Positions 1 through 64,000 of a stretch of 64,000 nucleotides of DNA are shown piece after piece (the first letter of the stretch is position 1; the number at the start of each line of letters is the position of its first letter). The translations under genes were made by a program, and so were the position numbers. The DNA comes from Chloroflexota bacterium (GTDB lineage: Bacteria; Chloroflexota; UBA6077; FW602-bin22; JAMCVK01): NCBI GenBank assembly GCA_023475225.1, contig JAMCVK010000036.1, positions 26,164 through 90,163 on the forward strand, in the 5' to 3' direction. The notes beneath the pieces were generated by a model that was given only the letters and a program-made list of their open reading frames with translations, had not been told where the DNA came from and ran no database searches.

Positions 1-3
1 GAG

Positions 4-765
4 ATGCGTTTGAAGGATAAAGTGGCCATAATCACTGGGGCTGGTTCCGGTATTGGCCGGGCTACGGCTCTGCTCTTTGCTCGGGAAGGGGCGAAGGTGG
101 TAGTGGCCGATCTCGCCCAGGTGATGGGCGAGGAGACGGTCAGGGCTATCCGAGGGGAGGGTGGTGAAGCCATCTTCGTCCAGGTGGACGTATCCAGGGC
201 AGCTGATGCGGAGCGGATGGTCGGGGCAGCCATCGCGTCCTATGGCCGATTGGATATTCTTTTCAATAATGCCGGAATCAATCTGCTCGGCCGCGTGACG
301 GAGACAACAGAAGAGGATTGGGATAAGGTTATAGCTGTGAACCTTAAGGGCGTTTTCCTTTGTTCTAAATATGCCCTTCTGGAGATGATCAAGCAGGGGA
401 GTGGGGTGATCATTAATGCCTCCTCTGCGGCTGGCATCGTTGGGCTACGCAACCTGGCCGCCTATACGGCCTCCAAGGGCGGTGTTCTCCAGCTTACCAA
501 GAACATGGCGCTGGACTATGCTCCGTACAATATAAGGATTAATGCCCTCTGCCCAGGCGTGATTGAGACGCCGATGACTGAGCAGGTCATCGAGAGCCAG
601 GCGGATCCAGCGGAGGCACGTCGTTTTTATGAAAGAAATCGTCCTCTAGGGCGGATGGGACGGCCCGAGGAGGTGGCCTACGCTGCCCTCTATCTGGCCT
701 CCGCTGAAGCAAGTTACGTTACTGGAGCTGCCCTACCGGTCGACGGCGGCTATACGGCCCAATAG
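4..765 (+). CDS. SDR-family NAD(P)-dependent oxidoreductase
   Basis: 253-aa ORF. Has the TGAGSGIG dinucleotide-binding motif, NNAG, catalytic YTASK (Y-x3-K), and a C-terminal PVDGGYTAQ typical of classical short-chain dehydrogenases. Confidence 0.9.
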   Translation: MRLKDKVAIITGAGSGIGRATALLFAREGAKVVVADLAQVMGEETVRAIRGEGGEAIFVQVDVSRAADAERMVGAAIASYGRLDILFNNAGINLLGRVTETTEEDWDKVIAVNLKGVFLCSKYALLEMIKQGSGVIINASSAAGIVGLRNLAAYTASKGGVLQLTKNMALDYAPYNIRINALCPGVIETPMTEQVIESQADPAEARRFYERNRPLGRMGRPEEVAYAALYLASAEASYVTGAALPVDGGYTAQ

Positions 766-835
766 GCGAGCACTGTTTCTCCCACTGGTGTGCTGAGGAG
801 GTCTGCCTGCGCCTGCGGCAAGCGGGGGTTTGGAG

Positions 836-1125
836 TATTCCCAATTTTACTCCCCCCTTATCCCAGCAGGAGAAGGGGGGTGGGGGATGAGGGCGTCTCC
901 CCCCAAGCGGGGGGCAAGCCCCCGCGCTACATCCTCTAACCCCCCTTCTCCCGCGGAGCGGGAGAAGGGGGGTGGGGGGATGAGGGCATCTTCCCATAAA
1001 AGAGAAGGGGGAGGTCAAGGAGGGCGCAGCCTCCTTGGAGGGTTCTAGGGCTCCGCCCTAGCCTCTAACCCCCCTTCTCCCGCTCCGCGGGAGAAGGGGG
1101 TAGGGGGGATGAGGGCACTAGTAAA
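836..1125. repeat. Cluster of GC-rich palindromic intergenic repeat units (family R2): CCCCTTCTCCCGC-GGAG-CGGGAGAAGGGG hairpin followed by GGGGATGAGGGC
   Basis: Three units read directly at about 850-894, 934-985 and 1063-1116. An inverted copy lies at 17041-17100. ORFs 719..1018(-) and 830..1048(+) are only translations of the repeat. Confidence 0.8.
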
Positions 1126-1142
1126 TCTAAACGAGGCAAAAA

Positions 1143-2219
1143 ATGCGCGAATATCGTATAGCTGTAATCCCAGGCGATGGTATCGGGAAAGAAGTCGTTC
1201 CCGCCGCCGTCAAGGTTTTGGAGCTAGCCAGTCAGATTGATAATGGGTTCCGTCTGCATTTTGACTACTTCCCCTGGGGCTGCGAATACTATTCGACCGA
1301 GGGTGAGATGATGCCCAAGGATGGGCTGCGGATCCTGGAGGGGTACGAGGCCATCTATTTGGGAGCCATCGGTTTCCCCTCCGTTCCCGATCATATCTCG
1401 CTCTGGGGGTTGCTCTTGCCCATCCGCAAAAGCTTCAATCAATATGTGAACCTGCGACCGATCAAGCTCCTGCCGGGCGTTCGGGGTCCCTTGCGCGATA
1501 AAGGGCCCGAGGACATTGATTTCATCTGCGTCCGCGAGAACACGGAGGGCGAGTACGCCGGGGTTGGAGGCCGCGTACATGTCGGCACACCCTACGAGGT
1601 GGCCATTCAAACGAACGTCTTCACTCGCCATGCTGTGGAGAGGGTGATACGCTACGCCTTTGAATTGGCCAAGGGACGCCCTAAAAAGAGAGTTACCAGC
1701 GTGACCAAGTCCAACGCCTGTCAATACAGCATGGTCTTCTGGGATGAGGTTTTCCAGGAGGTGTCCCAGGAATATGGGGAGATAACCACAGAGAAGTGGC
1801 ATATCGATGCCATGGCCGCCCGCTTTGTTACCAAGCCGGAGAGCCTTGACGTCGTTGTCGCCTCCAATCTCTTTGCTGATATACTGACCGATCTGGGGGG
1901 AGCGCTCCAGGGCAGCCTGGGGCTGGCGGCCAGCGCCAATCTGAACCCGGAGCGGCGCTACCCCTCGATGTTTGAGCCGGTGCATGGGTCAGCACCTGAC
2001 ATCGCCGGTAAGGGGATCGCCAATCCGATCGCCACTATCTGGTCGGGGGCGATGATGTTGGAGTTCCTCGGTGAGAAGGCGATGAGCGAGGTGGTGATGA
2101 GAGCCCTGATGGCCGTGACGGGGAAAGGCAAATGTCTGACCCCGGACCTGGGCGGCTCGGCCAGCACTGCTGAGGTTGCCAGCGAAGTACAACACCAAAT
2201 ACAGCGTCTGGCTTCTTGA
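1143..2219 (+). CDS. dmlA: Tartrate dehydrogenase/decarboxylase or D-malate dehydrogenase (isocitrate/isopropylmalate dehydrogenase family)
   Basis: 358 aa, colinear with E. coli DmlA/TtuC as I recall it. Shared blocks: IAVIPGDGIGKEV, VPDHISLWG, QYVNLRP, VRENTEGEY, NLFADILTD, FEPVHGSAPDIAGKGIANP. Confidence 0.85.
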   Translation: MREYRIAVIPGDGIGKEVVPAAVKVLELASQIDNGFRLHFDYFPWGCEYYSTEGEMMPKDGLRILEGYEAIYLGAIGFPSVPDHISLWGLLLPIRKSFNQYVNLRPIKLLPGVRGPLRDKGPEDIDFICVRENTEGEYAGVGGRVHVGTPYEVAIQTNVFTRHAVERVIRYAFELAKGRPKKRVTSVTKSNACQYSMVFWDEVFQEVSQEYGEITTEKWHIDAMAARFVTKPESLDVVVASNLFADILTDLGGALQGSLGLAASANLNPERRYPSMFEPVHGSAPDIAGKGIANPIATIWSGAMMLEFLGEKAMSEVVMRALMAVTGKGKCLTPDLGGSASTAEVASEVQHQIQRLAS

Positions 2220-2225
2220 TCCGCA

Positions 2226-2349
2226 GCTGTCACACAAGGGGGTTCCGGAGGCACAGCTTGGTAAGGGTCTTTCAGATGTGCCCAGTGTGCAAAAAGCCCG
2301 CAGGGCTACCTTCAGTCCCTGCGGGGGTTTAGGGGAGATATCCAACACC
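2226..2349 (-). repeat. Dispersed intergenic repeat family R1, full-length copy in inverted orientation
   Basis: The reverse complement aligns by eye with the copies at 20511, 26598, 43817 and 59634. Shared parts: ATATCTCCCC-AAACCCCC hairpin, GTAGCCCTGCGGGCTTTTTG hairpin with T-run, GGGCACATC, and a GGAACCCCC end. Confidence 0.75.
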
Positions 2350-2390
2350 CTGTTTCACCCTTCCCGGAGAGCATAGCACGAGTGAGACGG

Positions 2391-2795
2391 TTAGTTGCTG
2401 CGCTTGCCTGATTGGTAGAGCTTGAGGTTGGGGATGCGGGAGAAGTGCTGATCGCGGCTAACGATTGTGAGATTGTGGGCAAGGGCCGTAGCGGCAATCC
2501 AGAGGTCATTATCAGGAATGAGCAGCCCTTGGGCGCGAAGATCGGTGCGTGTCTGGCCGTACTAGCGGGCGACGGTAAGGTCTGGGGCGATAAGGTCGAC
2601 GGCCTGGGTGAAGTCATCGAGTTGGGTGATGCGTCGAGGGGAATCGGGCTTGGTTAGCAAGCCTTCGTAAATTTCACCCCAGGTGATAACACTTAGGGCA
2701 ATACCCTTATCGGCCAACTCACTAATAAGATGGACGGCGTTGGCTCTTCCATTGAGAAAGCTAATTGCCCAGTCGGCGTCCAGGAGATACTTCAT
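2391..2795 (-). pseudogene. vapC: PIN-domain toxin VapC interrupted by an in-frame TAG (plus-strand cta at 2562-2564)
   Basis: ORF 2562..2795 (MKYLLDADWAISFL...) ends at TAG. The same frame continues YGQTRTDLRAQGLLIPDNDLWIAATALAHNLTIVSRDQHF...* to a TAA at 2391-2393. Together this is a normal ~134-aa PIN protein, with a 4-nt ATGA overlap to the upstream antitoxin. Confidence 0.8.
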
Positions 2796-3097
2796 AGTTT
2801 GATGGGAGCGCTGGGTGGAGCCTCATGGCGAGCCTTATACAGATCGTCGATCATCCGATCCGCGTCCAGGTCACTCCAGACACCCGCAAGGTCTAGCAAC
2901 TTGTTCTTGTGGCGTTTGCTTTTTGGTATTGGCGCTGCCTCGGTATAATCTTCGGGATTAATCACAACAGCAAGAGGTTCCCCCTCTCGTTCGATAAGCC
3001 TAGGGGTCTTATCAGTGTGGACATCCTCAAGGATACGTACGAGGTTCGTGTTTGGTCCAAGCCGTACCCGCTTTAGTTCTCTGGCCATAATATTCAC
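2792..3097 (-). CDS. Type II antitoxin partner of VapC, paralog of 31264..31557
   Basis: 101 aa. Overlaps the vapC start by 4 nt. The N-terminus MARELKRVRLGPNTNLVRILEDV... is paralogous to MARELKTIDISNIPELLRIVEEV at 31557. Confidence 0.7.
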   Translation of the reverse strand: MNIMARELKRVRLGPNTNLVRILEDVHTDKTPRLIEREGEPLAVVINPEDYTEAAPIPKSKRHKNKLLDLAGVWSDLDADRMIDDLYKARHEAPPSAPIKL

Positions 3098-3398
3098 CCC
3101 CTCTACGGGACAATGGAAGTATACCAGAGGGGAGAAAACTAGTCAAGCAGACAGGTAGCATTAGCGCTAAGCTTGCAGGTATCGTCCGCGTGGAACTAAA
3201 GGAAGATCGCTGAATATAGCTATTATGGCGACTAAGATACAAACAATCACTTATATGACCAATGTATTCTTATGTTAACCTGCTTCCTATTTCTGAGGGT
3301 TGAGGTGGATGAGCAAAGGATTGACCTTTGTAATATTGACGTGCTACTGTTGTGAGAGCGAAAGGCTCAAATGTTCGGGGACATAGGGGGCATAGCTT

Positions 3399-3500
3399 AT
3401 GCCTGTGCTTGATACTTATCTGAATGTAGCTGAGGCGGCTGCCATTCTGGGCGTCCACTGGGTGGCAGGAGTTAGGGGGAGATATTCAATGCTCTCGTAG
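3399..3500 (+). pseudogene. Truncated excisionase/MerR-type HTH gene, paralog of 4998..5231
   Basis: Begins MPVLDTYLNVAEAAAILGV, compared with MPLLDSYYKVPEAAIYLRV at 4998. It leaves the homology after ~20 codons and runs into an R1 repeat fragment. Confidence 0.45.
3466..3492 (-). repeat. R1 repeat fragment, 5' module only
   Basis: The reverse complement TTGAATATCTCCCCCTAAC matches the 5' end of R1 copies. The rest of the element is missing. Confidence 0.4.
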
Positions 3501-3548
3501 CTGTCATTTGGCGGTATCACTATACTGGCTCGGCAAAGGAGGTATCAG

Positions 3549-4073
3549 ATGACACCACGAAAATCATCTAAGACAGAGCCCCAAATATTGGAGATTCCAT
3601 CGCAAAGGATGGCCGTGGTCCGTGCTAAGGGCGCCCCGGACAAGGTCTTCTCTGAGGTCCTGCCGGCGCTCTACAGTTCAGTTTATACACTAAAGTTTGA
3701 CCTCAAGAAGAAGGGAACGCCCACTTTCAAGGTCAGCCCTCCCCGCGCCCGCTATCCTGATGCTCACCTAGTGCCCAAAGAGGAGTGGACTCATATCATA
3801 GGCTTACCCATTCCTGAAGATACAACTTCTTTACCCCAGAAGGTGCCTAATGTTGAGGTCAAGATTGAGACTTGGGAATATGGCACCGTAGCCCAGATAC
3901 TTCACCTGGGACCTTATGACCAGGAGTATCCCACTGTTGAGCGCTTACATAAGTTCATTGAAGAGAACAGTTACGAGATAGCTGGTATGCACGAAGAGGA
4001 ATACCTCACTCGCCCCGAAGCCAAAGTCTCCAAGACTATTATCAGGTATCCGGTGAGGAAAATAAGGCGTTAG
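3549..4073 (+). CDS. GyrI-like / AraC effector-binding-domain small-molecule-binding protein
   Basis: 174 aa. The size and pattern (RMAVVRAKG...; WEYGTVAQILHLGPYDQEYPTVERLHKFIEENSYEI...HEEEYL) fit the GyrI-like fold. Assigned from memory of the family, with no HMM run. Confidence 0.55.
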   Translation: MTPRKSSKTEPQILEIPSQRMAVVRAKGAPDKVFSEVLPALYSSVYTLKFDLKKKGTPTFKVSPPRARYPDAHLVPKEEWTHIIGLPIPEDTTSLPQKVPNVEVKIETWEYGTVAQILHLGPYDQEYPTVERLHKFIEENSYEIAGMHEEEYLTRPEAKVSKTIIRYPVRKIRR

Positions 4074-4170
4074 AATAGGAAACTCTTGGGGTACCCTGAG
4101 TGAAGGGGACTGGGGTGAAGCTTTTTAAGCCCATTAAGGTTGGTTCCCTGGAGCTCAAGAAGAGACCAGC

Positions 4171-4208
4171 GAACAACGGGGGTTCCAAAACGGGGCAGGG
4201 CCTTTGGC
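4171..4208 (-). repeat. R1 repeat fragment, 3' module only
   Basis: GAACAACGGGGGTTCCAAAACGGGGCAGGGCCTTTGGC matches the reverse complement of the 3' end of the R1 copy at 43990-44035. Confidence 0.5.
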
Positions 4209-4271
4209 AATCAAGTAATTATATGGTAAAATTATATTACACAAGTTGTACAATAATTAGGAAGTACGAAC

Positions 4272-4535
4272 ATGAAAGAGCTTGTCAGTAGTGTTAGTCC
4301 CAAAGGTCAAATCACTATCCCGGTGGAGATAAGAAAGCTCCTCGGAGTAAAACCGAAGGATAAGGTGGTCTTTAAAGTAGAAGAAGGGGAGGGGGTGAAA
4401 ATTGCTCCCTTGGGATCCCGTCTTGAAACCAGCTTTAAAGCCGTACCGCCCCTTAAACAACCCCTCACCCTGAGGGAGATGTCTGACATTGCCGGAGGGG
4501 AACAGGCCCAAGAGGCGGCCAGAGAAGGCTTATAA
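4272..4535 (+). CDS. vapB: AbrB/SpoVT-family antitoxin (VapB)
   Basis: 87 aa. Contains SPKGQITIPVEIRKLLGVKPKDKVVF, the swapped-hairpin AbrB motif. It sits directly upstream of a PIN gene. Confidence 0.85.
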   Translation: MKELVSSVSPKGQITIPVEIRKLLGVKPKDKVVFKVEEGEGVKIAPLGSRLETSFKAVPPLKQPLTLREMSDIAGGEQAQEAAREGL

Positions 4536-4539
4536 AACT

Positions 4540-4953
4540 ATGGCGGTGGAGTTTCTCGACACCAACCTTATCATCCGCTACCTCACTCAAGATAACCCTG
4601 AACAGGCAGAGAGGGCCTATCGCATTCTCCAACAATTAGAGGCTGGAACACTGACTGTAACTACTTCCGAGGCCATCATCATCGAGGCAGTCCAGATTCT
4701 TTCCTCTAAGGCTCTGTATAACCTTCCCAGACAAGATATTAGAACCCACCTAACTACCATCATCGCCCTTAGAGGCTTGAAGTTACCCAATAAGAGAGTC
4801 TATCTTCGAGCCTTAGACCTTTATGTTTCCACCAATCTCGACTTTATTGATGCCCTCAACGTAGCTCATATGGAACGAGCCAAGATCGATACCATTTTGA
4901 GTTTTGACCGAGACTTTGACCACATAAAGGGTATCATCCGGCGGGAGCCGTAA
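4540..4953 (+). CDS. vapC: PIN-domain toxin VapC
   Basis: Best start is the ATG at 4540 (MAVEFLDTNLIIRYL), 5 nt after the vapB stop. A C-terminal SFDRDF motif is present. Paralog of 25343..25774. Confidence 0.85.
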   Translation: MAVEFLDTNLIIRYLTQDNPEQAERAYRILQQLEAGTLTVTTSEAIIIEAVQILSSKALYNLPRQDIRTHLTTIIALRGLKLPNKRVYLRALDLYVSTNLDFIDALNVAHMERAKIDTILSFDRDFDHIKGIIRREP

Positions 4954-4997
4954 TCAAGATAGCGCTAACAAAACAGGCTTAAAGCGAGGTGTGAGTT

Positions 4998-5231
4998 ATG
5001 CCCCTTCTTGACAGTTACTACAAGGTTCCAGAGGCAGCCATCTATCTGAGAGTCCGCCCGGAGACAGTAAAACGCCTTTGCCAGCGGGGGCGCATCCCCG
5101 CCGAGAAGGTTCACAATACCTGGCTCATTCAGAAAGAGAAGCTGGAGGAGTTCGCCGCGACCTACCGCAATCCGAGGCGTCTCAACGCTGGGGCATCCGC
5201 AGCCTCCTTGAAGCAGGATAGGGGGAGGTGA
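4998..5231 (+). CDS. Excisionase-family helix-turn-helix DNA-binding protein
   Basis: 77 aa. Contains AAIYLRVRPETVKRLCQRGRIPAEKV, a typical HTH_17/excisionase motif. It ends 7 nt before the methyltransferase start. Confidence 0.7.
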   Translation: MPLLDSYYKVPEAAIYLRVRPETVKRLCQRGRIPAEKVHNTWLIQKEKLEEFAATYRNPRRLNAGASAASLKQDRGR

Positions 5232-5237
5232 ACTGTT

Positions 5238-7262
5238 ATGGCCAGAAAACGACCTCCGAGTGGCGACCCCGACCGGGTCCGTGACTACCGATACGAGGAG
5301 GCTAAACGCAAGAACAATCCTGAAGTTGGGCTGGGCAAATATGAGCATGCGCTGCGAGAGCAGCGCAGGTATGAGTATGATCCCCACCTCAGCCCCACCC
5401 TGGTCTGGGCGGGCAAGGCCGAGCGCCAGTCCTTTGAGGTGCCCACCGTCTCCCTTCATATCCACGAGCGCATCTCCACCCGCGCTATCATCCACGCCGC
5501 CGAACGTCCGGAGAAGCAGCTCTCCCTTTTCGCCGACCCCCAGCTCCCTATGGACAAGCGGGTGGAGTTCTACCAGCATGAGATGAACTGGGCCAACCGC
5601 CTCATCCTGGGCGATTCCCTGCTGGTGGCGAACTCCCTGCTCCAGCGGGAGGGCATGGTGGGCAAGGCGCAGATGATCTATGTGGACCCGCCCTACGGCA
5701 TCTCCTACAGCTCCAACTTCCAGCCCACGGTGCACCAGCGGGATGTAAAGGACGGACAGGACGCCAGCCTGACCCGGGAGGTGATGCAGATAAAAGCCTT
5801 CCGGGATACCTGGACTCTGGGCATCCACTCCTACCTTACCTATCTGCGGGACCGCCTGCTGCTCTGCCGTGACTTGCTGGCCGAAAGCGGCTCCATCTTC
5901 GTCCAGATCGGCGACGAGAACCTGCATCTGGTGCGGGCACTGATGGATGAGGTGTTTCAAAAGGAGAACTTCGTTGGCGTTATCGTTTTTCGTAAATCAG
6001 GAAGTCAAACTGCCGAATATATTCCAGGCATATGCGACTATCTTATTTGGTATGCGAAAAGGAAAGATGAACTAAAATATCGGCAATTATTTGTTCCCAA
6101 GGATTTGGCCACTTCAGATGAGTTTCAAGAGGTCGAGTTGCCAGACGGAACACGACGAAGGTTAACACATGGAGAGAGGATGGGCTATGCACCCCTTCCT
6201 CAAGGTGCCAGAGTATTCAAATCTACTGATCTTCAGTCCCGGACAGGCTCTGAAGCCAGCCGACAGCCGTTTCAGTTTGCAGGTAAAGTTTGGCATCCAA
6301 GGGAGGGGGGCTGGAGAACAAACCCTTCAGGCCTGCAGAGATTAGCGGAAGCTGGTAGGCTTTTGCCGGAACGCACGGCGCTACGCTACATCCAATATCT
6401 TGAGGACTCTCCCGGTTCCTATTTGACCAACTTATGGTCCGACATGATGGGACAGCCAGAAAGGCAGTTCGCTGTTCAAACGAACACAAAGGTTGTCCAG
6501 CGCTGTATCCTCATGACCACCGACCCCGGCGACCTGGTGTTTGACCCCACCTGCGGCTCGGGAACCACGGCTTATGTGGCGGAGCAGTGGGGCAGGCGCT
6601 GGATCACCTGCGATACCTCAAGGGTGGCCCTGACCCTGGCCCGCCAGCGACTGCTCACCGCCACCTTCCCCTACTATGAGCTGGCCCACCCGGAGGAAGG
6701 TGTCTCCTCCGGTTTCAGGTATAAGATGGTGCCCCACATCACCTTGAAGTCCATCGCCCAGAACGAGCCGCCTCAGCAGGAGACCCTCTATGACCAGCCC
6801 TATGTGGACCGGAGCAAGGTGCGGGTGTCTGGGCCCTTCACTGTCGAGGCCATCCCAGCCCCAACCGTGGATACCCCCGAAGAGGCCGCTGTGCCCCCTA
6901 AAGAGGAACCAGTAGCCGTAGGCCCAACGGCTGACCCCGCTGGGAGCTACATCTCCAACATGATGGAGCTGCTGCGCCGGGACGGGCTTACCTTCCCCCA
7001 GGGCAAGAAGCTAACTCTTCAGAATGTGCGACCCTTAACCTCCAAGGTGCTCCACGCCGAGGCTGAAGCCCAGGAGAATGGGAAGTCGGTTCGGGTAGCC
7101 GTGTTCTTCGGCCCGCCTTTTGGGCCCGTGGATGCCAACCAGGTGCGCCAGGCGATAGAGGCTGCCGAATGGCATGATCGGCTAATCGTGGCCGGCTACA
7201 GCTTTGACTCCGAGGTGCAGGCCTTCCTCCAGAAGAGTCCTCACCCCCGCCTCAAGACCTAG
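5238..7262 (+). CDS. mod: Site-specific DNA methyltransferase, N6-adenine/N4-cytosine beta-class, type III Mod-like; ORF ends at an in-frame TAG
   Basis: 674 aa. Motif IV (VDPPYGISY) precedes motif I (VFDPTCGSGTTAYVAEQWGRRWITCD), which is the beta-class order. The same reading frame continues after the TAG at 7260-7262. Confidence 0.9.
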   Translation: MARKRPPSGDPDRVRDYRYEEAKRKNNPEVGLGKYEHALREQRRYEYDPHLSPTLVWAGKAERQSFEVPTVSLHIHERISTRAIIHAAERPEKQLSLFADPQLPMDKRVEFYQHEMNWANRLILGDSLLVANSLLQREGMVGKAQMIYVDPPYGISYSSNFQPTVHQRDVKDGQDASLTREVMQIKAFRDTWTLGIHSYLTYLRDRLLLCRDLLAESGSIFVQIGDENLHLVRALMDEVFQKENFVGVIVFRKSGSQTAEYIPGICDYLIWYAKRKDELKYRQLFVPKDLATSDEFQEVELPDGTRRRLTHGERMGYAPLPQGARVFKSTDLQSRTGSEASRQPFQFAGKVWHPREGGWRTNPSGLQRLAEAGRLLPERTALRYIQYLEDSPGSYLTNLWSDMMGQPERQFAVQTNTKVVQRCILMTTDPGDLVFDPTCGSGTTAYVAEQWGRRWITCDTSRVALTLARQRLLTATFPYYELAHPEEGVSSGFRYKMVPHITLKSIAQNEPPQQETLYDQPYVDRSKVRVSGPFTVEAIPAPTVDTPEEAAVPPKEEPVAVGPTADPAGSYISNMMELLRRDGLTFPQGKKLTLQNVRPLTSKVLHAEAEAQENGKSVRVAVFFGPPFGPVDANQVRQAIEAAEWHDRLIVAGYSFDSEVQAFLQKSPHPRLKT

Positions 7263-7352
7263 ATAGCCTACATCCGCCCCGACACCCAGACCGGAGACCT
7301 GCTCAAGACCACCGCCTCCAGCCAGATATTCACCGTCTTTGGCCAGCCCGAT

Positions 7353-7712
7353 GTGCGCATAGAGGCTCAGAAGGACGGAACCTACACGGTGGAGCTGCGG
7401 GGGGTGGATATTTACAACCCCTTCACTGGCAATGTGGAATCTACGGATGGGCGGGATGTGGCTGCCTGGTTCCTGGACCAGGACTACGACGGCGCCACCT
7501 TCTATGTATGCCAAGCCTTCTTCCCCGGAGGCGATAGCAATCCCTGGGAGCGCCTGGAGCGCTCGCTGCGGGGCATCGTTGACCCGGATAAGCTGGAGGC
7601 ACTGCGCGGCACCGTATCGCTTCCCTTCAAGCCTGGGCCTAACCATCGCATCGCAGTGAAGGTGGTAGACATCTTCGGGAACGAGATCGTGAGCGTAAAG
7701 CGGCTGGAATAG
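7353..7712 (+). CDS. C-terminal continuation of the Mod methyltransferase, same frame as 5238..7262
   Basis: Both 5238 and 7353 are in frame 0 (mod 3). Codons 7263-7352 are open (IAYIRPDTQTGDLLKTTASSQIFTVFGQPD...). The ending ...HRIAVKVVDIFGNEIVSVKRLE resembles the C-terminus of long methyltransferases of this family as I recall them. Confidence 0.65.
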   Translation: MRIEAQKDGTYTVELRGVDIYNPFTGNVESTDGRDVAAWFLDQDYDGATFYVCQAFFPGGDSNPWERLERSLRGIVDPDKLEALRGTVSLPFKPGPNHRIAVKVVDIFGNEIVSVKRLE

Positions 7713-7729
7713 TCCATCAGAAGGCAACT

Positions 7730-7949
7730 ATGGAAAGACATCACTATACAGTTATATTGGAGCGGGAGGAGGACGGGGGCTATCATGCCTTCTGCCCCTA
7801 AAGGATGTCATACTCAGGGCGATGCCCTGGAGGAAGCCCTGTCCAATGTCCACGAGGCGATAGGGGCATACCTGGAGAGCCTTCAGAAGCATGGCGAGGC
7901 TGTGCCAGTGGAGGACATCCTGATCAAGCCGGTTGAGGTCGCCCTTTGA
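7730..7949 (+). pseudogene. hicB: HicB-family antitoxin with a 1-nt frameshift in a C4 run (7795-7798)
   Basis: MERHHYTVILEREEDGGYHAFCP stops at 7799. The +1 frame then reads KGCHTQGDALEEALSNVHEAIGAYLESLQKHGEAVPVEDILIKPVEVAL*. Total length is 220 nt, which is 3n+1. Confidence 0.7.
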
Positions 7950-8017
7950 GTCCAAAGCTCCCCGTGGTCAAGGCCAGGGAGGTGGTTCTGGTGCTGCCTG
8001 TGCGTGAAAGGAGGTGA
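7946..8017 (+). pseudogene. hicA: HicA toxin N-terminal remnant (23 codons)
   Basis: A TTG start overlaps the hicB stop by 4 nt. It encodes (M)SPKLPVVKAREVVLVL.., a HicA-like start, then leaves the homology and stops where the next gene's RBS begins. Confidence 0.45.
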
Positions 8018-8019
8018 CC

Positions 8020-8595
8020 ATGGATGGGAATGAAGTAAACGTTGCCTTTGATATCCTTCTAGAAGAGATTGAGATGGTGGCAAACGGCCTTAACGAAGCC
8101 GGGTCCGAGGCCTTCAAGAGTGGGCAATATGATAGGGCAAGAGAAGTCATTGAAATGGCAACGCGGCTGTCCGATTTCCGGGGCAGGGTTAAGACGCTCC
8201 AGCAGGAATGGGCGAGGCTCTTTGCTGCCCGAATCCCATCTAGACTCGCGAAGAGGATACGTCGGCGCCCTGTAGAGCGTCTTTCGCGGGGTCTGCGCAC
8301 CGGGGAGGACGCGTATCGTCTTCCAATTTTAGAAACGCTTGTGGAACTAGGAGGGAGGTGCTCTGTAGGCGAAGTTCTCGACCGAGTCGCGGTTAAGATG
8401 AAGGGCATTTTTAATGAGTATGACTATCAGCCCCTTCCTTCGAGCCCCAAAACGGCACGGTGGCGGAATAGCGCTCAGTGGTGTCGTAACACCCTTGTAA
8501 GGGAGACCCTTATGAAGGCTGATTCCCCTTCGGGTATTTGGGAGATTTCTGAGGCAGGACGAAAACTAATTTCTCAGCACACCAAAATGCCATGA
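8020..8595 (+). CDS. Winged-helix (Mrr_N-like) protein encoded between mod and res
   Basis: ATG at 8020, 5 nt after AGGAGG (the track ORF starts at GTG 8014). The C-terminal half LPILETLVELGGRCSVGEVLDRV...ARWRNSAQWCRNTLVRETLMKADSPSGIWEISEAGRKL matches the Mrr N-terminal wHTH pattern. A 4-nt ATGA overlap joins it to res. Confidence 0.6.
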   Translation: MDGNEVNVAFDILLEEIEMVANGLNEAGSEAFKSGQYDRAREVIEMATRLSDFRGRVKTLQQEWARLFAARIPSRLAKRIRRRPVERLSRGLRTGEDAYRLPILETLVELGGRCSVGEVLDRVAVKMKGIFNEYDYQPLPSSPKTARWRNSAQWCRNTLVRETLMKADSPSGIWEISEAGRKLISQHTKMP

Positions 8596-11480
8596 GCAGC
8601 GCTGTTGACAACCCCATTATCAATAATGCCTTTGAGGAGCCAACCCGCTGGTGGGACTTCCCCGCTGGGCAGCCTACCCTGCAGGCGGGACGGCGGCCTG
8701 CGGGCTACTACCGCCGTCTCCTGCGCACCCGCGCTCGCACCGAGGGCAGGGCTTTGGCCGTTGAGGAGTTCACCGAGCTGAAGGAAGTCAACCGCATGCG
8801 TGAGCGAGTGAAGAGCTGGCGGGAGCACGGCTACCCTGGTGTCACCCGCACTACCAGGGACCTGCTCCACCACTGGCGGCGGGACGAGCGAGAGCGACGG
8901 CTTTTCTTCTGCCAGCTTGAAGCTGCGGAGACCATAATCTGGCTGGTGGAGGCCTCTCCTGCCGAGCGCCAGGGCATTGACATCCCCAGGGATGAAGGAC
9001 TGAGGCGCTACGCCTGCAAGATGGCGACGGGCAGTGGCAAGACGGTGGTGATGGCGATGCTCATTGCCTGGTCGGTGCTCAATAAGCTCCAGAACCGCCA
9101 GGACACCCGCTTCTCCGATGCTGTCCTGGTGGTCTGCCCCAATCTCACTGTCAAGGAGCGGCTCCAGGTCTTGTTCCCCACCAATGAGGACAACTACTAT
9201 GCCAAGTTTGACTTGGTGCCGCGTTCGCTGCTGCCCGCCCTGTCCGGCGGCAAGTATCTGATTACTAACTGGCACGCCTTTGCTCCCAACGATGAGCCAG
9301 AGCCAGGAGAGGAGAGCCCCAGGTATCGGAAGGTGCTCCGACGGGGAAAGGAGAGCAATAACGCCTTCTGCAATCGTGTTCTGGCTGACCTGGGTGGAAA
9401 GGGAAACATCCTGGTCCTGAATGATGAAGCTCACCATTGTTATCGCCCTGCCCCACTGGAGGAGAACTCAAAACAGGGACGCCTATCTGCCACAGAGGGC
9501 CTGACCAGGAAAGAAGCAGCGGAGGAGTGGGAGCGGGCCACCCGCTGGGTGCAGGCCCTGGATCGCATCAACGCTACCCGTGGGATCAATTTTTGCGTGG
9601 ACCTATCCGCCACTCCCTACTACATCAAAGGCAGCGGCTACGAAGAGGGACGGCCTCTCCCCTGGATTGTCTCTGACTTCGGACTGGTGGACGCCATTGA
9701 GTCGGGCATAGTCAAAATTTCCCGTATCCCGGTGGACGATGACTCTGGGCGCCCAATCCCAGCCTACTTTCACATCTGGAAATGGATCATGGAGCAGCTC
9801 CCTCTCTCAGAGCGGGAGAGGGGAAAACGCCACGCCAAGCCGGAGTCAGTGCTTCAGCACGCCGATGGTGCGCTTCAGATGCTCGCCGGGCGCTGGAAGC
9901 TAACCTTTGATGAATACCGAAAGCAGGGGGCTCCGGTGCCACCTGTCCTTATCGCAGCCTGCCAGGACACCGGACTTTCCGAGCTTGTCCACGAATACAT
10001 TGCCCAAGGTAAGGTTCTGCACGAGCTACGCAACCTCCCCAGAGAAGAGCGAGCTATCCGCATTGACACCAAGCTCCTGGAGGAAGCGGAGAGCCATACT
10101 GAAGCCACTCCCGTCTTGGTTTTGGGTGAAGAAGGTGAGGAAGCCATTAGTGGCCCGAAGCTCACAAAAGAGAGACAGGCGGAATTGCTTCGGGAGAAGG
10201 TAGCCACCATTGGCAAGCAAGGTAAACCAGGGGAACAGGTGCGTTGTGTGGTCTCCGTCGGCATGCTCAACGAGGGGTGGGATGCTCAGAACGTGACCCA
10301 GGTCTTTGGTCTACGCGCCTTTGACTCACAGCTATTGTGCGAGCAAGTAATGGGCCGGGGGCTTAGGCGTACTCAGTATGACGACCTCACCGTACCTGAG
10401 TATGTGGATGTGTATGGCATCCCCTTTGAGGTGATACCCGTCCAGAAGGGCAAAATCAGCACTCCTCCTGAGGTGCGTCCGACCACCCTGGTGAAAGCGC
10501 TTCCCGAGCGGGAGAAGGACTATGAGATTGCCTTCCCACGAGTCGAAGGCTACGTCTTCGATGTGCGCTACCGCGTCACCGCCGATGTAGCGGCTATTCC
10601 TGAGATGGAACTGACGCCCAGCACTGATCCTACCGAAGTCATGGTCAAGAATGCCAACGGCTATCGGATGGCCCGTCCCGACCAGCTTGGCCCGGGGGAT
10701 GTCATCGTGCATGACCGCTCAGAGTTCTATCGCGGCCAAAGGCTCCAGGCGACCATGTATGACATGGCCAGCCAGATAACCCACCGGTTGGTTCCTGATA
10801 GGAAAGACGGTGAACAGGTTGATGTGAAGCGGCGCCTGCTCTTTCCCCAGGTGCTGAGAATAGTCCAGGAATATCTGGAGACTCGGGTAAAACGATACGC
10901 TGTGCCTCTGGAGGAAGTCGGCTTGCTGCGCTACCGCCAGCGTGTGGTAGAGAGGCTACAGCAGGCTATCAGACCCGATACAACGGCAGGAGAGCAGCCC
11001 CTGCTGCCGGTCATTGAACGCTTCCGCCCCATCGGCTCTACACGCGACGTGCTCTTCCGCACCAGCCGCGTATGTCACGGCACGGGGAAGAGCCATATCA
11101 GCCACGTCGTAGTAGATACAGCGGCCTGGGAGCATACCGTAGCCTTTGCTCTGGAGCGCCTTGATTACGTCCTCTCCTACGCCCGAAACGACCACCTGGA
11201 TTTCACCATACCTTATGAGTTCGATGGGCAGAGTCATTACTACATCCCAGACTTCTTGGTTCGTGTGCGGTGTGAGAATAACACAGTGGTCAATGTGATT
11301 TTGGAAGTGAAGGGGTTTGAGAGTGAAAGGGATAGGGCAAAGGAAGCAGCAGCCCAGCGGTGGGCATCGGCGGTTAATCATCATGGCGAGTTTGGGAAAT
11401 GGATGCTGCTTGTGTGTCGAGACCCGCGGAAGCTAAATGAGATGTTGACAGGGCTACGTTCGTCAGCAAGTGCAGGATAG
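8592..11480 (+). CDS. res: Type III restriction enzyme Res subunit: SF2 DEAH helicase with a C-terminal PD-(D/E)xK nuclease
   Basis: 962 aa. Walker A is MATGSGKT, motif II is VLNDEAHHCY, motif VI region is VSVGMLNEGWDAQNV, and the C-terminal nuclease-like motif is YIPDF...ILEVKG. Confidence 0.9.
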   Translation: MSSAVDNPIINNAFEEPTRWWDFPAGQPTLQAGRRPAGYYRRLLRTRARTEGRALAVEEFTELKEVNRMRERVKSWREHGYPGVTRTTRDLLHHWRRDERERRLFFCQLEAAETIIWLVEASPAERQGIDIPRDEGLRRYACKMATGSGKTVVMAMLIAWSVLNKLQNRQDTRFSDAVLVVCPNLTVKERLQVLFPTNEDNYYAKFDLVPRSLLPALSGGKYLITNWHAFAPNDEPEPGEESPRYRKVLRRGKESNNAFCNRVLADLGGKGNILVLNDEAHHCYRPAPLEENSKQGRLSATEGLTRKEAAEEWERATRWVQALDRINATRGINFCVDLSATPYYIKGSGYEEGRPLPWIVSDFGLVDAIESGIVKISRIPVDDDSGRPIPAYFHIWKWIMEQLPLSERERGKRHAKPESVLQHADGALQMLAGRWKLTFDEYRKQGAPVPPVLIAACQDTGLSELVHEYIAQGKVLHELRNLPREERAIRIDTKLLEEAESHTEATPVLVLGEEGEEAISGPKLTKERQAELLREKVATIGKQGKPGEQVRCVVSVGMLNEGWDAQNVTQVFGLRAFDSQLLCEQVMGRGLRRTQYDDLTVPEYVDVYGIPFEVIPVQKGKISTPPEVRPTTLVKALPEREKDYEIAFPRVEGYVFDVRYRVTADVAAIPEMELTPSTDPTEVMVKNANGYRMARPDQLGPGDVIVHDRSEFYRGQRLQATMYDMASQITHRLVPDRKDGEQVDVKRRLLFPQVLRIVQEYLETRVKRYAVPLEEVGLLRYRQRVVERLQQAIRPDTTAGEQPLLPVIERFRPIGSTRDVLFRTSRVCHGTGKSHISHVVVDTAAWEHTVAFALERLDYVLSYARNDHLDFTIPYEFDGQSHYYIPDFLVRVRCENNTVVNVILEVKGFESERDRAKEAAAQRWASAVNHHGEFGKWMLLVCRDPRKLNEMLTGLRSSASAG

Positions 11481-11724
11481 GAAACAATGTCCAGGCATAG
11501 AAGTCTGACCCTAAAGAAGCTCATCTTGAGATGTTCAAGCTTGTTGTTGGTAGATTAGACAAGGGCCGAATCGTGCCAGCACTTTGCAAAGAGGATAAGT
11601 CGGTGTGGGATGCCGTTGGTCTTGCATTCAAGGGGTGCTACTGTCTCCTTGGGAGAGACGATGGGGTTGTCCTTGAGCGTCAGAAGAAGAGTTTAAGTCC
11701 AGCTAACTAGAGGAGGAAAAGAGA

Positions 11725-12021
11725 ATGGCAGGCAAGAGGTTCTCACGTTCACGAGACTTCAACGAGAGTAGCCTTGAAAAGGCCCCAAAAGGTAAGCCAG
11801 TTGTATACAAAATCAAGAATAGTGACGGCAACAACATCTACACTGGTAGCGCCAAAAGAGGCAGGGTGACAGAGCGCCTGAAGGAGCACTTGCCGGGTGG
11901 CCCCGACCCCATCAAGGGTGCCGTGACTTTCCAAGTGAAGCAAATGGGGTCCATCCAGGAGGCGCGGGCGGAAGAAAAGAAGATAATCGAAAAGGAAAAC
12001 CCCAAACATAACAAGCAATAG
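11725..12021 (+). CDS. Stand-alone GIY-YIG nuclease-domain protein
   Basis: 98 aa with a strong RBS (GAGGAGG). VVYKIKNSDGNNIYTGSAKRGRVTERLKEH ... EEKKIIEKENPKHN fits GIY-(x9-11)-YIG, R, H and the terminal E...N pattern. Confidence 0.6.
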   Translation: MAGKRFSRSRDFNESSLEKAPKGKPVVYKIKNSDGNNIYTGSAKRGRVTERLKEHLPGGPDPIKGAVTFQVKQMGSIQEARAEEKKIIEKENPKHNKQ

Positions 12022-12075
12022 TAGATAGAGATTGCTCACAGACTTGAAACCTGTTTTCAGTCGTAAGGAGGTATA

Positions 12076-12921
12076 ATGTCATTTGGCATCGTTATAAAGG
12101 GGCCAGAAGGTCTCGTTCTTGCAGCTGAAAGCCGAGTAACCCTTGCAGCACAACAACCGCAAGGCCCTGCCATCCATGTGAATTTTGACAATGCAACCAA
12201 ACTGCTTTCCTTCTCCCCTCCAAATATTGCTGTTGGGGCTGTCACTTATGGGCAGGCAGCCATTAGATTGAGAACAGCTCACAGTTTCATACCAGAATTT
12301 GAATCTGGTTTGCCACAAGAAAGACTAGCCATCCGGGACTTTGCTCAACGTATGAGTGATTTCTTTATGCAACAATGGCAATCCGCCATGCCACCAACCT
12401 ATGATGGGCCAAACATGACTTTCGTGGTCGGTGGATTCAACGAGGGAGAACCCTATGGGAGAGTTTTTCTATTCGACATACCGCGAAATCCCCCACCTGT
12501 GGAACAGCACCTTGCCACCGATGTTTTTGGAATAACCTGGGGAGGGCAGCGCGAGTTTGTTGATCGTCTCATACAAGGCTATGATCATAGATTAGTGGAT
12601 ATCGTAACCCGGGCCCTCAATTTGCAGGCCGCACAAGCACAGGGGCTACTGCAAGCCCTAGGCCAGCTGCAGATGGCACTACCTCTGGCAGCAATGCCTT
12701 TGCAGGATTGTGTAGACCTGGCAATCTTTTTTATAAGAACCACCATTAGTGCACAAAGGTTGACTGTTGGAATTAGGGGTTGCGGTGGTCCGATAGACGT
12801 GGCAACTATCACAAGGAGAGAGGGACTTAGATTCGTTCAGCGTAAACAAGTAATCGGAGAAATAGCGTCCGGCGGTGAAGGGTTTCAATCTGAAAGGGGG
12901 AGAGCAACATGGAATCCGTAA
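12076..12921 (+). CDS. Proteasome beta-subunit-like Ntn hydrolase with Ser at the nucleophile position
   Basis: 281 aa with RBS TAAGGAGG. Hand alignment to T. acidophilum beta: M-SFGIVIKGPEGLVLAAESRVT vs TTTVGITLKDAVIMATERRVT; TKLL vs KKLF (Lys33); FVVGGF vs LLVGGI; MPLQDCVDLAIFFIRT...GGPIDVATITRREG vs MTVDEGVDLVIRAI...GGMIDVAVITRKDG. Confidence 0.6.
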   Translation: MSFGIVIKGPEGLVLAAESRVTLAAQQPQGPAIHVNFDNATKLLSFSPPNIAVGAVTYGQAAIRLRTAHSFIPEFESGLPQERLAIRDFAQRMSDFFMQQWQSAMPPTYDGPNMTFVVGGFNEGEPYGRVFLFDIPRNPPPVEQHLATDVFGITWGGQREFVDRLIQGYDHRLVDIVTRALNLQAAQAQGLLQALGQLQMALPLAAMPLQDCVDLAIFFIRTTISAQRLTVGIRGCGGPIDVATITRREGLRFVQRKQVIGEIASGGEGFQSERGRATWNP

Positions 12922-13106
12922 GGCATACGCGGCCGTTTGGCTACGCACATATTCCTGCTCTGTCTGATAATCAACTCACGGCAACATACCAGGCTGTAGG
13001 CTGGAGTGAACTGAGTAAAGAATTGACAATCTTAACCTATCCAACTTCTCCAGAAACGAACGAGCCGGTAGAACTTCCAAGCGTGACGCTTCCGGCATGG
13101 GGGTGA
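12909..13106 (+). CDS. Hypothetical small protein, possible third gene of the GIY-YIG/Ntn operon
   Basis: 65-aa ORF preceded by AAGGGGGAG. Overlaps the end of the upstream gene by 13 nt. No recognisable motif. Confidence 0.3.
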   Translation: MESVRHTRPFGYAHIPALSDNQLTATYQAVGWSELSKELTILTYPTSPETNEPVELPSVTLPAWG

Positions 13107-13268
13107 TATTCCCTCAAACAAACATGTTTGTTCTCTTGCTGTCACCTGTGGTCGCAGCTAGAAATGCTCAAGTAGACATGCACTCGATTCTTGTGCGCCC
13201 CTTGAGACCCCTTAGCAGGAGAATCTTTACTCGATCCCACAGCAGTGTTCTCTGCGCCGTTAGCCCGG

Positions 13269-13340
13269 GGAGCCATGCAGCATTCGAACCTCCGACACCA
13301 TGATTAAGAGTCAGGTGCGCTACCTCTGAGCCAATGGCCC
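13269..13340 (-). tRNA. tRNA-Lys(CUU)-like sequence, probably a degenerate or pseudo tRNA
   Basis: The reverse complement GGGCCATTGGCTCAGAGGTAGCGCACCTGACTCTTAATCATGGTGTCGGAGGTTCGAATGCTGCATGGCTCC folds with a 7-bp acceptor stem and a CTCTTAA anticodon loop. However the T stem (GGAGG/GCTGC) has two G-G mismatches including 53-61, and the anticodon and D stems have one mismatch each. There is no encoded CCA. Confidence 0.45.
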
Positions 13341-13377
13341 CTTTGGACTGGGCGACTCGAAGGGATGACGGCGAAGG

Positions 13378-13767
13378 CTAGTCGGTGACCCGATAGGACT
13401 GGATGTACCAACGCCCCTCTTTCTTAACGAGGTAGAAATACATACGGTAAGTCCCCTCGGCGCTATCTGCCTGGACGATGATCGTCTGCGCCTCTGGATC
13501 AAGGGAGGGCAGATCGCTCCACTGTAAGCGCAGCTGGGCTTGATGCATAACGGCGATCAGTTTGGGCTCCTGGATCTCGCGCAGTATGCCTCCACCGGTT
13601 ACTGGATCATAGTAAGCTCTGGCTTGCTCCATCTTCCCCTCGGATATAGCATCGAGAAAGGCCTTCACCGTGTTCCTTGGTGCTTGGCTCTGGCAGGTAA
13701 GGGAAAGGAATAGTAGCAAGAGCGACAGGATGAGAAGTAGATATAAGGCCAGAACGAGCGTCCTCAC
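13378..13767 (-). CDS. Small secreted protein or lipoprotein, function unknown
   Basis: 129 aa. Has a hydrophobic signal ending LSLTC (lipobox-like). A 4-nt overlap joins it to the upstream membrane-protein gene. Confidence 0.6.
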   Translation of the reverse strand: MRTLVLALYLLLILSLLLLFLSLTCQSQAPRNTVKAFLDAISEGKMEQARAYYDPVTGGGILREIQEPKLIAVMHQAQLRLQWSDLPSLDPEAQTIIVQADSAEGTYRMYFYLVKKEGRWYIQSYRVTD

Positions 13768-15872
13768 CGCGGCTCCACCCGGAAGTCACGCAACCCGAAC
13801 CACTCTGGTGGATCACTGTTATCCGGTATGGAGAGGTTGAGGACCTTGGGTTTGGGCACCGGGCCTTGCCCTATTTTGCTTGGTTGCAAAGCTAGATTCT
13901 TGACCGTTATCTCCTTGGGTGTGGGCGAGAGCTCTTCAATCTGGAGCAGGACATCGTTGTAAGAGATGGCCAGCCGACGGGGCTCCTCGAAGGTGCGGGC
14001 CGTGAAACGCAGGTTGATGGTGAGCGGATGGTCCAGCGTATTGAGCAGGTTGAGCTCCCCCTTGTTGCCTGTAGACCACCAGCCTATTTCAGGCTTCGCC
14101 TTCTCGCTGACGAGGTCCAGGCTGCGGGCGGGGGCGACGATCACCAGGGCGGGCGGTGCATGGAGCTCATAGACGGTGGTTGTCGGGAAATCTTTCACCA
14201 GAGTGAACTCCGGCCTGTTTTCTAGATTGGGCAGAGGGCCAGTAAGGATGTATTTTGCTTTATGAATCAGCACGTACTTGACCCCTAGATAGCTTAACAC
14301 CCCTGGGGTAGCGACGTCGGTTATATCTTCAATGCTCGGCATAAGCATATCGGCGGTGCGACTCTTACCCTGTCCATTAACCATTGGCTTGTGGTGAATC
14401 CGTTGGGAGAATTGGTACTCCGGGGAAACGAATATATCGTTCATTGGATACTCGGCGATGCTGAACTGGCCAGGTTGGGAAGCCAACCAATAGTATACCT
14501 CTGGAACGCTGGTGGTGATGACGGTCAGGGGGATGTGCACGCTCTGCTCCATTAGAATAAGTGCGGTGATGAAGATGACGTTCAAATAGAGACGCCTTTG
14601 GCTAACGACCCCGGCCAGAGCATACTGGAAACCCAGTGCGGCCAGTATAGCTGCAGAGAGCATAACCAGTACCGAGAAACGAGCATACTCGCGAAACCAT
14701 GGGGCTATGGGGTAGAGGAAGTAGCTGGGGGTCCAGATGGGGAGCTGCCCGAGCCCCGGCAGGGGAATATTAATGATAGGTGCCGCTGAGGTGAACAGAC
14801 TGGCAGCGAACAGGAAAATGAAGAAGGAGAGGGCAAAATGGCGTTCCCTGTTTCCTGGGGACTGCTTCCTCCTTGGGAGCCATTTCCACAGCCCATAAAT
14901 GGCCAGGATCAGCGTGATGTAACCAATGTACAGCCCATGGGCGAAATAGCCGCGCACCGGCTCCTCCGCATTCCATTGTGTCATATATTTACCGAAGAGG
15001 GGGTTATAAATGGGGGGCAACAAGTAGTCCACCAGTCGTGGGGCCAGCCCAACCACATCGCCAAAGGGGCGCGCAAAGCCATAGGGCAGGAGCTGCTTTG
15101 GGGTGGTGAGTACCGTTTGCAGCGTGGAAAAGGTGAAGGGCAGGATGATGGCCAGGCTTAGTAAAATGGCTGTAGCACCCACCTTCAACGTCTGGCGATC
15201 GAGATCAAGCCTCCTCTCGGTTATGTAGGCGTACCCCAGCCAGAAGAGAAGGAAGTAGAGTGTGCCTATGGCTACGATATAGCCGTTGATGTAACTCGAT
15301 AGGAGGATGAAGGTGTAGAGGAGGGCAGCGATGATGGCGTTTCTATATGTCCGCTGTCCGTGCAGTTTCAGGAGAAAGAGGAAATAGAGCGGAATCCACT
15401 GCACGCTGGCCAGGGGTACCCAGGCGAAGGTCCGCCAGATGTGGTAGTTCGAAAACGAATAGATCACGCCGGCCACTAGGCTGGCGGCCTTGTTCTTGGT
15501 GATGTGATAACAAAGGTAATACATGATCATAGCTGAGAGGGGGAAGCTGATGAGCACCATGAAGTCGAAGGCGAAGACCTCGTTGGTGAGAATGGCCAGG
15601 GCTATCTCTGGGTAGAGAGTGAACCACTCCAGGGCGACGATATTGATCCCAAAGGGACTGGCTACTAAAGGACAGAAGGAGAAGGGCAGGTGGTTCAGGA
15701 AGGCGTATTTATACCACCAGATCGACCAGATGGCGGCCAGAGCATCGCCATGGAAGGCATACATCGCCCCTGGGGCCCGGGGCCGGGCGATGTAGGTCAC
15801 AATGTAGGTAAGGAGGCAGTAAAAAAGAAAGATGAGGAGGTCTGTCCAGTGTCGTTTCGACCAGGTGATCAT
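13764..15872 (-). CDS. Large polytopic membrane protein, GT-C-like (YfhO/ArnT-type) putative glycosyltransferase
   Basis: About 700 aa. The N-terminal two-thirds is highly hydrophobic with many TM helices, followed by a soluble C-terminal domain. The likely start is ATG 15872 (MITWSKRHW), an ATGA overlap with the GT4 stop. Function is inferred from architecture and context only. Confidence 0.6.
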   Translation of the reverse strand: MITWSKRHWTDLLIFLFYCLLTYIVTYIARPRAPGAMYAFHGDALAAIWSIWWYKYAFLNHLPFSFCPLVASPFGINIVALEWFTLYPEIALAILTNEVFAFDFMVLISFPLSAMIMYYLCYHITKNKAASLVAGVIYSFSNYHIWRTFAWVPLASVQWIPLYFLFLLKLHGQRTYRNAIIAALLYTFILLSSYINGYIVAIGTLYFLLFWLGYAYITERRLDLDRQTLKVGATAILLSLAIILPFTFSTLQTVLTTPKQLLPYGFARPFGDVVGLAPRLVDYLLPPIYNPLFGKYMTQWNAEEPVRGYFAHGLYIGYITLILAIYGLWKWLPRRKQSPGNRERHFALSFFIFLFAASLFTSAAPIINIPLPGLGQLPIWTPSYFLYPIAPWFREYARFSVLVMLSAAILAALGFQYALAGVVSQRRLYLNVIFITALILMEQSVHIPLTVITTSVPEVYYWLASQPGQFSIAEYPMNDIFVSPEYQFSQRIHHKPMVNGQGKSRTADMLMPSIEDITDVATPGVLSYLGVKYVLIHKAKYILTGPLPNLENRPEFTLVKDFPTTTVYELHAPPALVIVAPARSLDLVSEKAKPEIGWWSTGNKGELNLLNTLDHPLTINLRFTARTFEEPRRLAISYNDVLLQIEELSPTPKEITVKNLALQPSKIGQGPVPKPKVLNLSIPDNSDPPEWFGLRDFRVEPR

Positions 15873-17236
15873 AGCAGTTCCCTGATCAGACTCATTTCCC
15901 GCTCGGCTACCCTGTCCCAATCGTAGGTGAGTACGACCTTATAAGCTTGTTCCGTCATGCTCTTCCTGAGGTCCTCATCTTGCAACAGGCGAACGATGGC
16001 CGTGGCAAATTGTTTGGTATCGCCCCTGGGTATAGGGTAAAGAGCGTCACCAAATATAGGGCGATAGGCTGGCAGGTCATAAGCGATGACCGGCAAGCGA
16101 CAGGCCAGCGCTTCGGCCATAGCTATCCCCCAACCCTCTTCGTAGCTGGTCGAGAGGAAGACACGACTGGATTTCATCAGGCTATATACCTCGCTTTTGG
16201 GCAAAAACCCGGCTATGGTGATGTTCTCCTCCAACCCTCGCCGCTGGATCTCCCTCTTTAGCCTCTCCGTCCATTCCGCCGAGCCGGAGCCGATGATGAG
16301 CAGTCTGGCGGAGGGCATCTCCCTGACCACCATGTCCCAGATCTCGGGTAGGTCGAAGATGCCCTTGGAAGGGTTGAGCCGCCCCAGAAAACAACCCTCA
16401 GGTCCTCTTTTGGAGCGCGAGGTGGCCGCGTTGATCTCGGCCAGGCTTATCCCGGCCCCGACTACACAGAGCTTCTCTGGGGAAAAGCCAAGCCTCACCA
16501 GGCGCTCCTTCACCGCATGGTTCAAGAGAAAGACCCTATCAGCCAGGCGTTTGATTAAGACGAAGCTGAATCTTTGCAATACCCATGATACGACGCTCAT
16601 TATAAACGTATTTCCTCTCCGCTTGAAGGGCGATTCGTTGAGATGGAAGATGGTGGCTACCCACCTGGTCTGTGGAAACTTGAGGCGGTGGTAGAAAGCG
16701 GGGATGGTATCGCAGAAGAAGTCGCCGGTGGTGTAAAGCACCTCTCCCCCAGCGGTTCTGATCAGGCGGCAGGACTTCAGAGCGCGGAGGAGATAGACCA
16801 AGGGCAACAGGAAGAGATAGCGAGAGTACAGACGATGTGCATCAATCAATGACCCTTTTAGGACATACATCTTTGAGGGTGAGATCTCTTCCTGGCATCG
16901 CCTGGCCGCTATCTCCGGCACTATGAGGGTTACCTCTGCCCCAGCCTGTTGCCAACGCCTGGCCAGTTCGACGAAGGCTCTATCGCCGCCGGAGGTGATT
17001 TCGGGTGTGAGCAGATGGACGGCTAAAATCGATAACTGAACGCCCTCATCCCCCCTACCCCCCTTCTCCCGTCCGGGAAGGACGGGAGAAGGGGGGAATT
17101 GGGGTTTGGGGATACCCCAAACCCTAGCAGAGGGGCTTTGCCCCTCTGCACTCCCCATGCGGTGGGGGAAGGGGAGATAGGGGCTGTGTCTCCAGGCTAT
17201 CCTGGCGCTGGGGCTGTGCCCCCTCGGAACCCTCAT
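15869..17236 (-). CDS. GT4-family glycosyltransferase; start uncertain because the N-terminal 60-65 codons are repeat R2
   Basis: Contains a C-terminal EEGWGIAMAEALACRLPVIAYD motif (the E-x7-E region of GT-B/GT4). The conserved GT body begins near LSILAVHLLTPEITSGG (~17037). The only in-frame ATG codons lie inside the repeat, at 17158 and 17236. Confidence 0.75.
   Translation of the reverse strand: MRVPRGHSPSARIAWRHSPYLPFPHRMGSAEGQSPSARVWGIPKPQFPPSPVLPGREKGGRGDEGVQLSILAVHLLTPEITSGGDRAFVELARRWQQAGAEVTLIVPEIAARRCQEEISPSKMYVLKGSLIDAHRLYSRYLFLLPLVYLLRALKSCRLIRTAGGEVLYTTGDFFCDTIPAFYHRLKFPQTRWVATIFHLNESPFKRRGNTFIMSVVSWVLQRFSFVLIKRLADRVFLLNHAVKERLVRLGFSPEKLCVVGAGISLAEINAATSRSKRGPEGCFLGRLNPSKGIFDLPEIWDMVVREMPSARLLIIGSGSAEWTERLKREIQRRGLEENITIAGFLPKSEVYSLMKSSRVFLSTSYEEGWGIAMAEALACRLPVIAYDLPAYRPIFGDALYPIPRGDTKQFATAIVRLLQDEDLRKSMTEQAYKVVLTYDWDRVAEREMSLIRELL
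17041..17235. repeat. R2-family palindromic repeat (inverted unit) plus a shared GGGCTTTGCCCC..CTGCACTCCCCAT module
   Basis: GCCCTCATCCCCCCTACCCCCCTTCTCCCGTCCGGGAAGGACGGGAGAAGGGGGG is the reverse-orientation R2 unit. The following module recurs inside the long R1 copy at 43900-43950. Confidence 0.75.
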
Positions 17237-17264
17237 TCTTCGATACCCTCTCCCTTTAGTTTCC

Positions 17265-18641
17265 TCAGGCAGGCCCAGCCCACCTGCACATTCTGTGGCG
17301 TAGCCAGTTCACTATGCGGCCCCTGATGGCCTTGAAGAGGAGTCCTCTGCCCCTGAGAGCGGTGAGGGTGTTCAGGTACTTGGCCAGTCTTATCTCCAGC
17401 CGAGAGAGGTGGGGGTGATTGAGCACAGAGTCCCAGGCGTAGGAGCCGACGCTGCTCCGTCTCTGCAGGTTGACCCAATTGTTGGCGTAACAGAGATCAC
17501 CCAAGGCTGTGCCCTTAAAAGGGTAGAAGATGCTCGTCATAGCGAAGTCGGGCCCTATCTGGAAGTTCAGCCAGATCGTCCGCAGCAAACTAAGCCGCCC
17601 CTCATAGGGCAACCCCACCATATTGAATGACCAGGTTTGGATGCCCAGTCGCCTGGCTGTCTGAAAGGACTTGATTATGCTTTGGTTGGTCATCCGCCTG
17701 TTCAATACCGATCGTCTCAGCTGCTCATCGCCCGACTCTATTCCAAGCAGAAGCAGGTTACAGCCAGCGTTTTTGAGCATCCGTAGGGTCTTTGCGCTAC
17801 AGGTCTCCGGCCTGGCTGCACAGTAGAAGGGAAAGCGGAAGCGGTGGGGGTATTTCTCGCAGAACTCCTCCAACCAGCGGGGAAAGAGGGTCAGATTATC
17901 ATCGTGGAAACCGAGCGAGTCGAAGGTATATCTATTGGCGAGCCCCTCTATCTCCTGGAGCACGTTATCAACTGAGCGCATTCTTAAGTATTTGTGTTTG
18001 TTGGGATATAGTTGTTTAATATAGTAATTTGAGCAATAGGTACAGTCATAGGGACAGCCCCGGCTGGCTATCAGTTTCACGTTTCGGTCCCCCTCTCCCC
18101 CCATCTCTAGATGCCTCTGGTAATCCAGCATCTCCCTGTCGGGGAAGGGCAGCTCATCGAGATCCTCAATCAACGGACGGATAGGATTCTGGTAGACTTG
18201 TCCGTCTTTTTTTACCCACAGGTTTGGGGTGCTGGTCGTATCCTCTTCCCGCTCCATTCTGGTGACCAGCTCCAGTAGGGGATATTCCCCTTCCCCCCGA
18301 CAAACGATATCTATGGAGTTATGTCGAATCGCCTCTTGGGGGACGAGTGTAGCGTGATACCCGCCGACGATGATGGGGAGGTTGTACTGAGTCTTTAGGT
18401 AGTCGGCGAGCTCCCTGATCCAGTCGAAGCTCGTCTCATAGGCGGTGAAGCCGACCAGATGAGGTCGGAAGATCTCGATAGCCTTACGGACGTCTGCCCA
18501 ATGTGTAGCGTTCAGGCGTCTCTGGACCACCAATTCTAGCAAGGCTGTTTGGTGTCCGTATCTCTTCAGGAAGGCCGAGAGTGCTCCCAGCTGGATGGGG
18601 TAGGAGATATCCGGGCCGGGGTAGATGAATAATATGTTCAC
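17265..18641 (-). CDS. B12-binding-domain radical SAM enzyme
   Basis: 458 aa. The N-terminus is a B12-binding-like Rossmann domain (MNILFIYPG...IIVGGYHAT). The canonical cluster motif is IASRGCPYDCTYCSNY (CX3CX2C). Confidence 0.85.
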   Translation of the reverse strand: MNILFIYPGPDISYPIQLGALSAFLKRYGHQTALLELVVQRRLNATHWADVRKAIEIFRPHLVGFTAYETSFDWIRELADYLKTQYNLPIIVGGYHATLVPQEAIRHNSIDIVCRGEGEYPLLELVTRMEREEDTTSTPNLWVKKDGQVYQNPIRPLIEDLDELPFPDREMLDYQRHLEMGGEGDRNVKLIASRGCPYDCTYCSNYYIKQLYPNKHKYLRMRSVDNVLQEIEGLANRYTFDSLGFHDDNLTLFPRWLEEFCEKYPHRFRFPFYCAARPETCSAKTLRMLKNAGCNLLLLGIESGDEQLRRSVLNRRMTNQSIIKSFQTARRLGIQTWSFNMVGLPYEGRLSLLRTIWLNFQIGPDFAMTSIFYPFKGTALGDLCYANNWVNLQRRSSVGSYAWDSVLNHPHLSRLEIRLAKYLNTLTALRGRGLLFKAIRGRIVNWLRHRMCRWAGPA

Positions 18642-19558
18642 GTCTTATCCTCAGAGGCGGGAGCGTCGGACTTACCCCATTTCCTGGCCACCAGGAACGT
18701 TGAGCCTTGGTTATCTGTATTCCCTTTCGCCTCCAGATGGCTCAGTCCCAGGAGCAGAGGGAAACATAATTGCTTATATATGGCCAACGCCCCTAGGCGA
18801 CGCTCATAAAAGGTCTTATTGTCCCCTTTTATCTTACCTAAAAGCAGATTAAGGGCGGTAATGAAGGCATAAAAGTAGCGATTGATAGTGGTGAAGCGGG
18901 GATACATGGGGAGGGCTTGTTCGATGGCGAAGCCGCTTTCCCGCAGGAGTCCCTCTAGCGCCTGGCGCATGTAGTGGCGCAGATGTCCGTAGGCTTCCTT
19001 ATAGTCTGGGTGATACGGTCTATAGGGGACACGGACGATCAACTCGCCTCCCTCTGGCAGGACCCGGGCCATCTCAGTCAGGGCGGCCTGGTCGTTTTCC
19101 AGATGTTCCAGAACATCCAGACAGAGCACAACGTTTACCTTACTCTCCTCAAATGGTAGATGAAGGGTATCGGCTTGTAGGAAGTGTATGCCAGAGTGGC
19201 TTAGGCGGCGAGCGCGGCTGATCGAGTCGTGGGAGATATCGCAGCCACAGACCAGATTGTCCTTCAAGTCCAGGCTGTTGATCACCGCTCCTGTTCCGCA
19301 GCCGACGTCGACGATAACCTTGTTCCTGATGTTTTGCAGGTGCTCCTGAATTGGTTTCCTGATGAGGTAGGGCCCGATGTCGTGAGAGATGACCATCCAG
19401 TCGCGATCGTCGAAGAAGCGCTCATAAAAGGGTTGCCCTTGGGTGAGGCGCATTCTACGCTTCCGATACCAGAGCTCAATCTTTTCAATAAGCGACATTT
19501 GGCCCTCTCTATTGGAGCTCAGGGTCCCCAAAACTAGCCTTGGGAGAAACGTAACCAA
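18638..19558 (-). CDS. Class I SAM-dependent methyltransferase
   Basis: Motif I is VIVDVGCGTGAV; the post-I/II region is VVLCLDVLEHL. A 4-nt overlap joins it to the rSAM gene. The real start may be MSLIEKIELW at 19498. Confidence 0.8.
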   Translation of the reverse strand: MVTFLPRLVLGTLSSNREGQMSLIEKIELWYRKRRMRLTQGQPFYERFFDDRDWMVISHDIGPYLIRKPIQEHLQNIRNKVIVDVGCGTGAVINSLDLKDNLVCGCDISHDSISRARRLSHSGIHFLQADTLHLPFEESKVNVVLCLDVLEHLENDQAALTEMARVLPEGGELIVRVPYRPYHPDYKEAYGHLRHYMRQALEGLLRESGFAIEQALPMYPRFTTINRYFYAFITALNLLLGKIKGDNKTFYERRLGALAIYKQLCFPLLLGLSHLEAKGNTDNQGSTFLVARKWGKSDAPASEDKT

Positions 19559-19755
19559 GGAATATTATGGCCCAGATATACTTAGGAGTCGCCGTACAGA
19601 TGCCCCTCAGAGGGACAGTTTCTAGTGAGGAGTCTCTCAGCCCAGTATTCCTTGTGGCCTCTGGCTCCATTGTTATCTGCTTTCTCCGGCTTGAGCCTCA
19701 TCCTCCCCACTCTGGGGTAGCAGTTTGCCTATATCACTGTTTTTGGAAATGGTTA

Positions 19756-20151
19756 TCAATTGGCCCGGAGTAGCGGCAGGACCGTCACTTCCGGCATGGG
19801 ATAATCATCTTTATTACCCGTAATAAGGCTAGCTTGGTGGGCCTGGGCGGTGGCTGCCACTAGGGTATCGGTAGTGGAAAGGGTTACTCCCTGCCGGGCA
19901 TAGGTATAGCGCCACTCCCCTGCTTGTCTGGCTACCTCTTGGGTGGTAGCCAAAAACTGGCAAGCTTGGAGTAGTCTTTGGACCTTGTCGCGGTCTTTCG
20001 GTCTTACTCCGGCGTAAACCTCGGCGATTACCACGTCGCAGACGCATAACAGGCCACCACGCTGGTGCAGATCCTGGACGAGCGCCACCGAGGTCGGAAT
20101 GCCCACTAAGTAATCAATTATTGCATCGGTATCGAGTAAGTATCGCACCAT
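19756..20151 (-). CDS. vapC: PIN-domain toxin VapC
   Basis: Start at ATG 20151 (MVRYLLDTDAIIDYL), a TAATG overlap with the antitoxin stop. The track ORF extends upstream artefactually. Confidence 0.85.
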   Translation of the reverse strand: MVRYLLDTDAIIDYLVGIPTSVALVQDLHQRGGLLCVCDVVIAEVYAGVRPKDRDKVQRLLQACQFLATTQEVARQAGEWRYTYARQGVTLSTTDTLVAATAQAHQASLITGNKDDYPMPEVTVLPLLRAN

Positions 20152-20438
20152 TAGTTCCTTCGACCGCTCATTCTGCGTGCCAGCCGGGAGTCGTCTTCTT
20201 TCCGGCCGGAGCGTACCCAAGCCGAGATCTTCGCAACGCTTTCCCATTCAGGGTAGTCGACGACATTCAGGACTCCCACCGACTCCCGCAGGGCTGTAGA
20301 TAGTGTTTCGCGGGCCAACCTCTCCCGGATGGCCAGCTCAATGAAGCGACTTCTTTTTCGTTTGCCCGCTATCCGGTCTATCTCCTTCATTAGTTCCTCT
20401 GGTATGAAGATATGAGTTCGCATTGGCATCTCCTCCAC
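20151..20438 (-). CDS. vapB: Ribbon-helix-helix (CopG-like) antitoxin VapB
   Basis: 95 aa. THIFIPEELMKEIDRIAGKRKRSRFIELAIRERL is an RHH motif. It is coupled to the downstream PIN gene. Confidence 0.8.
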   Translation of the reverse strand: MEEMPMRTHIFIPEELMKEIDRIAGKRKRSRFIELAIRERLARETLSTALRESVGVLNVVDYPEWESVAKISAWVRSGRKEDDSRLARRMSGRRN

Positions 20439-20510
20439 TTATATCCCACTACAGAGCACACTGATAGTACCACTAATAGATGCTATTGTCAAGTTACCGA
20501 ATTAAATCAG

Positions 20511-20612
20511 GTCGAATATCTCCTCAAACCCCTGCAAGGGCTTCAAGGCGGACCTGTGGGCTTTTTGTGCTCTGGGGCACATCCGAAAGACCCTTGGAAC
20601 CACATTCTTTGG
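20511..20612 (+). repeat. R1 dispersed repeat, short full copy
   Basis: GAATATCTCCTCAAACCCCTGCAAGGGCTTCAAGGCGGACCTGTGGGCTTTTTGTGCTCTGGGGCACATCCGAAAGACCCTTGGAACC aligns with the other R1 copies. Confidence 0.75.
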
Positions 20613-20629
20613 CCCTCCCAAAGTAGTAC

Positions 20630-20659
20630 CTGACAAGTGGGAGGGGGCAGTGCTATAAT
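20630..20659 (+). promoter_or_regulatory. Sigma70-type promoter of cassette A (CTGACA - 18 nt - TATAAT)
   Basis: -35 at 20630-20635 and -10 at 20654-20659. An identical promoter sits at the same position in cassette B. Confidence 0.5.
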
Positions 20660-20750
20660 GTTAACAACAGGGCGCTAAGATCCCTGCCAAACGGACTTGC
20701 CCGAAGCGATTTCACTATTCCGCAGCAGCAAGCTCCAGAGAGGAGGCGTG

Positions 20751-20987
20751 ATGGCAGCGGATGCCTACCAGCGGGAAGCAGCGGCTCCAGGTGAGGGGAC
20801 AGTCCCTCCCGGCCTCCCGATGGGCCCAGCCATTCCCCCGTTGAACGTGACCGGCTTGGTGGTGACCAAAGCCGACCTCGTCAAAGCGCTGCGGATATAC
20901 GTCCCCCAACTGTTCGATATCACCTCGCTGGACGATGGGCGTTTCCTGCTGAGCCTGACCCCACTTACCCCAGAGGGGAATAAATAA
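20751..20987 (+). CDS. Cassette A gene 1: 78-aa protein of unknown function
   Basis: ATG 20751 lies 6 nt after GAGGAGG (the track ORF 20697 starts upstream at a non-ATG codon). A near-identical copy lies at 31747..31983. Confidence 0.6.
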   Translation: MAADAYQREAAAPGEGTVPPGLPMGPAIPPLNVTGLVVTKADLVKALRIYVPQLFDITSLDDGRFLLSLTPLTPEGNK

Positions 20988-20997
20988 GGAGGTCATC

Positions 20998-21699
20998 ATG
21001 CCCGAGTGTAGCTGCAACATTTTTCCGGCGAACCTGGGTAACGTCATCTTCGGGGCCAAGGTTGGAATTGGGACAGAGAGTCCGGGAGCGAGATTGCATA
21101 CTTACGAAGTTTATGGAACCGGCGATACCACGCTTCGGGAACAGATTATCATTGAGAGGGACTCTTACACTTATCAGGGTGCGGGTGCTGGTGCTGGTGG
21201 TAGCATCCTGTTCAAAAACCGCGATTATAATGGAGGCAGTATAGAGGCTGGAGAAATCGGCGTTATCAATACAAACAATGTTCAGGGTGACGTCAAACCG
21301 GCGCTGGTCTTTCTATTGGGTCAAGGAACGCCATCTGAAAAGGTTAGAATTACAACAGATGGCAATGTTGGTATTGGGACGACTGGTCCAGAGGCGAAGC
21401 TGCATGTAGAAGGAAGTGTAAACCCATCTATCTTAGTAAAACAAACAACACCTGCTAAGCGAGCCTATTACGAAGTAAATAGCGCTGGCCAATTGCTATC
21501 AACCGACGGCGATATACAGTTTCAAACTAATGGCGGTGGCTGGTCGATCAAGATGGTGCTGACAAATGCTGGCGATGTGGGCATTGGGACGAGTCCTGGG
21601 GAAAAGCTGGAGGTAGCTGGGAACATCAAACTGAGTGGCAGCCTCTTTACGGGGACGCGCAGGGTGGCCGATAGCGGTGGCTGCTACTATGCGGATTGA
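20998..21699 (+). CDS. Cassette A gene 2: fibre-like repeat protein, short allele
   Basis: 233 aa with RBS AAGGAGG. Three copies of the (G/A)-x-V-G-I-G-T-x-x-P-x-x-(K/R)-L motif known from tail-fibre/endosialidase-chaperone type proteins. No signal peptide. It lacks 93 codons that are present in the B allele. Confidence 0.7.
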   Translation: MPECSCNIFPANLGNVIFGAKVGIGTESPGARLHTYEVYGTGDTTLREQIIIERDSYTYQGAGAGAGGSILFKNRDYNGGSIEAGEIGVINTNNVQGDVKPALVFLLGQGTPSEKVRITTDGNVGIGTTGPEAKLHVEGSVNPSILVKQTTPAKRAYYEVNSAGQLLSTDGDIQFQTNGGGWSIKMVLTNAGDVGIGTSPGEKLEVAGNIKLSGSLFTGTRRVADSGGCYYAD

Positions 21700-23115
21700 A
21701 CACTATGGCTACTCAATGGACTGACCATCCTGCTACAAGTAATACCCACATCCGGGCGGTGCACATCAACGAACTGCGCAGCGCCGTTGACTGCAACCGC
21801 AGTGCTTATGGACTCCCAGGCTATGCCTGGACCGATGTTCCTGTCAGCAGTAGCATCCCTATTAGGGCTATACACTTCAACGAGATTCGCACGGCCATTC
21901 AGGACCTCTGGAACCGGAAGTCGATGGGGACGATCCCCAATTGGAGCGTTGGCAGCGCGCCCTCTAGCAGCCGGCCCATAAGTGCCCGGGACATCAACGA
22001 CCTACGGGGTTGGCTGAACCAATATGAAAACACAGGTGGGTTACGAGGCCCGAAACGAGGGATTCATTTGCGGAATAATGGTGACTTACGAACATCTGAA
22101 CTGCAAGCCCTTCAGATGTTTACCCCGGGGCTGGCTGTTGTGCTAAGCACGGATGTTTTGCGTCCCGCTATGCTTAACTATCTCAAAAGTATTCAGAACA
22201 GCGCTGAGATATTCATTCGCCACGTCCCACCTAATGCCCCTCATTGGAGCTATGCACCGATCCATGGTTCTTACTCACTCTATGATCCAACCTATCGATA
22301 TACCTATAACTATGACAAGGCCACGCAGAAGAGTCCTGGGGACGTAGCAACTGAGATAATTACCCTTGCCAACAGCCTAAAGGCTAATGGACTTACTAGC
22401 TTTCGCTGGGTGACCGGCAACGAGCCAGAAATAGAATGGGCCATCGATGGTAGTGTGAGCTGGTGGATCAGGTTTTGGACAGATGTGCAGCACTACTATA
22501 GGGACATATACGACCAGCTAGAAGCGCAGGGCCGTCCCTGCGAAATATACCCACCCTGCTTTCATGCAATACGCATGCGTAGCGGTGGCTAATTACTGGT
22601 CCAATGGCACAGTCACACGAAAAGGGGTGTCTAGCACCGGCCCAAAAGATTTTGAGGGCCTTAACACAGACTATGGAGTCTACTACTGTATTGACATGAT
22701 AGACCACCACACAAACGGAACAGCAGTAGGACGGTTCGTCCAGCACAACTATTTTTGGCCAGGATATCAATCTCAGCATGCGGTTTATAACTTTTGGCCC
22801 CAGTTTCTGAAAGACCGCAAAGCAAGTGGCATGCCAAATCGCATCACTGAGTTTGGTTGGCATCCAGACTGCTTCCCCCCCAACCCATGCAGCGCCAATC
22901 TAGATACGACGACTACTTCCTGCGATGGAGCTCGGACAGGTATTAGCTCCTGGGGAGACTACAACGACTATGTGCGCATATCTGGTCAATTGGATGGATA
23001 TGCCGTGTGGATTCTATCGGATGCAACCGGTAAGTTTGCCGACTTCGTGGCTGTGAAGGAGGACGACACCAGGCGCCCATGGTTCGACAAGTACGTCTGT
23101 TTCCTCAACGCCTAG
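21696..23115 (+). pseudogene. Cassette A gene 3: HxxELR-repeat / clan GH-A-like glycoside hydrolase, split by a frameshift near 22555-22592
   Basis: ORFs 21696..22592 (frame 0) and 22564..23115 (frame 1) are together colinear with the intact 467-aa B paralog. The GNEP motif is in the first ORF and ITEFGW is in the second. Confidence 0.65.
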
Positions 23116-24827
23116 CATCCAAATGTACATGTAGAGGTGCACTGCTAGTTCTCTGCTTGCTGATGTTGGGCAGTGTATGGTCACTTCATCCGCAGCCACA
23201 GGTGGCATGGGCTTGGCAGCAGTACCAAGTTACCCCCTTCCTTATCAGCGACAAAGGAAGTAACCTGCGCCCTGTGGTTTCAGAATACGCCATCATATGG
23301 GCGTCAACCGAGGCTGGGGGCAGGCAGGATATCTATGGCTGGGATTTGAGAACAAACAAGCTTTTCCGGGTGACGGAGACAGGTACGCCCAACAAGTGGT
23401 ACAGCGTTCATGGAAATCTATTGATTTGGATGGACGATAGGGTCCTTCGCGGGTTTGACCTATCGAGGAAGGCTGGGATCACCCTTCCCCTTGCTATTCC
23501 TGGTTCAGCGTACCGGCCAGTGATTTCGGCAGATGCGATTGCCTGGACATCTTTCCCCTTTCCTTGTGCCAAGGTGGGCTATTGTGGGGTGGACATCGAC
23601 GCCTACGATCGCCAGCGGGGAGTGGCGTTTTCGGTAGCCAAAAACGTGACGGAGGCTAGTTCGCTATTCGCTTCTGGCAAGACAATCGTTTGGGCGGATG
23701 GGACAGGCTACCACTATGGGACGAGTCCAATATTTGGGAATGTGTGGGCCTTTAATATAGACAGCAGGTCCACTTTGCAGGTCACCAATCAGCGTACAGC
23801 TATGAAGCCCGCGATATGGGAGAACATAATAGTTTGGCAGGACGACCGGGATAGCACGCCTGAAGGCTTCTATAGTAATAATACCAAAATCTACGGCTAC
23901 GATCTTGAGACGCGGAGGGAATTCCCCATCTCCACTAGCCCTGGCAGAAAGATATCCCCTGCCATTTATGGGCCGCTGGTAGTTTGGCAGGATAACCGCA
24001 TTGGTAACTGGGATATCTATGGTTATGATCTCAGGACAAAGATGGAGTTCCTCATCGCTATAGGGCCGACCAATCAGATCGACCCTCGGATTTCTGGCAA
24101 TCTTGTGGTTTGGATAGACGGAGGCACCGTCGTGCAGCCACCTAGCGGGGGAGCAGTATGGGCAGCTCGCATCTCCTTACCATTAGATTGGGATGTTTCT
24201 AATGGCCACTTCTACACTCAGGCCAACGGCTTCCCACCGGGCACGAGCCACAAGGGCTACGCCATCAGCGATGCGAACGATATCCTCTTCTGGGCTGAGT
24301 TTCAGCGCCTGGGTGGGGTGGACAGCCTGGGCTATCCTGCCTCAAGGCGCTTCATCTGGGATGGCTTCACCAGCCAGGCGATGCAAAAACAGGTCTTCCA
24401 GTGGCGACCAGAGGTGAAGCAGGTCTACTTCGTCAACGTCTTCGATGAGCTCTCCAAAGTGGGCAAGGACGACTGGCTCTTGGCCTATCGTCAGGTGCCC
24501 AAGCCCTTCGACTGGTCAGCCGATGCCGGACTTCCCTGGAGTGAGATCGTGCAGCGCCACCTGAAGCTCCTAGATAGTAACCCGGCCATCAAGGCCCGCT
24601 ACTTGGCCGATCCTGACCCCATCGCCCACTTCGGTTTGCCCATGGCCTATGGGGAGTACGAGAACGTCTTCGTCTTGCGTGGTCAACGGGCCGTGCTGCA
24701 GCAGTGGCGAGTGGATACTCCCTGGGCGAAAGCTGGGCAGGTGACGGTGGCCAACGGGGGAGACATCCTCAAGGAGGCTGGTCTCATCCCCAGGGAGGCG
24801 ATAGTGCCTGAGAGTCCGCCCCAGTAG
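23079..24827 (+). CDS. Cassette A gene 4: secreted beta-propeller-repeat protein with a conserved C-terminal module
   Basis: 582 aa. Signal-like segment RGALLVLCLLMLGSVWSLHPQPQVAWA. Repeated blades follow the pattern (I/V)VWxDxR...(N)WDIYGYDL. The last ~200 aa are highly similar to 34542..36257. Confidence 0.75.
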   Translation: MVRQVRLFPQRLASKCTCRGALLVLCLLMLGSVWSLHPQPQVAWAWQQYQVTPFLISDKGSNLRPVVSEYAIIWASTEAGGRQDIYGWDLRTNKLFRVTETGTPNKWYSVHGNLLIWMDDRVLRGFDLSRKAGITLPLAIPGSAYRPVISADAIAWTSFPFPCAKVGYCGVDIDAYDRQRGVAFSVAKNVTEASSLFASGKTIVWADGTGYHYGTSPIFGNVWAFNIDSRSTLQVTNQRTAMKPAIWENIIVWQDDRDSTPEGFYSNNTKIYGYDLETRREFPISTSPGRKISPAIYGPLVVWQDNRIGNWDIYGYDLRTKMEFLIAIGPTNQIDPRISGNLVVWIDGGTVVQPPSGGAVWAARISLPLDWDVSNGHFYTQANGFPPGTSHKGYAISDANDILFWAEFQRLGGVDSLGYPASRRFIWDGFTSQAMQKQVFQWRPEVKQVYFVNVFDELSKVGKDDWLLAYRQVPKPFDWSADAGLPWSEIVQRHLKLLDSNPAIKARYLADPDPIAHFGLPMAYGEYENVFVLRGQRAVLQQWRVDTPWAKAGQVTVANGGDILKEAGLIPREAIVPESPPQ

Positions 24828-25075
24828 ATGGCCTTTTCGCCCCTCGTTTTGGGACCCCCCTTTATCCCTTCCAGGGGACCTCGGTCTTTCGCTAACTGGA
24901 CGATCCTCTATTCCTTTATAAGAAGCAGGTGATGTTGACCGGTAGGGGGCACTCTGCTATACCTTAGGGCAGTGAGGGCAGAGGGCTCACGGCAGCCTGA
25001 TTTGACGCTGAAGCAATATTATGCTATTATAGTATTACTATAATTATTAGTATTTCTACATTATGAGGTATTACT

Positions 25076-25333
25076 ATGAGACGATCAGAGACCACGCTCA
25101 CACAAAAAGGACAGGTGACCATTCCTCTGGGGGTGCGCCGAGCCCTTGGTTTACAACCGCGGGACAAGATTCACTTTGAAGTGGAAGGAGAGGTAGTCAG
25201 GATGAGGCGGGCGCCCTCAAGGGTACTGGCAGGCTATGGGGCGGTAACCCCTCGAAAAAGGCCGGAGGACTTCAGAGAAGTGCGAGAGGACTTTGAGAGA
25301 GAGGTCGCTGCTGAAGTCCTTGCCGAGACCTAG
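25076..25333 (+). CDS. vapB: AbrB/SpoVT-family antitoxin (VapB)
   Basis: 85 aa. Contains TQKGQVTIPLGVRRALGLQPRDKIHF. Paralog of 4272..4535. Confidence 0.85.
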   Translation: MRRSETTLTQKGQVTIPLGVRRALGLQPRDKIHFEVEGEVVRMRRAPSRVLAGYGAVTPRKRPEDFREVREDFEREVAAEVLAET

Positions 25334-25342
25334 GGAGAGCCG

Positions 25343-25774
25343 ATGCGACCCCGTTTCTTAGATACCAATGTCTTGCTGCGCTACTTTACGCGGGACGATG
25401 AAGAGAAGGCACGGCGAGCGCTGGCCCTATTGACCAGGGTTGAGCGGGGTGAGGAGAAGGTCGTAACCTCGCCCCTGGTTATCTTTGAGACCGTCTTCAC
25501 CCTACAGCACCGCTACCAGGCGCCTCGAAGCCAGATCAGGGGGCTTGTCTTGGACATCATCTCTCTGAGGGGACTCCAACTTCCGGGCAAGGATCTTTAT
25601 CACCGTGCTTTTGAGCTCTATGTGGACAGGAATCTCTCCTTTGCTGATGCCTACAATGTCGCCTATATGGAAAGGAAAAAGGTCCCTGGGATCTATAGCT
25701 GGGATACCGATTTCGATAGGCTGGAGGGTATCAGCCGCTGCGAACCACAAGAAGAAGCTATTTACGAGCCTTGA
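25343..25774 (+). CDS. vapC: PIN-domain toxin VapC
   Basis: 143 aa. Contains MRPRFLDTNVLLRYF and ...SWDTDFD. Paralog of 4540..4953. Confidence 0.85.
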   Translation: MRPRFLDTNVLLRYFTRDDEEKARRALALLTRVERGEEKVVTSPLVIFETVFTLQHRYQAPRSQIRGLVLDIISLRGLQLPGKDLYHRAFELYVDRNLSFADAYNVAYMERKKVPGIYSWDTDFDRLEGISRCEPQEEAIYEP

Positions 25775-26735
25775 GGGCGATGCACATAGATGATTTATCC
25801 AGGCTATGAAAATCATCATTGGGCTTATCAACGATGTCCAGGACCTTCTGGAAAAGGGGGATGGGATTGAAGGGGGAAGTCCCATCTTGATCCCAGGCGA
25901 ACTTGTCCAGCGAGGCGTGAATGCTGGCGGGTAAGGGCACACGTTCGAAAACGATCTGCTTGAAGAAATAGAGGATGTTATGGTTGAAGGGAAGACAGCG
26001 ATGGGTTAAACCCTCCATCTCTTCGACGGAGAGCGCAGCTTCTTGAACAAGCCTCTGAATCTCTGCGGGATAGTAGAGACGCAGGTGCATGGCCCAGATT
26101 CCCCCAAGGAGCCCCTTTTCTTTGCTGAAGTGTCCCAGGCCGAGGGCTTCCCTGGTCTTGTTGAGGGGGTCCCAGAAGAAGGGGTAGTTGTGGTTGGGGA
26201 CGGTTATGGCCACGATTCCCCCTGTCTTGAGGACGCGGCGTATCTCCCTTATGGCCTGGAGGTCATCGGGGACATGCTCCAGGAGCTCGGAGGCGATCAC
26301 CTTAGCGAAGCTCTCATCGGGGAAGGGGAGGCGAGTCGCATCGCCCTGGAGCAGGGTTACGCCTGACCTTTCCCCTAGCCTCTCTCTGGCTCGCGCCAGA
26401 AGTTTTCGGTCCAGGTCCAGCCCATAAAGTCGACAGTTGTACAATCGGGAAATGATCTCGAGGTAAAAGCCCTCGCCACAGCCACAGTCCAGAACAGTAT
26501 CGTCATCTTTAAGGTCCAGGTAGCGCAGGATGGTGCGTACGCGGCGGCGTAGTCCCATATCCCCCACATGGGAGAGCATCCTTTGTAGATGAGAGCGCTG
26601 AATATCTCTCCCAAACCCCCGCAGGGGGTTCAAGGTAGCCCCGTGAGCTTTTTTTGTGCTCTGGGGCACATCCCCAGCCCCCTTGGAACCCTGTTGTTCA
26701 ACAGTCTCTAGATCAGTCTCTTCCGCCTCAGTCAT
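25758..26735 (-). CDS. Class I SAM-dependent methyltransferase (Methyltransf_11-like)
   Basis: Motif I is VLDCGCGEGFY, followed by IASELLEHVPD. The first ~45 codons of the ORF are a translated R1 repeat. The alternative start is M53 at 26579 (MLSHVGDMGL). Confidence 0.8.
   Translation of the reverse strand: MTEAEETDLETVEQQGSKGAGDVPQSTKKAHGATLNPLRGFGRDIQRSHLQRMLSHVGDMGLRRRVRTILRYLDLKDDDTVLDCGCGEGFYLEIISRLYNCRLYGLDLDRKLLARARERLGERSGVTLLQGDATRLPFPDESFAKVIASELLEHVPDDLQAIREIRRVLKTGGIVAITVPNHNYPFFWDPLNKTREALGLGHFSKEKGLLGGIWAMHLRLYYPAEIQRLVQEAALSVEEMEGLTHRCLPFNHNILYFFKQIVFERVPLPASIHASLDKFAWDQDGTSPFNPIPLFQKVLDIVDKPNDDFHSLDKSSMCIALKARK
26598..26704 (+). repeat. R1 dispersed repeat, full copy lying between or within GT4 and methyltransferase coding sequence
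   Basis: CTGAATATCTCTCCCAAACCCCCGCAGGGGGTTCAAGGTAGCCCCGTGAGCTTTTTTTGTGCTCTGGGGCACATCCCCAGCCCCCTTGGAACCCTGTTGTTCAACAG. Confidence 0.8.
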
Positions 26736-27882
26736 AGCTGCGTTCGATCACCTCGATGTTCCTCTCACTGAAATGGGCCAGGGCATAATCCCGACAGTTA
26801 ATGCGCAATCTCTCCAGCTCCTCCCGATGCTGGTAGTAATAGTCGAGCGTCGCCACGATATTGGCCACCGTTGGTTCGATGAGCCGTCCCACAGAGGGAT
26901 CGATGAAATAGGGCAGGCAGCCCCTGTTGGCGGCGATGACCGGCGTTCCACAGGCTATGGACTCCAGAACCACCGTGGCGAATCCCTCTTCGTATTGGGA
27001 GGGAAGGAGGCAGACGTCAGCCGCACTGTAGTACTCCACGATGGTGTGCTGCGCATCGTCTGGGATACGTCCTCTGAAGACGACGTTTGGTTGTTTCAAG
27101 GAGCGCTCCTGGAGCGTGGCGGCCAGCGGCCCGTCGCCGACGAAGACGAAGGTTAGCGGTGAATTGACCTGGGAGGCGGCCTCGAGCAGCAACAACACCC
27201 CCTTCTTGGCGATCAAGCGTCCGAGGAAGAGGGCGATGAAATCGTCTTGTTTGAATCCTAGGCTTGCTCTGCTCTCAGCCTTATCGAGAGGGGCGAAGAG
27301 CTCCAGGTCGATCCAGTTAGGGTGTATGGCCATACGTTCCTCTGGCAGTCCGATCTGGAGGAGCTCTTGCCGGGAGGGCTCGCCGACAGCCAGGATGAAG
27401 TCGAAGGGGGAGAGTAACCAGGCGATGATGGCGGCCAGCACCTTACGCTGTCCCAGGTCGTATACGGCGTGAGTGCTCAGCACGGTTCTCTTGCGGTGGA
27501 TGGTGGTCAAGACCCTGGTGATGGCCGCGGCCACAAAGCCGTGAGCGTGGATAACATCTATCTCTTTATGATGAGACAGATAAAAGTAGAGGCTATACAG
27601 GAAGAGCCCCGGGAAAAGGTAGGCGAAGACGAGGGGAAAGAACGGTTCTAGCCTGTGGAACAGCCCCTGGCCGAACCAGGGTACCCGATGTATTACCAGA
27701 TTGGGGCTTTTCTCCAGCGGGAGACCCTTCGTCCGGGTAGTTAATGGCTGGTAGGTGATGACCTGAACGTTGTAGTTATTTTGCGCTAGATGGCGGGTGA
27801 GCTTATCCAGATGGGCTTCGACCCCTCCCACATTGGGTCGGAAGAAGGGACAGATGATCAGTATGGACTTAGGGGCGGTCAT
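26728..27882 (-). CDS. GT4-family glycosyltransferase
   Basis: 384 aa. N-terminus ILIICPFFRPNVGGVEAH; C-terminus YEEGFATVVLESIACGTPVIAANRG. Confidence 0.85.
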   Translation of the reverse strand: MTAPKSILIICPFFRPNVGGVEAHLDKLTRHLAQNNYNVQVITYQPLTTRTKGLPLEKSPNLVIHRVPWFGQGLFHRLEPFFPLVFAYLFPGLFLYSLYFYLSHHKEIDVIHAHGFVAAAITRVLTTIHRKRTVLSTHAVYDLGQRKVLAAIIAWLLSPFDFILAVGEPSRQELLQIGLPEERMAIHPNWIDLELFAPLDKAESRASLGFKQDDFIALFLGRLIAKKGVLLLLEAASQVNSPLTFVFVGDGPLAATLQERSLKQPNVVFRGRIPDDAQHTIVEYYSAADVCLLPSQYEEGFATVVLESIACGTPVIAANRGCLPYFIDPSVGRLIEPTVANIVATLDYYYQHREELERLRINCRDYALAHFSERNIEVIERSYD

Positions 27883-28442
27883 GCGCCGCTATCCCCCTCA
27901 CGGCGGGCGATGATTATCTCCACCGCTGCGCTCAGGTCAGTGGCCAGCTGAAACGAGCCGTATTTCTTACTGGTGGTAGCTTCACCACGATACCTGCCGC
28001 TGAGCACGAGGATGACCCGACAACCTGCTTCGTAACCAGCCTGGGCATCGTCGAGACTGTCGCCGATCAAGAACGACTCCTTCAGGTTTACGCCAAATTC
28101 GGCGGCGGCCGTCTGGAGCATGCCCCCCTTGGGCTTGCGACAGGCGCAATTCTCCTCGGGGCGATGAGGACAAACGTAGACCTTATCTATCCTACCGCCA
28201 GCCTGATTTAGCTCCTCGAGCATCTTATAGTGAATCTCCTCCAGTTGAGCGAGGGAGATGAGCCCCTTACCGACGACCGACTGGTTAGTGACGATGATGA
28301 TGGCGTAGGGGGTCTTGGCCAGACGACGTAGCGCCCGCTTCACGCCGGGGAGGAAGACGAACTCCTCAGCGCTTTCGACGTATTTATGTTCGCCGGGACT
28401 GACATTGATGACCCCATCGCGATCAAGAAAGACCGCTCTCAA
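27879..28442 (-). CDS. gmhB: D-glycero-D-manno-heptose 1,7-bisphosphate phosphatase (HAD-IIIA)
   Basis: 187 aa. Contains VFLDRDGVIN, the Zn-finger-like CPHRPEENCACRKPKGGM, and GDSLDD. Confidence 0.85.
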   Translation of the reverse strand: MRAVFLDRDGVINVSPGEHKYVESAEEFVFLPGVKRALRRLAKTPYAIIIVTNQSVVGKGLISLAQLEEIHYKMLEELNQAGGRIDKVYVCPHRPEENCACRKPKGGMLQTAAAEFGVNLKESFLIGDSLDDAQAGYEAGCRVILVLSGRYRGEATTSKKYGSFQLATDLSAAVEIIIARREGDSGA

Positions 28443-29010
28443 GTCCGATCATCCCTCTCAACCAGAGTTTAATGGCGTGCAGGATCACCAGGTGTAGCCC
28501 TTCGGTGGCCTCGACACAGCGGGTGGGCACGATCAAACAATGTTGGGCGATGTCCTTAAGCCTTCCGCCATCAGCACCGGCCAGGCCGATGGTCAGCGCC
28601 CCACAATGGTTAGCATAGGCGATGGCCCGTAGGATGTTGGGCGAGTCGCCGCTGGTGCTGATAGCGATGACTACATCTCCTGCGCCGATCATGTCAGTCA
28701 GCTGTTCCACGAAGACATCCTCATAGGCCTGGTCGTTCGACCAGGCGGTCAGTAGTGCTATGTTATCGACCAGGGAGGTGGCCCTGAGGCGTCTCCTGTT
28801 AGGGAAGGCCGTGCCCTTAGTGAGGTCGCAGGCGAAATGGGTGGCGGCGGCGGCGCTGCCACCGTTGCCCATGATGAAGACCTGCCGCCCCGACTTGTAG
28901 GCCTCGTAGATGGCCGCAGCCACGTCCTTTATTTCGTCAAGGGGTAAGGCCTCCATGCTGGCCTTCACCTCAGCCAGATAGGTGGTGATCGATTCTTCTA
29001 CCGTTTCCAT
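28423..29010 (-). CDS. gmhA: Phosphoheptose isomerase (SIS domain)
   Basis: 195 aa. Contains IMGNGGSAAAATHFACDL and VVIAISTSGDSPNILRA. Confidence 0.85.
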   Translation of the reverse strand: METVEESITTYLAEVKASMEALPLDEIKDVAAAIYEAYKSGRQVFIMGNGGSAAAATHFACDLTKGTAFPNRRRLRATSLVDNIALLTAWSNDQAYEDVFVEQLTDMIGAGDVVIAISTSGDSPNILRAIAYANHCGALTIGLAGADGGRLKDIAQHCLIVPTRCVEATEGLHLVILHAIKLWLRGMIGLESGLS

Positions 29011-29988
29011 TTAATCTCCAACGTAGATTATTTTACTCCCTTGGGGCTCGAACCGAAAACGGGTCTCTTTCAGGTCAGCTAAGGCGTGGCGCAGCCCGTC
29101 TTGTCTATCCTCGGGGCAATAGAAGAGGAAGAAGCCGCCGCCACCGGCCCCGAGGAGCTTGCCCCCCAGTGCGCCAGCAGCCAGGGCCCTTTCGTAATAG
29201 CTGTCGAGCAGAGCATCGCTGATGCCACTGGCCAGCTGTTTTTTATACTCCCACCCCTGGTGCAGATATTGGCCAAACCTATCCAGGTCACGGTTGTTGG
29301 TAAGGCAGTCCCGCAAGGTGAAGGCTAGCCCCCTCATTTTGCGTAAGATATCTCTGTTGGCGGGCGTCTTTTGGCGTTGCTTCAGCAGGACGGTGTTGGC
29401 CTCTCTGGTGCGGCCGGTGTAGAACAGCAGCAGGTTCCTTTCTAGCTGTTGTTTCACTTCTTGGGGGCAGATCACTGGATCGACGAAGACACTTCCATCG
29501 GGCTGAAACTGGATGAACTGTAGTCCACCGTAGGCAGCGATATATTGGTCCTGTTTCCCGATGGGCTCGCCCAGGCGGTTGATCTCTATCTCACAGGCCT
29601 GCTCGGCCAGCATCTTGGCTGATTTTGCTTGACCCTGAAAGGCGGCCAGGGCGTTGAGCAAGCCGACGGTCAGGGTGCTGGAGGACCCTAATCCCGTGCC
29701 GCGCGAAGGAACATCGGCGATGGTCGTGATCTCTATTCCAGAACCTATCCCGGCGAGCTTCAGGGCCTCCCTAACCAAACCGTGTTTCAGGGAGTCAACA
29801 TCTTCGACGATCTCGGTGATGGAGTAGCTGACCCGTATCAGGTCATCGAACTTCTTATTTACGGTGACATAGATATACTTAGCGATGGCTGTGGAGAGGA
29901 CAGCACCAGGCTCTTGCGTATAGTAGGCTGGCAGGTCGGTTCCCCCTCCAGCGAAGCTTATCCTCAGGGGTGTGCGCGAGATGATCAT
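29011..29988 (-). CDS. hddA: GHMP-family D-glycero-alpha-D-manno-heptose-7-phosphate kinase
   Basis: 325 aa. Contains RTPLRISFAGGGTDLPAYY and the GHMP motif PSRGTGLGSSSTLTVGLL. It sits between gmhA and a nucleotidyltransferase. Confidence 0.8.
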   Translation of the reverse strand: MIISRTPLRISFAGGGTDLPAYYTQEPGAVLSTAIAKYIYVTVNKKFDDLIRVSYSITEIVEDVDSLKHGLVREALKLAGIGSGIEITTIADVPSRGTGLGSSSTLTVGLLNALAAFQGQAKSAKMLAEQACEIEINRLGEPIGKQDQYIAAYGGLQFIQFQPDGSVFVDPVICPQEVKQQLERNLLLFYTGRTREANTVLLKQRQKTPANRDILRKMRGLAFTLRDCLTNNRDLDRFGQYLHQGWEYKKQLASGISDALLDSYYERALAAGALGGKLLGAGGGGFFLFYCPEDRQDGLRHALADLKETRFRFEPQGSKIIYVGD

Positions 29989-30695
29989 TTTAGTATCCCT
30001 TTCAAGGAGTCCAGTCCTTCTGGAGTGCCTATGTCATAGAACCTCTGTCTGGTTGGGTAAGCAGCCAATTGATGGTCGGCTATTAGCTGAGGGAAGACCC
30101 CTTCCTCCAGGGAAACCGCCTTTCCTTTCGCTATGAGGGAAAGCATCTCTTTCTTAAACAGCGTTACCCCAGCATCTAGGTAACCCATGGCCATCGTGCT
30201 GCGGTATTTATTATAGGCCATGACGAAGCCGTCTTCATCTAGAGCGACATTCGAGATCCCTATGGCTATCCTGTTGTCGTAGACCACCATCAATCCTAGG
30301 GTATCCCTCTGCTCGAAGGCGGTGATGACCTTTCCATAGTCGAAGGATAAGAAGGTATCCCCATTCAAGACGATGAAGCGGTCCTCCAGCAGACTCTCCG
30401 CCCTCTTTATGGCCCCGCCGGTTCCCAGCGGTTGTGGTTCGTGAGAATAGCGGATGGACAGGCCAAAGCGGGAGCCATCGCCGAAGTAATCAACGATCCG
30501 GTCGCCCAAGTAGCCGACACAGATCACGATGTCCCGTAATCCCTGTTCCTTCAGGAGTATAAGTTGGTGCTCCAGGAACGGTTTAGCGTTGATGGGCATC
30601 ATCGGCTTTGGCGTAGCGTAGGTATAGGGGCGCAGTCTGGTGCCCAATCCGCCAGCCAGGATCACCACCTGCATCTCGGCGATCTCCTCTCTCAC
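29985..30695 (-). CDS. hddC: D-glycero-alpha-D-manno-heptose-1-phosphate guanylyltransferase-like nucleotidyltransferase
   Basis: 236 aa. VVILAGGLGTRLRPYTYATPKPMMPI is a sugar-1-P nucleotidyltransferase signature. The context is the gmhA/hddA/gmhB operon. Confidence 0.75.
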   Translation of the reverse strand: MREEIAEMQVVILAGGLGTRLRPYTYATPKPMMPINAKPFLEHQLILLKEQGLRDIVICVGYLGDRIVDYFGDGSRFGLSIRYSHEPQPLGTGGAIKRAESLLEDRFIVLNGDTFLSFDYGKVITAFEQRDTLGLMVVYDNRIAIGISNVALDEDGFVMAYNKYRSTMAMGYLDAGVTLFKKEMLSLIAKGKAVSLEEGVFPQLIADHQLAAYPTRQRFYDIGTPEGLDSLKGILK

Positions 30696-30826
30696 AGTGC
30701 TGGATCTCTCTTTGCCTCCTCATTGTAGTGAGCGATAAAGGGAAGTCAAGGGGCGATACTCATGATACCCATATTTAGTACGCTTCTTTTCTTGGTGAAA
30801 ACTGAGGTTCTGAATGTCGGTGGCTG

Positions 30827-31267
30827 TTAAGGTTTGCCAGCAGTCAACAGATGAAAGCCGTACTGGGCGAAATGACGATCAAAACTTAAAGCGTAGCTGA
30901 TGTTCATGCGCTCCATCACCGCGAAACTTATGGCATCGGTGAAGGAGAAATTCTTGTCGGCATACTTATAAACGGTTGCCCGTGCCTGCTTTAAATCCAA
31001 AAGAGTAGGATGCACAACAGTCGTGGAGCTGTTTTCGATCTCCTTGAGGAACTTGGTGGCAATGTGTTGGTTGAGTCGGGCAAGTAGTAGTGTATGGGTC
31101 TTGGCAACAACGAAGGTGGTCGTGAAAAGAGGCGAACACTGGTTTGCCAGTTGTGTGAGTATAGCCTGAGCACGGTGGTAATTGGTATCGTCATCGTCAG
31201 CCAGGGCAAAGTAGGCTGAGGTGTCGATGAAAACGCGAGAGCTGGATGCCGAAGGGTGGTTCTTCAT
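30827..31267 (-). CDS. vapC: PIN-domain toxin VapC
   Basis: 146 aa. Contains VFIDTSAYFALADDDD and ...SFDRHF. Confidence 0.8.
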   Translation of the reverse strand: MKNHPSASSSRVFIDTSAYFALADDDDTNYHRAQAILTQLANQCSPLFTTTFVVAKTHTLLLARLNQHIATKFLKEIENSSTTVVHPTLLDLKQARATVYKYADKNFSFTDAISFAVMERMNISYALSFDRHFAQYGFHLLTAGKP

Positions 31268-31557
31268 GCCCTCTTGCGATAGTCGAGATATGCCTCGGCT
31301 AGGTACTTGTGCTTATTCTCTGAGATATTCCCAAGACCGGAGTGGCCAATCCCAATAAGATTCCACAATGAATCATTCTTGGTGAACGGCTTGTCCCTGG
31401 GGATGCGCTTTTTGGTTGGGTGAGTGGGGGTGAGGATTGCTACTTCCTCGTTGTCCCGTTTCAAAACGCGCGGCTCGTGCGTTGCTCGGACCTCCTCCAC
31501 AATTCGTAACAGTTCTGGGATATTACTGATATCGATGGTTTTTAGCTCTCTCGCCAT
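31264..31557 (-). CDS. Type II antitoxin, paralog of 2792..3097
   Basis: Likely start at M26 of the track ORF (MARELKTIDISNIPELLRIVEEV). A 4-nt overlap joins it to vapC. Confidence 0.7.
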   Translation of the reverse strand: MARELKTIDISNIPELLRIVEEVRATHEPRVLKRDNEEVAILTPTHPTKKRIPRDKPFTKNDSLWNLIGIGHSGLGNISENKHKYLAEAYLDYRKRA

Positions 31558-31625
31558 AGTACTCACCCCCTCCCTGAGTAATAACAGTATAGCAGATTTC
31601 AGGCAGTCAATCCAGGGTCTTTGTA

Positions 31626-31655
31626 CTGACAAGTGGGAGGGGGCAGTGCTATAAT
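31626..31655 (+). promoter_or_regulatory. Sigma70-type promoter of cassette B (CTGACA - 18 nt - TATAAT)
   Basis: -35 at 31626-31631 and -10 at 31650-31655. Identical to the cassette A promoter. Confidence 0.5.
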
Positions 31656-31746
31656 GTTAACAACAGGGCGCTAAGACCCCTGCCAAAGGGACTTGCCCGA
31701 AGCGATTTCACTATTCCACAGCAGCAAGCTCCAGAGAGGAGGCGTG

Positions 31747-31983
31747 ATGGCAGCGGATGCCTACCAGCGGGAAGCAGCGGCTCCAGGTGAGGGGACTATC
31801 CTCCAGGGCCTCCCAATGGGCCCAGCCATTTCCCCATTGAACGTGACCGGCTTGGTGGTGACCAAAGCCGACCTCGTCAAAGCGTTGCGGATATACGTCC
31901 CCCAACTGTTCGATATCACCTCGCTGGACGATGGGCGTTTCCTGCTGAGCCTGACCCCACTTACCCCAGAGGGGAATAAATAA
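31747..31983 (+). CDS. Cassette B gene 1: 78-aa protein of unknown function
   Basis: Same as 20751..20987 except for a clustered patch (TILQGLPMGPAISP vs TVPPGLPMGPAIPP). Confidence 0.6.
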   Translation: MAADAYQREAAAPGEGTILQGLPMGPAISPLNVTGLVVTKADLVKALRIYVPQLFDITSLDDGRFLLSLTPLTPEGNK

Positions 31984-31993
31984 GGAGGTCATC

Positions 31994-32971
31994 ATGCCCG
32001 AGTGTAGCTGCAACATTTTTCCGGCGAACCTGGGTAACGTCATCTTCGGGGCCAAGGTTGGAATTGGGACAGAGAGTCCGGGAGCGAGATTGCATACTTA
32101 CGAAGTTTATGGAACCGGCGATACCACGCTTCGGGAACAGATTATCATTGAGAGGGACTCTTACACTTATCAGGGTGCGGGTGCTGGTGCTGGTGGTAGC
32201 ATCCTGTTCAAAAACCGCGATTATAATGGAGGCAGTATAGAGGCTGGAGAAATCGGCGTTATCAATACAAACAATGTTCAGGGTGACGTCAAACCGGCGC
32301 TGGTCTTTCTATTGGGTCAAGGAACGCCATCTGAAAAGGTTAGAATTACAACAGATGGCAATGTTGGTATTGGGACGACTGGTCCAGAGGCGAAGCTGCA
32401 TGTAGAAGGAAGTGTAAACCCATCTATCTTAGTAAAACAAACAACACCTGCTAAGCGAGCCTATTACGAAGTAAATAGCGCTGGCCAATTGCTATCAACC
32501 GACGGCGATATACAGTTTCAAACTAATGGCGGTGGCTGGTCGATCAAGATGGTGCTGACAAATGCTGGCAACGTTGGCATAGGGACGACGGGTCCGGCAT
32601 CGCGGCTCCATATTGGAGGGGCAAATGCTCACCTTACGGTAGGTCCGTTCATGCCCCGTGATGTGCCTGGGGAGGGCATCATAGGGGTGAGTGGCAGCCT
32701 CGCTGGGCTTGAATTTGCCAGACGGACCCTAACGATTTGGCCGGCCTCACCAGTAGCTGGGGATAAGTTCGTCTGGTATAACCCTGACGGGAAGGCTTGT
32801 TTATGGACGCAGGTGAATGGGGATTTAATCACAGTCACAAATGCTGGCAACGTGGGCATTGGGACGAGTCCTGGGGAAAAGCTGGAGGTAGCTGGTAACA
32901 TCAAACTGAGTGGCAGTCTCTTTGCGGGGACGCGCAAGGTGGCCGATAGCGGTGGCTGCTACTATGCGTAG
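31994..32971 (+). CDS. Cassette B gene 2: fibre-like repeat protein, long allele
   Basis: 325 aa with four GxVGIGTxxPxx(K/R)L motifs. The first 192 codons are nucleotide-identical to the A allele. Confidence 0.7.
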   Translation: MPECSCNIFPANLGNVIFGAKVGIGTESPGARLHTYEVYGTGDTTLREQIIIERDSYTYQGAGAGAGGSILFKNRDYNGGSIEAGEIGVINTNNVQGDVKPALVFLLGQGTPSEKVRITTDGNVGIGTTGPEAKLHVEGSVNPSILVKQTTPAKRAYYEVNSAGQLLSTDGDIQFQTNGGGWSIKMVLTNAGNVGIGTTGPASRLHIGGANAHLTVGPFMPRDVPGEGIIGVSGSLAGLEFARRTLTIWPASPVAGDKFVWYNPDGKACLWTQVNGDLITVTNAGNVGIGTSPGEKLEVAGNIKLSGSLFAGTRKVADSGGCYYA

Positions 32972-32979
32972 CGACCATC

Positions 32980-33087
32980 ATGCCTGCTTTTTGGACTGAC
33001 GATCCCGCCATTACCAGTACCTACATCCGTGTGGTATACATCAACGAGCTACGAAGCACAGTCGACTGTCACCTTCTATACCCTTAA
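32980..33087 (+). pseudogene. 35-codon remnant of an A-type gene 3 N-terminus
   Basis: MPAFWTDDPAITSTYIRVVYINELRSTVDCHLLYP* compares with A3 MATQWTDHPATSNTHIRAVHINELRSAVDCNRSAYG. It is followed by a fresh RBS (AAGGAGG) and the divergent B3 gene. Confidence 0.6.
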
Positions 33088-33118
33088 GGTTTTCTAATGC
33101 TGTCAAGGAGGATGAGCT

Positions 33119-34522
33119 ATGGCCACGCAATGGACGAACCCCGTTGCCCCTGGCAGTCCCATAAGGGCCTTTGATATCCAGGAAGTCATCAATGCCATCA
33201 ACAACAATCGGAGTGCCGCTGGGCTCGAACCCTTCCCCTGGACCGATCCGGTTGTGGCCGCTGAGATGCCGATCAAGGCGGTGCACTTCACAGAGATGAG
33301 GCAGGCTATCCAGGGGCTCTGGAGCAGCAAATCTATGGGGGCGCTACCCAACTGGAGCAGTGGGGTTACACCAGGGGGACCTAGTGCAGGAACTGCTGCA
33401 ACCATAATCTATGCCAGCGACCTTACTGACCTGCGTGGTTGGCTGAATCAGTATGAGAATGCCACCCGTACCACCAACCCGAAAAGGGGCATGCATCTTA
33501 GGGACGATGATCATCGCCAAGAAGACTACTGGGCCCTCAACGAGTACAACCCAGGCTCCGTAGTGCTACTAAGTAGGCAGTTGGTCGATTGGGATTCTAG
33601 TCTTAATGACTGGGTTATGACTGTTAGCCAGAAGGCTCTAGCCGACTGGCTTAAGGCCCGGGTAACCCACCCGGCCGGGATGGAGGTCTTTGTGCGGATA
33701 TACCCTTCGCCGCAGACCCGACCCATTTATAGTCAGCCCTTCGAGGGGCATCCGAACAATGGTGTGGTGGATGAAATTTTCCGAGTTTACGATAAGGTTT
33801 TGGCTTATAATGGGCTGGTGATTAGTCGCTATTTGCCAGGTAACGAACCCAACACAGAGTGGGGGCTTAACGCCTACTTGGGATCGACCTGGGACACCAT
33901 AGCGGCCTATTATACCGATGTCTATAACACTACCCAGGCAAACAAGGGGACTCGCAACATAGAGCTATATACGCCGCCCATAGCGCAGCAGAACTACGCA
34001 GAGGAGTACAATATTGAGGGTGGAGTGCCCATGCAGTTAGACACTGGGGAACTGGGTGGCTACAACCGGGCGTCGGTCAAGGCGATGATCCAGCTTTACA
34101 ACTCCTTCTCGTGGCACAATTACTTTAGGAGGAACAACGCCTGGCAGCATCGAGTGGAGCAGTATTTCCCCACCTGGCTTCAGGAGCACTTGTGGGTCCA
34201 TCTGGCCCCGGCCAGGATCACCGAAGCGGGCTGGAAGCCGGAGGAGGGCTCCAACAGAGATTATGATTTCGGCTCATCCGCCTATTGGAACGACATGAAC
34301 TATTTTATGAGGACGGCTACCCAGGCAGGGGGCGTCATGGTGTGGCTAGTCAGTAAGCTGAACCCGGTGCCGGGGGAGAACGTCTGGAAGCATGCTGCTG
34401 TCGCAAAAGATTATTCTACCACGGACCCCAATTACAATCCTGATACCACTGGGAACGCCGATGGGACGGTAATTCGACCCTGGATCAGGAAGCTGGCTAT
34501 CATCGCGCCGCCCACGCCGTAA
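33119..34522 (+). CDS. Cassette B gene 3: HxxELR-type repeat N-domain fused to a clan GH-A-like (GH5-type) glycoside hydrolase
   Basis: 467 aa. Three N-terminal repeats (SPIRAFDIQEVINAI, MPIKAVHFTEMRQAI, IIYASDLTDLRGWL). LPGNEPNTEW (acid/base-like NEP) and ARITEAGW (nucleophile-like TE) are separated by ~125 aa. Confidence 0.65.
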   Translation: MATQWTNPVAPGSPIRAFDIQEVINAINNNRSAAGLEPFPWTDPVVAAEMPIKAVHFTEMRQAIQGLWSSKSMGALPNWSSGVTPGGPSAGTAATIIYASDLTDLRGWLNQYENATRTTNPKRGMHLRDDDHRQEDYWALNEYNPGSVVLLSRQLVDWDSSLNDWVMTVSQKALADWLKARVTHPAGMEVFVRIYPSPQTRPIYSQPFEGHPNNGVVDEIFRVYDKVLAYNGLVISRYLPGNEPNTEWGLNAYLGSTWDTIAAYYTDVYNTTQANKGTRNIELYTPPIAQQNYAEEYNIEGGVPMQLDTGELGGYNRASVKAMIQLYNSFSWHNYFRRNNAWQHRVEQYFPTWLQEHLWVHLAPARITEAGWKPEEGSNRDYDFGSSAYWNDMNYFMRTATQAGGVMVWLVSKLNPVPGENVWKHAAVAKDYSTTDPNYNPDTTGNADGTVIRPWIRKLAIIAPPTP

Positions 34523-34541
34523 GGAGGCTTGGCTTAGCACC

Positions 34542-36257
34542 ATGCTGCACAGACGTATTCCAGTGCACTTGACAGGCTCGGTGATGATTGCCTTATTCGT
34601 AACCCTCGTCTCAGGTTTATTCTCAGCGAGCACGGACGTTGTGCATGCTGACGGCCCATTCAAAGCCGAAATTTTCCGCATATCTGGACCTCCGGGGGAA
34701 AAACTGAATCCCGCGATTCATGATGGTCTAGTTGTTTGGCAGGACAAGCGGGGAGGAGATTGGGATATTTACGGATTTGATCTGCAAGGGAATCGAGAGT
34801 TCGTTATTTCCTCCGCCGTTGGCGACCAAGTTGCACCAAGGATTTTCAGGCCCTGGGTCGTCTGGGCTGATAACCGTAATGGCAACTGGGATATATATGC
34901 CTTCAACCTGGACTCCAGAGAAGAATTGCGGCTCACCACCGACCCCTCTCATCAAGAGATGCCGTCCATTTGGGGAACCACAGTAATTTGGCGAGACAAG
35001 CGCAACTGGGTAAACGATTACGAAGGCTCGTATGATCTCTATGGGTATGACCTCGTTTCCCGTCGCGAGTTCCCAGTCGTTGTGACCCCGATCACCGACG
35101 AAACCGCGCCCCAGATCTGGGGTCGTCGCGTCGCCTACCGAGCAGCAGGGTTGCACGGCATCAAGTTCAACGTAATAGGCGTGGTTAGCGTCTACCATCT
35201 GGATCAAAAGAGTGCTGTAGAGCTCAAGCCCCCGGAGCCAATGCCTTCCTACGGCTTTTCACTGTCCGGGGACCGAATTGCCTGGGTCAAGGGTTTCCCT
35301 CCCCCTGGGGCACTACTCTGCTGCCGTCCTGAGATGTACGTTACCAATCTGGCAACAGGAGAGGATGTTAACCTTGTGGAACCTTTTCTTCCAACTGATC
35401 CCCACATGGATGGCTCGCTGCTAGTATGGTCAGTTTTTCAAGGGTCAGAGCAGGATGGCATTTGGCTCTACGATACTGAATCCCGCATCAGATCCTATCT
35501 CATTCGGGATAGAGTAATCGCCGCTAGTCTTAGCGGCAATGTCGTTATTTGGTTGGACACTCTGGATGTGGCCAAAGGCCGTTATAGGGGCCTGTCCGGC
35601 GCGCGCATTGTGCGACAGCTAGACTGGCAGGTTCCCAACGGCCACTTCTACACTCAGGCCCGGGGCGAGGCCCCCGCTGGCACAGGCTACGCCGTCACCA
35701 ATGACCCCCAGGCCCTCTTCTGGGCTGAGTTGCAGCGCCTAGGCGGGGTGCCAGCCCTGGGCTATCCTGCCTCAAGGCGCTTCATCTGGGATGGCTTCAC
35801 CAGCCAGGTGATGCAAAAACAGGTCTTCCAGTGGCGACCAGAGGTAGAAAAGGTCTACTTCGTCAACGTCTTCGATGAGCTCTCCAAAGCGGGCAAGGAC
35901 GACTGGCTATTGGCCTATCGTCAGGTGCCCAAGTCTTTCGACTGGTCAGCCGATGCCGGACTTCCCTGGAGTGAGATCGTGCAGCGCCACCTGAAGCTCC
36001 TGGATAGCAACCCGGCCATCAAGGCCCGCTACTTGGCCGATCCTGACCCCATCGCCCACTTCGGTTTGCCCATGGCCTATGGGGAGTACGAGAACGTCTT
36101 CGTATTGCGTGGTCAACGGGCCGTGTTGCAGCAGTGGCGAGTGGATACTCCCTGGGCGAAAGCTGGGCAGGTGACGGTGGCCAATGGGGGAGACATCCTC
36201 AAGGAGACTGGACTTATCCCCAGGGAGGCGATAGTGCCTGAGAGTCCGCCCCAGTAG
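34542..36257 (+). CDS. Cassette B gene 4: secreted beta-propeller-repeat protein with a conserved C-terminal module
   Basis: 571 aa. Signal peptide MIALFVTLVSGLFSASTDVVHA. Blades include VVWQDKRGGDWDIYGFDL, VVWADNRNGNWDIYAFNL and VIWRDKRN...YDLYGYDL. The C-terminal ~170 aa are nearly identical to the A allele. Confidence 0.75.
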   Translation: MLHRRIPVHLTGSVMIALFVTLVSGLFSASTDVVHADGPFKAEIFRISGPPGEKLNPAIHDGLVVWQDKRGGDWDIYGFDLQGNREFVISSAVGDQVAPRIFRPWVVWADNRNGNWDIYAFNLDSREELRLTTDPSHQEMPSIWGTTVIWRDKRNWVNDYEGSYDLYGYDLVSRREFPVVVTPITDETAPQIWGRRVAYRAAGLHGIKFNVIGVVSVYHLDQKSAVELKPPEPMPSYGFSLSGDRIAWVKGFPPPGALLCCRPEMYVTNLATGEDVNLVEPFLPTDPHMDGSLLVWSVFQGSEQDGIWLYDTESRIRSYLIRDRVIAASLSGNVVIWLDTLDVAKGRYRGLSGARIVRQLDWQVPNGHFYTQARGEAPAGTGYAVTNDPQALFWAELQRLGGVPALGYPASRRFIWDGFTSQVMQKQVFQWRPEVEKVYFVNVFDELSKAGKDDWLLAYRQVPKSFDWSADAGLPWSEIVQRHLKLLDSNPAIKARYLADPDPIAHFGLPMAYGEYENVFVLRGQRAVLQQWRVDTPWAKAGQVTVANGGDILKETGLIPREAIVPESPPQ

Positions 36258-36297
36258 GTAGGCCCTCGCTCTTCGTTTTGGGGATCCCCCTCCAGCG

Positions 36298-37248
36298 CTA
36301 TCGGCATCTCAGCAGTCTCTGTATGGCTATCCTGATGGCCTCTTCGGAGGTCAGGTGGGCCTTCCAGCCCAGGCGGTTGATCCTGCTGACATCCAGGAGC
36401 ATCAGGGGCACATCGCCTGGCCAGCCGCGATCGCCACCACTGTACCTCAGGGCGACGTTGCGATAGCCTCCCTCCTCAAGGAGTATCTGGACGATGCGGT
36501 CGACGGTGAGGCTATCCTGGCTACCCAGGTTGAAGACGTTCAATCCCTCCCCACAGTGCTGAATGGCGTAGAACATGCCCTCAACACACTCATCAACTAG
36601 TAGATAGGACTTCTTCTGCTTCCCATCACCCAGAATCTCCAGGTTGTAGGGGTCCATTTTCAGCTTAGCGAGGAGGTCCACGATGAGACCATGCGTTTGG
36701 CGGGGACCGACGATATTAGCGAAGCGGAAGATCCAGACCGATGTCTGGAAGAGATGGCTATAGGCGGCGATCAATCCCTCGCAGGCCAGCTTGCTGGCGC
36801 CATACAGGGAGATGGGCAGCAAGGGCCCATAATCCTCGGGGGTAGGGATGACTGTCGGCTGCCCGTAAATTACAGAACTGGAGGAGAAGGCCATGGCCCC
36901 AACGCCATTTTCGCGCATCGCCTCCAGGACGTTATAGGTGGCGATGGTGCCCTGTTGTAGATCTACGTCGGTGCGTGTGGCGACGAACTTTATATCTGGG
37001 TTAGCGGCCATATGAAAGACGAAGTCGTGTCCCTTCATCGCTGCCTTGAGTTGCTCCAGGTCCATCAGGTCGGCCTGCACGAAACGGAAGTTAGGCTTGG
37101 TCCAGTGCTGTTGAAGGAGCCCCTTGTGGCCGGATCTCAGGTTGTCGTAAACGGTTACCTGTGCGGCTCCCTCCTGAAACAGCCTGTCCACGATGTTGCT
37201 GCCGATGAAGCCGGCTCCCCCTGTGACAAATACCCTGCGTCCCAACAT
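36298..37248 (-). CDS. NAD-dependent sugar-nucleotide epimerase/dehydratase
   Basis: 316 aa. Contains VFVTGGAGFIGSNIV and the catalytic YGASKLACE (Y-x3-K). Confidence 0.85.
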   Translation of the reverse strand: MLGRRVFVTGGAGFIGSNIVDRLFQEGAAQVTVYDNLRSGHKGLLQQHWTKPNFRFVQADLMDLEQLKAAMKGHDFVFHMAANPDIKFVATRTDVDLQQGTIATYNVLEAMRENGVGAMAFSSSSVIYGQPTVIPTPEDYGPLLPISLYGASKLACEGLIAAYSHLFQTSVWIFRFANIVGPRQTHGLIVDLLAKLKMDPYNLEILGDGKQKKSYLLVDECVEGMFYAIQHCGEGLNVFNLGSQDSLTVDRIVQILLEEGGYRNVALRYSGGDRGWPGDVPLMLLDVSRINRLGWKAHLTSEEAIRIAIQRLLRCR

Positions 37249-37251
37249 AGG

Positions 37252-38256
37252 CTATTGTCTCCAATCGTCTCTATTTTGCCGGCTTGTGCTGAATACAGCC
37301 TGAAGGCTGCCCACCGTGTAAATGCCCAGGGTGAGCCAGCAGGCGAGCGGATGGAAGAACCAGGCTGGATCCGGCTTCCTGGTATAGCCGACGACGCTCT
37401 GTCCGACAAGGGGAAGGACAAGCAGGCAATAGAGGATAAACTTAAGGATGCCCTTTCTGCTTACCTGATCCCAACGGTAGCGCCGTAACCCTTGTCGGCT
37501 ATAGTACAGATAGTCCCTCAGGCGTCGTCTCTGTTTCCGTATGAACGTGGCTATGTCCTCACTGAAGAGGTGAACGATGCCCACCTTGACTTTAGCAAAC
37601 TTATTTATCTGGCGTGCGGTCAGCTCCTGGATTAGGTCAACATCGAACAGGTAGTCCTGCACCGCACATCTCTGCAAGAGCTCTCGACGAATCAGGAAGC
37701 CATTGGCTCCCATGGTGGGCAGGGGTTGTCTGTCTAAGGTGACCTTCAGATAGTCTCCTTTGTCCTCGCTATACACAGGTGCCTGTGTCCACCTCTGAGT
37801 GAGGGTGCTATAGCGGTCATAGTTACCTAAAAATAGACAGAGCGGATCGTTCATACCCAGCAAGGCCCAATAGCGATTGAGACAACGATCCTGCCGTCGA
37901 TAGGTGTATTCTAACGGCTCTGCCCCAGCGATCTCGGCGTCAGCAAAGGGGACAGTCATCCTGGCCAGCCAATCGCTACAGGGCAGGACGTTGTCTGAGT
38001 CAATCAGGGCGATGATTTCGTGTGAGGCGTGCTTAAGCCCCAACGCCTTGCCCGCCTCAGCGGTCTGTAGTTCATTCCGGTAAATCTTATCCGTGTAACA
38101 CCTGACGATCTCCAGCGTCCTATCGGTGGAAGCAGCATCGGCGATGATGATCTCTATCTTGTCCGCCGGGTAATCCTGTCCTTTGATGGAGTCGAGACAC
38201 TGGGACAAGACCTTTTCGGCGTTAAGAGTGGGGATGATGATGGAGACAGATCTCAT
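37252..38256 (-). CDS. GT2-family glycosyltransferase
   Basis: 334 aa. Contains VSIIIPTLNAEKVLSQCLDSIKGQDYP and ...IDSDN (DxD-like). Confidence 0.85.
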   Translation of the reverse strand: MRSVSIIIPTLNAEKVLSQCLDSIKGQDYPADKIEIIIADAASTDRTLEIVRCYTDKIYRNELQTAEAGKALGLKHASHEIIALIDSDNVLPCSDWLARMTVPFADAEIAGAEPLEYTYRRQDRCLNRYWALLGMNDPLCLFLGNYDRYSTLTQRWTQAPVYSEDKGDYLKVTLDRQPLPTMGANGFLIRRELLQRCAVQDYLFDVDLIQELTARQINKFAKVKVGIVHLFSEDIATFIRKQRRRLRDYLYYSRQGLRRYRWDQVSRKGILKFILYCLLVLPLVGQSVVGYTRKPDPAWFFHPLACWLTLGIYTVGSLQAVFSTSRQNRDDWRQ

Positions 38257-39701
38257 CGATATAGCCGCCCGAAATCTCGCAGGTGTCCCAGCACGGCCAG
38301 ACCGGCTCGCCAGAAGAAACCGATATCTGCTGGGCTACGGATGGAGAGGGCCTTTCGCCATATAAATTGCGGCGTTAGAAATGAGCGATAGAGGCCCCTT
38401 ACTAGGGCCAGTAGCTCCGGGTCAGGTATCGGCGAGCGCAACACAGGCTTAGACATATCATAGCGTTCCCAATCAGCGAAGCGCAGCCAATCATTTTCTT
38501 GCGCTTCGGCGAACAGGACTGTCCCGGGATAAGGGATGACCAACGTCGCCTGGAGCATATCAGCGTAGCCGGCCGTCAACATCTCCCTGGCCAGATCGAG
38601 CGTGCGCTGAGCATCCTCCCGGCTCTCCCAGGGATAGCCTACCATCGTCGTCAGATGTACCTCTAAACCGGCTTGCTTGGCCATCTTACAAGACTCAATG
38701 ATCTGGGGCACTGTTGTGCCCTTGCGGAGGCGATTCAAAGTGTCCTGGCTGGCCGATTCCAGCCCGAATTTTAAGACACGGAACCCAGCCTGCCCCATCA
38801 GGTCATACTGGGCTTGAGACAATACGCCCATCCTCATGTTGACGGAGAACTTGATCTGGCGGTTGTAGCCCTGTTCGATCATTCCCTGACAGAAGGTTTT
38901 GAGCCAACCACCGGCGGGGAAGGTACCTGTGTCGTCGAAGATCTCTTTAACACCGTATCTTTCAATCAGGAACTCGATCTCGGTGAGCAATGACGCTGGG
39001 TGGCGGACGCGGAAGCGAGGGTAGAGCGTGGTCCAGGCGCAGAAGGTACAGCGTCCGTAGGGGCAATCACGTCCGGCCATGGTATAGGTGGCTGGGCGTT
39101 TCTTAAACAGATGTTCACCATACAGGGTCCATCTGGTCAGGTCGCGGTCTATAAGAGGCAGGCTGTCCAGATCACGGTTCAGCACGAAGGGACCGCTGTT
39201 CTTGATCGCCTCTCCCTCTCTATACCAGAGCCCTCTAGGTGGAGACTCGCCATCACGGAGGTGCCTGGCCAGGGAGAGCAGGGAGAAATCGTAATCTCCG
39301 CCGGTGAGCACATAGTCAACCAGGGAATTTTCCAGCGACTCGCCGGGGAGAGCGGTGACGTGATCCCCCATCAGCACAATCTGCGTGGCTGGATTGATCT
39401 CCTTCAGAGTGGTGATGATCTCCCAGTGCTGTTTGATAACGGGGGTCTTTGTTTCGATGGCCATCAGGTCGGGCTTCTCTGTGCTGAAGAAGTGGAGGAA
39501 TTGGGCGTAGGACCAACCCTCAGCAAGAGCATCGTTCCAGATAACGTCGAAGCCGTTCGCCTGCAAAAGAGTAGCGGCCCAAGCCGGCACCAGTGGGTAG
39601 ATGAACGACGGGTGGGAGAAGTACTGGAACTGCCTATTCTGTCCCAGCGTTGGATGGCCCTTGGCCTTCGGCAGGGGGGGGTAGCTTATAGCAACCTTCA
39701 T
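38253..39701 (-). CDS. B12-binding-domain radical SAM enzyme with CX4CX2C spacing
   Basis: 482 aa. Has an N-terminal B12-binding-like domain (IVLMGDHVTALP). The cluster motif is AGRDCPYGRCTFCAW (C213, C218, C221). Confidence 0.8.
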   Translation of the reverse strand: MKVAISYPPLPKAKGHPTLGQNRQFQYFSHPSFIYPLVPAWAATLLQANGFDVIWNDALAEGWSYAQFLHFFSTEKPDLMAIETKTPVIKQHWEIITTLKEINPATQIVLMGDHVTALPGESLENSLVDYVLTGGDYDFSLLSLARHLRDGESPPRGLWYREGEAIKNSGPFVLNRDLDSLPLIDRDLTRWTLYGEHLFKKRPATYTMAGRDCPYGRCTFCAWTTLYPRFRVRHPASLLTEIEFLIERYGVKEIFDDTGTFPAGGWLKTFCQGMIEQGYNRQIKFSVNMRMGVLSQAQYDLMGQAGFRVLKFGLESASQDTLNRLRKGTTVPQIIESCKMAKQAGLEVHLTTMVGYPWESREDAQRTLDLAREMLTAGYADMLQATLVIPYPGTVLFAEAQENDWLRFADWERYDMSKPVLRSPIPDPELLALVRGLYRSFLTPQFIWRKALSIRSPADIGFFWRAGLAVLGHLRDFGRLYR

Positions 39702-41467
39702 TCCCCCATCCTCTCTTCCTTAAGCCACCTGGATAGGAGCCCCCTGGCGAAGTTGATCCCGTAGAGGATATGGGTAATGATGATGCCGCTGGCGACGGCC
39801 AGAGCAAGCCTGGGATCTCTCGTGCTGAGCCCGATGGCTAAACCGTTGATGACGATAACGGCCAGGTAGATGGCTAGAGATCCCAGATAGATGGCTTTGA
39901 GTGTAGGACTAAACAGGGCTAGGAACAGGCCGACGACCAACCCCAGATCAAACAGGGTGGGTATAAAGTAGAGCAATTTACGGGAGGTTTGGGGGAAGCG
40001 ACGGGCAAAGTAGCCACGATGCAGCGAGTAGCTCAGAATCTGGCGCAGGTGCGGGGCGAAAAGGGCGCGCCGATGGTGCCAGACGACGACCTCTGGGGCA
40101 TAGACAATCCGCTTACCCAGCTCTTTAGTGATGGTCAGACAGAGCTTGGTATCCTCGCCAGGCCAGAATCTGGTGTTGAAGCCTCCGGCGGCCAGGAAGA
40201 CATCCTTGCGTACCAGTAGATTGCAGGTAGGGAAGTCGTCGACATCCTTACGCTTCTTAGGTATGTATCTGAAGGCCAGGTTGCCGCCGCATAGTGGTGA
40301 GGAGTAGACCAGGCCGCTGGCCTTTTGCATCAGTCCGTCATCCGGTGGGGTGATGGCTGGTCCTCCAACAGCGCCCACGGTTTCATCGCGGAAGTATTTA
40401 ATGGCATTCCGTAGGTACATCTTATCTGGGAAGGTATCGTCGTCGAGATAGGCGATGATCTCCCCTTTGGCGTGGGCTGTAGCCAGGTCTCGCTTCTGGC
40501 CAGGGGGTAACGGGCCCGTGGGGATGACTGTTACCTTTTCCCCCTTTGTCTCAAAGGGGTAGTCGGGCACGATCAGGATCTCAAAGTCTGGGTAATCCAG
40601 TTGTGCGCAGTAGGCCAGGCACTTGTCCAAATAGGGATTAGGTTCCTTGGCGGCAATAACGATGGAGACGGGTGGGGTGGTGGTGAGGGGTGTGAGCTGG
40701 TTGCTGGATGGGGGAAGTGGTCTCACGATCGGTCTATCGTAGTAACCCAGGATGTAGGTGCGATAGAAAATAGCCATGGTATCCATCAGGATGTTACGGA
40801 TATCTCGCCAGTGCAGGCGACTGAAGGGGCGTTGAAAGGTGAGTGTGATCGGTGCCTCGGTGATCCGGTAGCCGAGGCGGTGAGCATTGACCAGCAGCTC
40901 GAGGTCCAGGGCGTAATTCTTCACCAGCAGACGAGGGAGAACCTGTTCGAGTACCCTTCGGCTGAATAGCTTTATACCGGTTTGCGTATCCTTTACGGGG
41001 AGGCCGCAGAGCATACGGATCAGGATATAGTAAATATCGCTCATCACCTTTCTGTGCCAGGGATAGTTGAGTCTTGACTCTGGGTGTCTTTTAGAGCCGA
41101 CGACGACCTCCGCCCTGGAGCGGCGCATCGCCTCGTACAGCGTTTGAATCTGCTCCGGTGGCAGGTCAAGGTCGGCATCCAGGAAGACGATCAAGTCCCC
41201 TGTAGCGTATTGAAAGCCGTACTTTAGAGCATGTCCCTTGCCCACGTTTATATCATAGTGCACGATCTTCAACCTATTCGCCGCCAGGCGGGCCTTATCG
41301 GCCCTTTGGCGGGTAGCATCGCTGCTGCCATCGTCGACGACGATGATCTCATAATCATAGCCGATCGTTTCTAGGAACTGGCTGGCTGTTTCGATGCTGT
41401 TGAGGATGTAATCCTCCTCATTGTAGGCCGGCATGATGATCGAAAATTTCTCTTTGGGGGTGGTCAT
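39698..41467 (-). CDS. Tandem GT2 glycosyltransferase: two GT-A domains plus a C-terminal TM region
   Basis: 589 aa. First domain: FSIIMPAYNEEDYI ... FLDADLD. Second domain: VSIVIAAKEPNPYLDKCL ... YLDDD. The C-terminus is hydrophobic. Confidence 0.85.
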   Translation of the reverse strand: MTTPKEKFSIIMPAYNEEDYILNSIETASQFLETIGYDYEIIVVDDGSSDATRQRADKARLAANRLKIVHYDINVGKGHALKYGFQYATGDLIVFLDADLDLPPEQIQTLYEAMRRSRAEVVVGSKRHPESRLNYPWHRKVMSDIYYILIRMLCGLPVKDTQTGIKLFSRRVLEQVLPRLLVKNYALDLELLVNAHRLGYRITEAPITLTFQRPFSRLHWRDIRNILMDTMAIFYRTYILGYYDRPIVRPLPPSSNQLTPLTTTPPVSIVIAAKEPNPYLDKCLAYCAQLDYPDFEILIVPDYPFETKGEKVTVIPTGPLPPGQKRDLATAHAKGEIIAYLDDDTFPDKMYLRNAIKYFRDETVGAVGGPAITPPDDGLMQKASGLVYSSPLCGGNLAFRYIPKKRKDVDDFPTCNLLVRKDVFLAAGGFNTRFWPGEDTKLCLTITKELGKRIVYAPEVVVWHHRRALFAPHLRQILSYSLHRGYFARRFPQTSRKLLYFIPTLFDLGLVVGLFLALFSPTLKAIYLGSLAIYLAVIVINGLAIGLSTRDPRLALAVASGIIITHILYGINFARGLLSRWLKEERMGE

Positions 41468-42778
41468 CTAGATTCTCCGGGGGGCGCCAGTGAGGGTGTG
41501 AAAGAAGTACTCACTTAAGATGCAGATGGCTAGTCCACCCAAGGCCACGATGCTGATAACTTGAATCGGGCTCTGATGGAAAACCAGCAAGAGCACTGCC
41601 TCTCCTATGGTGCAGGTGACTAGCAGGACGAGAAAGCCCTGGTTGTGGATGGACAGGTGATAGTAGATGAGAATGTGCACCAGGGCGAGGAAGGCCATGG
41701 CCAGGCCGAAGGCGCCGATCAATTGGGCCGTAGGGGCATAGCTGCCACCGAAGAGGATATTGACGATCAGGGAAGGGGAAAGCCAGTAGAGCAAGGTGAG
41801 AAAGAGGGATATGCTGCCTACTATCAAGACGCTTTTGCGTAGCACACCGGAAGGGTCCTGATTAATGGCATAGCGCTGCGCTGACTTGGGGAAGGCGACG
41901 ATGGCCACGGCAGCAGGCAGGTAAAGGATGATCTTGCCCACCAGAGAGGCAGCACCATAGTAGCCTGCTTCTTCCGGGCTGAAGAAACGTTTTACGACTA
42001 CGATGTCAATGTTGGTGAGGATGGTGAAGCAGAGCAGACCCACCAGTACGGCGCCGAAATAACCCCGAATGTCTGCTACATCGATCTCCTCGTGTCCATC
42101 CGGCTGAAGGAGAAGGGAACGCAAAGGGATAAGGCTAAGGGCGAGAGCCAATGTCCCGGACACAAGGGAAGCGCCGAGGGCCCCACCAGGGCCAAGCCCG
42201 AAGTAAACGAGGAAGACGCCGGCTATCAGGCGTATAAAGGCATCGGCGATGATGTTGCCCCCCAGGTGAAAAAACTGTTGTTGTCCTTGCAATACCCCCC
42301 TGGTTAAAGGTAGCAGGGCTGTCAAAAGTAATAGTCCACCGACCACCATCACCGGTATAGGGGAGGATATATGCAGGAAGGAGGCGATGTAATGGCTGGC
42401 CAGCAGGACGGCTAAGAAGGCTAAGAGCCCATATACGGTACCCAAGCGAAGGGCGCGTCTTAACAGCGAGCCCATTTCGGCGTAGCGGGCCTTGACCTGC
42501 AGGTTGACGACATATTTGGTAAGCACGGTTTGGAGGGGTATAGAGGGTATGGAGAGGATCATAAAGACGGAGAGGAGGGAGATCACTGTTCCGTAATCGA
42601 CCGGTCCGAGCAGCCTGCTGATGATGATATGAAAAACATAGTTGCAGAGGTTGGCCATAGAGGTAGCCAGAAACATCACCATTCCTTGGCTTAGGAGACT
42701 ATCCGAGAATGGTAGGGTGAGCATATCTCGAGTCCGCCTCTCCAGCGTCTTCCCTGTGGCGACTTCTCCGTTTGGCAT
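41468..42778 (-). CDS. Polysaccharide/oligosaccharide flippase (Wzx/MOP superfamily)
   Basis: 436 aa and polytopic throughout. It sits at the head of the glycosyltransferase operon. Confidence 0.7.
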   Translation of the reverse strand: MPNGEVATGKTLERRTRDMLTLPFSDSLLSQGMVMFLATSMANLCNYVFHIIISRLLGPVDYGTVISLLSVFMILSIPSIPLQTVLTKYVVNLQVKARYAEMGSLLRRALRLGTVYGLLAFLAVLLASHYIASFLHISSPIPVMVVGGLLLLTALLPLTRGVLQGQQQFFHLGGNIIADAFIRLIAGVFLVYFGLGPGGALGASLVSGTLALALSLIPLRSLLLQPDGHEEIDVADIRGYFGAVLVGLLCFTILTNIDIVVVKRFFSPEEAGYYGAASLVGKIILYLPAAVAIVAFPKSAQRYAINQDPSGVLRKSVLIVGSISLFLTLLYWLSPSLIVNILFGGSYAPTAQLIGAFGLAMAFLALVHILIYYHLSIHNQGFLVLLVTCTIGEAVLLLVFHQSPIQVISIVALGGLAICILSEYFFHTLTGAPRRI

Positions 42779-42808
42779 AGCTTGCTCTGTATCCTTTGAT
42801 CGGTGTGG

Positions 42809-43744
42809 CTAGATTATAGCATGGGGCAGGAGAGGCTTGTTATTGGAGGGCAATACCCGGGAGTAGCCGTTCTTATAACCTCCGCCTACGAGTCGGCAGA
42901 CAAAGGACATCTCCAGCTCGAGCAGCTCTTGCCTGGCCTGGGCCAGCACCTGTGCTGGGTCGCTGTGGCGGCGATCTACCAGGATGCCGATGACCGTACC
43001 GCTGTGTCCGACGTTGATCCCAATGGCGCCCATCCCATGGGCCAAATTCAATACCGTGTCTAATTGCGGCTTGGGCAGGAGCTGCTGGTTAGCCTGAGCA
43101 CTGATGGTCGCTCCTTGACCAACCAGCTCAGGCCTCCCCTCAGCGATGCCTCGGCGTACTAGCCGCAGCGCTTCAGTCGTCTGGGGTTCCAGCCTTCTCA
43201 GGATTGCTGAGCGGTCACAGTTGTTAAAAGTGATGGTGTCTATCTCACCACCGAAGTCCAGCACGATGATGTCGATAGGTGGAGGAGTACCCAGTTCCTG
43301 GTAGAGCCGTCCCCCTCGATGATCGAAGATGGCCAAATTAGGAAAGACAGAACTATCGGTAGGTTCGATGGCTAAGGCCAGGGCAGCTGCTTGCTGGGGA
43401 CTGATGTATCTCTCCAGAGCGATGGCTGTGGCGTAAATTGTCCCGGCGATATCGGCCGTGCTGGAAGCCATGCCCTTGCCGCGTGGTAGAGGGGAGGAGA
43501 TGGTAAGTCTAGCGCTCAGGTGTGTTCGGCCGAAGTGGGCCAAGGCCAGTCGCAGGGCAGCCGCGGCCTTAGGTGCATCTGCTGGGGTGCTGATACCCCC
43601 TCTATCCTCCCCCAGCTCGACGGTTACCGCCGAGAAGACGTCGATGGGACAGGAGACGAGGAAAGGGGTCCCATTGATGGTGCCTTGCACCAGCTCCCCG
43701 CAGGTGCCTGGCATAAGCACCTTGACGCGACGAAGTCCGTTCAA
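42809..43744 (-). CDS. pduX: GHMP-family L-threonine kinase, PduX-like, for cobalamin lower-linker synthesis
   Basis: 311 aa. Contains MPGTCGELVQGTINGTPFLVSCPID (PduX-type N-terminus) and the GHMP motif PRGKGMASSTADIAG. It lies next to the cob operon that encodes CobD decarboxylase. Confidence 0.7.
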   Translation of the reverse strand: MNGLRRVKVLMPGTCGELVQGTINGTPFLVSCPIDVFSAVTVELGEDRGGISTPADAPKAAAALRLALAHFGRTHLSARLTISSPLPRGKGMASSTADIAGTIYATAIALERYISPQQAAALALAIEPTDSSVFPNLAIFDHRGGRLYQELGTPPPIDIIVLDFGGEIDTITFNNCDRSAILRRLEPQTTEALRLVRRGIAEGRPELVGQGATISAQANQQLLPKPQLDTVLNLAHGMGAIGINVGHSGTVIGILVDRRHSDPAQVLAQARQELLELEMSFVCRLVGGGYKNGYSRVLPSNNKPLLPHAII

Positions 43745-43816
43745 AGTTTACTTCCCTCTGGAGGCAAGCCATGCGATAGATCGTCTTCGGATGTTGTTTC
43801 CTTCATTGATAAGAAT

Positions 43817-44035
43817 GTTGAACATCTCCCCCAAACCCCCTCAAGGGGGTTCAAGGTAGCCCTGCGGGCTTTTTTGTTGAATAGGGGGACACCCCCTGTG
43901 ACCCCCGGCAGGAGGGCTTCGCCCCCCCCTGCACTCCCCATCAAGGCGGCTCGGCAGTCCTTTTGTATTTTGGGGCACATCCGTCTGAAAAACCCGGCCA
44001 AAGGGGCTGCACCCCCTTGGAACCCCCACTGTTCA
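43817..44035 (+). repeat. R1 dispersed repeat, long variant with a ~95-nt internal insertion
   Basis: The R1 5' and 3' modules are intact. The insert AATAGGGGGACACCCCCTGTGACCCCCGGCAGGAGGGCTTCGCCCCCCCCTGCACTCCCCATCAAGGCGG shares a module with R2 at 17125-17160. The 3' end overlaps the cobU stop codon. Confidence 0.8.
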
Positions 44036-44593
44036 GTCTCTTGATAGCATCTTCACGGGCAGGGGTAATCCAGCTACCATCAGGTAGACCTCATCGGCCC
44101 GCTTGGCCAGGATATGGTTCGCCCGGCCAAGGAGGTCACGATAAACTCTTCCCAAAGGATAGGGTGGGATGAGTCCCATACCGACTTCATTGGAGACGAT
44201 GATGAGCGTAGCCTCATTCTGATCATAGTACTGGAGTAGCGCCTCTATCTCGCTCTCCAGCCGTTTCTCGGCGGCGAGTGTATTGTTTGTATTCTCTAAG
44301 AGAAGATTGGCGGTAAGAAGGGTCAGACAGTCGATGAGCACTACCTGAGCTTTGTATCTCTCCTGTTGTAGGTTCTCCGCTATCCCGACGGGGACCTCCA
44401 GCGTCCGCCAGCCCGGTGGTCTGGATTGCTTGTGTTTGGTGATGCGCTGCTGCATCTCCTCGTCCTCCGCTGTAGCCGTAGCCACGAAGAGGACAGCGCC
44501 TCCCTGTTCTTCAGCCAGCCTCTCGGCGAAGGCACTCTTGCCACTGCGTGCACCACCCAGAATTAGAATTAAGCGCTTAGACATGGTCATCAT
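44033..44593 (-). CDS. cobU: Adenosylcobinamide kinase / adenosylcobinamide-phosphate guanylyltransferase
   Basis: 186 aa. Contains the P-loop LILGGARSGKSAFAE. Confidence 0.85.
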   Translation of the reverse strand: MMTMSKRLILILGGARSGKSAFAERLAEEQGGAVLFVATATAEDEEMQQRITKHKQSRPPGWRTLEVPVGIAENLQQERYKAQVVLIDCLTLLTANLLLENTNNTLAAEKRLESEIEALLQYYDQNEATLIIVSNEVGMGLIPPYPLGRVYRDLLGRANHILAKRADEVYLMVAGLPLPVKMLSRD

Positions 44594-46109
44594 CCCTCAG
44601 ACCACAGATCCTATACAATAGGGGCATGTTCAGGCTTTCTCTAACCACGGCGGCCAGCCGGTCGTATGGTTCCTCCTGTGGGATGGACTTGCCCCATTGG
44701 AGATGATCTAGCCCCTTGCGCTCGGCCAATTTTTGCAATAGCGAGGCCCGCAGCTTGGCGTTGTGGAAGAGGCCATGCATGTATGTCCCGATAATGTGCC
44801 CTTCTGGGTCGAGGGCACCATCCGGCACGCTGACCGATGTCCCAGCCCTCCAGATTACCGTGAAAGGAGGGCGCGTTTCTACCGTACTTGTGCGACCCAT
44901 GTGAATCTCATACCCCTCTATCTCATCGCCGATTGCTCGTTCGAGTAAGCCAGGCTGAGGGTTCACCGTAGCCTTCACCTGGTGGGTAAGTTTCTTATCC
45001 TGGAAGATGGTGTTGACCGGCAAAAGGTCGAGGCCAGCTACGATTCCCCCTTGAGACTCTACACCCAAGGGGTCCTGGATCGTCTGGCCAAGCATCTGAT
45101 AGCCGCCACAGATACCGATGATAGGGGTGCCCCCTTGGGCCAGGGCGATGATTCTGTCGGCCAGGCCAGTCTGCCTTAAATGCAGCATGTCTGCGATGGT
45201 AGTCTTGGTACCCGGGATGATGATGAGATCGGGCTGTCTAAGGTCAGCCACCCTCCTTACATAGCGTACCTTCACCTCCTCCTCCTGTCCAAGGGGATCG
45301 AAGTCATCAAAGTTGGAGATGTGGGGTAAGTGGATCACGGCTATGTCAATGAGGTGGGGAGGATCGAGAGCTGAAGGCCGCTGTTCCAGATAGACGGAGT
45401 CCTCCTCAGCCACCTTAAGGGCGTGGAGGTAAGGGATTACGCCTAAAACGGGAACGCCGCTACGTTCTTCTAGAAGGGCCAACCCTGGTTGCAGGAGAGA
45501 GAGGTCGCCGCGGAATTTGTTGATGACCAGGCCACGTACGAGGGCGCGCTCATCGGGGTCAAGGAGGGTGAGTGTGCCTACCAAGGCGGCGAAGACGCCC
45601 CCGCGATCAATGTCGCCTACTAGCAGCACTGGGGAGGCAGCCATTTTGGCCACATGCATGTTCACGATCTCGTCTTTTTTCAGGTTTATCTCCGCCGGGC
45701 TGCCGGCGCCTTCGATGACTACCACCTCATATGTGGCTCGCAGCCGCTCCAGGCTCTCCTGGACGATGTCCAGGAAGGCAGTGCGGTGACGATAGTATTC
45801 CCCGGCTGCGAGGGTGGCATAGGGTCGCCCCAACAGGATAACCTGGGAGCGGGTATCGGCCTCCGGTTTGAGGAGGATGGGGTTCATATCCACTGTAGGC
45901 GCAATGCCGGCCGCCTCTGCCTGTACCGCCTGAGCCCGGCCTATCTCCCCGCCATCGGCCGTGACGTAGGAGTTAAGGGCCATATTTTGGGCCTTAAACG
46001 GGGCCACGCGATAACCATCCTGTCTGAGGATGCGGCAGAGGGCAGCGACAAGGATGCTCTTACCTACCGAGGAGGCAGTGCCCTGCACCATGATAGTCTT
46101 AGCCTTCAT
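44577..46109 (-). CDS. cbiP: Cobyric acid synthase
   Basis: 510 aa. Contains IMVQGTASSVGKSILVAALCRIL and a C-terminal GATase domain (GICGGYQMLG). Confidence 0.9.
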   Translation of the reverse strand: MKAKTIMVQGTASSVGKSILVAALCRILRQDGYRVAPFKAQNMALNSYVTADGGEIGRAQAVQAEAAGIAPTVDMNPILLKPEADTRSQVILLGRPYATLAAGEYYRHRTAFLDIVQESLERLRATYEVVVIEGAGSPAEINLKKDEIVNMHVAKMAASPVLLVGDIDRGGVFAALVGTLTLLDPDERALVRGLVINKFRGDLSLLQPGLALLEERSGVPVLGVIPYLHALKVAEEDSVYLEQRPSALDPPHLIDIAVIHLPHISNFDDFDPLGQEEEVKVRYVRRVADLRQPDLIIIPGTKTTIADMLHLRQTGLADRIIALAQGGTPIIGICGGYQMLGQTIQDPLGVESQGGIVAGLDLLPVNTIFQDKKLTHQVKATVNPQPGLLERAIGDEIEGYEIHMGRTSTVETRPPFTVIWRAGTSVSVPDGALDPEGHIIGTYMHGLFHNAKLRASLLQKLAERKGLDHLQWGKSIPQEEPYDRLAAVVRESLNMPLLYRICGLRDDDHV

Positions 46110-46714
46110 TCTGTACCCCTCAGGTGACAGGTATCGTTCAGGAGGGAGAGTATGGCTCCCTCAGGGTAAATATCAACGATCGAGAGACTGGCATAGTCCA
46201 GGCGCAGTTGCCAGTAGGACCCTGAAGGAAGCCCTAAAAGCCGACAGAGGAGCAGGCGCAGAGGACCGCTGTGGCTGACTATCAGTACCACCCCATTCCA
46301 CTGCTCAATATCGACGAATATGATGCTTACTCGCCTCTCTAATTGGGCCAGAGATTCGCCATCAGGTGGGGCAGCATCTTTTGGGTCGCCGTGTAGCGCC
46401 CCTATCAACTCTGGGTAATCCAAACGTATCTCTGCATAGGTTAGTCCTTCCCATCCTCCGAAGCACCTCTCCCGCAGCTCACGGCGCAATACAGGCACAA
46501 GCTTATGTCCACGGGCGATGATCTGGGCTGTTTCTGAGGCGCGCTGCAGGTCGCTACTGTAAATGGCCTCAAGGGGCTCGTTGAGCAGTCGCTGGTGCAG
46601 ATACTCCGCCTGCTTCAGGCCGAGAGGGCTTAACGGCACGTCGCTATGGCCCTGATAGCGCAGTGTGTTCATTGCCAAGGCTGCGCCGTGGCGCACAAGG
46701 AATAGTCTAGCCAA
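46106..46714 (-). CDS. cobC: Alpha-ribazole phosphatase (histidine phosphatase family)
   Basis: 202 aa. Contains the LFLVRHGA RHG motif. The assignment is supported by its cob operon context. Confidence 0.75.
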   Translation of the reverse strand: MARLFLVRHGAALAMNTLRYQGHSDVPLSPLGLKQAEYLHQRLLNEPLEAIYSSDLQRASETAQIIARGHKLVPVLRRELRERCFGGWEGLTYAEIRLDYPELIGALHGDPKDAAPPDGESLAQLERRVSIIFVDIEQWNGVVLIVSHSGPLRLLLCRLLGLPSGSYWQLRLDYASLSIVDIYPEGAILSLLNDTCHLRGTE

Positions 46715-47792
46715 GGATTTGCACCTCCTTGATAGCTGTTACCAGCCGCTCGCACTCCGGCTGAGTGCGTATACCGATACGGATGAATCGGGGTAGCCCG
46801 AAGGAGGTGCAGTCACGCACGCAGCAGCCTCTTTTTAACAGGGCTGAGCGGAAGAGAGTGGCGTCGCCCACCTCAACGAGGAAGAAATTAGCTGCTGTCG
46901 GGAGGACCCTGAGTCCCAAGGCGGTGATCTCATACATAAGATAGCGCTTGGCTTCCTCTATGGCTCTACATGCGCTCTCCAGATGTTCATCATCTTGCAA
47001 GGCGGCTATGCCGGCCACCTGGGCAGCAGCATTAACATTCCAGGGCGGGCACACCTTGCGCAGGGCGCCGATGATTCTACTATTTGCCAGGATATAGCCC
47101 AGCCTCAAGCCGGCCAGGGCGTAATCCTTGGTCAGTGAGCGGAGAAGACAGGTATAGCTGTGCTCAATAAGATCGACGGTGGAGTAGTGGTTCTCCACGA
47201 AGTTTATATAGGCCTCGTCAAGCACTAGTAGACTATCTTCGCAGGCGGCCAAGAGGGTTTCTAGCCTCCCGCGCTCCAGGTACACGCCGGTGGGATTGTT
47301 GGGGTTGCAGAGAAAGACTAATCGGGGTTTCTCCCTGCGGATGAGTCTTAGCGTTTGGTCCAGGTCCGGACGAAACGCATCCTCTACCCGGGCTCTCTGT
47401 TCGATGACTCTGGCGTTGGTGATGCGGCTGACCCGCTCATACTCACCAAAGGTAGGGCCGCTGATGAGCACAGTATCCCCTGGGCGGATATAGGCCAGGG
47501 CCAGGAGCCAGATCAGTTCCACCGAACCATTAGCAACGATGATCTGCTCCATAGCAACCCCTAGCTTTCTGGCCAGGACTTGGCGTAGCTCTATGGCTTC
47601 GCTATCGGGATAACGGGCGACATCCACCTCTGTCAGAGCGAGCGCCACGCGAGGCGAAGGACCAAAGGGGTTGGAATTGACGCTGAAGTCAAGGATATCC
47701 TGAGGACTAAGTCCGAGTTGCTCCATCTCCCTTCGATTTGCTGTACCGTGGGGACAGATGGCCAGGTCCCTTAACCATTCTTTAGGTAGCAT
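46707..47792 (-). CDS. cobD: L-threonine-O-3-phosphate decarboxylase (class I/II aminotransferase fold)
   Basis: 361 aa. Contains LCNPNNPTG and SLTKDYALAGLRLGY (PLP lysine region). The assignment is supported by its cob context. Confidence 0.8.
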   Translation of the reverse strand: MLPKEWLRDLAICPHGTANRREMEQLGLSPQDILDFSVNSNPFGPSPRVALALTEVDVARYPDSEAIELRQVLARKLGVAMEQIIVANGSVELIWLLALAYIRPGDTVLISGPTFGEYERVSRITNARVIEQRARVEDAFRPDLDQTLRLIRREKPRLVFLCNPNNPTGVYLERGRLETLLAACEDSLLVLDEAYINFVENHYSTVDLIEHSYTCLLRSLTKDYALAGLRLGYILANSRIIGALRKVCPPWNVNAAAQVAGIAALQDDEHLESACRAIEEAKRYLMYEITALGLRVLPTAANFFLVEVGDATLFRSALLKRGCCVRDCTSFGLPRFIRIGIRTQPECERLVTAIKEVQILG

Positions 47793-48708
47793 GTCTCACC
47801 ACCTCGATGGCCAGAGAGAATAGAGCGGTGAGCGTAACAGTGGCCCACATAATAGATAAAGATTGATCAATCATTGCTGGGGATAGCGGGGTGCTGGTTT
47901 CGCCTAGCTTGTAATGTCCCACCTTTTCGAGCTGAACGCCTAGCGCTCCGGCCATGGCACTCATCGTCCAACCGGCATTGGGGCTCTCGGTGACTCGGCG
48001 GTAGCGCAACATCATGTGCCATGCCTGCTGGGCATCGTTGCCTGTTAGATGAGCCGCTATCACCATGAACAGGGCCGCCAGACGGGCGGGCACAAAGTTG
48101 GCCAGGTCATCCAGCCTAGCAGCCACCTTACCCAGGTATTCATAGCGACCATGGTAACCGATCATAGAATCGAAGGTGTTGATCAAGCGGTAGGCGATAG
48201 CCCCAGGCACACCGAAGAGTAGATAATAGAAGAGGGGTGCGACGAAGGAGTCATTGGTGTTTTCAGCCACCGACTCCACCGCCGCGGCCACGGTCAGTGG
48301 TTCGGCCAGTTCATCTGTGTTACGGCTTACTAGACTTCTCAATCTTGCTCTGGCTGTTTCCACCTTCCCCTCAAGGAGTGGGCCCTTTACCTGCTGAGCG
48401 GCGCGGTGTAGTTCTTTTACGGCGAAGGTTGCCTTGAGAAGCAGGCTGCTTATAAATATGTAGATCAGTGTAGGCCAATGCTCTAAATAACCGAGTAGAA
48501 CCCACACTGGCACAGCAAAAAGAAGTACGCCGAAGCACACCATCGCTGCTCCATAAAGGAGCTGTGGCCCGCGCCCGTTCTCAGGGGCGTACCTCTCTAA
48601 GAAGGTGATGAGCCGTCCCATCCATACCACAGGATGGAGCGACGCCGGCAGTTCGCCGAGAGTGAGATCAAGGATTAAGGCGATGACTAAGATAGCTATC
48701 TCGTTCAC
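47782..48708 (-). CDS. cbiB: Adenosylcobinamide-phosphate synthase
   Basis: 308 aa membrane protein. Contains ILDLTLGELPASLHPVVWMGRLI, a typical CbiB N-terminus. Confidence 0.85.
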   Translation of the reverse strand: MNEIAILVIALILDLTLGELPASLHPVVWMGRLITFLERYAPENGRGPQLLYGAAMVCFGVLLFAVPVWVLLGYLEHWPTLIYIFISSLLLKATFAVKELHRAAQQVKGPLLEGKVETARARLRSLVSRNTDELAEPLTVAAAVESVAENTNDSFVAPLFYYLLFGVPGAIAYRLINTFDSMIGYHGRYEYLGKVAARLDDLANFVPARLAALFMVIAAHLTGNDAQQAWHMMLRYRRVTESPNAGWTMSAMAGALGVQLEKVGHYKLGETSTPLSPAMIDQSLSIMWATVTLTALFSLAIEVVRHAT

Positions 48709-50105
48709 GCTGTACCCTTCTCTGCCCAGCGGGCACAGGAGGCGATGAAGTTAGGGGCCAGAGCAGGGTTGCTGCCAAAATGTAAGTGCACGTACGAGGC
48801 TAGCAGATGTCCCCTGCTGTAGCCTTCCATCCGCCCTGGTCGGTCATCCAGCACATCGTAGGCAGCTTCCGTCTTGGCTATATTCTTTTCTAACTCTGAC
48901 CAATGGAATTCGTGTCCCCGTACTGTATCCCCACGTTGTAGGAGAGGGGTATCTCGGCGGGCTCTCACCGTCACATATCCCAGGCGCATCCTTCTCTGGC
49001 GCATAAGAGTCTGGCTGGGTATCGCCCCTACCATTTCGTATCGCCTCCCCTCGAAATCGACGATGCCTTGGGAGAGATACATCAGCCCCCCGCACTCAGC
49101 GTATATGGGCATGCCGGCCGCTACGGCCATTTTGATTGAGTGCTGCATCGATCGGTTCGCCGACAGGCCCGCGGCGTAGAGCTCGGGGAAACCTCCACCG
49201 ATGTAAACTCCGCTGATGTCAGAGGGAAGCGCTGGATCATGCAGTGGGCTGAAGGGGAGGAGCCTTGCCCCCCAGGCGCTGAGGAGGTCCAGGTTGTCCT
49301 GATAATAAAAGCTGAAGGCCTCATCCTGGGCCACAGCGATGCTCACCTGCCTCTCTGGTTGCTCCTTGGTGAATAAGCCTGTAGTGATCGCAGGCAACGG
49401 TTCGGCTGATCGAGCGATGCGCACTACCTCCCTCAAGTTGATAGTCTTCGTGACCTGTTGGATCAGTCTCTCTAGAAATTCGTCCCAGGCATCCCCCTCT
49501 GTGGTGGGGATCAGTCCCAGGTGGCGCTCGGGGAGGACGAGCTCTTCCTGTCTGGGGAGATAACCGACTACAGGTATGCGGGTGGCCTTCTCGATGGCCT
49601 CAGTGACCCAACGTCGGTGGGATTCGCTCCCTACTTGGTTAAGGATAACCCCAGCCAGGCGCAGCTCAGGATCAAAATTTAGATAGCCGAGAACGACGGC
49701 AGCGGCGCTGCGAGCCATCTTACTTATGTCTATCACTAGGAGGACTGGCGAGCGGAGCAGTTTAGCCAATTCGGCTGTACTGCCTGTCTCCTCATGCCCA
49801 GAGCGGCCATCAAAGAGTCCCATCACCCCCTCGATTATGGCTATATCGGCCTTCTCCACAGCGTGGAGGTAGAGTTCGAGCAGTGATGCCCCTGGGAGCA
49901 TCCAGGGATCCAGGTTGCGCGAGGTGGCGTCGGCGATGCGACTGTGGTAGCTGGGGTCGATGTAGTCAGGCCCGGCCTTGAAAGGCTGGATCTTGAATCC
50001 GCGCCGTCTCAAGGCCCCCATTATGCCTGTAGCTATGGTAGTCTTACCCACACCGCTACTGACCCCAGCGATGATCAAGCGCGGTATCTGTCTACTGGTA
50101 CTCAT
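48705..50105 (-). CDS. cbiA: Cobyrinate a,c-diamide synthase
   Basis: 466 aa. Contains IAGVSSGVGKTTIATGIMGALRRRGFKIQPFKAGPDYIDPSYH and a C-terminal GATase domain (YAECGGLMYL). Confidence 0.9.
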   Translation of the reverse strand: MSTSRQIPRLIIAGVSSGVGKTTIATGIMGALRRRGFKIQPFKAGPDYIDPSYHSRIADATSRNLDPWMLPGASLLELYLHAVEKADIAIIEGVMGLFDGRSGHEETGSTAELAKLLRSPVLLVIDISKMARSAAAVVLGYLNFDPELRLAGVILNQVGSESHRRWVTEAIEKATRIPVVGYLPRQEELVLPERHLGLIPTTEGDAWDEFLERLIQQVTKTINLREVVRIARSAEPLPAITTGLFTKEQPERQVSIAVAQDEAFSFYYQDNLDLLSAWGARLLPFSPLHDPALPSDISGVYIGGGFPELYAAGLSANRSMQHSIKMAVAAGMPIYAECGGLMYLSQGIVDFEGRRYEMVGAIPSQTLMRQRRMRLGYVTVRARRDTPLLQRGDTVRGHEFHWSELEKNIAKTEAAYDVLDDRPGRMEGYSRGHLLASYVHLHFGSNPALAPNFIASCARWAEKGTA

Positions 50106-50914
50106 GGGTTCATCGTCCTTCCAGCAACCAGGAGTAATAGAGTGATAGCTTCGGTCACTTCATTGATCGCCCCATAAGTGTCTCCAGTGAGGCCTGGAAT
50201 TTTAGTCATGATATATTTCGCCAGAAGCCAGGTGCTCAGCCAGATAAAGATAAGGAGCGCTATCCCCCATACCTGCAAAAACCACCCCACTACCAGAGTG
50301 GTCAGGAGGGTGGCAAGGAGGGCCTGTCCCCGCGAGGCCTGCCCTTTGAAGGGTGTGCCCTTTCCCTGACTGCGGGCGTAAGGGAAGGCCCAGATAGCGT
50401 AGGACATCGCCCAGCGTCCGAGGGTGGCCATCAGGATGAGCCCACCCAGACGGAAGTCGGCTGGCAAGGCGCTCAATGAGGCATACTTAAGGAGCAATAT
50501 GGAGATGGCCCCAACCACGCCAAAGCCGCCGACACGGCTATCTCGCATTATGTCAAGCATTTGTGGCGCTTCCTTGTGGCTGAAGAGTCCATCGCAGGCA
50601 TCCATGAGCCCATCTAGATGCAGAGCGCCCGTGAGCCACACTAAAGAGACTACCAGCAGAGCGTTGACTATGGTTGGAGGGAAGGCGAGCTGTAAGAGCG
50701 CGTCCAGCCCAGCCAGGATAAGTCCTAAGAGCAACCCAACTATAGGGAAGTAGGCCAGCGAGCGACCCAGCGTGGCTACGCTGACCTCGCGCTGGAGGAA
50801 GGGTGGGAGAATGGTCAGGAACTGCACTGCCGTGAGGAGCCGGTAACATTCCTCTCGGAAGATTCGAGGCAGGGCGGGCAACTCTCTATATGATTTCAGG
50901 ATACTCTTGGCCAT
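50102..50914 (-). CDS. cobS: Adenosylcobinamide-GDP ribazoletransferase (cobalamin synthase)
   Basis: 270 aa polytopic protein. Contains AVQFLTILP and HLDGLMDACDG motifs. Confidence 0.85.
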   Translation of the reverse strand: MAKSILKSYRELPALPRIFREECYRLLTAVQFLTILPPFLQREVSVATLGRSLAYFPIVGLLLGLILAGLDALLQLAFPPTIVNALLVVSLVWLTGALHLDGLMDACDGLFSHKEAPQMLDIMRDSRVGGFGVVGAISILLLKYASLSALPADFRLGGLILMATLGRWAMSYAIWAFPYARSQGKGTPFKGQASRGQALLATLLTTLVVGWFLQVWGIALLIFIWLSTWLLAKYIMTKIPGLTGDTYGAINEVTEAITLLLLVAGRTMNP

Positions 50915-50922
50915 CTCATACC

Positions 50923-51462
50923 TCAGAATTCGATGCCCCTCTGTCCCATGAGCCCATTTTTAAAGGGGTGCTTAATTTCTCGCATCTCGGTGACCAGGTC
51001 GGCTTCGTCGATCACGGCCGGGTGGGCATTCCGACCGGTCAGGATGAGATGTAATCCGGCCGGTTTCTCTCGGATAAGATGGACGACCTCCTCAACGGAA
51101 AGCAATCCGTAGGAGATCACGTAATTTACCTCGTCCAGGACGATCACATCGTAGCTCCCGGCCAGGATGTGGGAGCGGGCGAACTCCCAAGCCTGACGGA
51201 TGAGTTGCCGATTCCTGGCGGCGTGTTTCTCCTCTTCGCTCCGCAGGAATCCCTGCCCCATAGGGACGATTTGCAGATTTGGACTCAGCCTTTTCGCCGC
51301 TCTCACCTCACCGCTATGCCAGGCGCCCTTGATGAACTGGACGATGAGCACCCGCAGGTCATGCCCCACGGCACGAAGAGCTATCCCCAGGGCAGCTGTG
51401 GTCTTGCCCTTGCCGTCTCCCGTATGGACGATAATCAATCCTTTACGCTCTTTTCTCTTCAT
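50923..51462 (-). CDS. cobO: Cob(I)yrinic acid a,c-diamide adenosyltransferase (CobO/BtuR type)
   Basis: 179 aa. Contains GLIIVHTGDGKGKTTAALG and VLDEVNY. Confidence 0.85.
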   Translation of the reverse strand: MKRKERKGLIIVHTGDGKGKTTAALGIALRAVGHDLRVLIVQFIKGAWHSGEVRAAKRLSPNLQIVPMGQGFLRSEEEKHAARNRQLIRQAWEFARSHILAGSYDVIVLDEVNYVISYGLLSVEEVVHLIREKPAGLHLILTGRNAHPAVIDEADLVTEMREIKHPFKNGLMGQRGIEF

Positions 51463-52292
51463 TGATCGTCCCTGAGCATATCCTGAGCGGTGCGCTCGTC
51501 GTATCCGTTGCTGGCCGTGATGAGCGCTGTAGGCAATTTGTTTAAGGGATGAGCCAGGATGTGGACATCGGTCTCGTAGACGGTCCGGATGTTCTCCCTT
51601 GTGATCACCTGTTGAGGACTTCCCTGAGTATAGATTCGCCCCACAGAGAGCAGGATCAGTCGCTCGCAGTACTGGGCGGCCAGGTTCAGGTCGTGGAAGA
51701 CAGCCAGCACAGCCAGATCGTGTTTTCGGTGCAGCTGCCGCACCAGCTCTAATACAGATATCTGATGATTGATATCCAGGTGGGCGGTTGGCTCATCCAG
51801 CAGGAGGAGGCGTGGTTCCTGAGCCAGGGCGCGGGCGATGATTACCCGCTGGCGTTCGCCACCGGATAGCTCCTCGATTCGCCTCTCAGCTATCTCCCAC
51901 GTATCAGTCAGTTCCATAGCCCAGCGGGCCACAGCCCAATCATGCTCCCCCTCAGATTGCAAGAAGCGAAGGTGGGGTGTGCGCCCCATGAGTACGATCT
52001 CGGCTACGGTGAAGGCCTCGGGGAGGGTTGGGTTCTGAGGGACGACGGACAGCTTTTTCGCTATGGCCATCCGTGGCAGATGGGAGAGGTCTTGTCCTTC
52101 TAGCTGGATCCGTCCCTGCTCCGGCCGAAGTAATCCGCTGATACCCTTGATGAGCGTAGATTTCCCCGAGCCGTTGGGTCCTACAAGCCCTATCATCTCC
52201 CCACGGTTGAGATAGAGACTCACATCCTCTACCACCCGCCTTCTCCCATAGGAAAAGGTAACCCTATCTACCTGTAGTATGGGATGTTCCAT
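51459..52292 (-). CDS. btuD: ABC transporter ATP-binding protein (corrinoid/iron-siderophore type)
   Basis: 277 aa. Walker A is GPNGSGKST, the signature is LSGGERQRV, and Walker B is LLLDEPT. Confidence 0.8.
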   Translation of the reverse strand: MEHPILQVDRVTFSYGRRRVVEDVSLYLNRGEMIGLVGPNGSGKSTLIKGISGLLRPEQGRIQLEGQDLSHLPRMAIAKKLSVVPQNPTLPEAFTVAEIVLMGRTPHLRFLQSEGEHDWAVARWAMELTDTWEIAERRIEELSGGERQRVIIARALAQEPRLLLLDEPTAHLDINHQISVLELVRQLHRKHDLAVLAVFHDLNLAAQYCERLILLSVGRIYTQGSPQQVITRENIRTVYETDVHILAHPLNKLPTALITASNGYDERTAQDMLRDDQ

Positions 52293-53407
52293 CAGAATAC
52301 AGCCCTTTTTTTCTGGCGTAGTAGATACAGAAAAAATGGTGCTCCGCAGAAAGCGGTGATCGCTCCCACCGGGATCTCACTTGGGGCTAAAGCGATGCGG
52401 GCCAGACTATCCGTCCCGATCAGGAACGCTGCCCCGGCTATGACTGACATTGGCAGCAGGAAACGGTAATCGGGACCCCAGATAAGGCGCACAGCGTGGG
52501 GTACGATCAGCCCTATAAAGCCGATGAGCCCACTTACTGAGACAGCAGCGGCGGTAGCCAGGGTAGCCGCGGCGACCAGGATCAGCTTCAGGCGTTCCAC
52601 ATTGATGCCAAGAAGGGCGGCCTGTTCCTCGTTCAGCTGCATCACGTTCAGAGGGCGGGCGTACAGGATCATCACAGCCAACCCTAAAGCGCTATAGGGG
52701 AAGATGGTAAAAACCTGCGGCCAGCTGCTGAGGGCGAGTCCACCCAGAAGCCAGGCGTACGTGGAATGCAGTTTATCACCATTAAGGTACATCAGAAGTG
52801 AGGTGCCGGCTGAGGCCAAGGCCCCCAGGGCCACGCCAGCCAATAGTAGAGTAGTGACGGGTGTAGACCGCCCCACCTTGGCCAAGGCATAGACCATGGC
52901 TATCGTGAGTAGGGCAGCGAGAAAAGCGGCTATCTGCACGACCCCCATGCTGTAGAGTGGTAGGGGTAGGGGCAGCACGAGGGCCAGTACTGCTCCCAGG
53001 GAGGCACCGGAGGCTACACCGATGAGATAGGGGTCGGCCAGCGGATTGCGAAAGAGGGCCTGGTAAGTAGCCCCGGATACGGCCAACGATGCCCCTACTA
53101 GGCCGGCCAGAAGGACCCTGGGCAGGCGGATCTGCAGAATAACGGTCTCATAGCTGGCTGGCCAGCTAGGGACGATGTTGACCAGCTCATTGAGGGGGGA
53201 TTTCGCCAGTAATATCTGGACTATCGCCGAGACAGGGATAGCCACCGCGCCACAGGCAGCGGAGAGCATAGCTATGGCCACTAGGATCAGGAACCCCAGA
53301 GCCAGTGGAGCAACACGAGCTCCGGAGCGACGATGTAATACATCGTCGCTCCAGGTTTTCCTAACAAGAGGGGCGGCTATCTTCGCTGGCGCGCTGGTCT
53401 CGCTCAT
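52292..53407 (-). CDS. btuC: FecCD/BtuC-family ABC permease
   Basis: 371 aa polytopic protein. The C-terminal PVGAITAFCGAPFFLYLL is typical of the family. Confidence 0.8.
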   Translation of the reverse strand: MSETSAPAKIAAPLVRKTWSDDVLHRRSGARVAPLALGFLILVAIAMLSAACGAVAIPVSAIVQILLAKSPLNELVNIVPSWPASYETVILQIRLPRVLLAGLVGASLAVSGATYQALFRNPLADPYLIGVASGASLGAVLALVLPLPLPLYSMGVVQIAAFLAALLTIAMVYALAKVGRSTPVTTLLLAGVALGALASAGTSLLMYLNGDKLHSTYAWLLGGLALSSWPQVFTIFPYSALGLAVMILYARPLNVMQLNEEQAALLGINVERLKLILVAAATLATAAAVSVSGLIGFIGLIVPHAVRLIWGPDYRFLLPMSVIAGAAFLIGTDSLARIALAPSEIPVGAITAFCGAPFFLYLLRQKKRAVF

Positions 53408-54345
53408 TTAAATAGCTCCGGGTGTATAGCTTTGGCCATCATCTCCAGCCCCTCGATGACCCTTGGCCCCGGTCTGTTGACAAGGTCAGGATTGAGGACC
53501 ACAATACGCCCATTTTTCACGGCGCTGATGTTTTGCCAACCGGGACGAGACTTAACCTTCTCGGGCGTCTCTCCGGCCGGATGATCGGCGAGGAGGATCA
53601 CTTGAGGGTCCTTGAGCACGATAGTTTCCTGGTTAAGCTGTGGCCAGGCGGTCTTCGCCTCAGCAGCGATGTTCTCTCCGCCAGCCCGGCTGATCAGGTC
53701 GTCAATGAAGGTGCCTGGTCCAATGGTGATGAGGTCTGGGCTTAGCTCAAGGAAAACCCTTGGCCTGGAGGAAGCCGTCTTCGTCTTGGTGGCGATGTTG
53801 GTGAGGCGCTTTTGTATGTCAGCCGTGAGGGCAGCTGCCTCTTTAGTCTTACCGCTGAGCTTGCCTACCAGGGCAATGTTATTTAGAACAGCCTCTATAT
53901 TTTGGGGCTGAAGGACGACGACGGTTAGGCCGCGCTTTTCCAGTTCGGGCACGATGGTCTTGACGTGAATGTTCGTGGCCAGGATGAGATCGGGAGCTAG
54001 GGAAACGACCTTCTCGAGGTTGATCTTAGAGAAACTGCCAACTTTTGCCTTCGTTTTGGCCTCTGCTGGATAGTCGGAGTACTCATCAACGCCCACTACT
54101 TTGTCGCCGAGTCCCAGAGCGAAGAGGATCTCGGTGTTGCTAGGGGCTAGGGAGACGATCCTTTGAGGGGATTTTTCGATCCGTACCGTTCGCCCGGCAT
54201 CATCGGTCAGGCTGAGGGGAAAGCTTACCGTTGACGAGGAGGAGGACGCTGTTGGTGTCGAGGTCTGAGTCGTGGCTGGGGCGCAGCCGGCGATTATGCT
54301 GATGATTAGGGCCGCTAGGACAAGACATAGAAGAGGCTTTTTCAT
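53404..54345 (-). CDS. btuF: Periplasmic/lipoprotein corrinoid-binding protein (BtuF-like, class III SBP)
   Basis: 313 aa. Has a lipobox (IIAGC). Contains RIVSLAPSNTEILFALGLGDKVVGV. It is the first gene after the cobalamin riboswitch. Confidence 0.8.
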   Translation of the reverse strand: MKKPLLCLVLAALIISIIAGCAPATTQTSTPTASSSSSTVSFPLSLTDDAGRTVRIEKSPQRIVSLAPSNTEILFALGLGDKVVGVDEYSDYPAEAKTKAKVGSFSKINLEKVVSLAPDLILATNIHVKTIVPELEKRGLTVVVLQPQNIEAVLNNIALVGKLSGKTKEAAALTADIQKRLTNIATKTKTASSRPRVFLELSPDLITIGPGTFIDDLISRAGGENIAAEAKTAWPQLNQETIVLKDPQVILLADHPAGETPEKVKSRPGWQNISAVKNGRIVVLNPDLVNRPGPRVIEGLEMMAKAIHPELFK

Positions 54346-54436
54346 CCAGTTCTCCTTGTTAAGATAGAATGTTGCCCCAAATAGAAGAGCCCCCGCCTTC
54401 CAAGGATAGGCGGGGAACTATCGCTGGTGGATACAA

Positions 54437-54650
54437 CAAAAATCCCCTCGCCCTGAGAATCGGACAAGGGGATACCATAGTCCTGAGACTATGTCTGCCC
54501 ACGCCTTTCTCCTCGAAGGCTCACGGCAAGCGGCAAGGGTTGGTGACCTGACTGATTGACCGCCCGGAGGCGATCAAATCACAGTTGCGGGACAGTGGCG
54601 GCTTTGCACCGCACTTCCCCATTTAAGCCCTTATTGGGGGCGCCCTTGCC
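54437..54650 (-). ncRNA. Cobalamin (AdoCbl) riboswitch with terminator-type expression platform
   Basis: The minus strand reads ...AAATGGGGAAGTGCGGTGCAAAGCCGCCACTGTCCCGCAACTGTGA...AGTCAGGTCACC...GCC. This includes the conserved GGGAA/GGTG..AA..CC/CACTG..CCGCAAC.GT core and a B12-box-like element. It ends in the hairpin ATCCCCT-N19-AGGGGAT followed by TTTTGTT (54437-54474). It lies upstream of btuF. Confidence 0.8.
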
Positions 54651-54705
54651 CTCGACTATTCAATTTGTGGCACTTGTATACTAGCACACGATGAGGGGTA
54701 TGTCA

Positions 54706-55054
54706 ATACCTAGGACCGAGCTGTGTTGTTGTCCAGTGAAAATGTCACCCTAATGGTGGGGTCTAAAGTGTGGTGTGGTTTTCGGCCTCGGTTACCGTGA
54801 GCCAATGCTTGTAGTCCATCTTTGCGGTACTTTGCCAACAGCCGCCGTATGTGTCGTACACTCAATCCAATCACCTCCCTAGCTTGGACGGCTGTCATTT
54901 CCCCACGGTCAATCTTAGCCAGAACCACCGCTCGCTTGTTCTCCTTCTTGTTCAACGTCACCATCTCCGTATTCATACTTTAATGGTGACATATTCACTG
55001 AACAGTTAACAGGTGACAGAATCATAGACCATTCACATACCTAGGACCGAGCTG
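54706..55054 (-). mobile_element. IS remnant: N-terminal HTH fragment of an rve/DDE-type transposase (ORF 54710..54976), bracketed by 18-bp direct repeats
   Basis: The 88-aa ORF contains LSVRHIRRLLAKYRKDGLQALAHGNRGRKPHHTLDP, typical of the HTH region of ISNCY/IS481-like transposases, and has no catalytic domain. ATACCTAGGACCGAGCTG occurs at 54706-54723 and again at 55037-55054. Confidence 0.6.
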
Positions 55055-55189
55055 GTGCAGGAGATGTTGCCTCCTTGAAACCTCCCGTCGGATTTGGCCC
55101 GATCTTCAGGCTAGCAATACGCGATAATGCACCTACCGATCTCGGTTTCAAGAATAGCGCTTTATTTATCCTGGCCTCGGAGTGTCAGG

Positions 55190-56581
55190 CTAGCGATGCT
55201 CGCTGATACGCCTATCGATCTCAGCCACTTTGGCTTGCTCAGCCAACCACCACTCCTCGCTGAGCTGGGCGTTGAGCTCCTCGACCGTCTTGCCCTGCTG
55301 TTCAACCCAGGTGTAGTATTTCAGATTATGCCATTGGCGGCGAACGTCGCGCGTGCCCTCTTTGATCCAGTCAGTCTTCTGGCTATGGAAGATGCTCACC
55401 AGGCGAACCTTGGCCTCGGTCTCGTCCATCTGGCCATAAGTCCGCGTCATTTGACCCATGACTGAGTGATAACGATCAATGGCATCAGTTAGGATGGTGA
55501 CAATCACGTCATTCTTCCCAAGATCGTAGAACTTGGCCGTCTTGATCGCGCCCAGCACGTTACAAACGCCGCTGATGCCGAAGATGGTCGCGTACTTCTT
55601 GACCTTGTCCTCAGGGATACCCTGGCGCATCAGCACATTCCAGCCAGGCTCCTCAGTCAACATTTGCAAGCCTTTCTTGCTCTCGATGTCATCGATGCAC
55701 ATGATCGCATCCATGTTGGTGACGTGATGAATCCAGGTCGCGTGCTTATCACCAATGCCCTGAATATCGTGTCCACCGTAGCCATTATTGTACAGAGTAG
55801 GGCACTGTATGGGTTCAAGTCCGATAATCTTGTGGTCAGGCCAGACTTGCTTTAACCGGTCGCCAGCGGCGATCGTGCCGGCTGAGCCCATTGCTGAACA
55901 AAAGGCAGCTACCTTGCCGTTGCCCACCCCCTGGGCCTTGAGTATGTCCGTCAACTCAACGATGGTGTTGCCAGTGACGTGGTAGTGGAAGCGATAATTG
56001 CCCATTACCTCGAACTGGTTAAGAATACGAATGCGCTCGGGGTCCTGTCGGCGCAATTCCCAAGTCTTATCGTAAATCTCCTTAACGTTGGATTCACAGC
56101 CTGGTGTGGCTATCACGCGTGCCCCATAGGATTCGATGATCTTGAAGCGCTCAGCGCTCATCTCCTCAGGTAGAATCACAATACTATCGAAGCCCATTCG
56201 GCAGCCAACCCATGCACCGCCGATGCCGTAGTTACCGGTCGACGGCCATACCAATGTATGCTTGGCCGGATCCACTTCGCCATACAGTTCCTTTTCAACC
56301 AGCACGCTATAGGTAGCCCCCACCTTGTGGCTGCCGGTTGGGAAGTCTTTGGAGTACAGGACGACGATGGGGGCGTCCACACCGGTCAATTCCTTGGACA
56401 AGACCTCATAATAAATCTGATTTGCGTCATTGCGCCAGGTGATATTGAACAGATTGATCGGATCAAGTGGGTCTTCTTTCTGCATCCTAAGGGCTTTTCG
56501 CCGCGTGGCTGGGTCGATCTTCTGGGGATGGAGCATCTCCCCGAAGGTCGGTCCCACTATGAGCTTGGAACTAACCTGCAT
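55190..56581 (-). CDS. Fold-type II PLP-dependent enzyme (tryptophan synthase beta / cysteine synthase superfamily), exact reaction unknown
   Basis: 463 aa. Contains DFPTGSHKVGATYS (PLP-lysine region), PSTGNYGIGGAWVG, and a glycine-rich loop SAMGSAGTIAAG. A long C-terminal extension has no motif I recognise. Confidence 0.6.
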   Translation of the reverse strand: MQVSSKLIVGPTFGEMLHPQKIDPATRRKALRMQKEDPLDPINLFNITWRNDANQIYYEVLSKELTGVDAPIVVLYSKDFPTGSHKVGATYSVLVEKELYGEVDPAKHTLVWPSTGNYGIGGAWVGCRMGFDSIVILPEEMSAERFKIIESYGARVIATPGCESNVKEIYDKTWELRRQDPERIRILNQFEVMGNYRFHYHVTGNTIVELTDILKAQGVGNGKVAAFCSAMGSAGTIAAGDRLKQVWPDHKIIGLEPIQCPTLYNNGYGGHDIQGIGDKHATWIHHVTNMDAIMCIDDIESKKGLQMLTEEPGWNVLMRQGIPEDKVKKYATIFGISGVCNVLGAIKTAKFYDLGKNDVIVTILTDAIDRYHSVMGQMTRTYGQMDETEAKVRLVSIFHSQKTDWIKEGTRDVRRQWHNLKYYTWVEQQGKTVEELNAQLSEEWWLAEQAKVAEIDRRISEHR

Positions 56582-56817
56582 ACGTTGTCTCCTTCCATAA
56601 ATTGATAATCAAGGTCAACACAATGAAAGCACCCGCCGACTACTGCCGCCTTAACAAAGGCGAAGGATGTACAACCGGGTGTGCCTTGATTTTAGCACAA
56701 TAGTATTGAGATTACCAGGGATTGGGGTCAGACTCGTTTATGCTGAAATAATGGACTTGACCCCTCTTGCTCTATCAGCTGAGATGATACTGGGAAGAAG
56801 CGCGCCTATCCCCCCTC

Positions 56818-57147
56818 TCAAACGCTGATCACATCGTTATGTAACAGCTTATCTATGAAGACCGGCATCGTTGAAACCTTGCCAACCGCTATCTTATCCT
56901 TCAACTCGAGGTACTCAACGCAGGTCCCGCAGGCCAGGATCTCCACTCCTATATCCTCCAGACGCTTCAGGTGGGGTAGGCACCACGATCCTTCAGCCAC
57001 AAGGCGAACCCCCACGTTCCAACAGATGATCGTCTGTGGCCTCTCCTTGCTTTCAGCCAGAAGACGCAGGAAATTGGCCAGGATCATTGCACCAAGATCA
57101 TCATCACCTCTCCCCAACCCTTCAGAACCTAACAGTAAGACCTTCAT
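56818..57147 (-). CDS. DsrE/DsrF-like (YedF C-terminal-like) sulfur/selenium relay-type protein
   Basis: 109 aa. Contains MKVLLLGSEGLGRGDD...IICWNVGVRL...EILACGTCVEYLELKDKIAVGKVSTM, which is the pattern of DsrE-like YedF-type proteins. Confidence 0.55.
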   Translation of the reverse strand: MKVLLLGSEGLGRGDDDLGAMILANFLRLLAESKERPQTIICWNVGVRLVAEGSWCLPHLKRLEDIGVEILACGTCVEYLELKDKIAVGKVSTMPVFIDKLLHNDVISV

Positions 57148-57194
57148 CTTGCTCTCCTCCTTTGAAGCAGGATATTTGGCACGTAACTTGTAGA

Positions 57195-58109
57195 TTAACC
57201 TTCAACCACTTGATCCACTTGGGATGAGAGGAGAAAGCGGCGAAACATCTCCACCAATGGGGTATGGGGGCGTCCCTGCTCCAGGGCCAGGTACAGAGTG
57301 CGCTTGATCACCAGATTCTCCATCTCAATCACCTTTAGATGGCCGGAAGCGCTTTCTTCCTCCAGGGCATACCTGGAGAGGAAAGAGAGTCCCAATCCTG
57401 CTTCCACGGCCGTCTTAACGGCCCCAGTGCTGCCCAGTTCCACAACCGCCTTCAGGTCTCTCCCCCTTATTCCCTTAGCGGCCAGCGCCTGCTCAACTAT
57501 CTGCCGTGTCCCTGATCCTCTCTCGCGGAGGATGAAGGGATATTCCTTGAGCTCGTCTGTGGTGATCTTATCTCGCGCCGCCAGAGGATGGGTCGGGGCG
57601 CAGACCAAGACAATCTCGTCGGTAACAAAGGGCTCGAGGAGCAAGCGCTCTGGCTCCAGGGGTGCGCCGATGACGGCCAGGTCAAAGCGCCTTTTGAGCA
57701 GCCTTTCCACGATCTCATGACTATCAGCCACATCTAAATGGATCTCCACCTGGGGATGACGTTCCTGGAAAAGCCCGATGAGGGAGGGGAGGACATATTC
57801 TCCCGGTATTGTGCTGGCGCCGATCGTTAGTGTTCCAAATGATGCCCCTCTTAGCTCAGCCATGGACTGTTCAGTCTCCTCGACCAAAGCCATAATCTGG
57901 CTGGAGTATCGCAGTAACCGTTCACCCGCCACGGTAAGATTAACCCACCGGCCGGAACGCTCCAGCAGTTTTTGTCCGAAGTGAGCCTCAAGGTTACGTA
58001 TCTGAGCGCTTATGGCCGGCTGGCTGAGGCCAAGGCGCCGTGCGGCCGCGGAGAAATTCCGCTCAGCGGCCACAAGGAGAAATACCTTTAGAGCGTTAAG
58101 GCTGAGCAT
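57195..58109 (-). CDS. LysR-family transcriptional regulator
   Basis: 304 aa. Has an N-terminal HTH (FSAAARRLGLSQPAISAQIRNLE) and a C-terminal substrate-binding domain. Confidence 0.9.
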   Translation of the reverse strand: MLSLNALKVFLLVAAERNFSAAARRLGLSQPAISAQIRNLEAHFGQKLLERSGRWVNLTVAGERLLRYSSQIMALVEETEQSMAELRGASFGTLTIGASTIPGEYVLPSLIGLFQERHPQVEIHLDVADSHEIVERLLKRRFDLAVIGAPLEPERLLLEPFVTDEIVLVCAPTHPLAARDKITTDELKEYPFILRERGSGTRQIVEQALAAKGIRGRDLKAVVELGSTGAVKTAVEAGLGLSFLSRYALEEESASGHLKVIEMENLVIKRTLYLALEQGRPHTPLVEMFRRFLLSSQVDQVVEG

Positions 58110-58485
58110 CTCCTCATCCCACGATAGTCTGTGCTAGCCACATTATATCATAAATTATTTATATCTCCTATAAATTTTACTTTGATAAGCTATATCCAGA
58201 ATCATAGACCATCTATAATCAGGGATGGCCCGTAAGGATCGTTATAGAAGCTGGCCCAAGTGGCTTAGCATGGCTTTATTTTGGTGGTCTGACGGAAGGC
58301 GATTGTAGGGGTAAGGCCGGGCGTCGTGGTGGGCAGCGATCAGGCTGAAGGGCGGGCTTCAAGCCTATCCCATCCTGACCATGCGGCTGCCGAGCGACAA
58401 TCACAAGGCCCTGGATCTGTAGTTATGGGATGATACCTTCAGCGGACGTTCAATCCGCAGAACGAATCCTGTTTGGACGGTACTC

Positions 58486-59589
58486 CTATATGCTCAACTG
58501 GCGAGGGTAGTCTGTCAGTGGTTCCCAACCTGTTTCGCTGACCAAGACTACGTCTTCCAGGCGAACCCCACCGATATGGGGAACGAATAGGATGGAATGT
58601 CCGGCTGTGATAGTCATGCCTGTCTGGAGTACAACGCGCCCATCGCCGGGCACGATGGTCGGAGCAGGGGTTTCCTCGAAGGCCAAGCCTATACCGTGGC
58701 TGATGCCCCGCACGAAATATTGTCCGTAACCCGCGTTGGATAGCGCCCGTTCTGCCGCGGCATCCAGGGCTGAGACCGCTACACCGGGTTTGATGGTTTC
58801 CAGGACGGCTCGCTGCGCTGCCAGGTAGGCCTCGAACAGTCTTTGTTGCGGTTCAGTGGGTTCTCCCAGGACGACTGTTCTGGCCAGGTTGGCACAGTAG
58901 CCGTGGTAGATGGGAAGCAGGTCGAGGACGATCAGCTCTCCCTGATTGATCATCTTATAGGTGGATCGACCATGTAGCCAGCCGGAGCGATAGCCTGAAT
59001 TGACGAAGGTAGGAACGGCTACTCCCTGGGCACCGGCGCGGCGCATGGCGTACTCAGCCTCGGCTGCCACCTCATTTTCCATGACCCCATCTTTAATGGT
59101 GGACATAGCGGCCTTCATCCCAATGGCCGCTATCTCGGCTGCCTTGCGCATAAAGGAGAGCTCCTCGTCCGTTTTGATCATTCTCAGCGGCATGATCACC
59201 GCTGCTGAATTCACTACACGCACCTTCGGGTTTGCTCTCTGGAATCTATCCACCAGGAAATAGGGGGTAGTGAATCCCATCTGTATGCCGATCGTTCCCT
59301 CCTGGAGGCCCAACTCGGCAAGGGTCTTGATCACAGCGTTCATCTGTTCCCCTAGGCTGCTGAAGGTGCGGACGACCTTGGCCCCTGTCTTGGCCTGTAC
59401 CTCCTCCAACTCCTCTCGGAAGGCGATAACGACCGGTTCGCCCTCCCTGGGGATAATCGCCCGTGGTTGGTTCCGCTGTTCACCTATAAAATAGAGGTAC
59501 TCATCGTGGTTCAGGAGAAGGAGGGCATCTATGCCGTGTTCCCCCATCAGTTTTTGGACCTCTCTTATCCGATCCTCACGAATAGGCAT
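58486..59589 (-). CDS. M24-family metallopeptidase (Xaa-Pro aminopeptidase/creatinase-like)
   Basis: 367 aa. Has a creatinase-type N-domain and a pita-bread domain with metal-ligand context (DLLPIYHGYCANLART, ISHGIGLAFEE, VRLED). Confidence 0.85.
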   Translation of the reverse strand: MPIREDRIREVQKLMGEHGIDALLLLNHDEYLYFIGEQRNQPRAIIPREGEPVVIAFREELEEVQAKTGAKVVRTFSSLGEQMNAVIKTLAELGLQEGTIGIQMGFTTPYFLVDRFQRANPKVRVVNSAAVIMPLRMIKTDEELSFMRKAAEIAAIGMKAAMSTIKDGVMENEVAAEAEYAMRRAGAQGVAVPTFVNSGYRSGWLHGRSTYKMINQGELIVLDLLPIYHGYCANLARTVVLGEPTEPQQRLFEAYLAAQRAVLETIKPGVAVSALDAAAERALSNAGYGQYFVRGISHGIGLAFEETPAPTIVPGDGRVVLQTGMTITAGHSILFVPHIGGVRLEDVVLVSETGWEPLTDYPRQLSI

Positions 59590-59633
59590 CTCGACTTCCT
59601 CCGATTAGTAGTCTTGATAATAGATTGAGGGTG

Positions 59634-59763
59634 TCGATATCTCCCCCCAAATCCGCCTTCGGCGGATTCAAGATAGCCCTGCAGGCTTTCTCTTTGTTCT
59701 GAGGGCACATCCGAAAGACCCCGGCCAAAGGGGCTGCGCCGCCTTAGAACCCGCACTGTTCAA
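59634..59763 (+). repeat. R1 dispersed repeat, full copy
   Basis: GATATCTCCCCCCAAATCCGCCTTCGGCGGATTCAAGATAGCCCTGCAGGCTTTCTCTTTGTTCTGAGGGCACATCCGAAAGACCCCGGCCAAAGGGGCTGCGCCGCCTTAGAACCCGCACTGTTCAA. Confidence 0.8.
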
Positions 59764-59818
59764 ATTATAGATTGACTAAATTAGATGTGTCAACCGAAGG
59801 CTTGGTTGCTTGGCTGCA

Positions 59819-59847
59819 TTGACAGGTGCGCTATAATTTGCTATATT
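59819..59847 (+). promoter_or_regulatory. Sigma70-type promoter (TTGACA - 17 nt - TATATT) upstream of the 60060 operon
   Basis: -35 at 59819-59824 and -10 at 59842-59847, read directly from the sequence. Confidence 0.5.
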
Positions 59848-59925
59848 TTAGCAAGGTGATGAGGCTCACCCTGCCTGGGCAGAAAGTGGCCTGGGTCAGA
59901 GTGTCAGGTAACTGACTGATAGCTT

Positions 59926-59966
59926 CTACTGGCCCGCCTGCGGCGGGCACGGTAGAGGCTTTTTTT
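59926..59966 (+). terminator. Strong GC hairpin plus T7 tract in the leader of the 60060 operon: a possible attenuator or sRNA terminator
   Basis: CTACTGGCCCGCC-TGC-GGCGGGCACGGTAG forms 13 bp with one bulge, followed by AGGC and TTTTTTT. It lies ~80 nt after the predicted TSS and ~95 nt before the ATG at 60060. Confidence 0.45.
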
Positions 59967-60059
59967 GTTGGGGTGGGTCATGCCCTCAGGTAGGGGGCGT
60001 CGGTCGCTGCCTGGACCATTTGAACTGAAATTTAGAGAGGCGAGCGTCAGGGTAGAAGT

Positions 60060-61496
60060 ATGCCACGCGATTTGAGCACTATAGATTTGGAGATAGCCTT
60101 CGAACAGGCTGGGTGCCCTATCTGCCACCTCGTTCTGCAAAAAGAGAAACGCTGGCTATGGTCCTTGCTCTGGGAGAACGTCAATGACCCAGGTATCCGG
60201 GCAGGGATCGCTGCCTCCTGGGGCTTCTGTTACGAACATGCCTGGAAGTTAGCAGCGCTGGAAAGGGATGAGTTTGGAAGCTGCCTGGGAACGGCGATTA
60301 TCTATGAGGATCTGGTCAATCGCCTCTGGCGACGCAGTAAGTCGAAGGGGATAACAAAAGGGTCCGGGGATGGTTATAGAGAAGTGAGATGGACCCCTGG
60401 TGAGGGTAAAGGGTTGCTCTCCATCATCGGGGGACGTTCGTGTCCGGCATGCATTGCTAATAGGGAGATGGAAGAAATCTATCTGTCCTGGTTGGTTGTC
60501 CACTGCGCTGAGGATTGGTTCGCCACCCTCTATCGGGACTCGACAGGGATGTGCTTGAACCATCTTAAGCGGGCATTGCAGGTGGCTGGGCGAAGCGATG
60601 TACGACGCTTTCTGCTTGAAGTGCAGTTGGAGAAGCTCAGCAGCCTCAAGGAAGGGGATGGTGATCAGGGGCTATCCCCCTTGCCTGAGGCTATTCAGCT
60701 GAGCACTCAATCTAAAATATTAAATCTAATGGTAGGGGCAAACAGAAGGTGGGCTAAAGGTTTGAAGATAGGTATGTCCTCCGCTGAGCTTCTGGAAAGG
60801 GCAGGCTGTCCTATTTGCATGTCGCAGGGGGAAGCTGAACGTCTCCACTTGCAGGGTCTGTTGGAAGAAGAGGGGGGCGACAAGGCTGATGACTGGCCAT
60901 CAGCCTGGCTTTGTCGGGAGCATGCCTGGATGTTATATGGATTGGGTGAACCCTACCGCTCGAGCCTGATCTCTCTTTATGTGAGTGGGCTACAGGATTT
61001 AAGTGGAGAGTTACATCGCCTACACCAGGTGGAGACTTCACTAAGAGGGGAAAGGAGGCCACTCTTGACCAGATGGCGTTGGGATCGGGGTCGACGTATC
61101 CTTTCACTGCCGCCGACCTGTCCCATCTGCGACCGATTGAGGGAAGACGAGCTGGAACAGACTGTGCGATTCCGGGAAGCTCTATCAATCGAAGGGCAGG
61201 CGAACAGCCTTCAGCAGGGCCATGCTCTATGCTTGCCTCACCTCCGTCTCACTCTGTCTGATCAGCCATTGATGGTGGACAAGGCGCTCATCTGGTCATA
61301 CTTGACCAGGATAGAGGAGCTTTCCTCTCAGCTGCGGGAGTATATTCGTAAACACGATTGGCGTTTTCGGGACGAGCCAAGGGGAGAGGAACAGATGGCT
61401 TGGTTTAGGGCGATCGAGCTGTTTGTGGGCAGCCATCCCCATGCTTATGCTGAGGAGCGGCCACATGGATATTTTTGCAGGTACACAGGCACGTAA
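60060..61496 (+). CDS. Tandem-duplicated CxxC/CxxH zinc-motif protein, DUF6062-like
   Basis: 478 aa. Module 1: GCPICH...GFCYEHAW...SCPACI...MCLNHL. Module 2: GCPICM...WLCREHAW...TCPICD...LCLPHL. The C-terminus is IRKHDWRFRDEPRGEEQMAWFRAIELFVG. Confidence 0.7.
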   Translation: MPRDLSTIDLEIAFEQAGCPICHLVLQKEKRWLWSLLWENVNDPGIRAGIAASWGFCYEHAWKLAALERDEFGSCLGTAIIYEDLVNRLWRRSKSKGITKGSGDGYREVRWTPGEGKGLLSIIGGRSCPACIANREMEEIYLSWLVVHCAEDWFATLYRDSTGMCLNHLKRALQVAGRSDVRRFLLEVQLEKLSSLKEGDGDQGLSPLPEAIQLSTQSKILNLMVGANRRWAKGLKIGMSSAELLERAGCPICMSQGEAERLHLQGLLEEEGGDKADDWPSAWLCREHAWMLYGLGEPYRSSLISLYVSGLQDLSGELHRLHQVETSLRGERRPLLTRWRWDRGRRILSLPPTCPICDRLREDELEQTVRFREALSIEGQANSLQQGHALCLPHLRLTLSDQPLMVDKALIWSYLTRIEELSSQLREYIRKHDWRFRDEPRGEEQMAWFRAIELFVGSHPHAYAEERPHGYFCRYTGT

Positions 61497-61998
61497 AGTA
61501 GAACTTCATATGTTAGAGGAGACCTATCAAGAGGCACAGCGTCTCATTCGTGAGAATGGCTGGGATGAGGAAGAGGGACTGCTCATCATCTTTGCTAATG
61601 GGCTTGCCTACCTCAAGGAAGCGCATGCCTTGCCTGACTCGGAGTCAGATTCAGCCCTCACGCTCATGTCCTCTATCACAGAGCGCTGTGCCCACTTTGA
61701 AAGCATGTACGCGGTGATGAAATTTCGAGCCTACTATCTGAATGAAGATAAGCGTATCCTAGAGCTTAACGTCACAGGGCTGCAGGCTGATAATGATGGT
61801 CTACGACATCGCATCAATCTGTTTCGTCAGGATGAAGCACGCCTCAAGGAAGAGATCAAGCGATTGACAACCGAGAACACTGAACTGCACCGACATTTGG
61901 CTGAGCTTCAGGGGAATAGGCAACAGGATGAGCCGACTGAGCGACAAAAAGAAACCATCCTGTCTAGGATCAGCGCTCTCCTCAGTAGCTGGCGGTAA
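61465..61998 (+). CDS. Coiled-coil protein of unknown function
   Basis: The likely start is ATG 61465, 7 nt after GAGGAG (track ORF 61423; alternative start 61510). The C-terminal heptad-rich segment is LRHRINLFRQDEARLKEEIKRLTTENTELHRHLAELQ. Confidence 0.55.
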   Translation: MDIFAGTQARKVELHMLEETYQEAQRLIRENGWDEEEGLLIIFANGLAYLKEAHALPDSESDSALTLMSSITERCAHFESMYAVMKFRAYYLNEDKRILELNVTGLQADNDGLRHRINLFRQDEARLKEEIKRLTTENTELHRHLAELQGNRQQDEPTERQKETILSRISALLSSWR

Positions 61999-62113
61999 AT
62001 ACATAGTAGCCCACCAAGAAGGCAGCAACACTTCGGTTCAGGGAGATAGCTTACAGAATAACTATCTCGCTTAGGGGTCACCATAGACCATCTGATATAT
62101 TCAGTAAGAGGCC

Positions 62114-63697
62114 ATGGTTAGGGGGTTAACCGGCGATATGAGCCATACTCAAGTACAACGCTCATCTGATGGGATGACCATAGACGTATTAATTGAGCTA
62201 CCGGGCCATGACTGCAATATATATGAATATGACAAGCGCCGCGAGGCCATCAGGCTAAAACAAGTTCACTATGCCACTGAGCACTATCCGGTGGATTGGG
62301 GCATTATCCCACATACCCTAACCCCAGAGGGGAGTGAGCTGGACGTTTTACTGGTGACAAACCAGTCTAACTTTCCCGGTTGCCTCGTGTTGGCCCATCC
62401 CATCGGTTTCCTGGAGCGGCGTGATGGTTCGGCAACGGAACAGGCAGTGGTCGCTGTTCCGTTGGGTGATTCTCAGCTCAACCATATCCACGATATCCAG
62501 GACCTTCCATATGATCGCCGCCATGGGATAGAAATCCTCTACAATCATCGTGGAGAACAGCTGATCACCGATACCCTCAATTGGCATGGGGCAGTTGAGG
62601 CAGAGTATCTCATCCACGAGGCTCGCCGTAGGGCTACTCTGGAACGCCTTGAAGGTGAGAGTGAGAGAGGGCGGCGTGGTGGCTTCGGCTGGAAGGCGGG
62701 GGTTGGACTCAAGCCCCGCTGGCTGGCCACAGAGATGGAGGCCCACACGGCGGCAGAATACGCTGTCCATAAGCTACCTTATCGCTTCCAGGAGTATGTG
62801 GAGGATTGCCTGCTGCCTGAGGAGAGGATATTGCTCTTCATCAGCCGTCCACCTGTAACCAGTAGATGGTCGTTTATCCGCCGCAAACAGTTGAATGAGG
62901 GTATTCTGGTAATCACTGACCGGCAGGTCATGATGATGACCGATACCATCCCGCCTGATTCTACGCTGGTTCATTGGGGATATAAGGCGAGAGTGAGCGC
63001 CATAGAGAGGCTCTCTACAGTGTACGTCAACAAAGATTCATCCTACGCTGTCTTAAAGTTAGTCTTCGAGGCCCTTGCCGGAAAAGAGACAATGACTATC
63101 GAGTTCCCCACGGATCAATGGCTGTGGCTGGAGAGGGCGAAGGAATTGTTAGAAAGGTTTATTCCAGGCGAGGCCTCCACAGCCTTACGGCGACTCTACC
63201 AGACAGAGGGACAGAAGGATCGTCGTGGAGTGGTGCTGGTTGATTGGGATGATCCGGCGAGGGAAGCGAGCATAACTGAGCTCAGCGCCGTCCTGCCTCA
63301 ACTTCTGGGGGAGGGCGAGGAGGTGCTGGCGAAAGCCTTGGCCCCATCCTGGCCAGCGAAGAGAAGGCTGCCAACACTGTTAGCGGTCACTAACCAACGG
63401 GTGCTCCTCCTCCCAACCGACTATCGTAGGGCCGAATCTGATGGCTGGGAAGCTTATGCTATCGGGGAACTCTCCTCTGTAGAGTTGCATCACTCCCTTC
63501 TTGGCTGCTGGATTGAATTGGCCGTCCCGGCCGGTGATATCATCCGGCGGATTAGGTTGGAGTTTGAGAGCCCATCCATCAGACCATTTCGTAGTGTCTT
63601 CTCAGCCACTCGTCAGTTGATGGGGCAGCCATTCGCATCAGCGGAGCTCCAGTCATCTCATCTTGTGCCGATGAGGGATAAGAGAGTACCGGTTTAG
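62114..63697 (+). CDS. Fusion of a family-I inorganic-pyrophosphatase-like domain (degenerate active site) with two PH/GRAM-like (bPH-type) domains
   Basis: 527 aa. The N-terminus IDVLIELPGHDCNIYEYDK...YPVDWGIIPHTL..GSELDVLLV...PGCLVLAHPIGFL is colinear with soluble PPases. The C-terminal segments EERILLFISRPP...GILVITDRQVMMMTD and LLAVTNQRVLLLPTD...ELSSVELHHSLLGCWIEL look like bacterial PH domains. Confidence 0.6.
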   Translation: MVRGLTGDMSHTQVQRSSDGMTIDVLIELPGHDCNIYEYDKRREAIRLKQVHYATEHYPVDWGIIPHTLTPEGSELDVLLVTNQSNFPGCLVLAHPIGFLERRDGSATEQAVVAVPLGDSQLNHIHDIQDLPYDRRHGIEILYNHRGEQLITDTLNWHGAVEAEYLIHEARRRATLERLEGESERGRRGGFGWKAGVGLKPRWLATEMEAHTAAEYAVHKLPYRFQEYVEDCLLPEERILLFISRPPVTSRWSFIRRKQLNEGILVITDRQVMMMTDTIPPDSTLVHWGYKARVSAIERLSTVYVNKDSSYAVLKLVFEALAGKETMTIEFPTDQWLWLERAKELLERFIPGEASTALRRLYQTEGQKDRRGVVLVDWDDPAREASITELSAVLPQLLGEGEEVLAKALAPSWPAKRRLPTLLAVTNQRVLLLPTDYRRAESDGWEAYAIGELSSVELHHSLLGCWIELAVPAGDIIRRIRLEFESPSIRPFRSVFSATRQLMGQPFASAELQSSHLVPMRDKRVPV

Positions 63698-63706
63698 GGT
63701 TAGCAG

Positions 63707-64000
63707 ATGGTAATCTATTGCCCACGCTGCTGGATGGAGAACAGTCCTGGGAGCACGGTTTGCCAACGTTGCGGGGCTTCGCTCCAGGGACTAGCCGAGG
63801 AAGACTTTGTGGCCAAGTTGATCTCCGCTTTAAGGCATCCCGAACCAGCCACGCCCCGGCGGGCTGCCTGGATCCTGGGCGAGCTACACGAGGCCAGTGG
63901 TGTCGAGCCTTTGATCAAGGCGCTGGAAATCAGCAAGGATCCCTATCTCCTGGAGAGCATTGTGGAGGCGCTGGGCAAGATAGGTAATGCGCGGGCGATC
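63707..64000 (+). CDS. Zinc-ribbon plus HEAT-repeat (PBS-lyase HEAT-like) protein, 3'-truncated by the window edge
   Basis: The frame starting at ATG 63707 reads MVIYCPRCWMENSPGSTVCQRCGASL...RRAAWILGELHEASGVEPLIKALEISKDPYLLESIVEALGKIGNARAI. It is open to the end of the window. It is not in the ORF track, which shows another frame at 63718..63987. Confidence 0.7.
   Translation, partial: MVIYCPRCWMENSPGSTVCQRCGASLQGLAEEDFVAKLISALRHPEPATPRRAAWILGELHEASGVEPLIKALEISKDPYLLESIVEALGKIGNARAI

Follow-up and report, generated by a model that had tools for sequence, protein, structure and literature searches.

A proteasome-homologue protease with a conserved small partner and, in many relatives, an adjoining toxin gene: a candidate protease-linked toxin-antitoxin architecture

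A proteasome homologue previously without known genomic context is accompanied by a conserved small partner gene and, frequently, by toxin genes. The loci that combine protease, small protein and toxin are read from their sequences, with moderate confidence, as an undescribed protease-linked toxin-antitoxin (TA) architecture. The copy that led to this family lies in the window, a 64,000-nucleotide stretch of a contig from a Chloroflexota bacterium (JAMCVK010000036.1), where it consists of a toxin-less two-gene core that cannot poison the cell. Most likely, the window pair is a protease with its cognate regulator or substrate, a core onto which TA functions have repeatedly been grafted and from which they have been lost.

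The region upstream of the pair holds the restriction-modification (R-M) system that the sequence-only reading of this DNA had noted; it is type III-like and consists of Mod, an Mrr_N protein and Res. Three co-directional genes follow (Table 1), each preceded by a strong ribosome-binding site read from the sequence: GAGGAGG for the nuclease gene, AAGGAGG for the protease gene and GGGGGAG for the small ORF. The AT-richer character attributed to this stretch is real, with a GC content of 0.485 at 11501-13000, compared with 0.56-0.60 over the R-M genes. The nuclease and protease genes are separated by 54 nt, and the small ORF begins at an ATG within the final codons of the 281-aa gene, overlapping it by 13 nt. 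The ‘tRNA-like’ end of the island proves to be a true tRNA-Lys(CTT) on the minus strand, which lies 160 nt past the small ORF, so that a toxin gene would not fit in between. The 3' end of this tRNA points toward the TA/R-M-rich region. Searches of the region turned up no att repeat matching the 3' end of tRNA-Lys and no integrase, and it is therefore not termed an integrative element. Scanning of 11300-13500 was uninformative: no promoter of the sigma-70 type came up, and the single terminator-like site falls within a gene remnant of the SPL family.

Table 1. Features of the protease locus, in window coordinates.
Feature	Position	Strand	Remark
SPL-family radical-SAM 3' remnant (residues 276-332 of 355)	11510-11710	+	tblastn with L144, L145
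GIY-YIG nuclease ORF, 98 aa	11725-12021	+	ATG start
Proteasome-homologue (PH) gene, 281-aa Ntn hydrolase	12076-12921	+	ATG start
Small acidic partner ORF, 65 aa	12909-13106	+	ATG start
tRNA-Lys(CTT)	13267-13340	-	ARAGORN

In single-sequence searches, the 281-aa protein has no match in Pfam, PADLOC, NCBIfam or the PDB. It also stays below the curated cut-off of PF00227, so its homology rests on a family profile together with the fold. A narrow family profile reaches just E 0.09; a profile built from diverse relatives matches the Thermoplasma acidophilum (T. acidophilum) beta subunit at E 5.5e-5, and its best matches are proteasome subunits throughout (44/44). PF00227 itself is matched by 5 of the 60 alignment members at E <= 0.01. 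With the AF2 model, whose confidence is moderate (pLDDT 64.7), the top 50 Foldseek matches in the PDB are all proteasome subunits or Anbu, the best at E 3.6e-5, and Anbu is a weak structural match at rank 35 (E 2.1e-3). The proteasome fold that had been proposed by hand alignment is thereby confirmed, and the protein has the alpha-beta-beta-alpha sandwich of proteasome-type enzymes.

The active site follows the register of the profile alignment, in which Ser2 falls on Thr1, Glu18 on Glu17 and Lys42 on Lys33 of the T. acidophilum beta subunit, with AAESRVT placed over ATERRVT and DNATKL over NGKKL. Residue 2 is Ser in 118/118 protease loci; in the diverse relatives, the nucleophile position is occupied by Ser (40) or Thr (16) in 56 of 60 sequences, and Asp/Glu18 and Lys42 are kept in 59 and 56 of them, respectively. 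Ser2, exposed by removal of Met in a protein with no propeptide, is the predicted nucleophile alongside Glu18 and Lys42, as had been suggested. The insertion described earlier appears in the model as an extra helical segment at approximately residues 170-208 (helices 173-181 and 185-198), situated between H3 (159-167) and H4 (204-224).

The protease family comprises 3,009 representatives of 50% clusters, and the protease/small-protein pair spans many bacterial phyla, Methanobacterium and some phages. Its distribution is patchy, with an identity of 62-66% between Chloroflexi and Methanobacterium. The module also sits within phage structural gene clusters. It is found in TA/R-M islands as well. 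A curated plasmid collection yielded no relatives, and a curated phage collection nothing beyond a solitary, distantly related subfamily of 340 aa in phages of P. aeruginosa. Neither the protease nor the small ORF is matched by the defence-system models of PADLOC-DB 2.0. Clustering of the neighbours at 51 genome loci reveals nothing conserved besides the small ORF and the toxins, with no AAA+ ATPase and no chaperone.

The small ORF has no gene call in the source record. Its product (pI 4.8) consists of a conserved N-domain only, at residues 7-63. In 120 of 133 loci, the protease gene is directly followed by a small ORF, and the N-domain HMM is positive for 78 of these 120 first downstream ORFs, each directly behind the PH gene. 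Residues F10, G11, P16, T24, A25, Y27, W32, Y44, P48, P57 and S58 are conserved, and the domain is acidic across the family (median pI 4.8). Together with the start-stop overlaps read between the protease and small genes, this conservation identifies the 65-aa ORF of the sequence-only reading as a real gene, translationally coupled to the protease as judged from the overlap. A word-indexed homology search with the small ORF returned no candidates, the N-domain matches no known family, and the AF2 model of the small protein alone, built from its single sequence, is uninformative, with a pLDDT of 54 and a pTM of 0.20. A DNA-binding antitoxin domain was considered and judged unlikely, given the acidity of the N-domain and its lack of a known family.

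The form of the partner varies with the presence of a toxin gene. The N-domain-only partner is the commonest, at 36 loci, while partners in toxin loci consist of the N-domain and a C-terminal tail that matches the toxin type: W[DE]xLSDEALxxFE accompanies one MazF group, DWMRPEEDEAWRSL another, and AWxxLAEM accompanies Doc. N-domain-positive partners measure 88-122 aa in loci with a toxin and 57-122 aa (median ~73) in those without. At 20 toxin-bearing loci, the intervening small ORF is missed by the N-domain HMM.

Toxin genes were counted over the 93 distinct protease loci having enough downstream sequence, the roles of toxin and antitoxin being assigned solely from the family of each protein and the order of the genes. 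A type II toxin gene comes right after the small gene in 36 of these loci (39%), comprising 17 MazF, 10 RelE/ParE, 8 Doc and 1 PIN. Pfam bears the assignments out, with matches to PemK (E 4.6e-23, 3.5e-10 and 1.4e-9), Fic/Doc (E 2.6e-13 and 5.9e-10), ParE/RelE (E 2e-5, 5e-4 and 6e-6) and PIN (E 1.3e-4). The toxin genes occupy a fixed position, consistently downstream of the small gene, which they overlap or follow within a few bases; over 1.22 Mb of flanking sequence, the toxin HMMs used for the count match just 3 further ORFs. On the protease tree, close relatives carry a mixture of toxin types, the type changing 24 times over the 81 leaves, and the nearest relatives of the window protease carry Doc, RelE, MazF or none.

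In the window, the toxin gene coupled to an antitoxin gene that marks a type II TA system is missing. The interval 13107-13266 holds neither a toxin gene nor a remnant of a toxin or an antitoxin tail, and on this ground a recent decay of the window copy from a three-gene module was rejected. The addiction role suggested earlier gains indirect support from the toxins behind the pair in other loci, but the window pair, having no toxin, cannot itself act as an addiction module.

In the toxin-bearing loci, gene order, gene overlaps and toxin-specific tails suggest that the small protein may neutralise the toxin by binding it directly. The C-terminal tail would be the toxin-neutralising part of the antitoxin, and the N-domain would be the element by which the protease binds or cleaves the small protein. 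With the N-domain as protease handle and the tail as neutraliser, the protease would govern the lifetime of the antitoxin, most likely by degradation, and the protease-antitoxin-toxin module would form a self-contained addiction or abortive-infection switch. The protease might instead act by maturing or protecting the antitoxin. As a counter-point, a protease of the proteasome type that has no unfoldase may be unable to degrade folded proteins. A further-reaching version is speculative and clearly less probable: the orphan proteasome-homologue family might be the dedicated protease of a new three-component TA or abortive-infection class, in which the N-domain of an adaptor-antitoxin links it to interchangeable MazF, RelE/ParE, Doc and PIN toxins, cleavage by Ser1/Thr1 frees the toxin, and the toxin-less pairs represent an ancestral sensor-protease core.

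The remaining 57 of the 93 loci are toxin-less, which indicates that toxin control is not the primary function of the pair. This count, with the prevalence of the N-domain-only partner, would suit a stand-alone proteolytic complex for cellular quality control or regulation, which the small protein would help to assemble, cap or inhibit; the toxins would then be secondary, opportunistic fusions with little bearing on the role of the window pair. The tight gene coupling, suggesting production in fixed proportion, is in line with such a complex, as are loci placed among housekeeping genes, one of which (L001) has the module after McsA/McsB/ClpC-type genes and before the L27 ribosomal protein gene; the insertions, moreover, may bind interactors, as proposed by Fuchs et al. 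(PMC8665760). The reading is nonetheless unlikely in view of the patchy distribution with its 62-66% identity between Chloroflexi and Methanobacterium, and of the presence of the module in phages and in TA/R-M islands. It also has to accommodate four toxin superfamilies recruited repeatedly onto the same partner, which is easier to explain if the stability or availability of the partner is conditionally regulated.

SocA delivers SocB to ClpXP for degradation, the logic of type VI TA systems. A small protein built of a constant N-domain and a toxin-specific tail has the expected build of such an adaptor, with the N-domain docking on the protease and the tail capturing a toxin that is then degraded. 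This route is improbable here: no unfoldase goes with the module, and compact folded proteins are unlikely to enter the chamber of self-compartmentalising proteases unaided, so that folded MazF, RelE, Doc and PIN would hardly gain access to a proteasome-type chamber. The antitoxin-before-toxin order fits direct neutralisation equally well.

The 98-aa protein encoded upstream belongs, on profile and residue evidence, to the GIY-YIG nuclease superfamily, and its description as a stand-alone GIY-YIG domain stands. It matches PF01541 at E 2.9e-5 (24.7 bits, cut-off 22.6), about half of the 98 GIY-YIG family members have a precomputed match to the same model, and the residues Tyr28, Tyr39-x-Gly41, Arg51, His55, Glu84 and Asn96 are all present in the window protein and at least 93% conserved in 98 relatives. 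Its match in PADLOC is weak, to a homing-endonuclease model (E 0.0059).

A single three-gene defence or addiction module of GIY-YIG, protease and small ORF, with the nuclease as effector, is suggested by the layout: co-directional genes with strong ribosome-binding sites, the short gap before the protease gene, no terminator predicted between the genes, and a raised AT content in a region where TA and R-M genes abound. Co-occurrence, on which the sequence-only reading had staked this pairing, came out against it, making such a module highly improbable. Among 133 protease loci searched with the family HMM, the window alone has an intact GIY-YIG copy, and a 36-aa remnant lies upstream of the protease gene at L014. 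A proteasome homologue is absent from 8/8 genomic contexts of GIY-YIG relatives; a 266-aa gene after the GIY-YIG gene at L145 was tested as a proteasome homologue and rejected. Further, the toxins of the protease module sit behind the small gene and depend on a tail missing from the small protein of the window. The rarity of the GIY-YIG family speaks for the three-gene reading, in that two occurrences, one of them the L014 remnant, lie upstream of the protease; these count against the protease-linked TA explanation.

The coupling of the nuclease gene is found on its other side. In the closest GIY-YIG relatives (L144 and L145), the gene lies directly after a gene of the SPL (spore photoproduct lyase-like radical SAM) family and overlaps it; the L144 SPL protein matches PF20903 (SPL) at E 1.3e-12. 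The window holds the stump of such a gene, found by tblastn with the L144 and L145 SPL proteins at E 2e-21 and 2e-25. The last ~57 codons are kept, truncated just past the Res stop codon at 11480, and the ORF at 11531-11710 falls within the remnant. The likeness to the SPL + GIY-YIG gene pair thus lies in a nuclease 70-73% identical to its L144 and L145 counterparts and in the retained SPL 3' end, and the difference in the destruction of the SPL gene. More distant GIY-YIG relatives have as neighbours Res/Mod, IS elements or a conserved 66-aa ORF. On balance, the window nuclease appears to be the surviving half of a decayed SPL + GIY-YIG cassette of DNA-repair type, a neighbour and not a member of the protease module. 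Two unrelated units, this cassette and the protease/small-protein pair, would then adjoin in the window.

A sequence-specific transpeptidase or ligase resembling connectase, to which the small protein would be dedicated as substrate or tag, is likewise very improbable: connectase is indeed a proteasome homologue with insertions that acts as a ligase (PMC8665760), and the conserved F10, G11, P16, T24, A25 and Y27 could form a recognition sequence, but in connectase H1/H2 are missing and the insertion falls between S3 and S4 (PMC8665760), whereas the modelled window protease keeps H1/H2 with an insertion between H3 and H4, and the neighbourhood offers no conserved target protein.

Since the module occurs in phage genomes as well as in TA/R-M islands, it plausibly has a part in phage-host conflict. 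Degradation of type II antitoxins is generally ascribed to housekeeping proteases such as Lon and Clp, and the way in which toxins are released is disputed. A TA module with its own proteasome-type protease, if confirmed, would make regulated antitoxin proteolysis available in a self-contained and genetically tractable form. It would equally open a first way into the function of one of the ‘orphan’ proteasome homologues that were catalogued in 2021 with no known context, and show a role of bacterial proteasome-fold enzymes that have no unfoldase partner.

Compared with HslV, Anbu, BPH and the 20S beta subunit, the window protease shares the fold, the N-terminal nucleophile, the equivalents of Asp/Glu17 and Lys33, and the C-terminal GGxIDVA block, although the single window protein has no sequence-level match to them. 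The window clade differs in its H3/H4 insertion and in a nucleophile that is Ser, not Thr. The HslU-type AAA+ unfoldase that partners HslV is not a conserved neighbour at the 51 genome loci. The Anbu operon contains transglutaminase-like, ATP-grasp and Alpha-E genes, and these do not recur as conserved neighbours at the same 51 loci.

The described features probably place the window protease in the PMI group (‘Proteasome homolog with Multiple Insertions’, group II) of Fuchs, Alva and Lupas 2021, whose reference sequences include WP_137109689.1 and HDY66466.1 (PMC8665760). The proteasome beta-like core, the catalytic triad, the lack of a propeptide and the H3/H4 insertion are shared, the last being a feature of PMI-2 to PMI-6 (PMC8665760). 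The patchy range over bacterial phyla, Euryarchaeota and phages resembles that of PMI-2 and PMI-4 in Table 1 of that study (PMC8665760). That paper gives no genomic context or co-occurrence for any of the new proteasome homologues (PMC8665760), and the difference here lies in the conserved small partner and the frequent toxin genes. No paper tying PMI-type proteasome homologues to TA genes was found.

RosmerTA and ImmA-type systems (NetFlax node D25; PMC10440598) likewise link a protease-family protein to many unrelated toxins, as part of a TA network that is combinatorial. Their metalloprotease domain resides inside the antitoxin itself, often with an HTH domain (PMC10440598), whereas the protease here is a separate Ntn hydrolase and the partner is small, acidic and without a known domain. 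The NetFlax paper makes no mention of a proteasome-like node (PMC10440598).

Toxin-antitoxin-chaperone (TAC) systems such as HigBA-SecB and CmdTAC have a SecB-like chaperone that governs different antitoxins by way of an extension added to them, the ChAD. Three differences separate them from the present loci: the accessory protein here is a proteasome-fold hydrolase in place of a SecB-like chaperone, the extra antitoxin segment sits at the N terminus and looks folded where that of TAC is a C-terminal extension, and the pair of accessory protein and N-domain is toxin-less in most loci. As to likenesses, both encode with the TA pair a third protein that is neither toxin nor antitoxin, both combine one accessory family with different toxin families, and both have antitoxins with an extra segment tied to the accessory protein, the ChAD in TAC and the N-domain here. 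By analogy, and with a confidence slightly above even, the logic of a protease-coupled TA system would match that of TAC.

The 281-aa protease and the 65-aa protein encoded behind it belong to a conserved, coupled pair. In the protease-locus set of 133 loci (52 genomes, 80 metagenome contigs, 3 viral contigs and the window), 120 carry a small ORF on the same strand downstream of the protease gene, mostly overlapping it or a few bases away. An iterated HMM identifies a shared core of about 55 residues, the N-domain, in 78 of these 120 ORFs, which bears out the sequence-only reading that the small ORF of the window is a genuine gene. The N-domain has a median pI of 4.8 and the conserved residues F10, G11, P16, T24, A25, Y27, W32, Y44, P48, P57 and S58, and matches no Pfam family. 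The small protein is bipartite, consisting of the N-domain and a tail; the window version is the N-domain alone (residues 7-63 of 65). Its ORF is missing, even as an exact match, from a collection of 15 billion proteins, and the source record evidently lacks a gene call for it. Clustering of neighbours over 51 genome loci brings out no further conserved gene apart from toxins; an AAA+ ATPase, notably, does not recur among them.

Elsewhere, phage structural gene clusters carry the module in a moron-like manner. Two IMG/VR viral contigs hold it among virion genes: in L143 (3273-7619) it is flanked by genes for the major head protein and a virion structural protein, with a head maturation protease also present, and in L141 (5001-8474) it is located near a Neck1-like gene, together with a RelE/ParE toxin. 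In a single case, the Zixibacteria locus L001 (3478-8855), the module with MazF directly follows McsA/McsB/ClpC-type quality-control genes.

Single-sequence searches with the 281-aa protein give no match to Pfam, PADLOC or NCBIfam models or to PDB entries. In the AlphaFold2 model (pLDDT 64.7), strands and helices follow one another as in a proteasome subunit, and the best 50 Foldseek matches to the model in the PDB are all proteasome alpha/beta subunits or Anbu. In agreement, a profile of 60 diverse relatives, 5 of which match Pfam PF00227, aligns with the Thermoplasma beta subunit (E 5.5e-5), its best 44 matches all being proteasome subunits; the proteasome fold claimed from sequence is thus upheld. 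The alignment places Ser2, Glu18 and Lys42 on Thr1, Glu17 and Lys33 of the Thermoplasma protein. At the nucleophile position, all 118 sequences taken from the loci have Ser, and 56 of the 60 diverse relatives have Ser (40) or Thr (16), a pattern that would be expected of a catalytic N-terminal residue and fits the proposed Ser1 nucleophile. A propeptide is unnecessary, as had also been suggested, because the Met-Ser N-terminus serves as a methionine aminopeptidase substrate. The Gln/Leu-rich extra segment is modelled as two helices between H3 and H4.

Clustered at 50% identity, the family numbers 3,009 representatives (E <= 1e-3). Among the 22 new proteasome homologues listed by Fuchs, Alva and Lupas (2021), the groups PMI-2 to PMI-6 (Proteasome homolog with Multiple Insertions) are distinguished by an H3/H4 insertion, and PMI-2 and PMI-4 have a broad, patchy distribution (PMC8665760). 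By published description, the window protease shares this insertion and its family is distributed as broadly and patchily as PMI-2 and PMI-4. The catalogue's authors found neither genomic context nor co-occurrence pointing to a function (PMC8665760); what is known of the family is its fold rather than its function. A distant 340-aa homologue (27% identity over residues 2-182) occurs in Pseudomonas phage LESphi2 (L148, 287-1309) and 15 related phages; in LESphi2 it is annotated 'proteasome subunit beta', is solitary and adjoins the integrase at the prophage end.

Behind the pair, type II toxins are frequent. Of the 93 distinct loci whose downstream sequence extends for 1 kb or more, 36 (39%) have a toxin directly after the small gene (17 MazF/PemK, 10 RelE/ParE, 8 Doc/Fic and 1 PIN); these toxin HMMs give 3 matches elsewhere in 1.22 Mb of flanks. 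The small gene holds the antitoxin position of canonical mazEF, phd-doc, relBE and vapBC operons, and the toxin-bearing loci contain no other antitoxin candidate. N-domain-positive small proteins measure 88-122 aa where a toxin is present and 57-122 aa (median about 73) where it is absent, and their C-terminal tail varies with toxin type. Unrelated toxins have been recruited to the pair repeatedly. Toxin types are interleaved in the protease tree, and the nearest relatives of the window protease are followed by Doc (L061), RelE (L007), MazF (L006, L069) or none (L005, L067). Genes of 240, 180 and 90 aa in the toxin position of L091 (2278-3000), L124 (1913-2455) and L053 (11288-11560) lack a Pfam match and are candidate new toxin families.

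The toxin is absent from 57 of the 93 loci, and the pair must therefore have a role of its own. The window is such a toxin-less form: the interval separating the small ORF from the tRNA gene holds neither a toxin gene nor a tail or remnant, and the closest relative shows DNA similarity in the protease gene only. The addiction role suggested earlier gains indirect support from the loci in which toxins trail the pair, but the window copy itself has no toxin.

The nuclease, which had been grouped with the protease, is instead the surviving half of a separate, decayed cassette. Its GIY-YIG assignment stands: it narrowly passes the Pfam threshold (24.7 bits, cut-off 22.6) and retains Tyr28, Tyr39-x-Gly41, Arg51, His55, Glu84 and Asn96, each at least 93% conserved in a family of stand-alone proteins of about 97 aa, about half with a precomputed PF01541 match. 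The pairing does not recur. The window nuclease finds no tblastn match in the other protease loci; the family HMM detects only the window gene and a 36-aa C-terminal remnant in L014, and eight neighbourhoods of GIY-YIG relatives lack a proteasome homologue. This nuclease family is usually preceded by an SPL-family (spore photoproduct lyase-like) radical-SAM gene; in the two closest relatives for which upstream sequence exists (70-73% identity), the nuclease gene follows and overlaps it. A 3' remnant of such a gene, truncated just past the Res stop codon, precedes the window nuclease, and the SPL gene is absent from all other protease loci. The missing co-occurrence, the SPL coupling and the remnant therefore place the nuclease in another cassette.

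L014 carries at 9007-9661 a BrnT toxin gene and, behind it, a BrnA antitoxin ORF, which reads into the GIY-YIG remnant; the proteasome-homologue gene lies 340 nt downstream of the remnant, and a Doc toxin is encoded downstream in the same locus. The GIY-YIG family is rare, yet two protease loci, which are not mutual closest relatives, have a gene or remnant of it upstream of the protease; this may reflect chance, a shared island type or old linkage. Near-identical 66-aa ORFs overlap the stop codon of a GIY-YIG relative in L059 (3095-3295) and L147 (1786-1986). In L057 (4001-8294), a relative (55% identity) lies directly 5' of ResIII helicase and N6_N4 methylase genes, an order echoing the window, where the nuclease follows Res.

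Features of the window from the toxin-antitoxin and R-M genes to the tRNA gene
Feature	Position	Strand	Remarks
Phd/YefM-like antitoxin	2792-3097	-	
GyrI-like protein	3549-4073		
PIN-domain protein (toxin)	4489-4953		
HTH_17 protein	4998-5231		
Split type III Mod	5238-7262 and 7353-7712		
HicB-like antitoxin fragment	7785-7949		54 aa; between mod and res
Mrr_N-domain protein	8014-8595		193 aa; between mod and res
Res	8592-11480		
SPL-family radical-SAM 3' remnant	11510-11710		residues 276-332 of 355, E 2e-21; includes 59-aa ORF upstream of nuclease
GIY-YIG ORF	11725-12021	+	98 aa
Proteasome-homologue ORF	12076-12921	+	281 aa
Small ORF	12909-13106	+	65 aa
tRNA-Lys(CTT)	13267-13340	-	sole tRNA gene in window; 160 nt past small ORF

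The three ORFs have the coordinates and strand originally assigned, and a Shine-Dalgarno-like sequence can be read before each; the small ORF starts 13 nt ahead of the protease stop codon. Records identical to the 281-aa and 98-aa proteins exist from a Chloroflexi metagenome-assembled genome. The stretch is AT-richer, as described, with a GC of 0.485 against 0.56-0.60 over the preceding R-M genes. These form a type III-like system of an apparently split Mod methylase, an Mrr_N-domain protein and a Res helicase-nuclease; the 674-aa and 119-aa Mod ORFs cover positions 77-586 and 869-981 of the 983-position PADLOC MTase_III profile, and the split may reflect a frameshift or mark a pseudogene. Toxin-antitoxin and R-M genes crowd the window between about 2.8 kb and the tRNA gene, those of toxin-antitoxin type being numerous in the lower-GC part that precedes the R-M system. 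The tRNA-like end noted earlier is a genuine tRNA-Lys(CTT) gene whose 3' end points toward these toxin-antitoxin and R-M genes; neither an integrase nor an att-like repeat of the tRNA-Lys end is found.

In the proposed working, the N-domain would tie the small protein to the protease, the C-terminal tail would neutralise the toxin, and the protease would set the lifetime of the small protein, giving a protease-antitoxin-toxin module. Gene order and sequence conservation tip the balance slightly towards such a functional tie; that control would run through degradation, rather than protection or maturation, is put forward with less confidence. A link between proteasome homologues and toxin-antitoxin systems was not found in open-access papers and preprints, including those citing the 2021 catalogue, the NetFlax toxin-antitoxin network, a 2025 RelE/ParE survey and a 2026 proteasome review, and may have been described elsewhere. 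The novelty lies in the genomic surroundings of the protease family rather than in the gene trio of the window. The closest known logic is that of TAC (toxin-antitoxin-chaperone), in which a SecB-like chaperone governs different antitoxins via an added extension; a third component would likewise control varied antitoxins here. RosmerTA offers a second parallel to a protease-linked antitoxin, with the protease domain there forming part of the antitoxin protein itself (PMC10440598).

Follow-up and report, generated by a model that had tools for sequence, protein, structure and literature searches.

Several described systems combine a trimeric fibre with an exchangeable binding or catalytic part. 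In phage receptor-binding modules, an adhesin or depolymerase made as its own protein attaches to a trimeric fibre via an N-terminal adaptor, as in gp37–gp38 of T2 and S16 or the branched tailspikes of CBA120- and G7C-like phages. A cargo logic of this kind, drawn on here as an analogy only, is also used by PAAR and VgrG of type VI secretion (T6SS). Enzymes of clan GH-A (the 4/7 superfamily, including GH5, GH26, GH30, GH39 and GH79) share a (beta/alpha)8 barrel with an Asn-Glu after strand 4 and a Glu on strand 7. Each chain of a MAT (mosaic adhesive trimer) fibre of Bdellovibrio bacteriovorus combines a signal peptide and a conserved N-terminal domain of ~130 aa with a tip domain or S74 chaperone (PMC10769870). 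LGFP repeats, as in Corynebacterium PS1 and MytA (PF08310; 6swz), are proposed cell-wall anchors (PMC3314691). Here, we analyse two cassettes, A and B, in a 64-kb window (the whole stretch of DNA studied, 64,000 nucleotides) from a Chloroflexota metagenome-assembled genome (MAG), and compare them with these systems.

The earlier note had described A and B as a pair of four-gene cassettes with near-identical ends and a swapped middle, and BLASTN reproduces both the conserved ends and the divergent centre. Three blocks align, namely a gapless 5′ block of 963 nt at 98.2% identity (20630-21592 versus 31626-32588), a 3′ block of 681 nt at 90% (24184-24861 versus 35620-36291) and a third block of 232 nt at 84% (21562-21793 versus 32837-33068), the last being offset because gene 2 of B has one extra fibre repeat of ~279 nt. 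The pair is therefore real and the near-identity of the 5′ zone stands, but the 13 differences counted earlier become 17 mismatches in the alignment, 9 of which fall in codons 17-30 of gene 1, while 684 nt (20890-21573) are free of any difference. Homology begins precisely at the -35 hexamer, and the 5′ conserved zone of A (20630-21592, no strand assigned) covers the promoter, the leader, gene 1 and codons 1-198 of gene 2; it is also 93% identical to a further cassette, F, and 86% to another, D, over 441 nt. At the other end, the scattered substitutions reported from ...LGYPASRRF onwards correspond to a core of ~520 nt (~24320-24800) that is ~96-97% identical, with a drop to ~64% upstream of that motif. 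The 3′ conserved zones (no strand assigned) span 24310-24861 in A, where they take in the second half of the anchor domain and 34 nt past the stop, and 35740-36291 in B, as delimited by the BLASTN block and the identity profile. The middles have no DNA-level match and are similar as proteins only, with 36% identity for gene 3 and, for gene 4, 48% over near-full length when the near-identical C-terminal module is counted in, against 35% for the best segment within the propeller alone.

All genes of both cassettes lie on the forward strand. Each cassette opens with the promoter-like site described earlier, CTGACA-18-TATAAT with a TG extension (20630-20659 in A, 31626-31655 in B, both forward), which scores 11/12, is the best such site in either region and is shared by cassettes B, C, D and F. 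Gene 1 (20751-20987 in A, behind a good ribosome-binding site; 31747-31983 in B) encodes a 78-aa protein, 95% identical between the copies, that has no match in Pfam, NCBIfam, PHROG or PADLOC, is absent from 2.9 million viral contigs and has only 10 relatives among 5.8 billion proteins. Gene 2 encodes a fibre protein of 233 aa in A (20998-21699, from MPECSCNIFP to ...SGGCYYAD) and of 325 aa in B (31994-32971), the two being alike apart from the extra repeat, which lies around 32589-32867. It matches the solved Bdellovibrio fibre Bd2133 (8ond, E 1e-12), PHROG tail-fibre families, and fibres of cyanophages, pelagiphages and Thermus phages, and is a predicted trimeric fibre shaft, kin of phage tail fibres and MAT fibres. 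The likeness to MAT fibres extends from the homologous shaft repeats to the many paralogues per genome, the constant proximal and swapped distal parts, and the encoding by the cell instead of a phage. In contrast to MAT fibres, the cassette fibre is short (233-325 aa) and lacks a signal peptide and an S74 domain, its distal function resides on a separate gene product, and genes 1 and 4 travel along as partners.

Gene 3 combines an N-terminal module of three repeats (the N-module) with a TIM barrel. The copy in B (33119-34522) is intact at 467 aa, residues 1-116 forming the N-module and 117-467 the clan GH-A-like barrel, with GNEP at 241-244 and ITEAGW at 367-372. The copy in A (21705-23115) is split into open reading frames 21696-22592 and 22564-23115 by a one-base frameshift at 22550-22563, and each half aligns to the corresponding part of intact relatives. 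The barrel conserves an Arg, a His, GNEP, WHNY (the His-x-Tyr of clan GH-A) and TE.GW, and in the AF2 model N242-E243 directly follow strand 4 and E369 lies on strand 7. The top Foldseek matches of this model are GH30, GH5, GH26, GH79, GH39 and GH53, at moderate to low confidence (pLDDT 64.6, TM-scores only 0.35-0.40). GH-A enzymes make up nearly all significant fold matches in the solved-structure and viral libraries, and the best viral ones are phage GH5-type enzymes. We thus predict a glycoside hydrolase of clan GH-A type, but one that is only 9-17% identical to solved enzymes and matches no Pfam or NCBIfam glycoside hydrolase model.

The N-module carries no existing annotation. When the entire gene 3 family was used as a search profile, 4593 relatives were found, with similarity to the N-module, the barrel or both; many of these begin with the N-module and continue into unrelated C-terminal domains (Rv2525c-like, GH25, RHS, LRR and propeller, among others). 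A hydrophobic N-terminus is found in none of 36 N-module proteins; among barrel relatives without the module, 22 of 33 have a signal peptide or transmembrane segment. The module is not strictly an N-terminal adaptor, given that five proteins (P0009-P0013) carry a repeat module of this type at the C-terminus. It is absent from PHROGs and the phage genome collection, and a search of the 2.9 million viral contigs gave one weak match. One viral contig has an open reading frame with a single N-module-type repeat, located after a tape-measure-like gene.

Gene 4 (23079-24827 in A; 34542-36257, 571 aa, in B) joins a Sec-type signal peptide, signal-peptide-like in A, to TIGR04275 beta-propeller repeats (128 bits in A, cut-off 85) and an anchor-like C-terminal domain of ~205 aa in A. 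The start codon in A is uncertain, and NCBI calls a protein of 517 aa. The C-terminal domain, which is attached to many different secreted enzymes, has two LG(Y/L)P...Q.FQ..v.qW units, as in the PS1/MytA anchor. Unlike that anchor, it has a helical insert between the units and no match to the Pfam LGFP model (PF08310), and its best fold match, to the MytA LGFP domain, is weak (6swz, E 0.016, model pLDDT 59); it is weakly LGFP-like in the model, and its wall binding is a prediction. The C-terminal module of ~200 aa reported before is thus present, but it is a generic exoprotein domain found on over 100 listed exoenzymes of Chloroflexota, not a cassette-specific one. Otherwise, genes 1-4 contain what the earlier note described.

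The pair belongs to a larger family. Where two cassettes had been claimed, the source MAG assembly holds at least five retrievable ones with a common promoter, plus an unplaced sixth relative of gene 1; the further cassettes, in assembly GCA_023382375.1, are C (L002), D (L008) and F (L009). The family is so far seen in uncultured Chloroflexota only. Three of the five recovered cassettes carry disabling lesions (the frameshift in A, a nonsense codon in F, a truncation in D), which may reflect partial decay of the family or errors in the MAG. The copies also carry traces of past exchange. Ahead of the incoming B-type gene 3, cassette B retains the 5′ end of an A-type gene 3 (32980-33087, forward, 35 codons, MPAFWTDDPAITSTYIRVVYINELRSTVDCHLLYP*), which has 84% DNA identity to 21562-21793 and recurs in the independent contig L001. 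Remnants of the gene 4 3′ end, corresponding to the last ~100 nt of the 3′ conserved zone of A, survive at the 3′ edge of cassettes D and F and in L003. Informative sites among A, B and F form a mosaic, with 42 grouping A with B, 13 (10 of them consecutive) grouping A with F, and 3 grouping B with F. On these three lines of evidence, conserved ends around a replaced centre are, as the sequences read, a product of recombination, in line with the origin proposed earlier for the layout.

The four genes do not form the conserved unit that had been assumed. To judge from gene order, what recurs as the core is a fibre or tip protein encoded ahead of one that starts with the three-repeat N-module, and genes 1 and 4 are optional or replaceable across loci. 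The pair is found in every related locus readable upstream. It occurs in L003 (twice), L010, L011, L012 (twice), L013, L016, L017, L020, L021, L022 and L023, a count biased by the retrieval of these loci via the N-module. The cassette fibre ends in ...GGCYYA and the fibre or tip genes ahead of N-module genes in the L003-L023 loci end in ...G.(C/A)(Y/L)Y(A/V/S), an ending lacking in the fibres D2 and F2, which have no N-module gene behind them.

We give a probability of roughly 45% to the reading that A and B are members of a multi-copy operon family encoding a cell-made fibre that carries an exchangeable glycanase, with the payload swapped by recombination. Gene 2 would build a short trimeric fibre of the phage-tail-fibre kind, and gene 3 would be a monomeric enzyme whose N-module, pseudo-threefold by virtue of its three repeats, docks on the conserved C-terminal tip (...GGCYYA), so that the fibre would bear a clan GH-A-type polysaccharide hydrolase. 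Docking is suggested by two observations, gene order and the co-occurrence of fibre ending and N-module. The arrangement resembles PAAR and VgrG in that a single chain of three repeats is found on varied enzymes and RHS toxins and is encoded beside a trimeric spike-like protein, but the cassettes have neither sequence or fold kinship to these proteins nor T6SS genes. Gene 4 would be exported by Sec and held at the cell wall through its LGFP-like domain. Gene conversion would keep both ends alike among the copies, the 5′ one comprising promoter, gene 1, fibre N-terminus and shaft, and recombination would exchange the enzyme and propeller in between. Against this reading, no export signal can be recognised in the products of genes 2 and 3, and the neighbourhood contains no secretion genes. 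Their extracellular action, the glycan target and the biological role, including the proposed specificity in host range or surface polymorphism, are put forward conditionally.

An alternative that we regard as unlikely is that the cassettes are orphan receptor-binding modules, that is, alternative fibres and tip depolymerases serving a prophage, tailocin or contractile injection system whose genes lie elsewhere in the genome, or leftovers of one, assembled in the cytoplasm and released by lysis. It would account for the homology of the shaft to phage tail fibres, the lack of signal peptides on genes 2 and 3, the fusion of N-module relatives to endolysin-type domains and RHS, the phage GH5-like fold matches and the viral reading frame with a single repeat. 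A constant fibre N-terminus with variable distal parts is the logic of baseplate-attached fibres, and the cassettes share with phage modules an enzyme directly downstream of the fibre, a conserved adaptor with an exchangeable catalytic part, and horizontal swapping at domain borders. However, genes for virions, baseplates, sheaths, terminases or lysis are absent both from the 64-kb window and from the DNA flanking L002, L003, L008, L009 and L023, and none of the loci examined has virion genes. This agrees with the earlier note, which saw no phage structural, secretion or immunity genes alongside; none were found with the cassettes, known defence genes included. Also against orphan modules, gene 1 and, but for one weak match, the adaptor are missing from the viral collections, each cassette has its own sigma-70-type promoter, an OmpR-type regulator lies immediately upstream of related loci in other genomes, and the operon includes a Sec-exported, predicted wall-anchored protein.

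Housekeeping of the cell's own surface glycan seems to us similarly improbable. Here the hydrolase would trim or release the island polysaccharide, propeller and fibre would bind the glycan, and the middles would differ as each copy serves another glycan. Many exopolysaccharide operons do encode a cognate hydrolase, for example PslG or BcsZ, and A and B interrupt a 30-kb glycan island (GT4, GT2, radical-SAM/B12 enzymes, methyltransferases, a heptose-nucleotide pathway and a Wzx-like flippase), just as C adjoins PMT-type glycosyltransferases and L003 adjoins Wzy and glycosyltransferases. Yet the cassettes run on the other strand from the island genes, with a promoter of their own and toxin-antitoxin pairs on either side, and look like insertions and not operon members. 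Moreover, D and F lie outside glycan contexts, the hydrolase has no export signal, and in other proteins the N-module is joined to RHS and peptidoglycan-hydrolase domains, a combination better suited to attack than to self-maintenance.

Ordinary tandem-like duplication and divergence, with the ends kept by stronger purifying selection and no recombination, is very improbable. Gene 1, the fibre N-terminus and the anchor domain are indeed conserved protein parts, but this reading is contradicted by the gene 3 remnant at the junction, by the three-copy mosaic and by 684 nt without substitutions, third codon positions included, beside a middle without DNA identity; identity also changes sharply at the zone boundaries, and the non-coding promoter and leader are conserved too. 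That the MAG assembler duplicated one cassette or mis-joined two strains is hardly credible. In its favour, the source is a MAG, 684-nt exact repeats are hard for short-read assemblers, and an independent contig from a Logan assembly breaks within the repeated zones at both ends. Against it, the copies differ (17 differences in the 5′ zone, ~3.5% in the 3′ zone, unrelated middles) and are set apart by ~6.8 kb of unique genes, that contig reproduces the interior of B (32939-35785) at 100% identity, and additional diverged copies are found on other contigs.

Library and literature searches placed the gene set in no named system, the earlier note likewise could name none, and no described system matches a family that combines a fibre, a swappable enzyme and an anchored propeller. 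If the cassettes are indeed operons for a cell-made fibre with an exchangeable glycanase, replacement of the payload would lead different copies to present different glycan-directed activities.

Cassettes A (~20625-24870) and B (~31622-36300), two plus-strand copies of a four-gene unit, share their ends at the DNA level and differ in the middle. BLASTN of A versus B gave three blocks: 20630-21592 versus 31626-32588 (98.2% identity over 963 nt, 17 mismatches, zero gaps), 24184-24861 versus 35620-36291 (90% over 681 nt) and 21562-21793 versus 32837-33068 (84% over 232 nt), the last of which is offset because gene 2 of B contains one extra ~279-nt repeat unit. No further long DNA repeat was found between A and B. 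The earlier note, made from the sequence alone, had described near-identical ends around a middle without DNA identity, and the alignment agrees, except that the 5' zone, although real, has 17 mismatches and not 13. Nine of these lie in gene 1 codons 17-30, and 20890-21573 has zero A/B differences across 684 nt. In the 3' zone the identity is 96-97% at ~24320-24800 and ~64% upstream, which puts the right-hand breakpoint at ...LGYPASRRF, the position already proposed. The ORFs and translations of A and B also match the gene layout in the note: gene 1 encodes a 78-aa protein, gene 2 a fibre shaft, gene 3 a three-repeat module (N-module, residues 1-116) followed by a TIM barrel, and gene 4 a propeller with a C-terminal module, here called the anchor-like domain. 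The A/B homology starts precisely at the -35 hexamer of CTGACA-18-TATAAT with a TG extension, which at 11/12 is the top promoter-like site in each cassette region. A riboswitch or structured leader was rejected (leader fold z = +0.74), and Rfam gave no match inside the cassettes.

An assembly artefact as the source of the two copies is close to excluded; a Logan contig from an independent assembly is 100% identical to 32939-35785, with both ends within repeat zones. A larger segmental duplication that includes the flanking glycan genes was also rejected, given that identity within the glycosyltransferase, methyltransferase and radical-SAM pairs reaches only 25-28%. In B, the spacer between genes 2 and 3 retains, as a remnant, 35 codons from the start of a gene 3 of the A type (32980-33087), after which come a new ribosome-binding site and gene 3 of the B type. 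At the other end, the last ~75-100 nt of gene 4 and ~35 nt downstream form the right edge of two further copies in the genome, D and F, and are found between the tandem cassettes of another contig locus, L003, with gene 4 itself absent there. Informative sites among A, B and F divide into 42 for AB|F, 13 for AF|B and 3 for BF|A; ten of the AF|B sites follow one another without interruption in 20801-20889, and the three copies agree throughout 21394-21561. Simple divergence without recombination is close to excluded, given that the 684-nt substitution-free run beside a middle without DNA identity is not explicable by purifying selection. Taken together, this run, the remnant in B, the 3' remnants and the mosaic show gene conversion of the arms, as we call the conserved 5' and 3' zones, and replacement of the payload between them, in line with the earlier reading of conserved flanks around a replaced centre as recombination. 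The annotated ORFs of the window (at least 80 aa) encode neither a recombinase nor a reverse transcriptase nor an integron integrase, and no inverted repeats flank the variable part. The simplest mechanism would thus be general homologous recombination in which junctions are occasionally illegitimate. With no site-specific recombinase and neither of the two other enzymes nearby, the cassettes also differ from shufflon/invertase, DGR and integron systems.

The note knew of only two cassettes, but A and B turned out to be part of a family. Through gene 3 and gene 1 homologues, more cassettes were found in assembly GCA_023382375.1, which has the same locus-tag prefix as the window and which we take to be its source; the window genes themselves carry locus tags M1136_08875 to M1136_08945 (exact matches, Chloroflexi MAG, 158-kb contig). 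Cassette C (L002, 8920-12476) has a gene 1 with 46% identity, a different, 236-aa protein at the fibre position ending in ...SSGACLYV and a gene 3 with 40% identity; a different signal-peptide protein takes the gene 4 position, and IS fragments and PMT-type glycosyltransferases adjoin the cassette. In cassette D (L008), gene 1 (82% identical) and a fibre are directly followed by the 3'-end remnant. In cassette F (L009), promoter, gene 1 and fibre are 93% identical over 1 kb, and two pairs of an anchor-domain protein and a Glyco_hydro_cc-like barrel lie downstream, ahead of the 3' remnant. This gives five retrievable cassettes (A, B, C, D and F), with the gene relative P0139 (cassette E) outside the count. 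The promoter (C/T)TGACAAGTGGGAGGGG..AGTG(C/A)TATAA(T/C) is common to all five, and C keeps it even though its coding DNA has diverged past blastn detection. Disabling lesions are present in three of the five: gene 3 of A is split by a one-base shift at 22550-22563 into 21696-22592 and 22564-23115, D is truncated after the fibre (L008 10941-10969), and F has a nonsense codon at fibre codon 39 (L009 546-1493). L003 contains a separate gene 3 frameshift at a different position (~4950-5000). These lesions may represent real decay or MAG errors; phase variation was rejected for the frameshift in A, where the site is CCCACCC and not a long homopolymer.

Both A and B lie inside a glycan biosynthesis island on the minus strand (13378-43744), which contains GT4, GT2, radical-SAM/B12 enzymes, methyltransferases, GmhB/GmhA/HddA/HddC-like heptose genes, an epimerase and a Wzx-like flippase. 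tRNA genes are typical island boundaries, and tRNA-Lys(CTT) (13267-13340, minus strand) forms the left edge of this 30-kb island. Between A and B lies the nucleotide-heptose pathway (GmhB-, GmhA-, HddA- and HddC-like; 27879-30695, minus strand), with GmhB above its curated cut-off and the GmhA-, HddA- and HddC-like genes below theirs. Directly upstream of each cassette is a PIN toxin-antitoxin pair that is transcribed divergently. The PIN-type pairs bracketing A and B are at 19756-20438 (minus), 25076-25774 (plus) and 30827-31632 (minus), and the pair at 25076-25774 is paralogous to another at 4272-4953 (plus), with 39-49% aa identity. Housekeeping genes come first in window order. Toxin-antitoxin pairs come next, along with a gene set at 5238-11480 that resembles a Type III restriction-modification system: it combines a DNA methylase with an Mrr_N protein and a 962-aa ResIII helicase, which carries a TnsA-like endonuclease at one end. 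An ordinary cobalamin riboswitch (54520-54663, minus strand) precedes an ABC transporter and cobalamin biosynthesis run (44033-54345). A ~90-nt element with three hairpins, the middle one terminator-like (GCCCTGTGGGC then a T-run), occurs four times (20514-20601, 26600-26690, 43799-43896 and 2263-2341, minus strand), with one copy immediately upstream of the cassette A promoter. Self-comparison also revealed short repeats at 933-988, 1062-1117 and 17042-17096 with 91% mutual identity and an inverted partner.

Only 10 of 5.8 billion clustered proteins are related to gene 1, which also has no match in Pfam, NCBIfam, PHROG or PADLOC and zero confirmed matches in viral contigs. For gene 2, phmmer against the PDB identified the Bdellovibrio MAT fibre Bd2133 (8ond, E 1.2e-12) as well as 8oml, 8ol4 and 8ojn, with matches that span only residues 68-218. 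PHROG tail-fibre families were also matched (phrog_9942, E 1.4e-17; phrog_18345, E 5.5e-16), and tblastn returned 34 phage records, with cyanophage, pelagiphage and Thermus phage fibres. By homology, gene 2 is a fibre-shaft protein, predicted to be of the phage-type trimeric kind. It starts with MPECSCNIFPANLGNV..., without a hydrophobic leader, ends ~25 residues past the last shaft motif, and has no Peptidase_S74 or other Pfam match.

The N-module of gene 3 (33119-33466 in B) consists of three repeats of the form W-T/S-D..P....I-R/K-A-x-H-x-x-E-L-R-x-A (alignment A5). When 1.84 billion representative proteins were searched with a gene 3 profile, 4593 relatives emerged, in which N-module and barrel occur independently of each other; many of them match through the N-module. 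This module is found at the extreme N-terminus ahead of Rv2525c-like, GH25, RHS, LRR, SBBP propeller and cohesin domains, and the fusion proteins include PHROG endolysin matches. A role as a strict N-terminal export signal was rejected on the basis of five homologous proteins (P0009-P0013), Big_9/reprolysin proteins that have the same type of repeats at the C-terminus. The N-module has no match in Pfam, NCBIfam, PHROGs or the PDB, nor in 50,697 phage genomes (tblastn), and viral contigs gave one weak match only, to a single repeat. This sole viral match to the repeat motif is a 375-aa ORF with one THVRAVHINELRQAIEYL repeat (L015 9476-10603), which follows a tape-measure-like gene and precedes an integrase. 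In a cluster look-up, ten N-module or gene 3 relatives were all metagenome proteins, none with a cultured host.

Scans of genome and metagenome contigs with a narrow N-module alignment (A6) matched Chloroflexota MAGs or metagenome contigs only. Wherever the sequence upstream could be read (L003 twice, L010, L011, L012 twice, L013, L016, L017, L020, L021, L022 and L023), a fibre or tip gene precedes the N-module gene. This upstream gene usually starts with M..C.C..F and ends with ...(V/I/T)(A/D).(S/G/N)GGCYYA(S/A/V/D) or a close variant (...ALYA, ...CLYV, ...SLYA). The fibres of D and F (D2 and F2), which no N-module gene follows, both lack a GGCYYA-type ending. Gene 1 homologues are located 5' of the fibre in L013 and L016, and L014 retains a remnant. 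An OmpR-type response regulator is encoded just upstream of the cassette in L013, L016, L017 and L023, and in L020 and L022 a GreA-like ORF intervenes between fibre and N-module gene. The search for the four-gene synteny proposed in the note thus recovered the order of fibre and N-module gene, but gene 1 in only some loci and other proteins at the gene 4 position. An alternative signal-peptide family with two ...RIEIVWPHD... repeats is found at that position in L002 (11457-12476), L003 (1879-2973), L021 (2016-2957) and L023 (17027-18034).

The barrel conserves R, H, GNEP, WHNY and TE.GW. GNEP is invariant in 8/8 close relatives; across 31 distant relatives its Glu and Pro never vary, and at least 90% keep its Asn. 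The same 31 all have the strand-7 Glu, as do all close relatives that extend far enough (one is truncated). The AF2 model of gene 3 (pLDDT 64.6, pTM 0.61) has eight strand-helix units, with N242-E243 just after strand 4 and E369 on strand 7. Foldseek against the PDB gave 32 matches with E <= 1e-3, nearly all from clan GH-A (GH30, GH5, GH26, GH79) at TM-scores of only 0.30-0.40, with GH39 and GH53 just above E 1e-3, and the top matches in a viral structure library were phage GH5-type enzymes. By its modelled (beta/alpha)8 fold and its conserved strand-4 Asn-Glu and strand-7 Glu, the barrel is predicted to work like a clan GH-A enzyme, but no Pfam or NCBIfam GH model matches it: the gene 3 products of A and B have no Pfam or NCBIfam match at E <= 0.1, and 0/31 barrel relatives match GH Pfam models. 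PDB sequence searches gave no usable match for gene 3, gene 4, the N-module profile or the anchor profile. A signal peptide or transmembrane segment is present in 22/33 barrels without the N-module, and barrel relatives carry carbohydrate-binding-type accessory domains (Golvesin_C in 9/31, plus F5/8 type C and Laminin_G_3); a hydrophobic N-terminus was found in 0/36 N-module proteins. It follows that the barrel family is normally extracellular and that the N-module stands in for the export signal.

Gene 4 has a Sec-type leader, as read from the sequence, and belongs with the TIGR04275 beta-propeller repeat proteins, given that A and B score 128.3 and 119.1 bits against a curated cut-off of 85. 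It ends in a ~205-aa domain (24200-24827 in A, 35640-36257 in B), through which alone most of the 120 listed relatives, out of 245, are matched. The domain is carried by M1 peptidases, GH18, CAP, trypsin-like proteases, amidases, GH5 and RlpA, mostly from Chloroflexota, and lies at the N-terminal end in 87/111 relatives and the C-terminal end in 20/111. By this distribution it is generic among exoproteins and not cassette-specific. In Chloroflexota secreted enzymes it usually comes directly after the signal peptide. The domain holds two LG(Y/L)P...Q.FQ..v.qW units and looks weakly LGFP-like: the top Foldseek match of its low-confidence model (pLDDT 59) is the LGFP domain of C. glutamicum MytA (6swz, E 0.016), and Pfam LGFP (PF08310) has no match to gene 4. 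LGFP repeats are proposed wall anchors (PMC3314691).

Hence, A and B belong to an operon family that is present in several copies, carries its own promoter and recombines at its ends, and that encodes a fibre, a GH-A-like enzyme with a three-repeat module and a Sec-type propeller. This anatomy is unusual and well supported; the function we infer from sequence alone. In our main reading, to which we assign a probability of roughly 0.45, the N-module docks the enzyme on the fibre tip for action on extracellular polysaccharide, and payload exchange shifts the target. One enzyme molecule would be docked per fibre trimer, through the three-repeat module on the conserved C-terminal tip, by analogy with phage tip adhesins, depolymerase adaptors and PAAR on VgrG. 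The fibre-enzyme assembly would then act on polysaccharide outside the cell, and exchange of enzyme and propeller between copies would alter what it targets. Against this reading stand the missing export route for genes 2 and 3, the C-terminal N-module-type repeats in some proteins, the modest quality of the structure models and the lesions in three of five cassettes. A wider version is doubtful: Chloroflexota would own a phage-independent fibre-display system, in which a pseudo-threefold module loads GH-A glycanases, lysozymes and RHS onto the ...GGCYYA tip, with a signal-peptide-free route to the surface and dispersed paralogues, some defective, as a payload reservoir used through gene conversion of the arms.

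The sequence homology of gene 2 with phage tail-fibre and receptor-binding modules would also fit orphan modules that supply fibres to a tail-like particle whose genes lie at another site. This is improbable, given that the cassettes lack a virion context, with no virion structural or tail cluster in the window or in the gene tables of L002, L003, L007, L008, L009 and L023, and that cassette-specific genes are essentially absent from viral contigs. Pfam searches that covered most of the large ORFs of the window revealed no phage structural or secretion genes, and PADLOC anti-phage defence models gave 0 matches for the cassette proteins of A, B and C, as expected from the claim in the note that no phage structural, secretion or immunity genes accompany the cassettes. 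The prophage tail modules that would have spoken against the note were likewise absent around related loci in the examined gene tables. We consider it equally improbable that the cassettes maintain the cell's own glycan, as their position in the island might imply. PslG/BcsZ-type exopolysaccharide hydrolases are encoded in the biosynthesis operon and have an export signal or membrane anchor, whereas gene 3 is on the opposite strand to the island, under its own promoter, and has no hydrophobic N-terminus.

Bdellovibrio MAT fibres come closest to the fibre-docked enzyme of our main reading, as do phage receptor-binding modules whose enzymes are separate and adaptor-docked, and the cassettes miss defining features of both. 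The shaft repeats of gene 2 are homologous to the solved trimeric beta-helical MAT fibres. However, MAT fibres have a signal peptide, then a conserved ~130-aa N-terminal domain, and include a tip domain or an S74 chaperone within that one polypeptide (PMC10769870), all of which gene 2 lacks. Literature searches found nothing on the assembly, the sample or fibre cassettes in Chloroflexota. The only matches of genes 1-4 in Pfam, NCBIfam, PHROGs and PADLOC were TIGR04275 for gene 4 and the PHROG tail-fibre families for gene 2. These searches together uphold the view that no named system covers all four genes.

The locus is a clear case of concerted evolution, with homology arms, a swapped payload and junction remnants, and it contributes three domain families that are unannotated in current libraries: the N-module, the GH-A-like barrel and the ~205-residue anchor-like domain. 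We rate the cassettes as putative modular, recombining fibre-plus-enzyme recognition modules. If this is true, they would be the second case, after Bdellovibrio MAT fibres, of a bacterium that uses phage-type fibres as its own surface tools, and the first in a monoderm-type, almost uncultured phylum. The combination of a three-repeat single-chain module with a trimeric fibre would then represent a new principle for mounting enzymes or toxins that are interchangeable.

What the first reader, a model, noticed from the sequence alone, without database searches (positions are those of the whole stretch)
59819..64000. Uncharacterised four-gene operon: tandem-duplicated CxxC/CxxH zinc protein, coiled-coil protein, pseudo-pyrophosphatase-PH fusion, zinc-ribbon HEAT protein
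The four co-directional genes follow a near-consensus promoter and a structured leader.

- Gene 1 (60060-61496) contains the same ~230-aa unit twice. Each unit has CPxC, ~40 aa, (F/L)C(Y/R)EHAW, 60-90 aa, CPxC, ~35 aa, (M/L)CLxHL. That is four putative Cys2/Cys-His metal sites. The unit resembles what I recall as DUF6062, which is normally a single copy.
- Gene 2 overlaps gene 1 by ~32 nt and is mostly coiled coil.
- Gene 3 fuses a PPase-like fold to two PH-like domains.
- Gene 4 begins with a CPRC...CQRC zinc ribbon followed by HEAT repeats.

None of these has an assigned function. The combination of metal-site sensor-like protein, coiled-coil, ligand-binding pseudo-enzyme and scaffold looks like a signalling or assembly module rather than metabolism. 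The operon continues beyond the window.
Basis: partly seen in the sequence, partly recalled or inferred. Interest (0 to 1): 0.7.

Follow-up and report, generated by a model that had tools for sequence, protein, structure and literature searches.

The report
Fluoride-riboswitch operon of uncharacterised Chloroflexota proteins
The "structured leader" in front of these unknown genes is a fluoride-sensing RNA switch, so the operon, including the DUF6062 family and a catalytically dead pyrophosphatase look-alike, is most likely a previously undescribed part of how Chloroflexota bacteria cope with toxic fluoride.

Summary
There is a near-consensus promoter and a structured leader. Gene 1 is a tandem DUF6062 protein with four invariant Cys3His sites. 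Gene 2 overlaps it by 32 nt and has a coiled-coil C-terminal half. Gene 3 is a pyrophosphatase-like protein that has lost its catalytic residues and carries two homologous C-terminal beta modules. Gene 4 is a zinc-ribbon/HEAT protein. An identical contig shows a fifth gene, a histidine phosphatase.

A terminator follows, and its 5' arm is the pseudoknot's 3' strand, which is the classic fluoride "ON" design. Rfam scores it below threshold (24.7 vs 34 bits). A model built without this sequence scores it 55 bits (E 1e-13).

The same element precedes homologous operons in 27 of 32 informative gene-3 lineages. It also precedes six of seven independently sampled DUF6062 operons; the seventh is cut off by its contig end. 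These operons often contain crcB, enolase, Na+/H+ antiporter and Usp genes. One protein fuses DUF6062 to enolase.

Fluoride regulation is well supported. The biochemical roles of the proteins remain inferred. I found no paper mentioning DUF6062.

The parts
59819..59847 (+). Sigma-70-type promoter: -35 TTGACA (59819-59824), 17-nt spacer with TG, -10 TATATT (59842-59847). The predicted transcription start is about 59854, directly at the 5' end of riboswitch helix P1.
   Evidence: 11 of 12 consensus matches, TG extension. The position relative to P1 is read from the sequence.
59855..59929 (+). Fluoride riboswitch aptamer (crcB motif), insertion variant. P1 is 59855-59858 / 59867-59870 (GGUG/CACC). 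The pseudoknot pairs 59861-59866 (GAGGCU) with 59921-59926 (AGCUUC). An extra hairpin lies at 59871-59899. P3 is 59903-59907 / 59912-59916 (GUCAG-GUAA-CUGAC). The conserved linker UGAU is at 59917-59920 and the UAC tail at 59927-59929.
   Evidence: Rfam RF01734 scores 24.7 bits, E 1.9e-4, below the gathering score of 34 because of the insertion. The leave-one-out covariance model R2 scores 55.1 bits, E 1.3e-13, and is the only significant hit in 64 kb. Covariation across 30 homologues: 97.3% of cells paired and 10 of 15 pairs with compensatory changes.
59923..59966 (+). Intrinsic terminator forming the expression platform. A 16-bp bulged hairpin (5' arm 59923-59938, loop 59939-59941, 3' arm 59942-59958) is followed by C and U7 (59960-59966). 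The 5' arm reuses the pseudoknot's 3' strand, so aptamer and terminator are mutually exclusive.
   Evidence: hairpin -27.6 kcal/mol. The same arrangement occurs in 30 of the 40 distinct homologous leaders that my motif parser could analyse, out of 77 distinct leaders in all.
60060..61496 (+). Gene 1: tandem-duplicated DUF6062 protein, 478 aa, all-helical, with four Cys3His sites.
   Evidence: No structural match in the PDB by Foldseek and no sequence-profile match.
61465..61998 (+). Gene 2: 177-aa protein with a conserved N-terminal region and a C-terminal coiled coil. It overlaps gene 1 by 32 nt. The family is found in 30 related sources (28 loci other than the window and its identical contig L007).
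62114..63697 (+). Gene 3: 527-aa protein with a degenerate family-I pyrophosphatase domain (residues about 22-185) and two homologous PH-like beta-sandwich-plus-helix modules (about 212-350 and 378-505). The family's invariant residues lie in the C-terminal part, not in the pyrophosphatase domain.
63707..64000 (+). Gene 4, cut by the window end (full length 164 aa on the identical contig L007): N-terminal CxxC...CxxC zinc ribbon followed by HEAT repeats. Gene 5 (His_Phos_1, 205 aa) follows outside the window.

Best explanation
This is a fluoride-inducible operon.

**Regulation.** Transcription starts at the near-consensus promoter and immediately produces a fluoride riboswitch aptamer. Without fluoride, the strand AGCUUCUAC pairs downstream to form a strong terminator with a U7 tail, and transcription stops before gene 1. 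With fluoride bound (as an Mg-F cluster, as in known crcB-motif RNAs), that strand is held in the aptamer pseudoknot, the terminator cannot form, and five genes are transcribed: tandem DUF6062, a coiled-coil protein, a pseudo-pyrophosphatase with two PH-like modules, a zinc-ribbon/HEAT protein and a histidine phosphatase. The RNA anatomy, its conservation and its covariation are shown here. Ligand response is inferred from class membership.

**Context.** The proteins belong to an accessory fluoride-stress gene set that, where sources name an organism, is Chloroflexi/Chloroflexota. It recurs in variable order behind fluoride riboswitches, often alongside classic fluoride genes such as crcB, enolase, Na+/H+ antiporter, Usp, HAD/HIT hydrolases and MutS-related genes.

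**Protein mechanism (inferred, low confidence).** DUF6062 is a metal-binding (probably zinc) helical pseudo-dimer. It partners with the classic Mg-dependent targets of fluoride, or with relics of them: it is fused or adjacent to enolase, and adjacent to the dead pyrophosphatase. With the coiled-coil and HEAT proteins as scaffold, it may form a complex that protects, regulates or replaces fluoride-poisoned phosphoryl-transfer steps. The metal-independent histidine phosphatase may supply a fluoride-insensitive activity.
For: **Riboswitch in the window**
- Rfam Fluoride hit at E 1.9e-4.
- P1, the pseudoknot, P3, the UGAU linker and the CUAC tail are all present in the sequence.
- Model R2, built without this sequence, scores it 55.1 bits at E 1.3e-13. 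The next-best hit in the window scores 14.5 bits.

**Covariation and expression platform**
- On 30 homologues, 97.3% of cells are paired, against 36-52% for slid controls, and 10 of 15 pairs show compensatory changes.
- A terminator overlapping the pseudoknot strand is present here and in 30 of the 40 distinct homologous leaders that could be parsed.

**Conserved placement**
- Rfam Fluoride hits lie 47-54 nt upstream of homologous operons whose gene-3 proteins are 42% identical.
- 27 of 32 informative gene-3 lineages have the element upstream on the same strand.
- Of seven DUF6062 loci sampled independently of gene 3, six have it directly upstream of the DUF6062 operon. In the seventh the operon runs off the contig end. 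Three of these elements pass Rfam's gathering score, at 43.3, 38.1 and 35.0 bits.

**Fluoride context**
- In L086 a single riboswitch is followed by Na_H_Exchanger, Usp, a 170-aa protein, PPase-PH, MFS and CrcB, all co-directional. A separate upstream riboswitch precedes a HAD hydrolase, a tandem DUF6062 and DUF190-CBS. An enolase next to another DUF6062-like gene lies further upstream.
- In L006 a riboswitch precedes two MutS_V genes, DUF6062, a DUF6062::enolase fusion and His_Phos_1.
- L088 carries a riboswitch-led run of co-directional genes including Na_H_Exchanger, Usp-CBS and His_Phos_1.
- Literature: a fluoride-riboswitch operon ppaC-uspA-eno-gpmA-crcB confers fluoride resistance in Enterobacter cloacae FRM (PMC5533749). 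Pyrophosphatase, enolase, Na+/H+ antiporters and phosphoesterases are typical riboswitch-associated genes (PMC11139923).

**Pseudo-enzyme status of gene 3:**
Against: - The Rfam score is below the curated threshold (24.7 vs 34 bits).
- There is no experimental evidence that this insertion variant binds fluoride.
- The window contains no fluoride exporter.
- Five of 32 informative gene-3 lineages lack a detectable riboswitch upstream.
- Many related loci come from a few metagenome projects, so they are not phylogenetically independent.
- The sequences used for the covariation count were chosen with a pattern that required pseudoknot pairing. That helix's 100% pairing is therefore circular; P1 and P3 are not affected.
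- Nothing here shows what DUF6062, the coiled-coil protein, the pseudo-pyrophosphatase or the HEAT protein do biochemically. The proposed complex and protective role are inference from gene fusion and neighbourhood only.
Confidence: 0.8

Rival explanations
1. The operon supplies replacement enzymes, as in Enterobacter cloacae FRM. On this view gene 3 is an active, perhaps fluoride-insensitive, pyrophosphatase with a regulatory C-terminus, gene 5 is a phosphoglycerate mutase-like enzyme, and the other proteins are accessory.
For: PF00719 matches strongly and the AlphaFold model superposes on solved pyrophosphatases. Public records annotate the protein as 'inorganic diphosphatase'. Overexpression of fluoride-inhibited enzymes is an established strategy (PMC5533749, PMC11139923).
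Against: Six of 14 canonical active-site residues are replaced non-conservatively in the window protein, including D67 and the pyrophosphate-binding K29, R43, K104, Y141 and K142. None of the 14 positions is conserved across the family. All NCBIfam pyrophosphatase equivalog cut-offs are missed by a wide margin, at 77 vs 200 bits. The family's invariant residues lie in the C-terminal modules.
Confidence: 0.1
2. The operon would be a metal- or redox-sensing signalling or assembly module, with Cys/His sites as sensor and the coiled-coil and HEAT proteins as scaffold. The leader would be only a generic structured 5' UTR.
For: Sixteen invariant or nearly invariant Cys/His residues are present. Scaffold-type domains are present. 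No enzyme signature is intact in genes 1-4.
Against: The leader is specifically a crcB-motif RNA with supporting covariation. It precedes the same families in most lineages. The neighbourhoods are full of classic fluoride genes. A signalling role within the fluoride response is not excluded.
Confidence: 0.07
3. The riboswitch-like element is a degenerate relic, or a variant with a changed ligand. The inserted hairpin would disrupt fluoride binding, and the operon would be constitutive or respond to something else.
For: Rfam scores are sub-threshold for the window and for several homologues, at 22-29 bits. The insertion of 17-75 nt lies between P1 and P3.
Against: All nucleotides that are invariant in the class alignment are retained (GAUG, CUGAU, CUAC). 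The pseudoknot and helices covary. The terminator interplay is conserved. Insertion-bearing and canonical forms occur in the same loci in front of the same gene families, including crcB-containing operons. One insertion-bearing example passes the Rfam threshold (L087, 35.0 bits).
Confidence: 0.05

Closest known systems
Fluoride riboswitch (crcB motif, Rfam RF01734), e.g. the Thermotoga petrophila aptamer and Bacillus cereus crcB transcriptional ON switches
   Same: It has the P1 helix with the 8-nt loop AUGNNGNN, a 6-bp pseudoknot to the 3' tail, a P3 helix abutting the conserved UGAU linker, and the CUAC tail. A terminator competes for the pseudoknot's 3' strand.
   Different: A 29-nt extra hairpin (17-75 nt in relatives) is inserted between P1 and P3. 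Rfam's model treats this as an insertion, which pushes the score below the gathering threshold. The genes it controls are uncharacterised families rather than crcB or eriC-F.
Enterobacter cloacae FRM fluoride-resistance operon ppaC-uspA-eno-gpmA-crcB-orf5249 (PMC5533749)
   Same: A single fluoride riboswitch controls a multi-gene operon that combines a pyrophosphatase-type protein and a histidine-phosphatase/phosphoglycerate-mutase-type protein. Related Chloroflexota loci add enolase, Usp and CrcB.
   Different: In the window the pyrophosphatase homologue is family I, catalytically degenerate and fused to two PH-like modules (ppaC is a family-II enzyme, from my own knowledge). There is no exporter, enolase or Usp in this operon. 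It adds DUF6062, a coiled-coil protein and a zinc-ribbon/HEAT protein.
Pfam DUF6062 (PF19538)
   Same: Both halves of gene 1 pass the family threshold. The CxxC...CxxH x2 motif pattern is shared with single-unit members of 265-300 aa.
   Different: Here two units are fused in one chain. In L084 the two units are separate adjacent genes, and in P0046 one unit is fused to enolase. As far as I could find, the family had no functional context until this link to fluoride riboswitches.
Family I soluble inorganic pyrophosphatase (PF00719; e.g. E. coli PPase 1i40, S. acidocaldarius 1qez)
   Same: The fold and overall sequence match: E 2e-21 to 1qez and Foldseek E 7e-14 to M. tuberculosis PPase.
   Different: The catalytic and substrate-binding residues are not conserved. 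There is a 340-aa C-terminal extension of two homologous beta modules. The family is very small, with 210 representatives (at 50% identity) among 1.84 billion proteins.
Bacterial PH domains (bPH_3 PF14470 and relatives)
   Same: The predicted topology is about 7 strands followed by a C-terminal helix. Six of 18 family members show weak bPH_3 similarity.
   Different: No member reaches the Pfam threshold. The modules are cytoplasmic and fused to a pyrophosphatase-like domain.

Membership tests
Fluoride riboswitch (RF01734) | Score at or above Rfam's gathering threshold (34 bits) | tested here: not met
   24.7 bits, E 1.9e-4 on 901 nt; not listed in the gathering-threshold scan of the window. 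The shortfall is explained by the 29-nt insertion, which the model treats as an insert. Relatives in front of homologous operons score 22-43 bits, and three are at or above 34.
Fluoride riboswitch (RF01734) | P1 helix closing the 8-nt loop AUGNNGNN, and P3 helix directly 5' of the conserved UGAU linker | tested here: met
   GGUG/CACC and GUCAG/CUGAC in the window. Across 30 homologues P1 is 99.2% paired and P3 92.5% paired, and 8 of these 9 pairs show compensatory changes.
Fluoride riboswitch (RF01734) | Six-bp pseudoknot between the P1 loop and the 3' tail; conserved GAUG, CUGAU and CUAC nucleotides | tested here: met
   GAGGCU pairs with AGCUUC, 6 of 6. Two pseudoknot pairs covary among homologues (AU/GC/GU and UA/CG). 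Pairing was a selection criterion for that set. The invariant columns match the Rfam consensus.
Fluoride riboswitch (RF01734) | Expression platform coupled to the aptamer (a terminator competing with the pseudoknot) | tested here: met
   The terminator at 59923-59966 shares AGCUUCUAC with the aptamer. The same design occurs in 30 of 40 parsed homologous leaders.
Fluoride riboswitch (RF01734) | Association with fluoride-toxicity genes | tested here: met
   In related loci the same RNA precedes operons with CrcB, Na_H_Exchanger, Usp, enolase, HAD, HIT and MutS_V. None of these is in the window's own operon except the His_Phos_1 gene.
Fluoride riboswitch (RF01734) | Selective fluoride binding and fluoride-dependent gene activation | not testable with these tools
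   Needs in-line probing, ITC, transcription assays or reporter assays.
DUF6062 (PF19538) | Pfam gathering score; paired CxxC...CxxH motifs | tested here: met
   74.6 bits for the whole protein. The halves score 47.4 and 31.8 bits against 27. The 16 motif Cys/His positions are invariant or at least 90% conserved in 32 tandem homologues.
Family I inorganic pyrophosphatase (functional enzyme) | Domain match to PF00719 | tested here: met
   92.3 bits against 23.5. All 18 family members match. Foldseek finds PPase structures at E 7e-14.
Family I inorganic pyrophosphatase (functional enzyme) | Conserved catalytic Asp/Glu metal ligands and Lys/Arg/Tyr pyrophosphate-binding residues (E. coli E20, K29, E31, R43, Y51, Y55, D65, D67, D70, D97, D102, K104, Y141, K142) | tested here: not met
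   The window protein has K29I, R43Q, Y55W, D65E, D67S, D102E, K104A, Y141R and K142G. None of these positions is conserved across the family. NCBIfam equivalog cut-offs are missed, at 77 vs 200 bits.
Bacterial PH domain (bPH) | Pfam bPH family match; beta-sandwich plus C-terminal helix | tested here: inconclusive
Zinc ribbon + HEAT repeat protein | CxxC...CxxC ribbon; HEAT_2 repeats | tested here: met
   HEAT_2 scores 72.9 bits against 27.7 on the full-length protein from L007. DZR (26.4 vs 27.3) and Zn_Ribbon_1 (23.1 vs 25) fall just below their cut-offs, but the CPRC...CQRC pattern is explicit in the sequence.
Histidine phosphatase superfamily branch 1 (gene 5, outside the window) | PF00300 match | tested here: met
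   217.8 bits. No NCBIfam equivalog cut-off is reached; the best matches are PspA-type phosphoserine phosphatase and acid phosphatase models, so the substrate is unknown.

The most novel reading that the evidence does not exclude
DUF6062, the dead-pyrophosphatase/2xPH protein, the coiled-coil protein and the zinc-ribbon/HEAT protein together form a previously unknown fluoride-tolerance machine in Chloroflexota. It would be a metal-containing complex that docks onto Mg-dependent phosphoryl-transfer enzymes such as enolase, or uses a pyrophosphatase relic as a fluoride/Mg-F or pyrophosphate sensor. It would protect, reactivate or re-route metabolism during fluoride stress. That would be a mechanism distinct from export (Fluc/CLC-F) and from simple enzyme overproduction.
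Probability: 0.3. Interest if true: 0.8.

Novelty: new variant of a known kind. Interest (0 to 1): 0.62.

Why it matters
Fluoride riboswitches are the main handle for discovering how cells deal with fluoride. Their known regulon consists of exporters, Na+/H+ antiporters, and extra copies of enolase and pyrophosphatase (PMC11139923).

This work links several protein families to that regulon in a whole phylum: DUF6062, a pseudo-pyrophosphatase with two PH-like modules, a coiled-coil family, a zinc-ribbon/HEAT family, and in related loci a prenyltransferase-like toroid and MoxR-DUF58-DUF4129. None of them has a known function.

- It gives DUF6062 its first functional context.
- It shows that Rfam's threshold misses an insertion-bearing riboswitch subtype that is common in these genomes.
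- It offers concrete targets for understanding or engineering fluoride tolerance, for example for organofluorine bioremediation.

The repeated pairing of DUF6062 with the two textbook fluoride-inhibited enzymes, enolase by fusion and pyrophosphatase as a relic, is a specific and testable clue.

Tried and rejected
- **Fold of gene 3.** The Foldseek search was dominated by the pyrophosphatase domain, so it said nothing about the C-terminal modules.
- **Family and literature searches.** NCBIfam gave nothing above its cut-offs for genes 1-4. No paper mentions DUF6062. No relevant paper combines the fluoride riboswitch with Chloroflexi. Baker et al. 2012 is not held in the library, so the MutS association with fluoride riboswitches rests on my memory of that paper.
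- **Fluoride genes in the window.** I looked for CrcB, MFS, MutS-related, Na+/H+ antiporter and HIT homologues of the related loci in the window and found none.
- **Other riboswitch copies in the window.** I found none.
- **Divergent minus-strand leader.** The leader of the M24 peptidase gene is not unusually structured (z -0.47) and has no Rfam hit.
- **Active pyrophosphatase.** Considered and rejected on active-site grounds.
- **Pattern search for riboswitches.** The initial regular-expression search is biased towards canonical cores. It was replaced by covariance models R1 and R2.
- **ORF calling.** My greedy ORF caller mis-set some starts and broke some operon chains. Neighbourhood statements therefore rely on the gene calls returned by the look-up of encoding contigs where available.

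Full report
**1. What is in the sequence**

- **Gene 1 (60060-61496, 478 aa).** It matches Pfam DUF6062 in two stretches. Each half passes the family threshold on its own. The halves align to each other with the CxxC and CxxH motifs in register (28% identity, E 3e-8).
- **Cys/His sites.** In an alignment of 32 tandem homologues the invariant or nearly invariant residues are exactly four Cys3His quartets: C19/C22/C57/H60, C128/C131/C165/H168, C250/C253/C285/H288 and C354/C357/C391/H394.
- **Gene 2.** It most likely starts at ATG 61465, which has a GAGGAG Shine-Dalgarno sequence and is the start called on an identical public contig. It overlaps gene 1 by 32 nt. Only its C-terminal half resembles coiled-coil families, and only weakly.
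- **Gene 3 (62114-63697).** It has a clear family-I pyrophosphatase domain (PF00719, E 3.6e-26).
- **Gene 4.** It starts with a CPRC...CQRC zinc ribbon followed by HEAT repeats.
- **Promoter and leader.** A promoter TTGACA-17-TATATT with a TG extension lies at 59819-59847. The leader folds much better than shuffled controls (z -4.6).
- **Rest of the operon.** An identical Logan contig (L007) shows gene 4 at full length (164 aa), then a fifth gene for a His_Phos_1 histidine phosphatase (205 aa), then a convergent parB/parA pair.
- **Source organism.** The window comes from a Chloroflexi/Chloroflexota metagenome-assembled genome. Public records name gene 3 'inorganic diphosphatase' and gene 1 'DUF6062 family protein'.

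**2. The leader is a fluoride riboswitch**

A permissive Rfam scan of 59400-60300 gave one hit: the fluoride riboswitch (RF01734) at 59846-59935, 24.7 bits, E 1.9e-4. This is below the gathering score of 34.

Read directly, the sequence has every element of the class:
- P1 is GGUG/CACC (59855-58 / 59867-70), closing the loop AUGAGGCU.
- A 6-bp pseudoknot pairs GAGGCU with AGCUUC (59861-66 / 59921-26).
- P3 is GUCAG-GUAA-CUGAC (59903-16).
- The invariant UGAU linker and the UAC tail follow.

The score deficit comes from a 29-nt extra hairpin (59871-59899) between P1 and P3, which the Rfam model treats as an insertion.

Immediately downstream, a 16-bp hairpin followed by U7 (59923-59966, -27.6 kcal/mol) uses AGCUUCUAC as its 5' arm. 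The pseudoknot and the terminator are therefore mutually exclusive. This is the standard transcriptional ON design of fluoride riboswitches. The predicted transcription start (about 59854) coincides with the first nucleotide of P1.

**3. Comparative support for the RNA**

- **Gene-3 relatives.** The gene-3 family is rare, with 18 hits in the first search. Contigs carrying 42%-identical relatives show the same sub-threshold Fluoride hit (22-25.5 bits) ending 47-54 nt before the operon.
- **More loci.** Using the family alignment (A1) I fetched 76 further loci. A pattern search found 44 fluoride-riboswitch cores in 84 sources.
- **Architecture.** Parsing these showed a constant architecture with variable helix sequences and an optional insertion of 17-75 nt.
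- **Covariation.** On a 30-sequence alignment (A2) the proposed structure is 97.3% paired, against 36-52% when partners are slid by 1-3 columns. Ten of 15 pairs show changes on both sides, and no shuffle reached the observed covariation.
- **Caveat on covariation.** Pseudoknot pairing was a selection criterion, so only P1 and P3 are unbiased. They are 99% and 92.5% paired, and 8 of their 9 pairs are compensatory.
- **Covariance models.** Model R1 found 78 hits above 30 bits in the 84 sources, about 34 of them not in the training set. Model R2, built without the window sequence, scores the window leader at 55.1 bits, E 1.3e-13. The next-best hit in the whole window is 14.5 bits.
- **Terminator.** The terminator-overlap design recurs in 30 of the 40 distinct leaders (of 77) that my motif parser could analyse.

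**4. Conserved linkage and fluoride context**

- **Gene-3 lineages.** After dereplication at 80% identity, 27 of 32 informative gene-3 lineages have the riboswitch upstream on the same strand within 3.3 kb.
- **Genes in between.** The intervening genes belong to the gene-2 coiled-coil family, DUF6062, a 277-aa prenyltransferase-like toroid protein, or a 166-aa unknown family.
- **Families of genes 2 and 4.** HMMs built from these clusters find the gene-2 family in 30 sources and the gene-4 family in 10 sources; both counts include the window and its identical contig L007.
  - Six have the riboswitch directly upstream of the DUF6062 operon: L084, L085, L086, L087, L088 and L089.
  - In the seventh, L090, the DUF6062 operon runs off the contig end, and a riboswitch precedes a nearby Na+/H+ exchanger gene.
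  - Three of these RNAs pass Rfam's own threshold, at 43.3, 38.1 and 35.0 bits.
- **Gene content of these loci:**
  - L086 is a fluoride island. One riboswitch is followed by Na_H_Exchanger, Usp, a 170-aa protein, PPase-PH, MFS and CrcB. A second precedes a 117-aa protein, a HAD hydrolase, an 85-aa protein, a tandem DUF6062 and DUF190-CBS. Further upstream lie a DUF6062-like gene, enolase, a HEAT_2 protein and an ArsB/CitMHS transporter.
  - L088 has a riboswitch followed by DUF6062, MoxR, DUF58, DUF4129, DUF6062, TerC, MFS, Na_H_Exchanger, Usp-CBS and His_Phos_1.
  - L084 carries His_Phos_1 just upstream of its riboswitch. Behind the riboswitch are two separate DUF6062 genes (243 and 286 aa), a member of the gene-2 family and PPase-PH.
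  - L087 has DUF6062, a gene-2 homologue, a zinc-ribbon/HEAT protein and a second gene-2 homologue.
  - L006 has a riboswitch with a 75-nt insertion, followed by two MutS_V-only genes, DUF6062, a DUF6062::enolase fusion (P0046) and His_Phos_1.
- **Published parallel.** These contents mirror the experimentally characterised ppaC-uspA-eno-gpmA-crcB operon of Enterobacter cloacae FRM (PMC5533749) and the reviewed fluoride regulon (PMC11139923).

**5. The proteins**

- **Gene 3, N-terminal domain.** Aligned to solved pyrophosphatases, the window protein keeps E20, E31, Y51, D70 and D97. It has K29I, R43Q, Y55W, D65E, D67S, D102E, K104A, Y141R and K142G. Across the 18-member family none of the 14 active-site positions is conserved.
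- **Gene 3, C-terminal region.** The family's invariant residues (W193, AE214-215, LPxRF221-225, ER237-238, TD268-269, D277, P281, WG288-289, E298 and others) lie in the C-terminal region.
- **Gene 3, predicted structure.** AlphaFold (pLDDT 76) predicts a pyrophosphatase fold plus two modules of about seven strands and a C-terminal helix. The two modules are homologous to each other (hhalign 94.9%, E 4e-8). They match bPH_3 only below threshold. So 'PH-like' is plausible but not proven.
- **Gene 3, family size.** The C-terminal module family has only 210 representatives at E <= 1e-3 among 1.84 billion proteins. Nearly all carry it at residue 170-190 onward, which means behind a pyrophosphatase-like domain.
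- **Gene 1.** It is predicted to be all-helical with good confidence (pLDDT 82, pTM 0.84). It has no detectable relative among solved structures.
- **Gene 5.** It is a bona fide branch-1 histidine phosphatase. Its closest NCBIfam models are metal-independent phosphoserine phosphatase, acid phosphatase and dPGM types, none reaching an equivalog cut-off.

**6. Interpretation**

- **Shown.** The RNA has the anatomy and covariation of a fluoride riboswitch coupled to a terminator. It is positionally conserved in front of the same protein families. Those families sit among classic fluoride genes.
- **Inferred from class membership.** Fluoride turns the operon on.
- **Inferred from fusion and neighbourhood only.** DUF6062 works together with fluoride-target enzymes or their relics: enolase by fusion and adjacency, and the dead pyrophosphatase by adjacency. 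The coiled-coil and HEAT proteins may act as scaffold. The cofactor-type histidine phosphatase may provide a fluoride-insensitive phosphatase or mutase activity.
- **Judgement.** I rate the regulatory conclusion at about 0.8-0.85 and the specific protein mechanism at about 0.3.

**7. Novelty**

The riboswitch class is known. The insertion-bearing subtype, which falls below Rfam's threshold, and above all the link between fluoride and DUF6062, the pseudo-pyrophosphatase/2xPH family, the coiled-coil family and the zinc-ribbon/HEAT family, appear to be undescribed. No paper in the library mentions DUF6062, and none connects fluoride riboswitches with Chloroflexi in a relevant way. I classify the finding as a new variant of a known kind: a fluoride-riboswitch regulon with a new gene repertoire.

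**8. Limits**

- There is no experimental test.
- Many loci come from a few metagenome projects.
- My own ORF calls were crude.
- Five informative gene-3 lineages lack a detectable riboswitch.
- Two structure libraries were unavailable.
- Metal-site geometry could not be checked in the model.

Noticed in passing
window 54520-54663 (-): Cobalamin riboswitch (RF00174, 60.6 bits, E 1.5e-12) at the head of the long minus-strand gene cluster that runs down to about 41468.
   Followed up: no
window 13269-13340 (-): tRNA gene (Rfam tRNA, 37 bits).
   Followed up: no
window 59764-59793 (-) and 59590-59757 (-): A perfect sigma-70 consensus promoter (TTGACA-18-TATAAT) is divergent from the operon promoter. 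It lies about 170 nt upstream of the M24-peptidase-like gene (58486-59589). The leader is not unusually structured (z -0.47) and has no Rfam match.
   Followed up: partly
L076 (5474-12299), L070 (1113-10597), L083 (7407-15388): These are 'fluoride islands', with 4-5 fluoride riboswitches on both strands within 17 kb or less. In L076 one of them precedes hydrogenase-4/formate-hydrogen-lyase-like subunits.
   Followed up: partly
L006 3912-10740: A fluoride riboswitch with an unusually large 75-nt insertion precedes two MutS_V-only genes, a DUF6062 gene, a DUF6062::enolase fusion protein (P0046, 696 aa) and His_Phos_1. Rfam's own model does not detect this riboswitch at E <= 1.
   Followed up: partly
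L084 6273-7861: Two separate adjacent DUF6062 genes (243 and 286 aa) occupy the place of the window's single fused 478-aa gene. This suggests a heterodimer that became a tandem fusion.
   Followed up: no
L088 2376-6011; L090 813-3143; also L008, L009, L020: A MoxR-type AAA ATPase, DUF58 and DUF4129 triad recurs in or next to riboswitch-controlled DUF6062 or PPase-PH operons.
   Followed up: no
e.g. L017 3596-5134, L024, L042 (about 27 loci): A 277-aa prenyltransferase-like alpha/alpha-toroid protein (PF00432, E 1e-20) sits between the coiled-coil gene and the PPase-PH gene. This is the commonest operon order: riboswitch, coiled coil, toroid protein, PPase-PH.
   Followed up: partly
L076 about 5000-5480 (-), L082 about 3800-4250 (-): A small Cys-rich DUF2180-like protein (PF09947, E 7e-7) is the first gene after a canonical fluoride riboswitch and precedes a tandem DUF6062 gene.
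   Followed up: no
L001 11982-12028 (-) and the same spot in L002, L003, L011, L012: A weak partial match to riboswitch model R1 (22.6 bits, model positions 10-68 only) lies on the opposite strand between the 140-aa gene and the MFS gene. It is probably chance or a fragment.
   Followed up: no
L051, L053, L054, L055 (gene-3 match at 8001 or 5307), L049, L052, L063, L077: These gene-3 family members have at least 1.6 kb of upstream sequence but no detectable fluoride riboswitch. They may be regulated differently.
   Followed up: no
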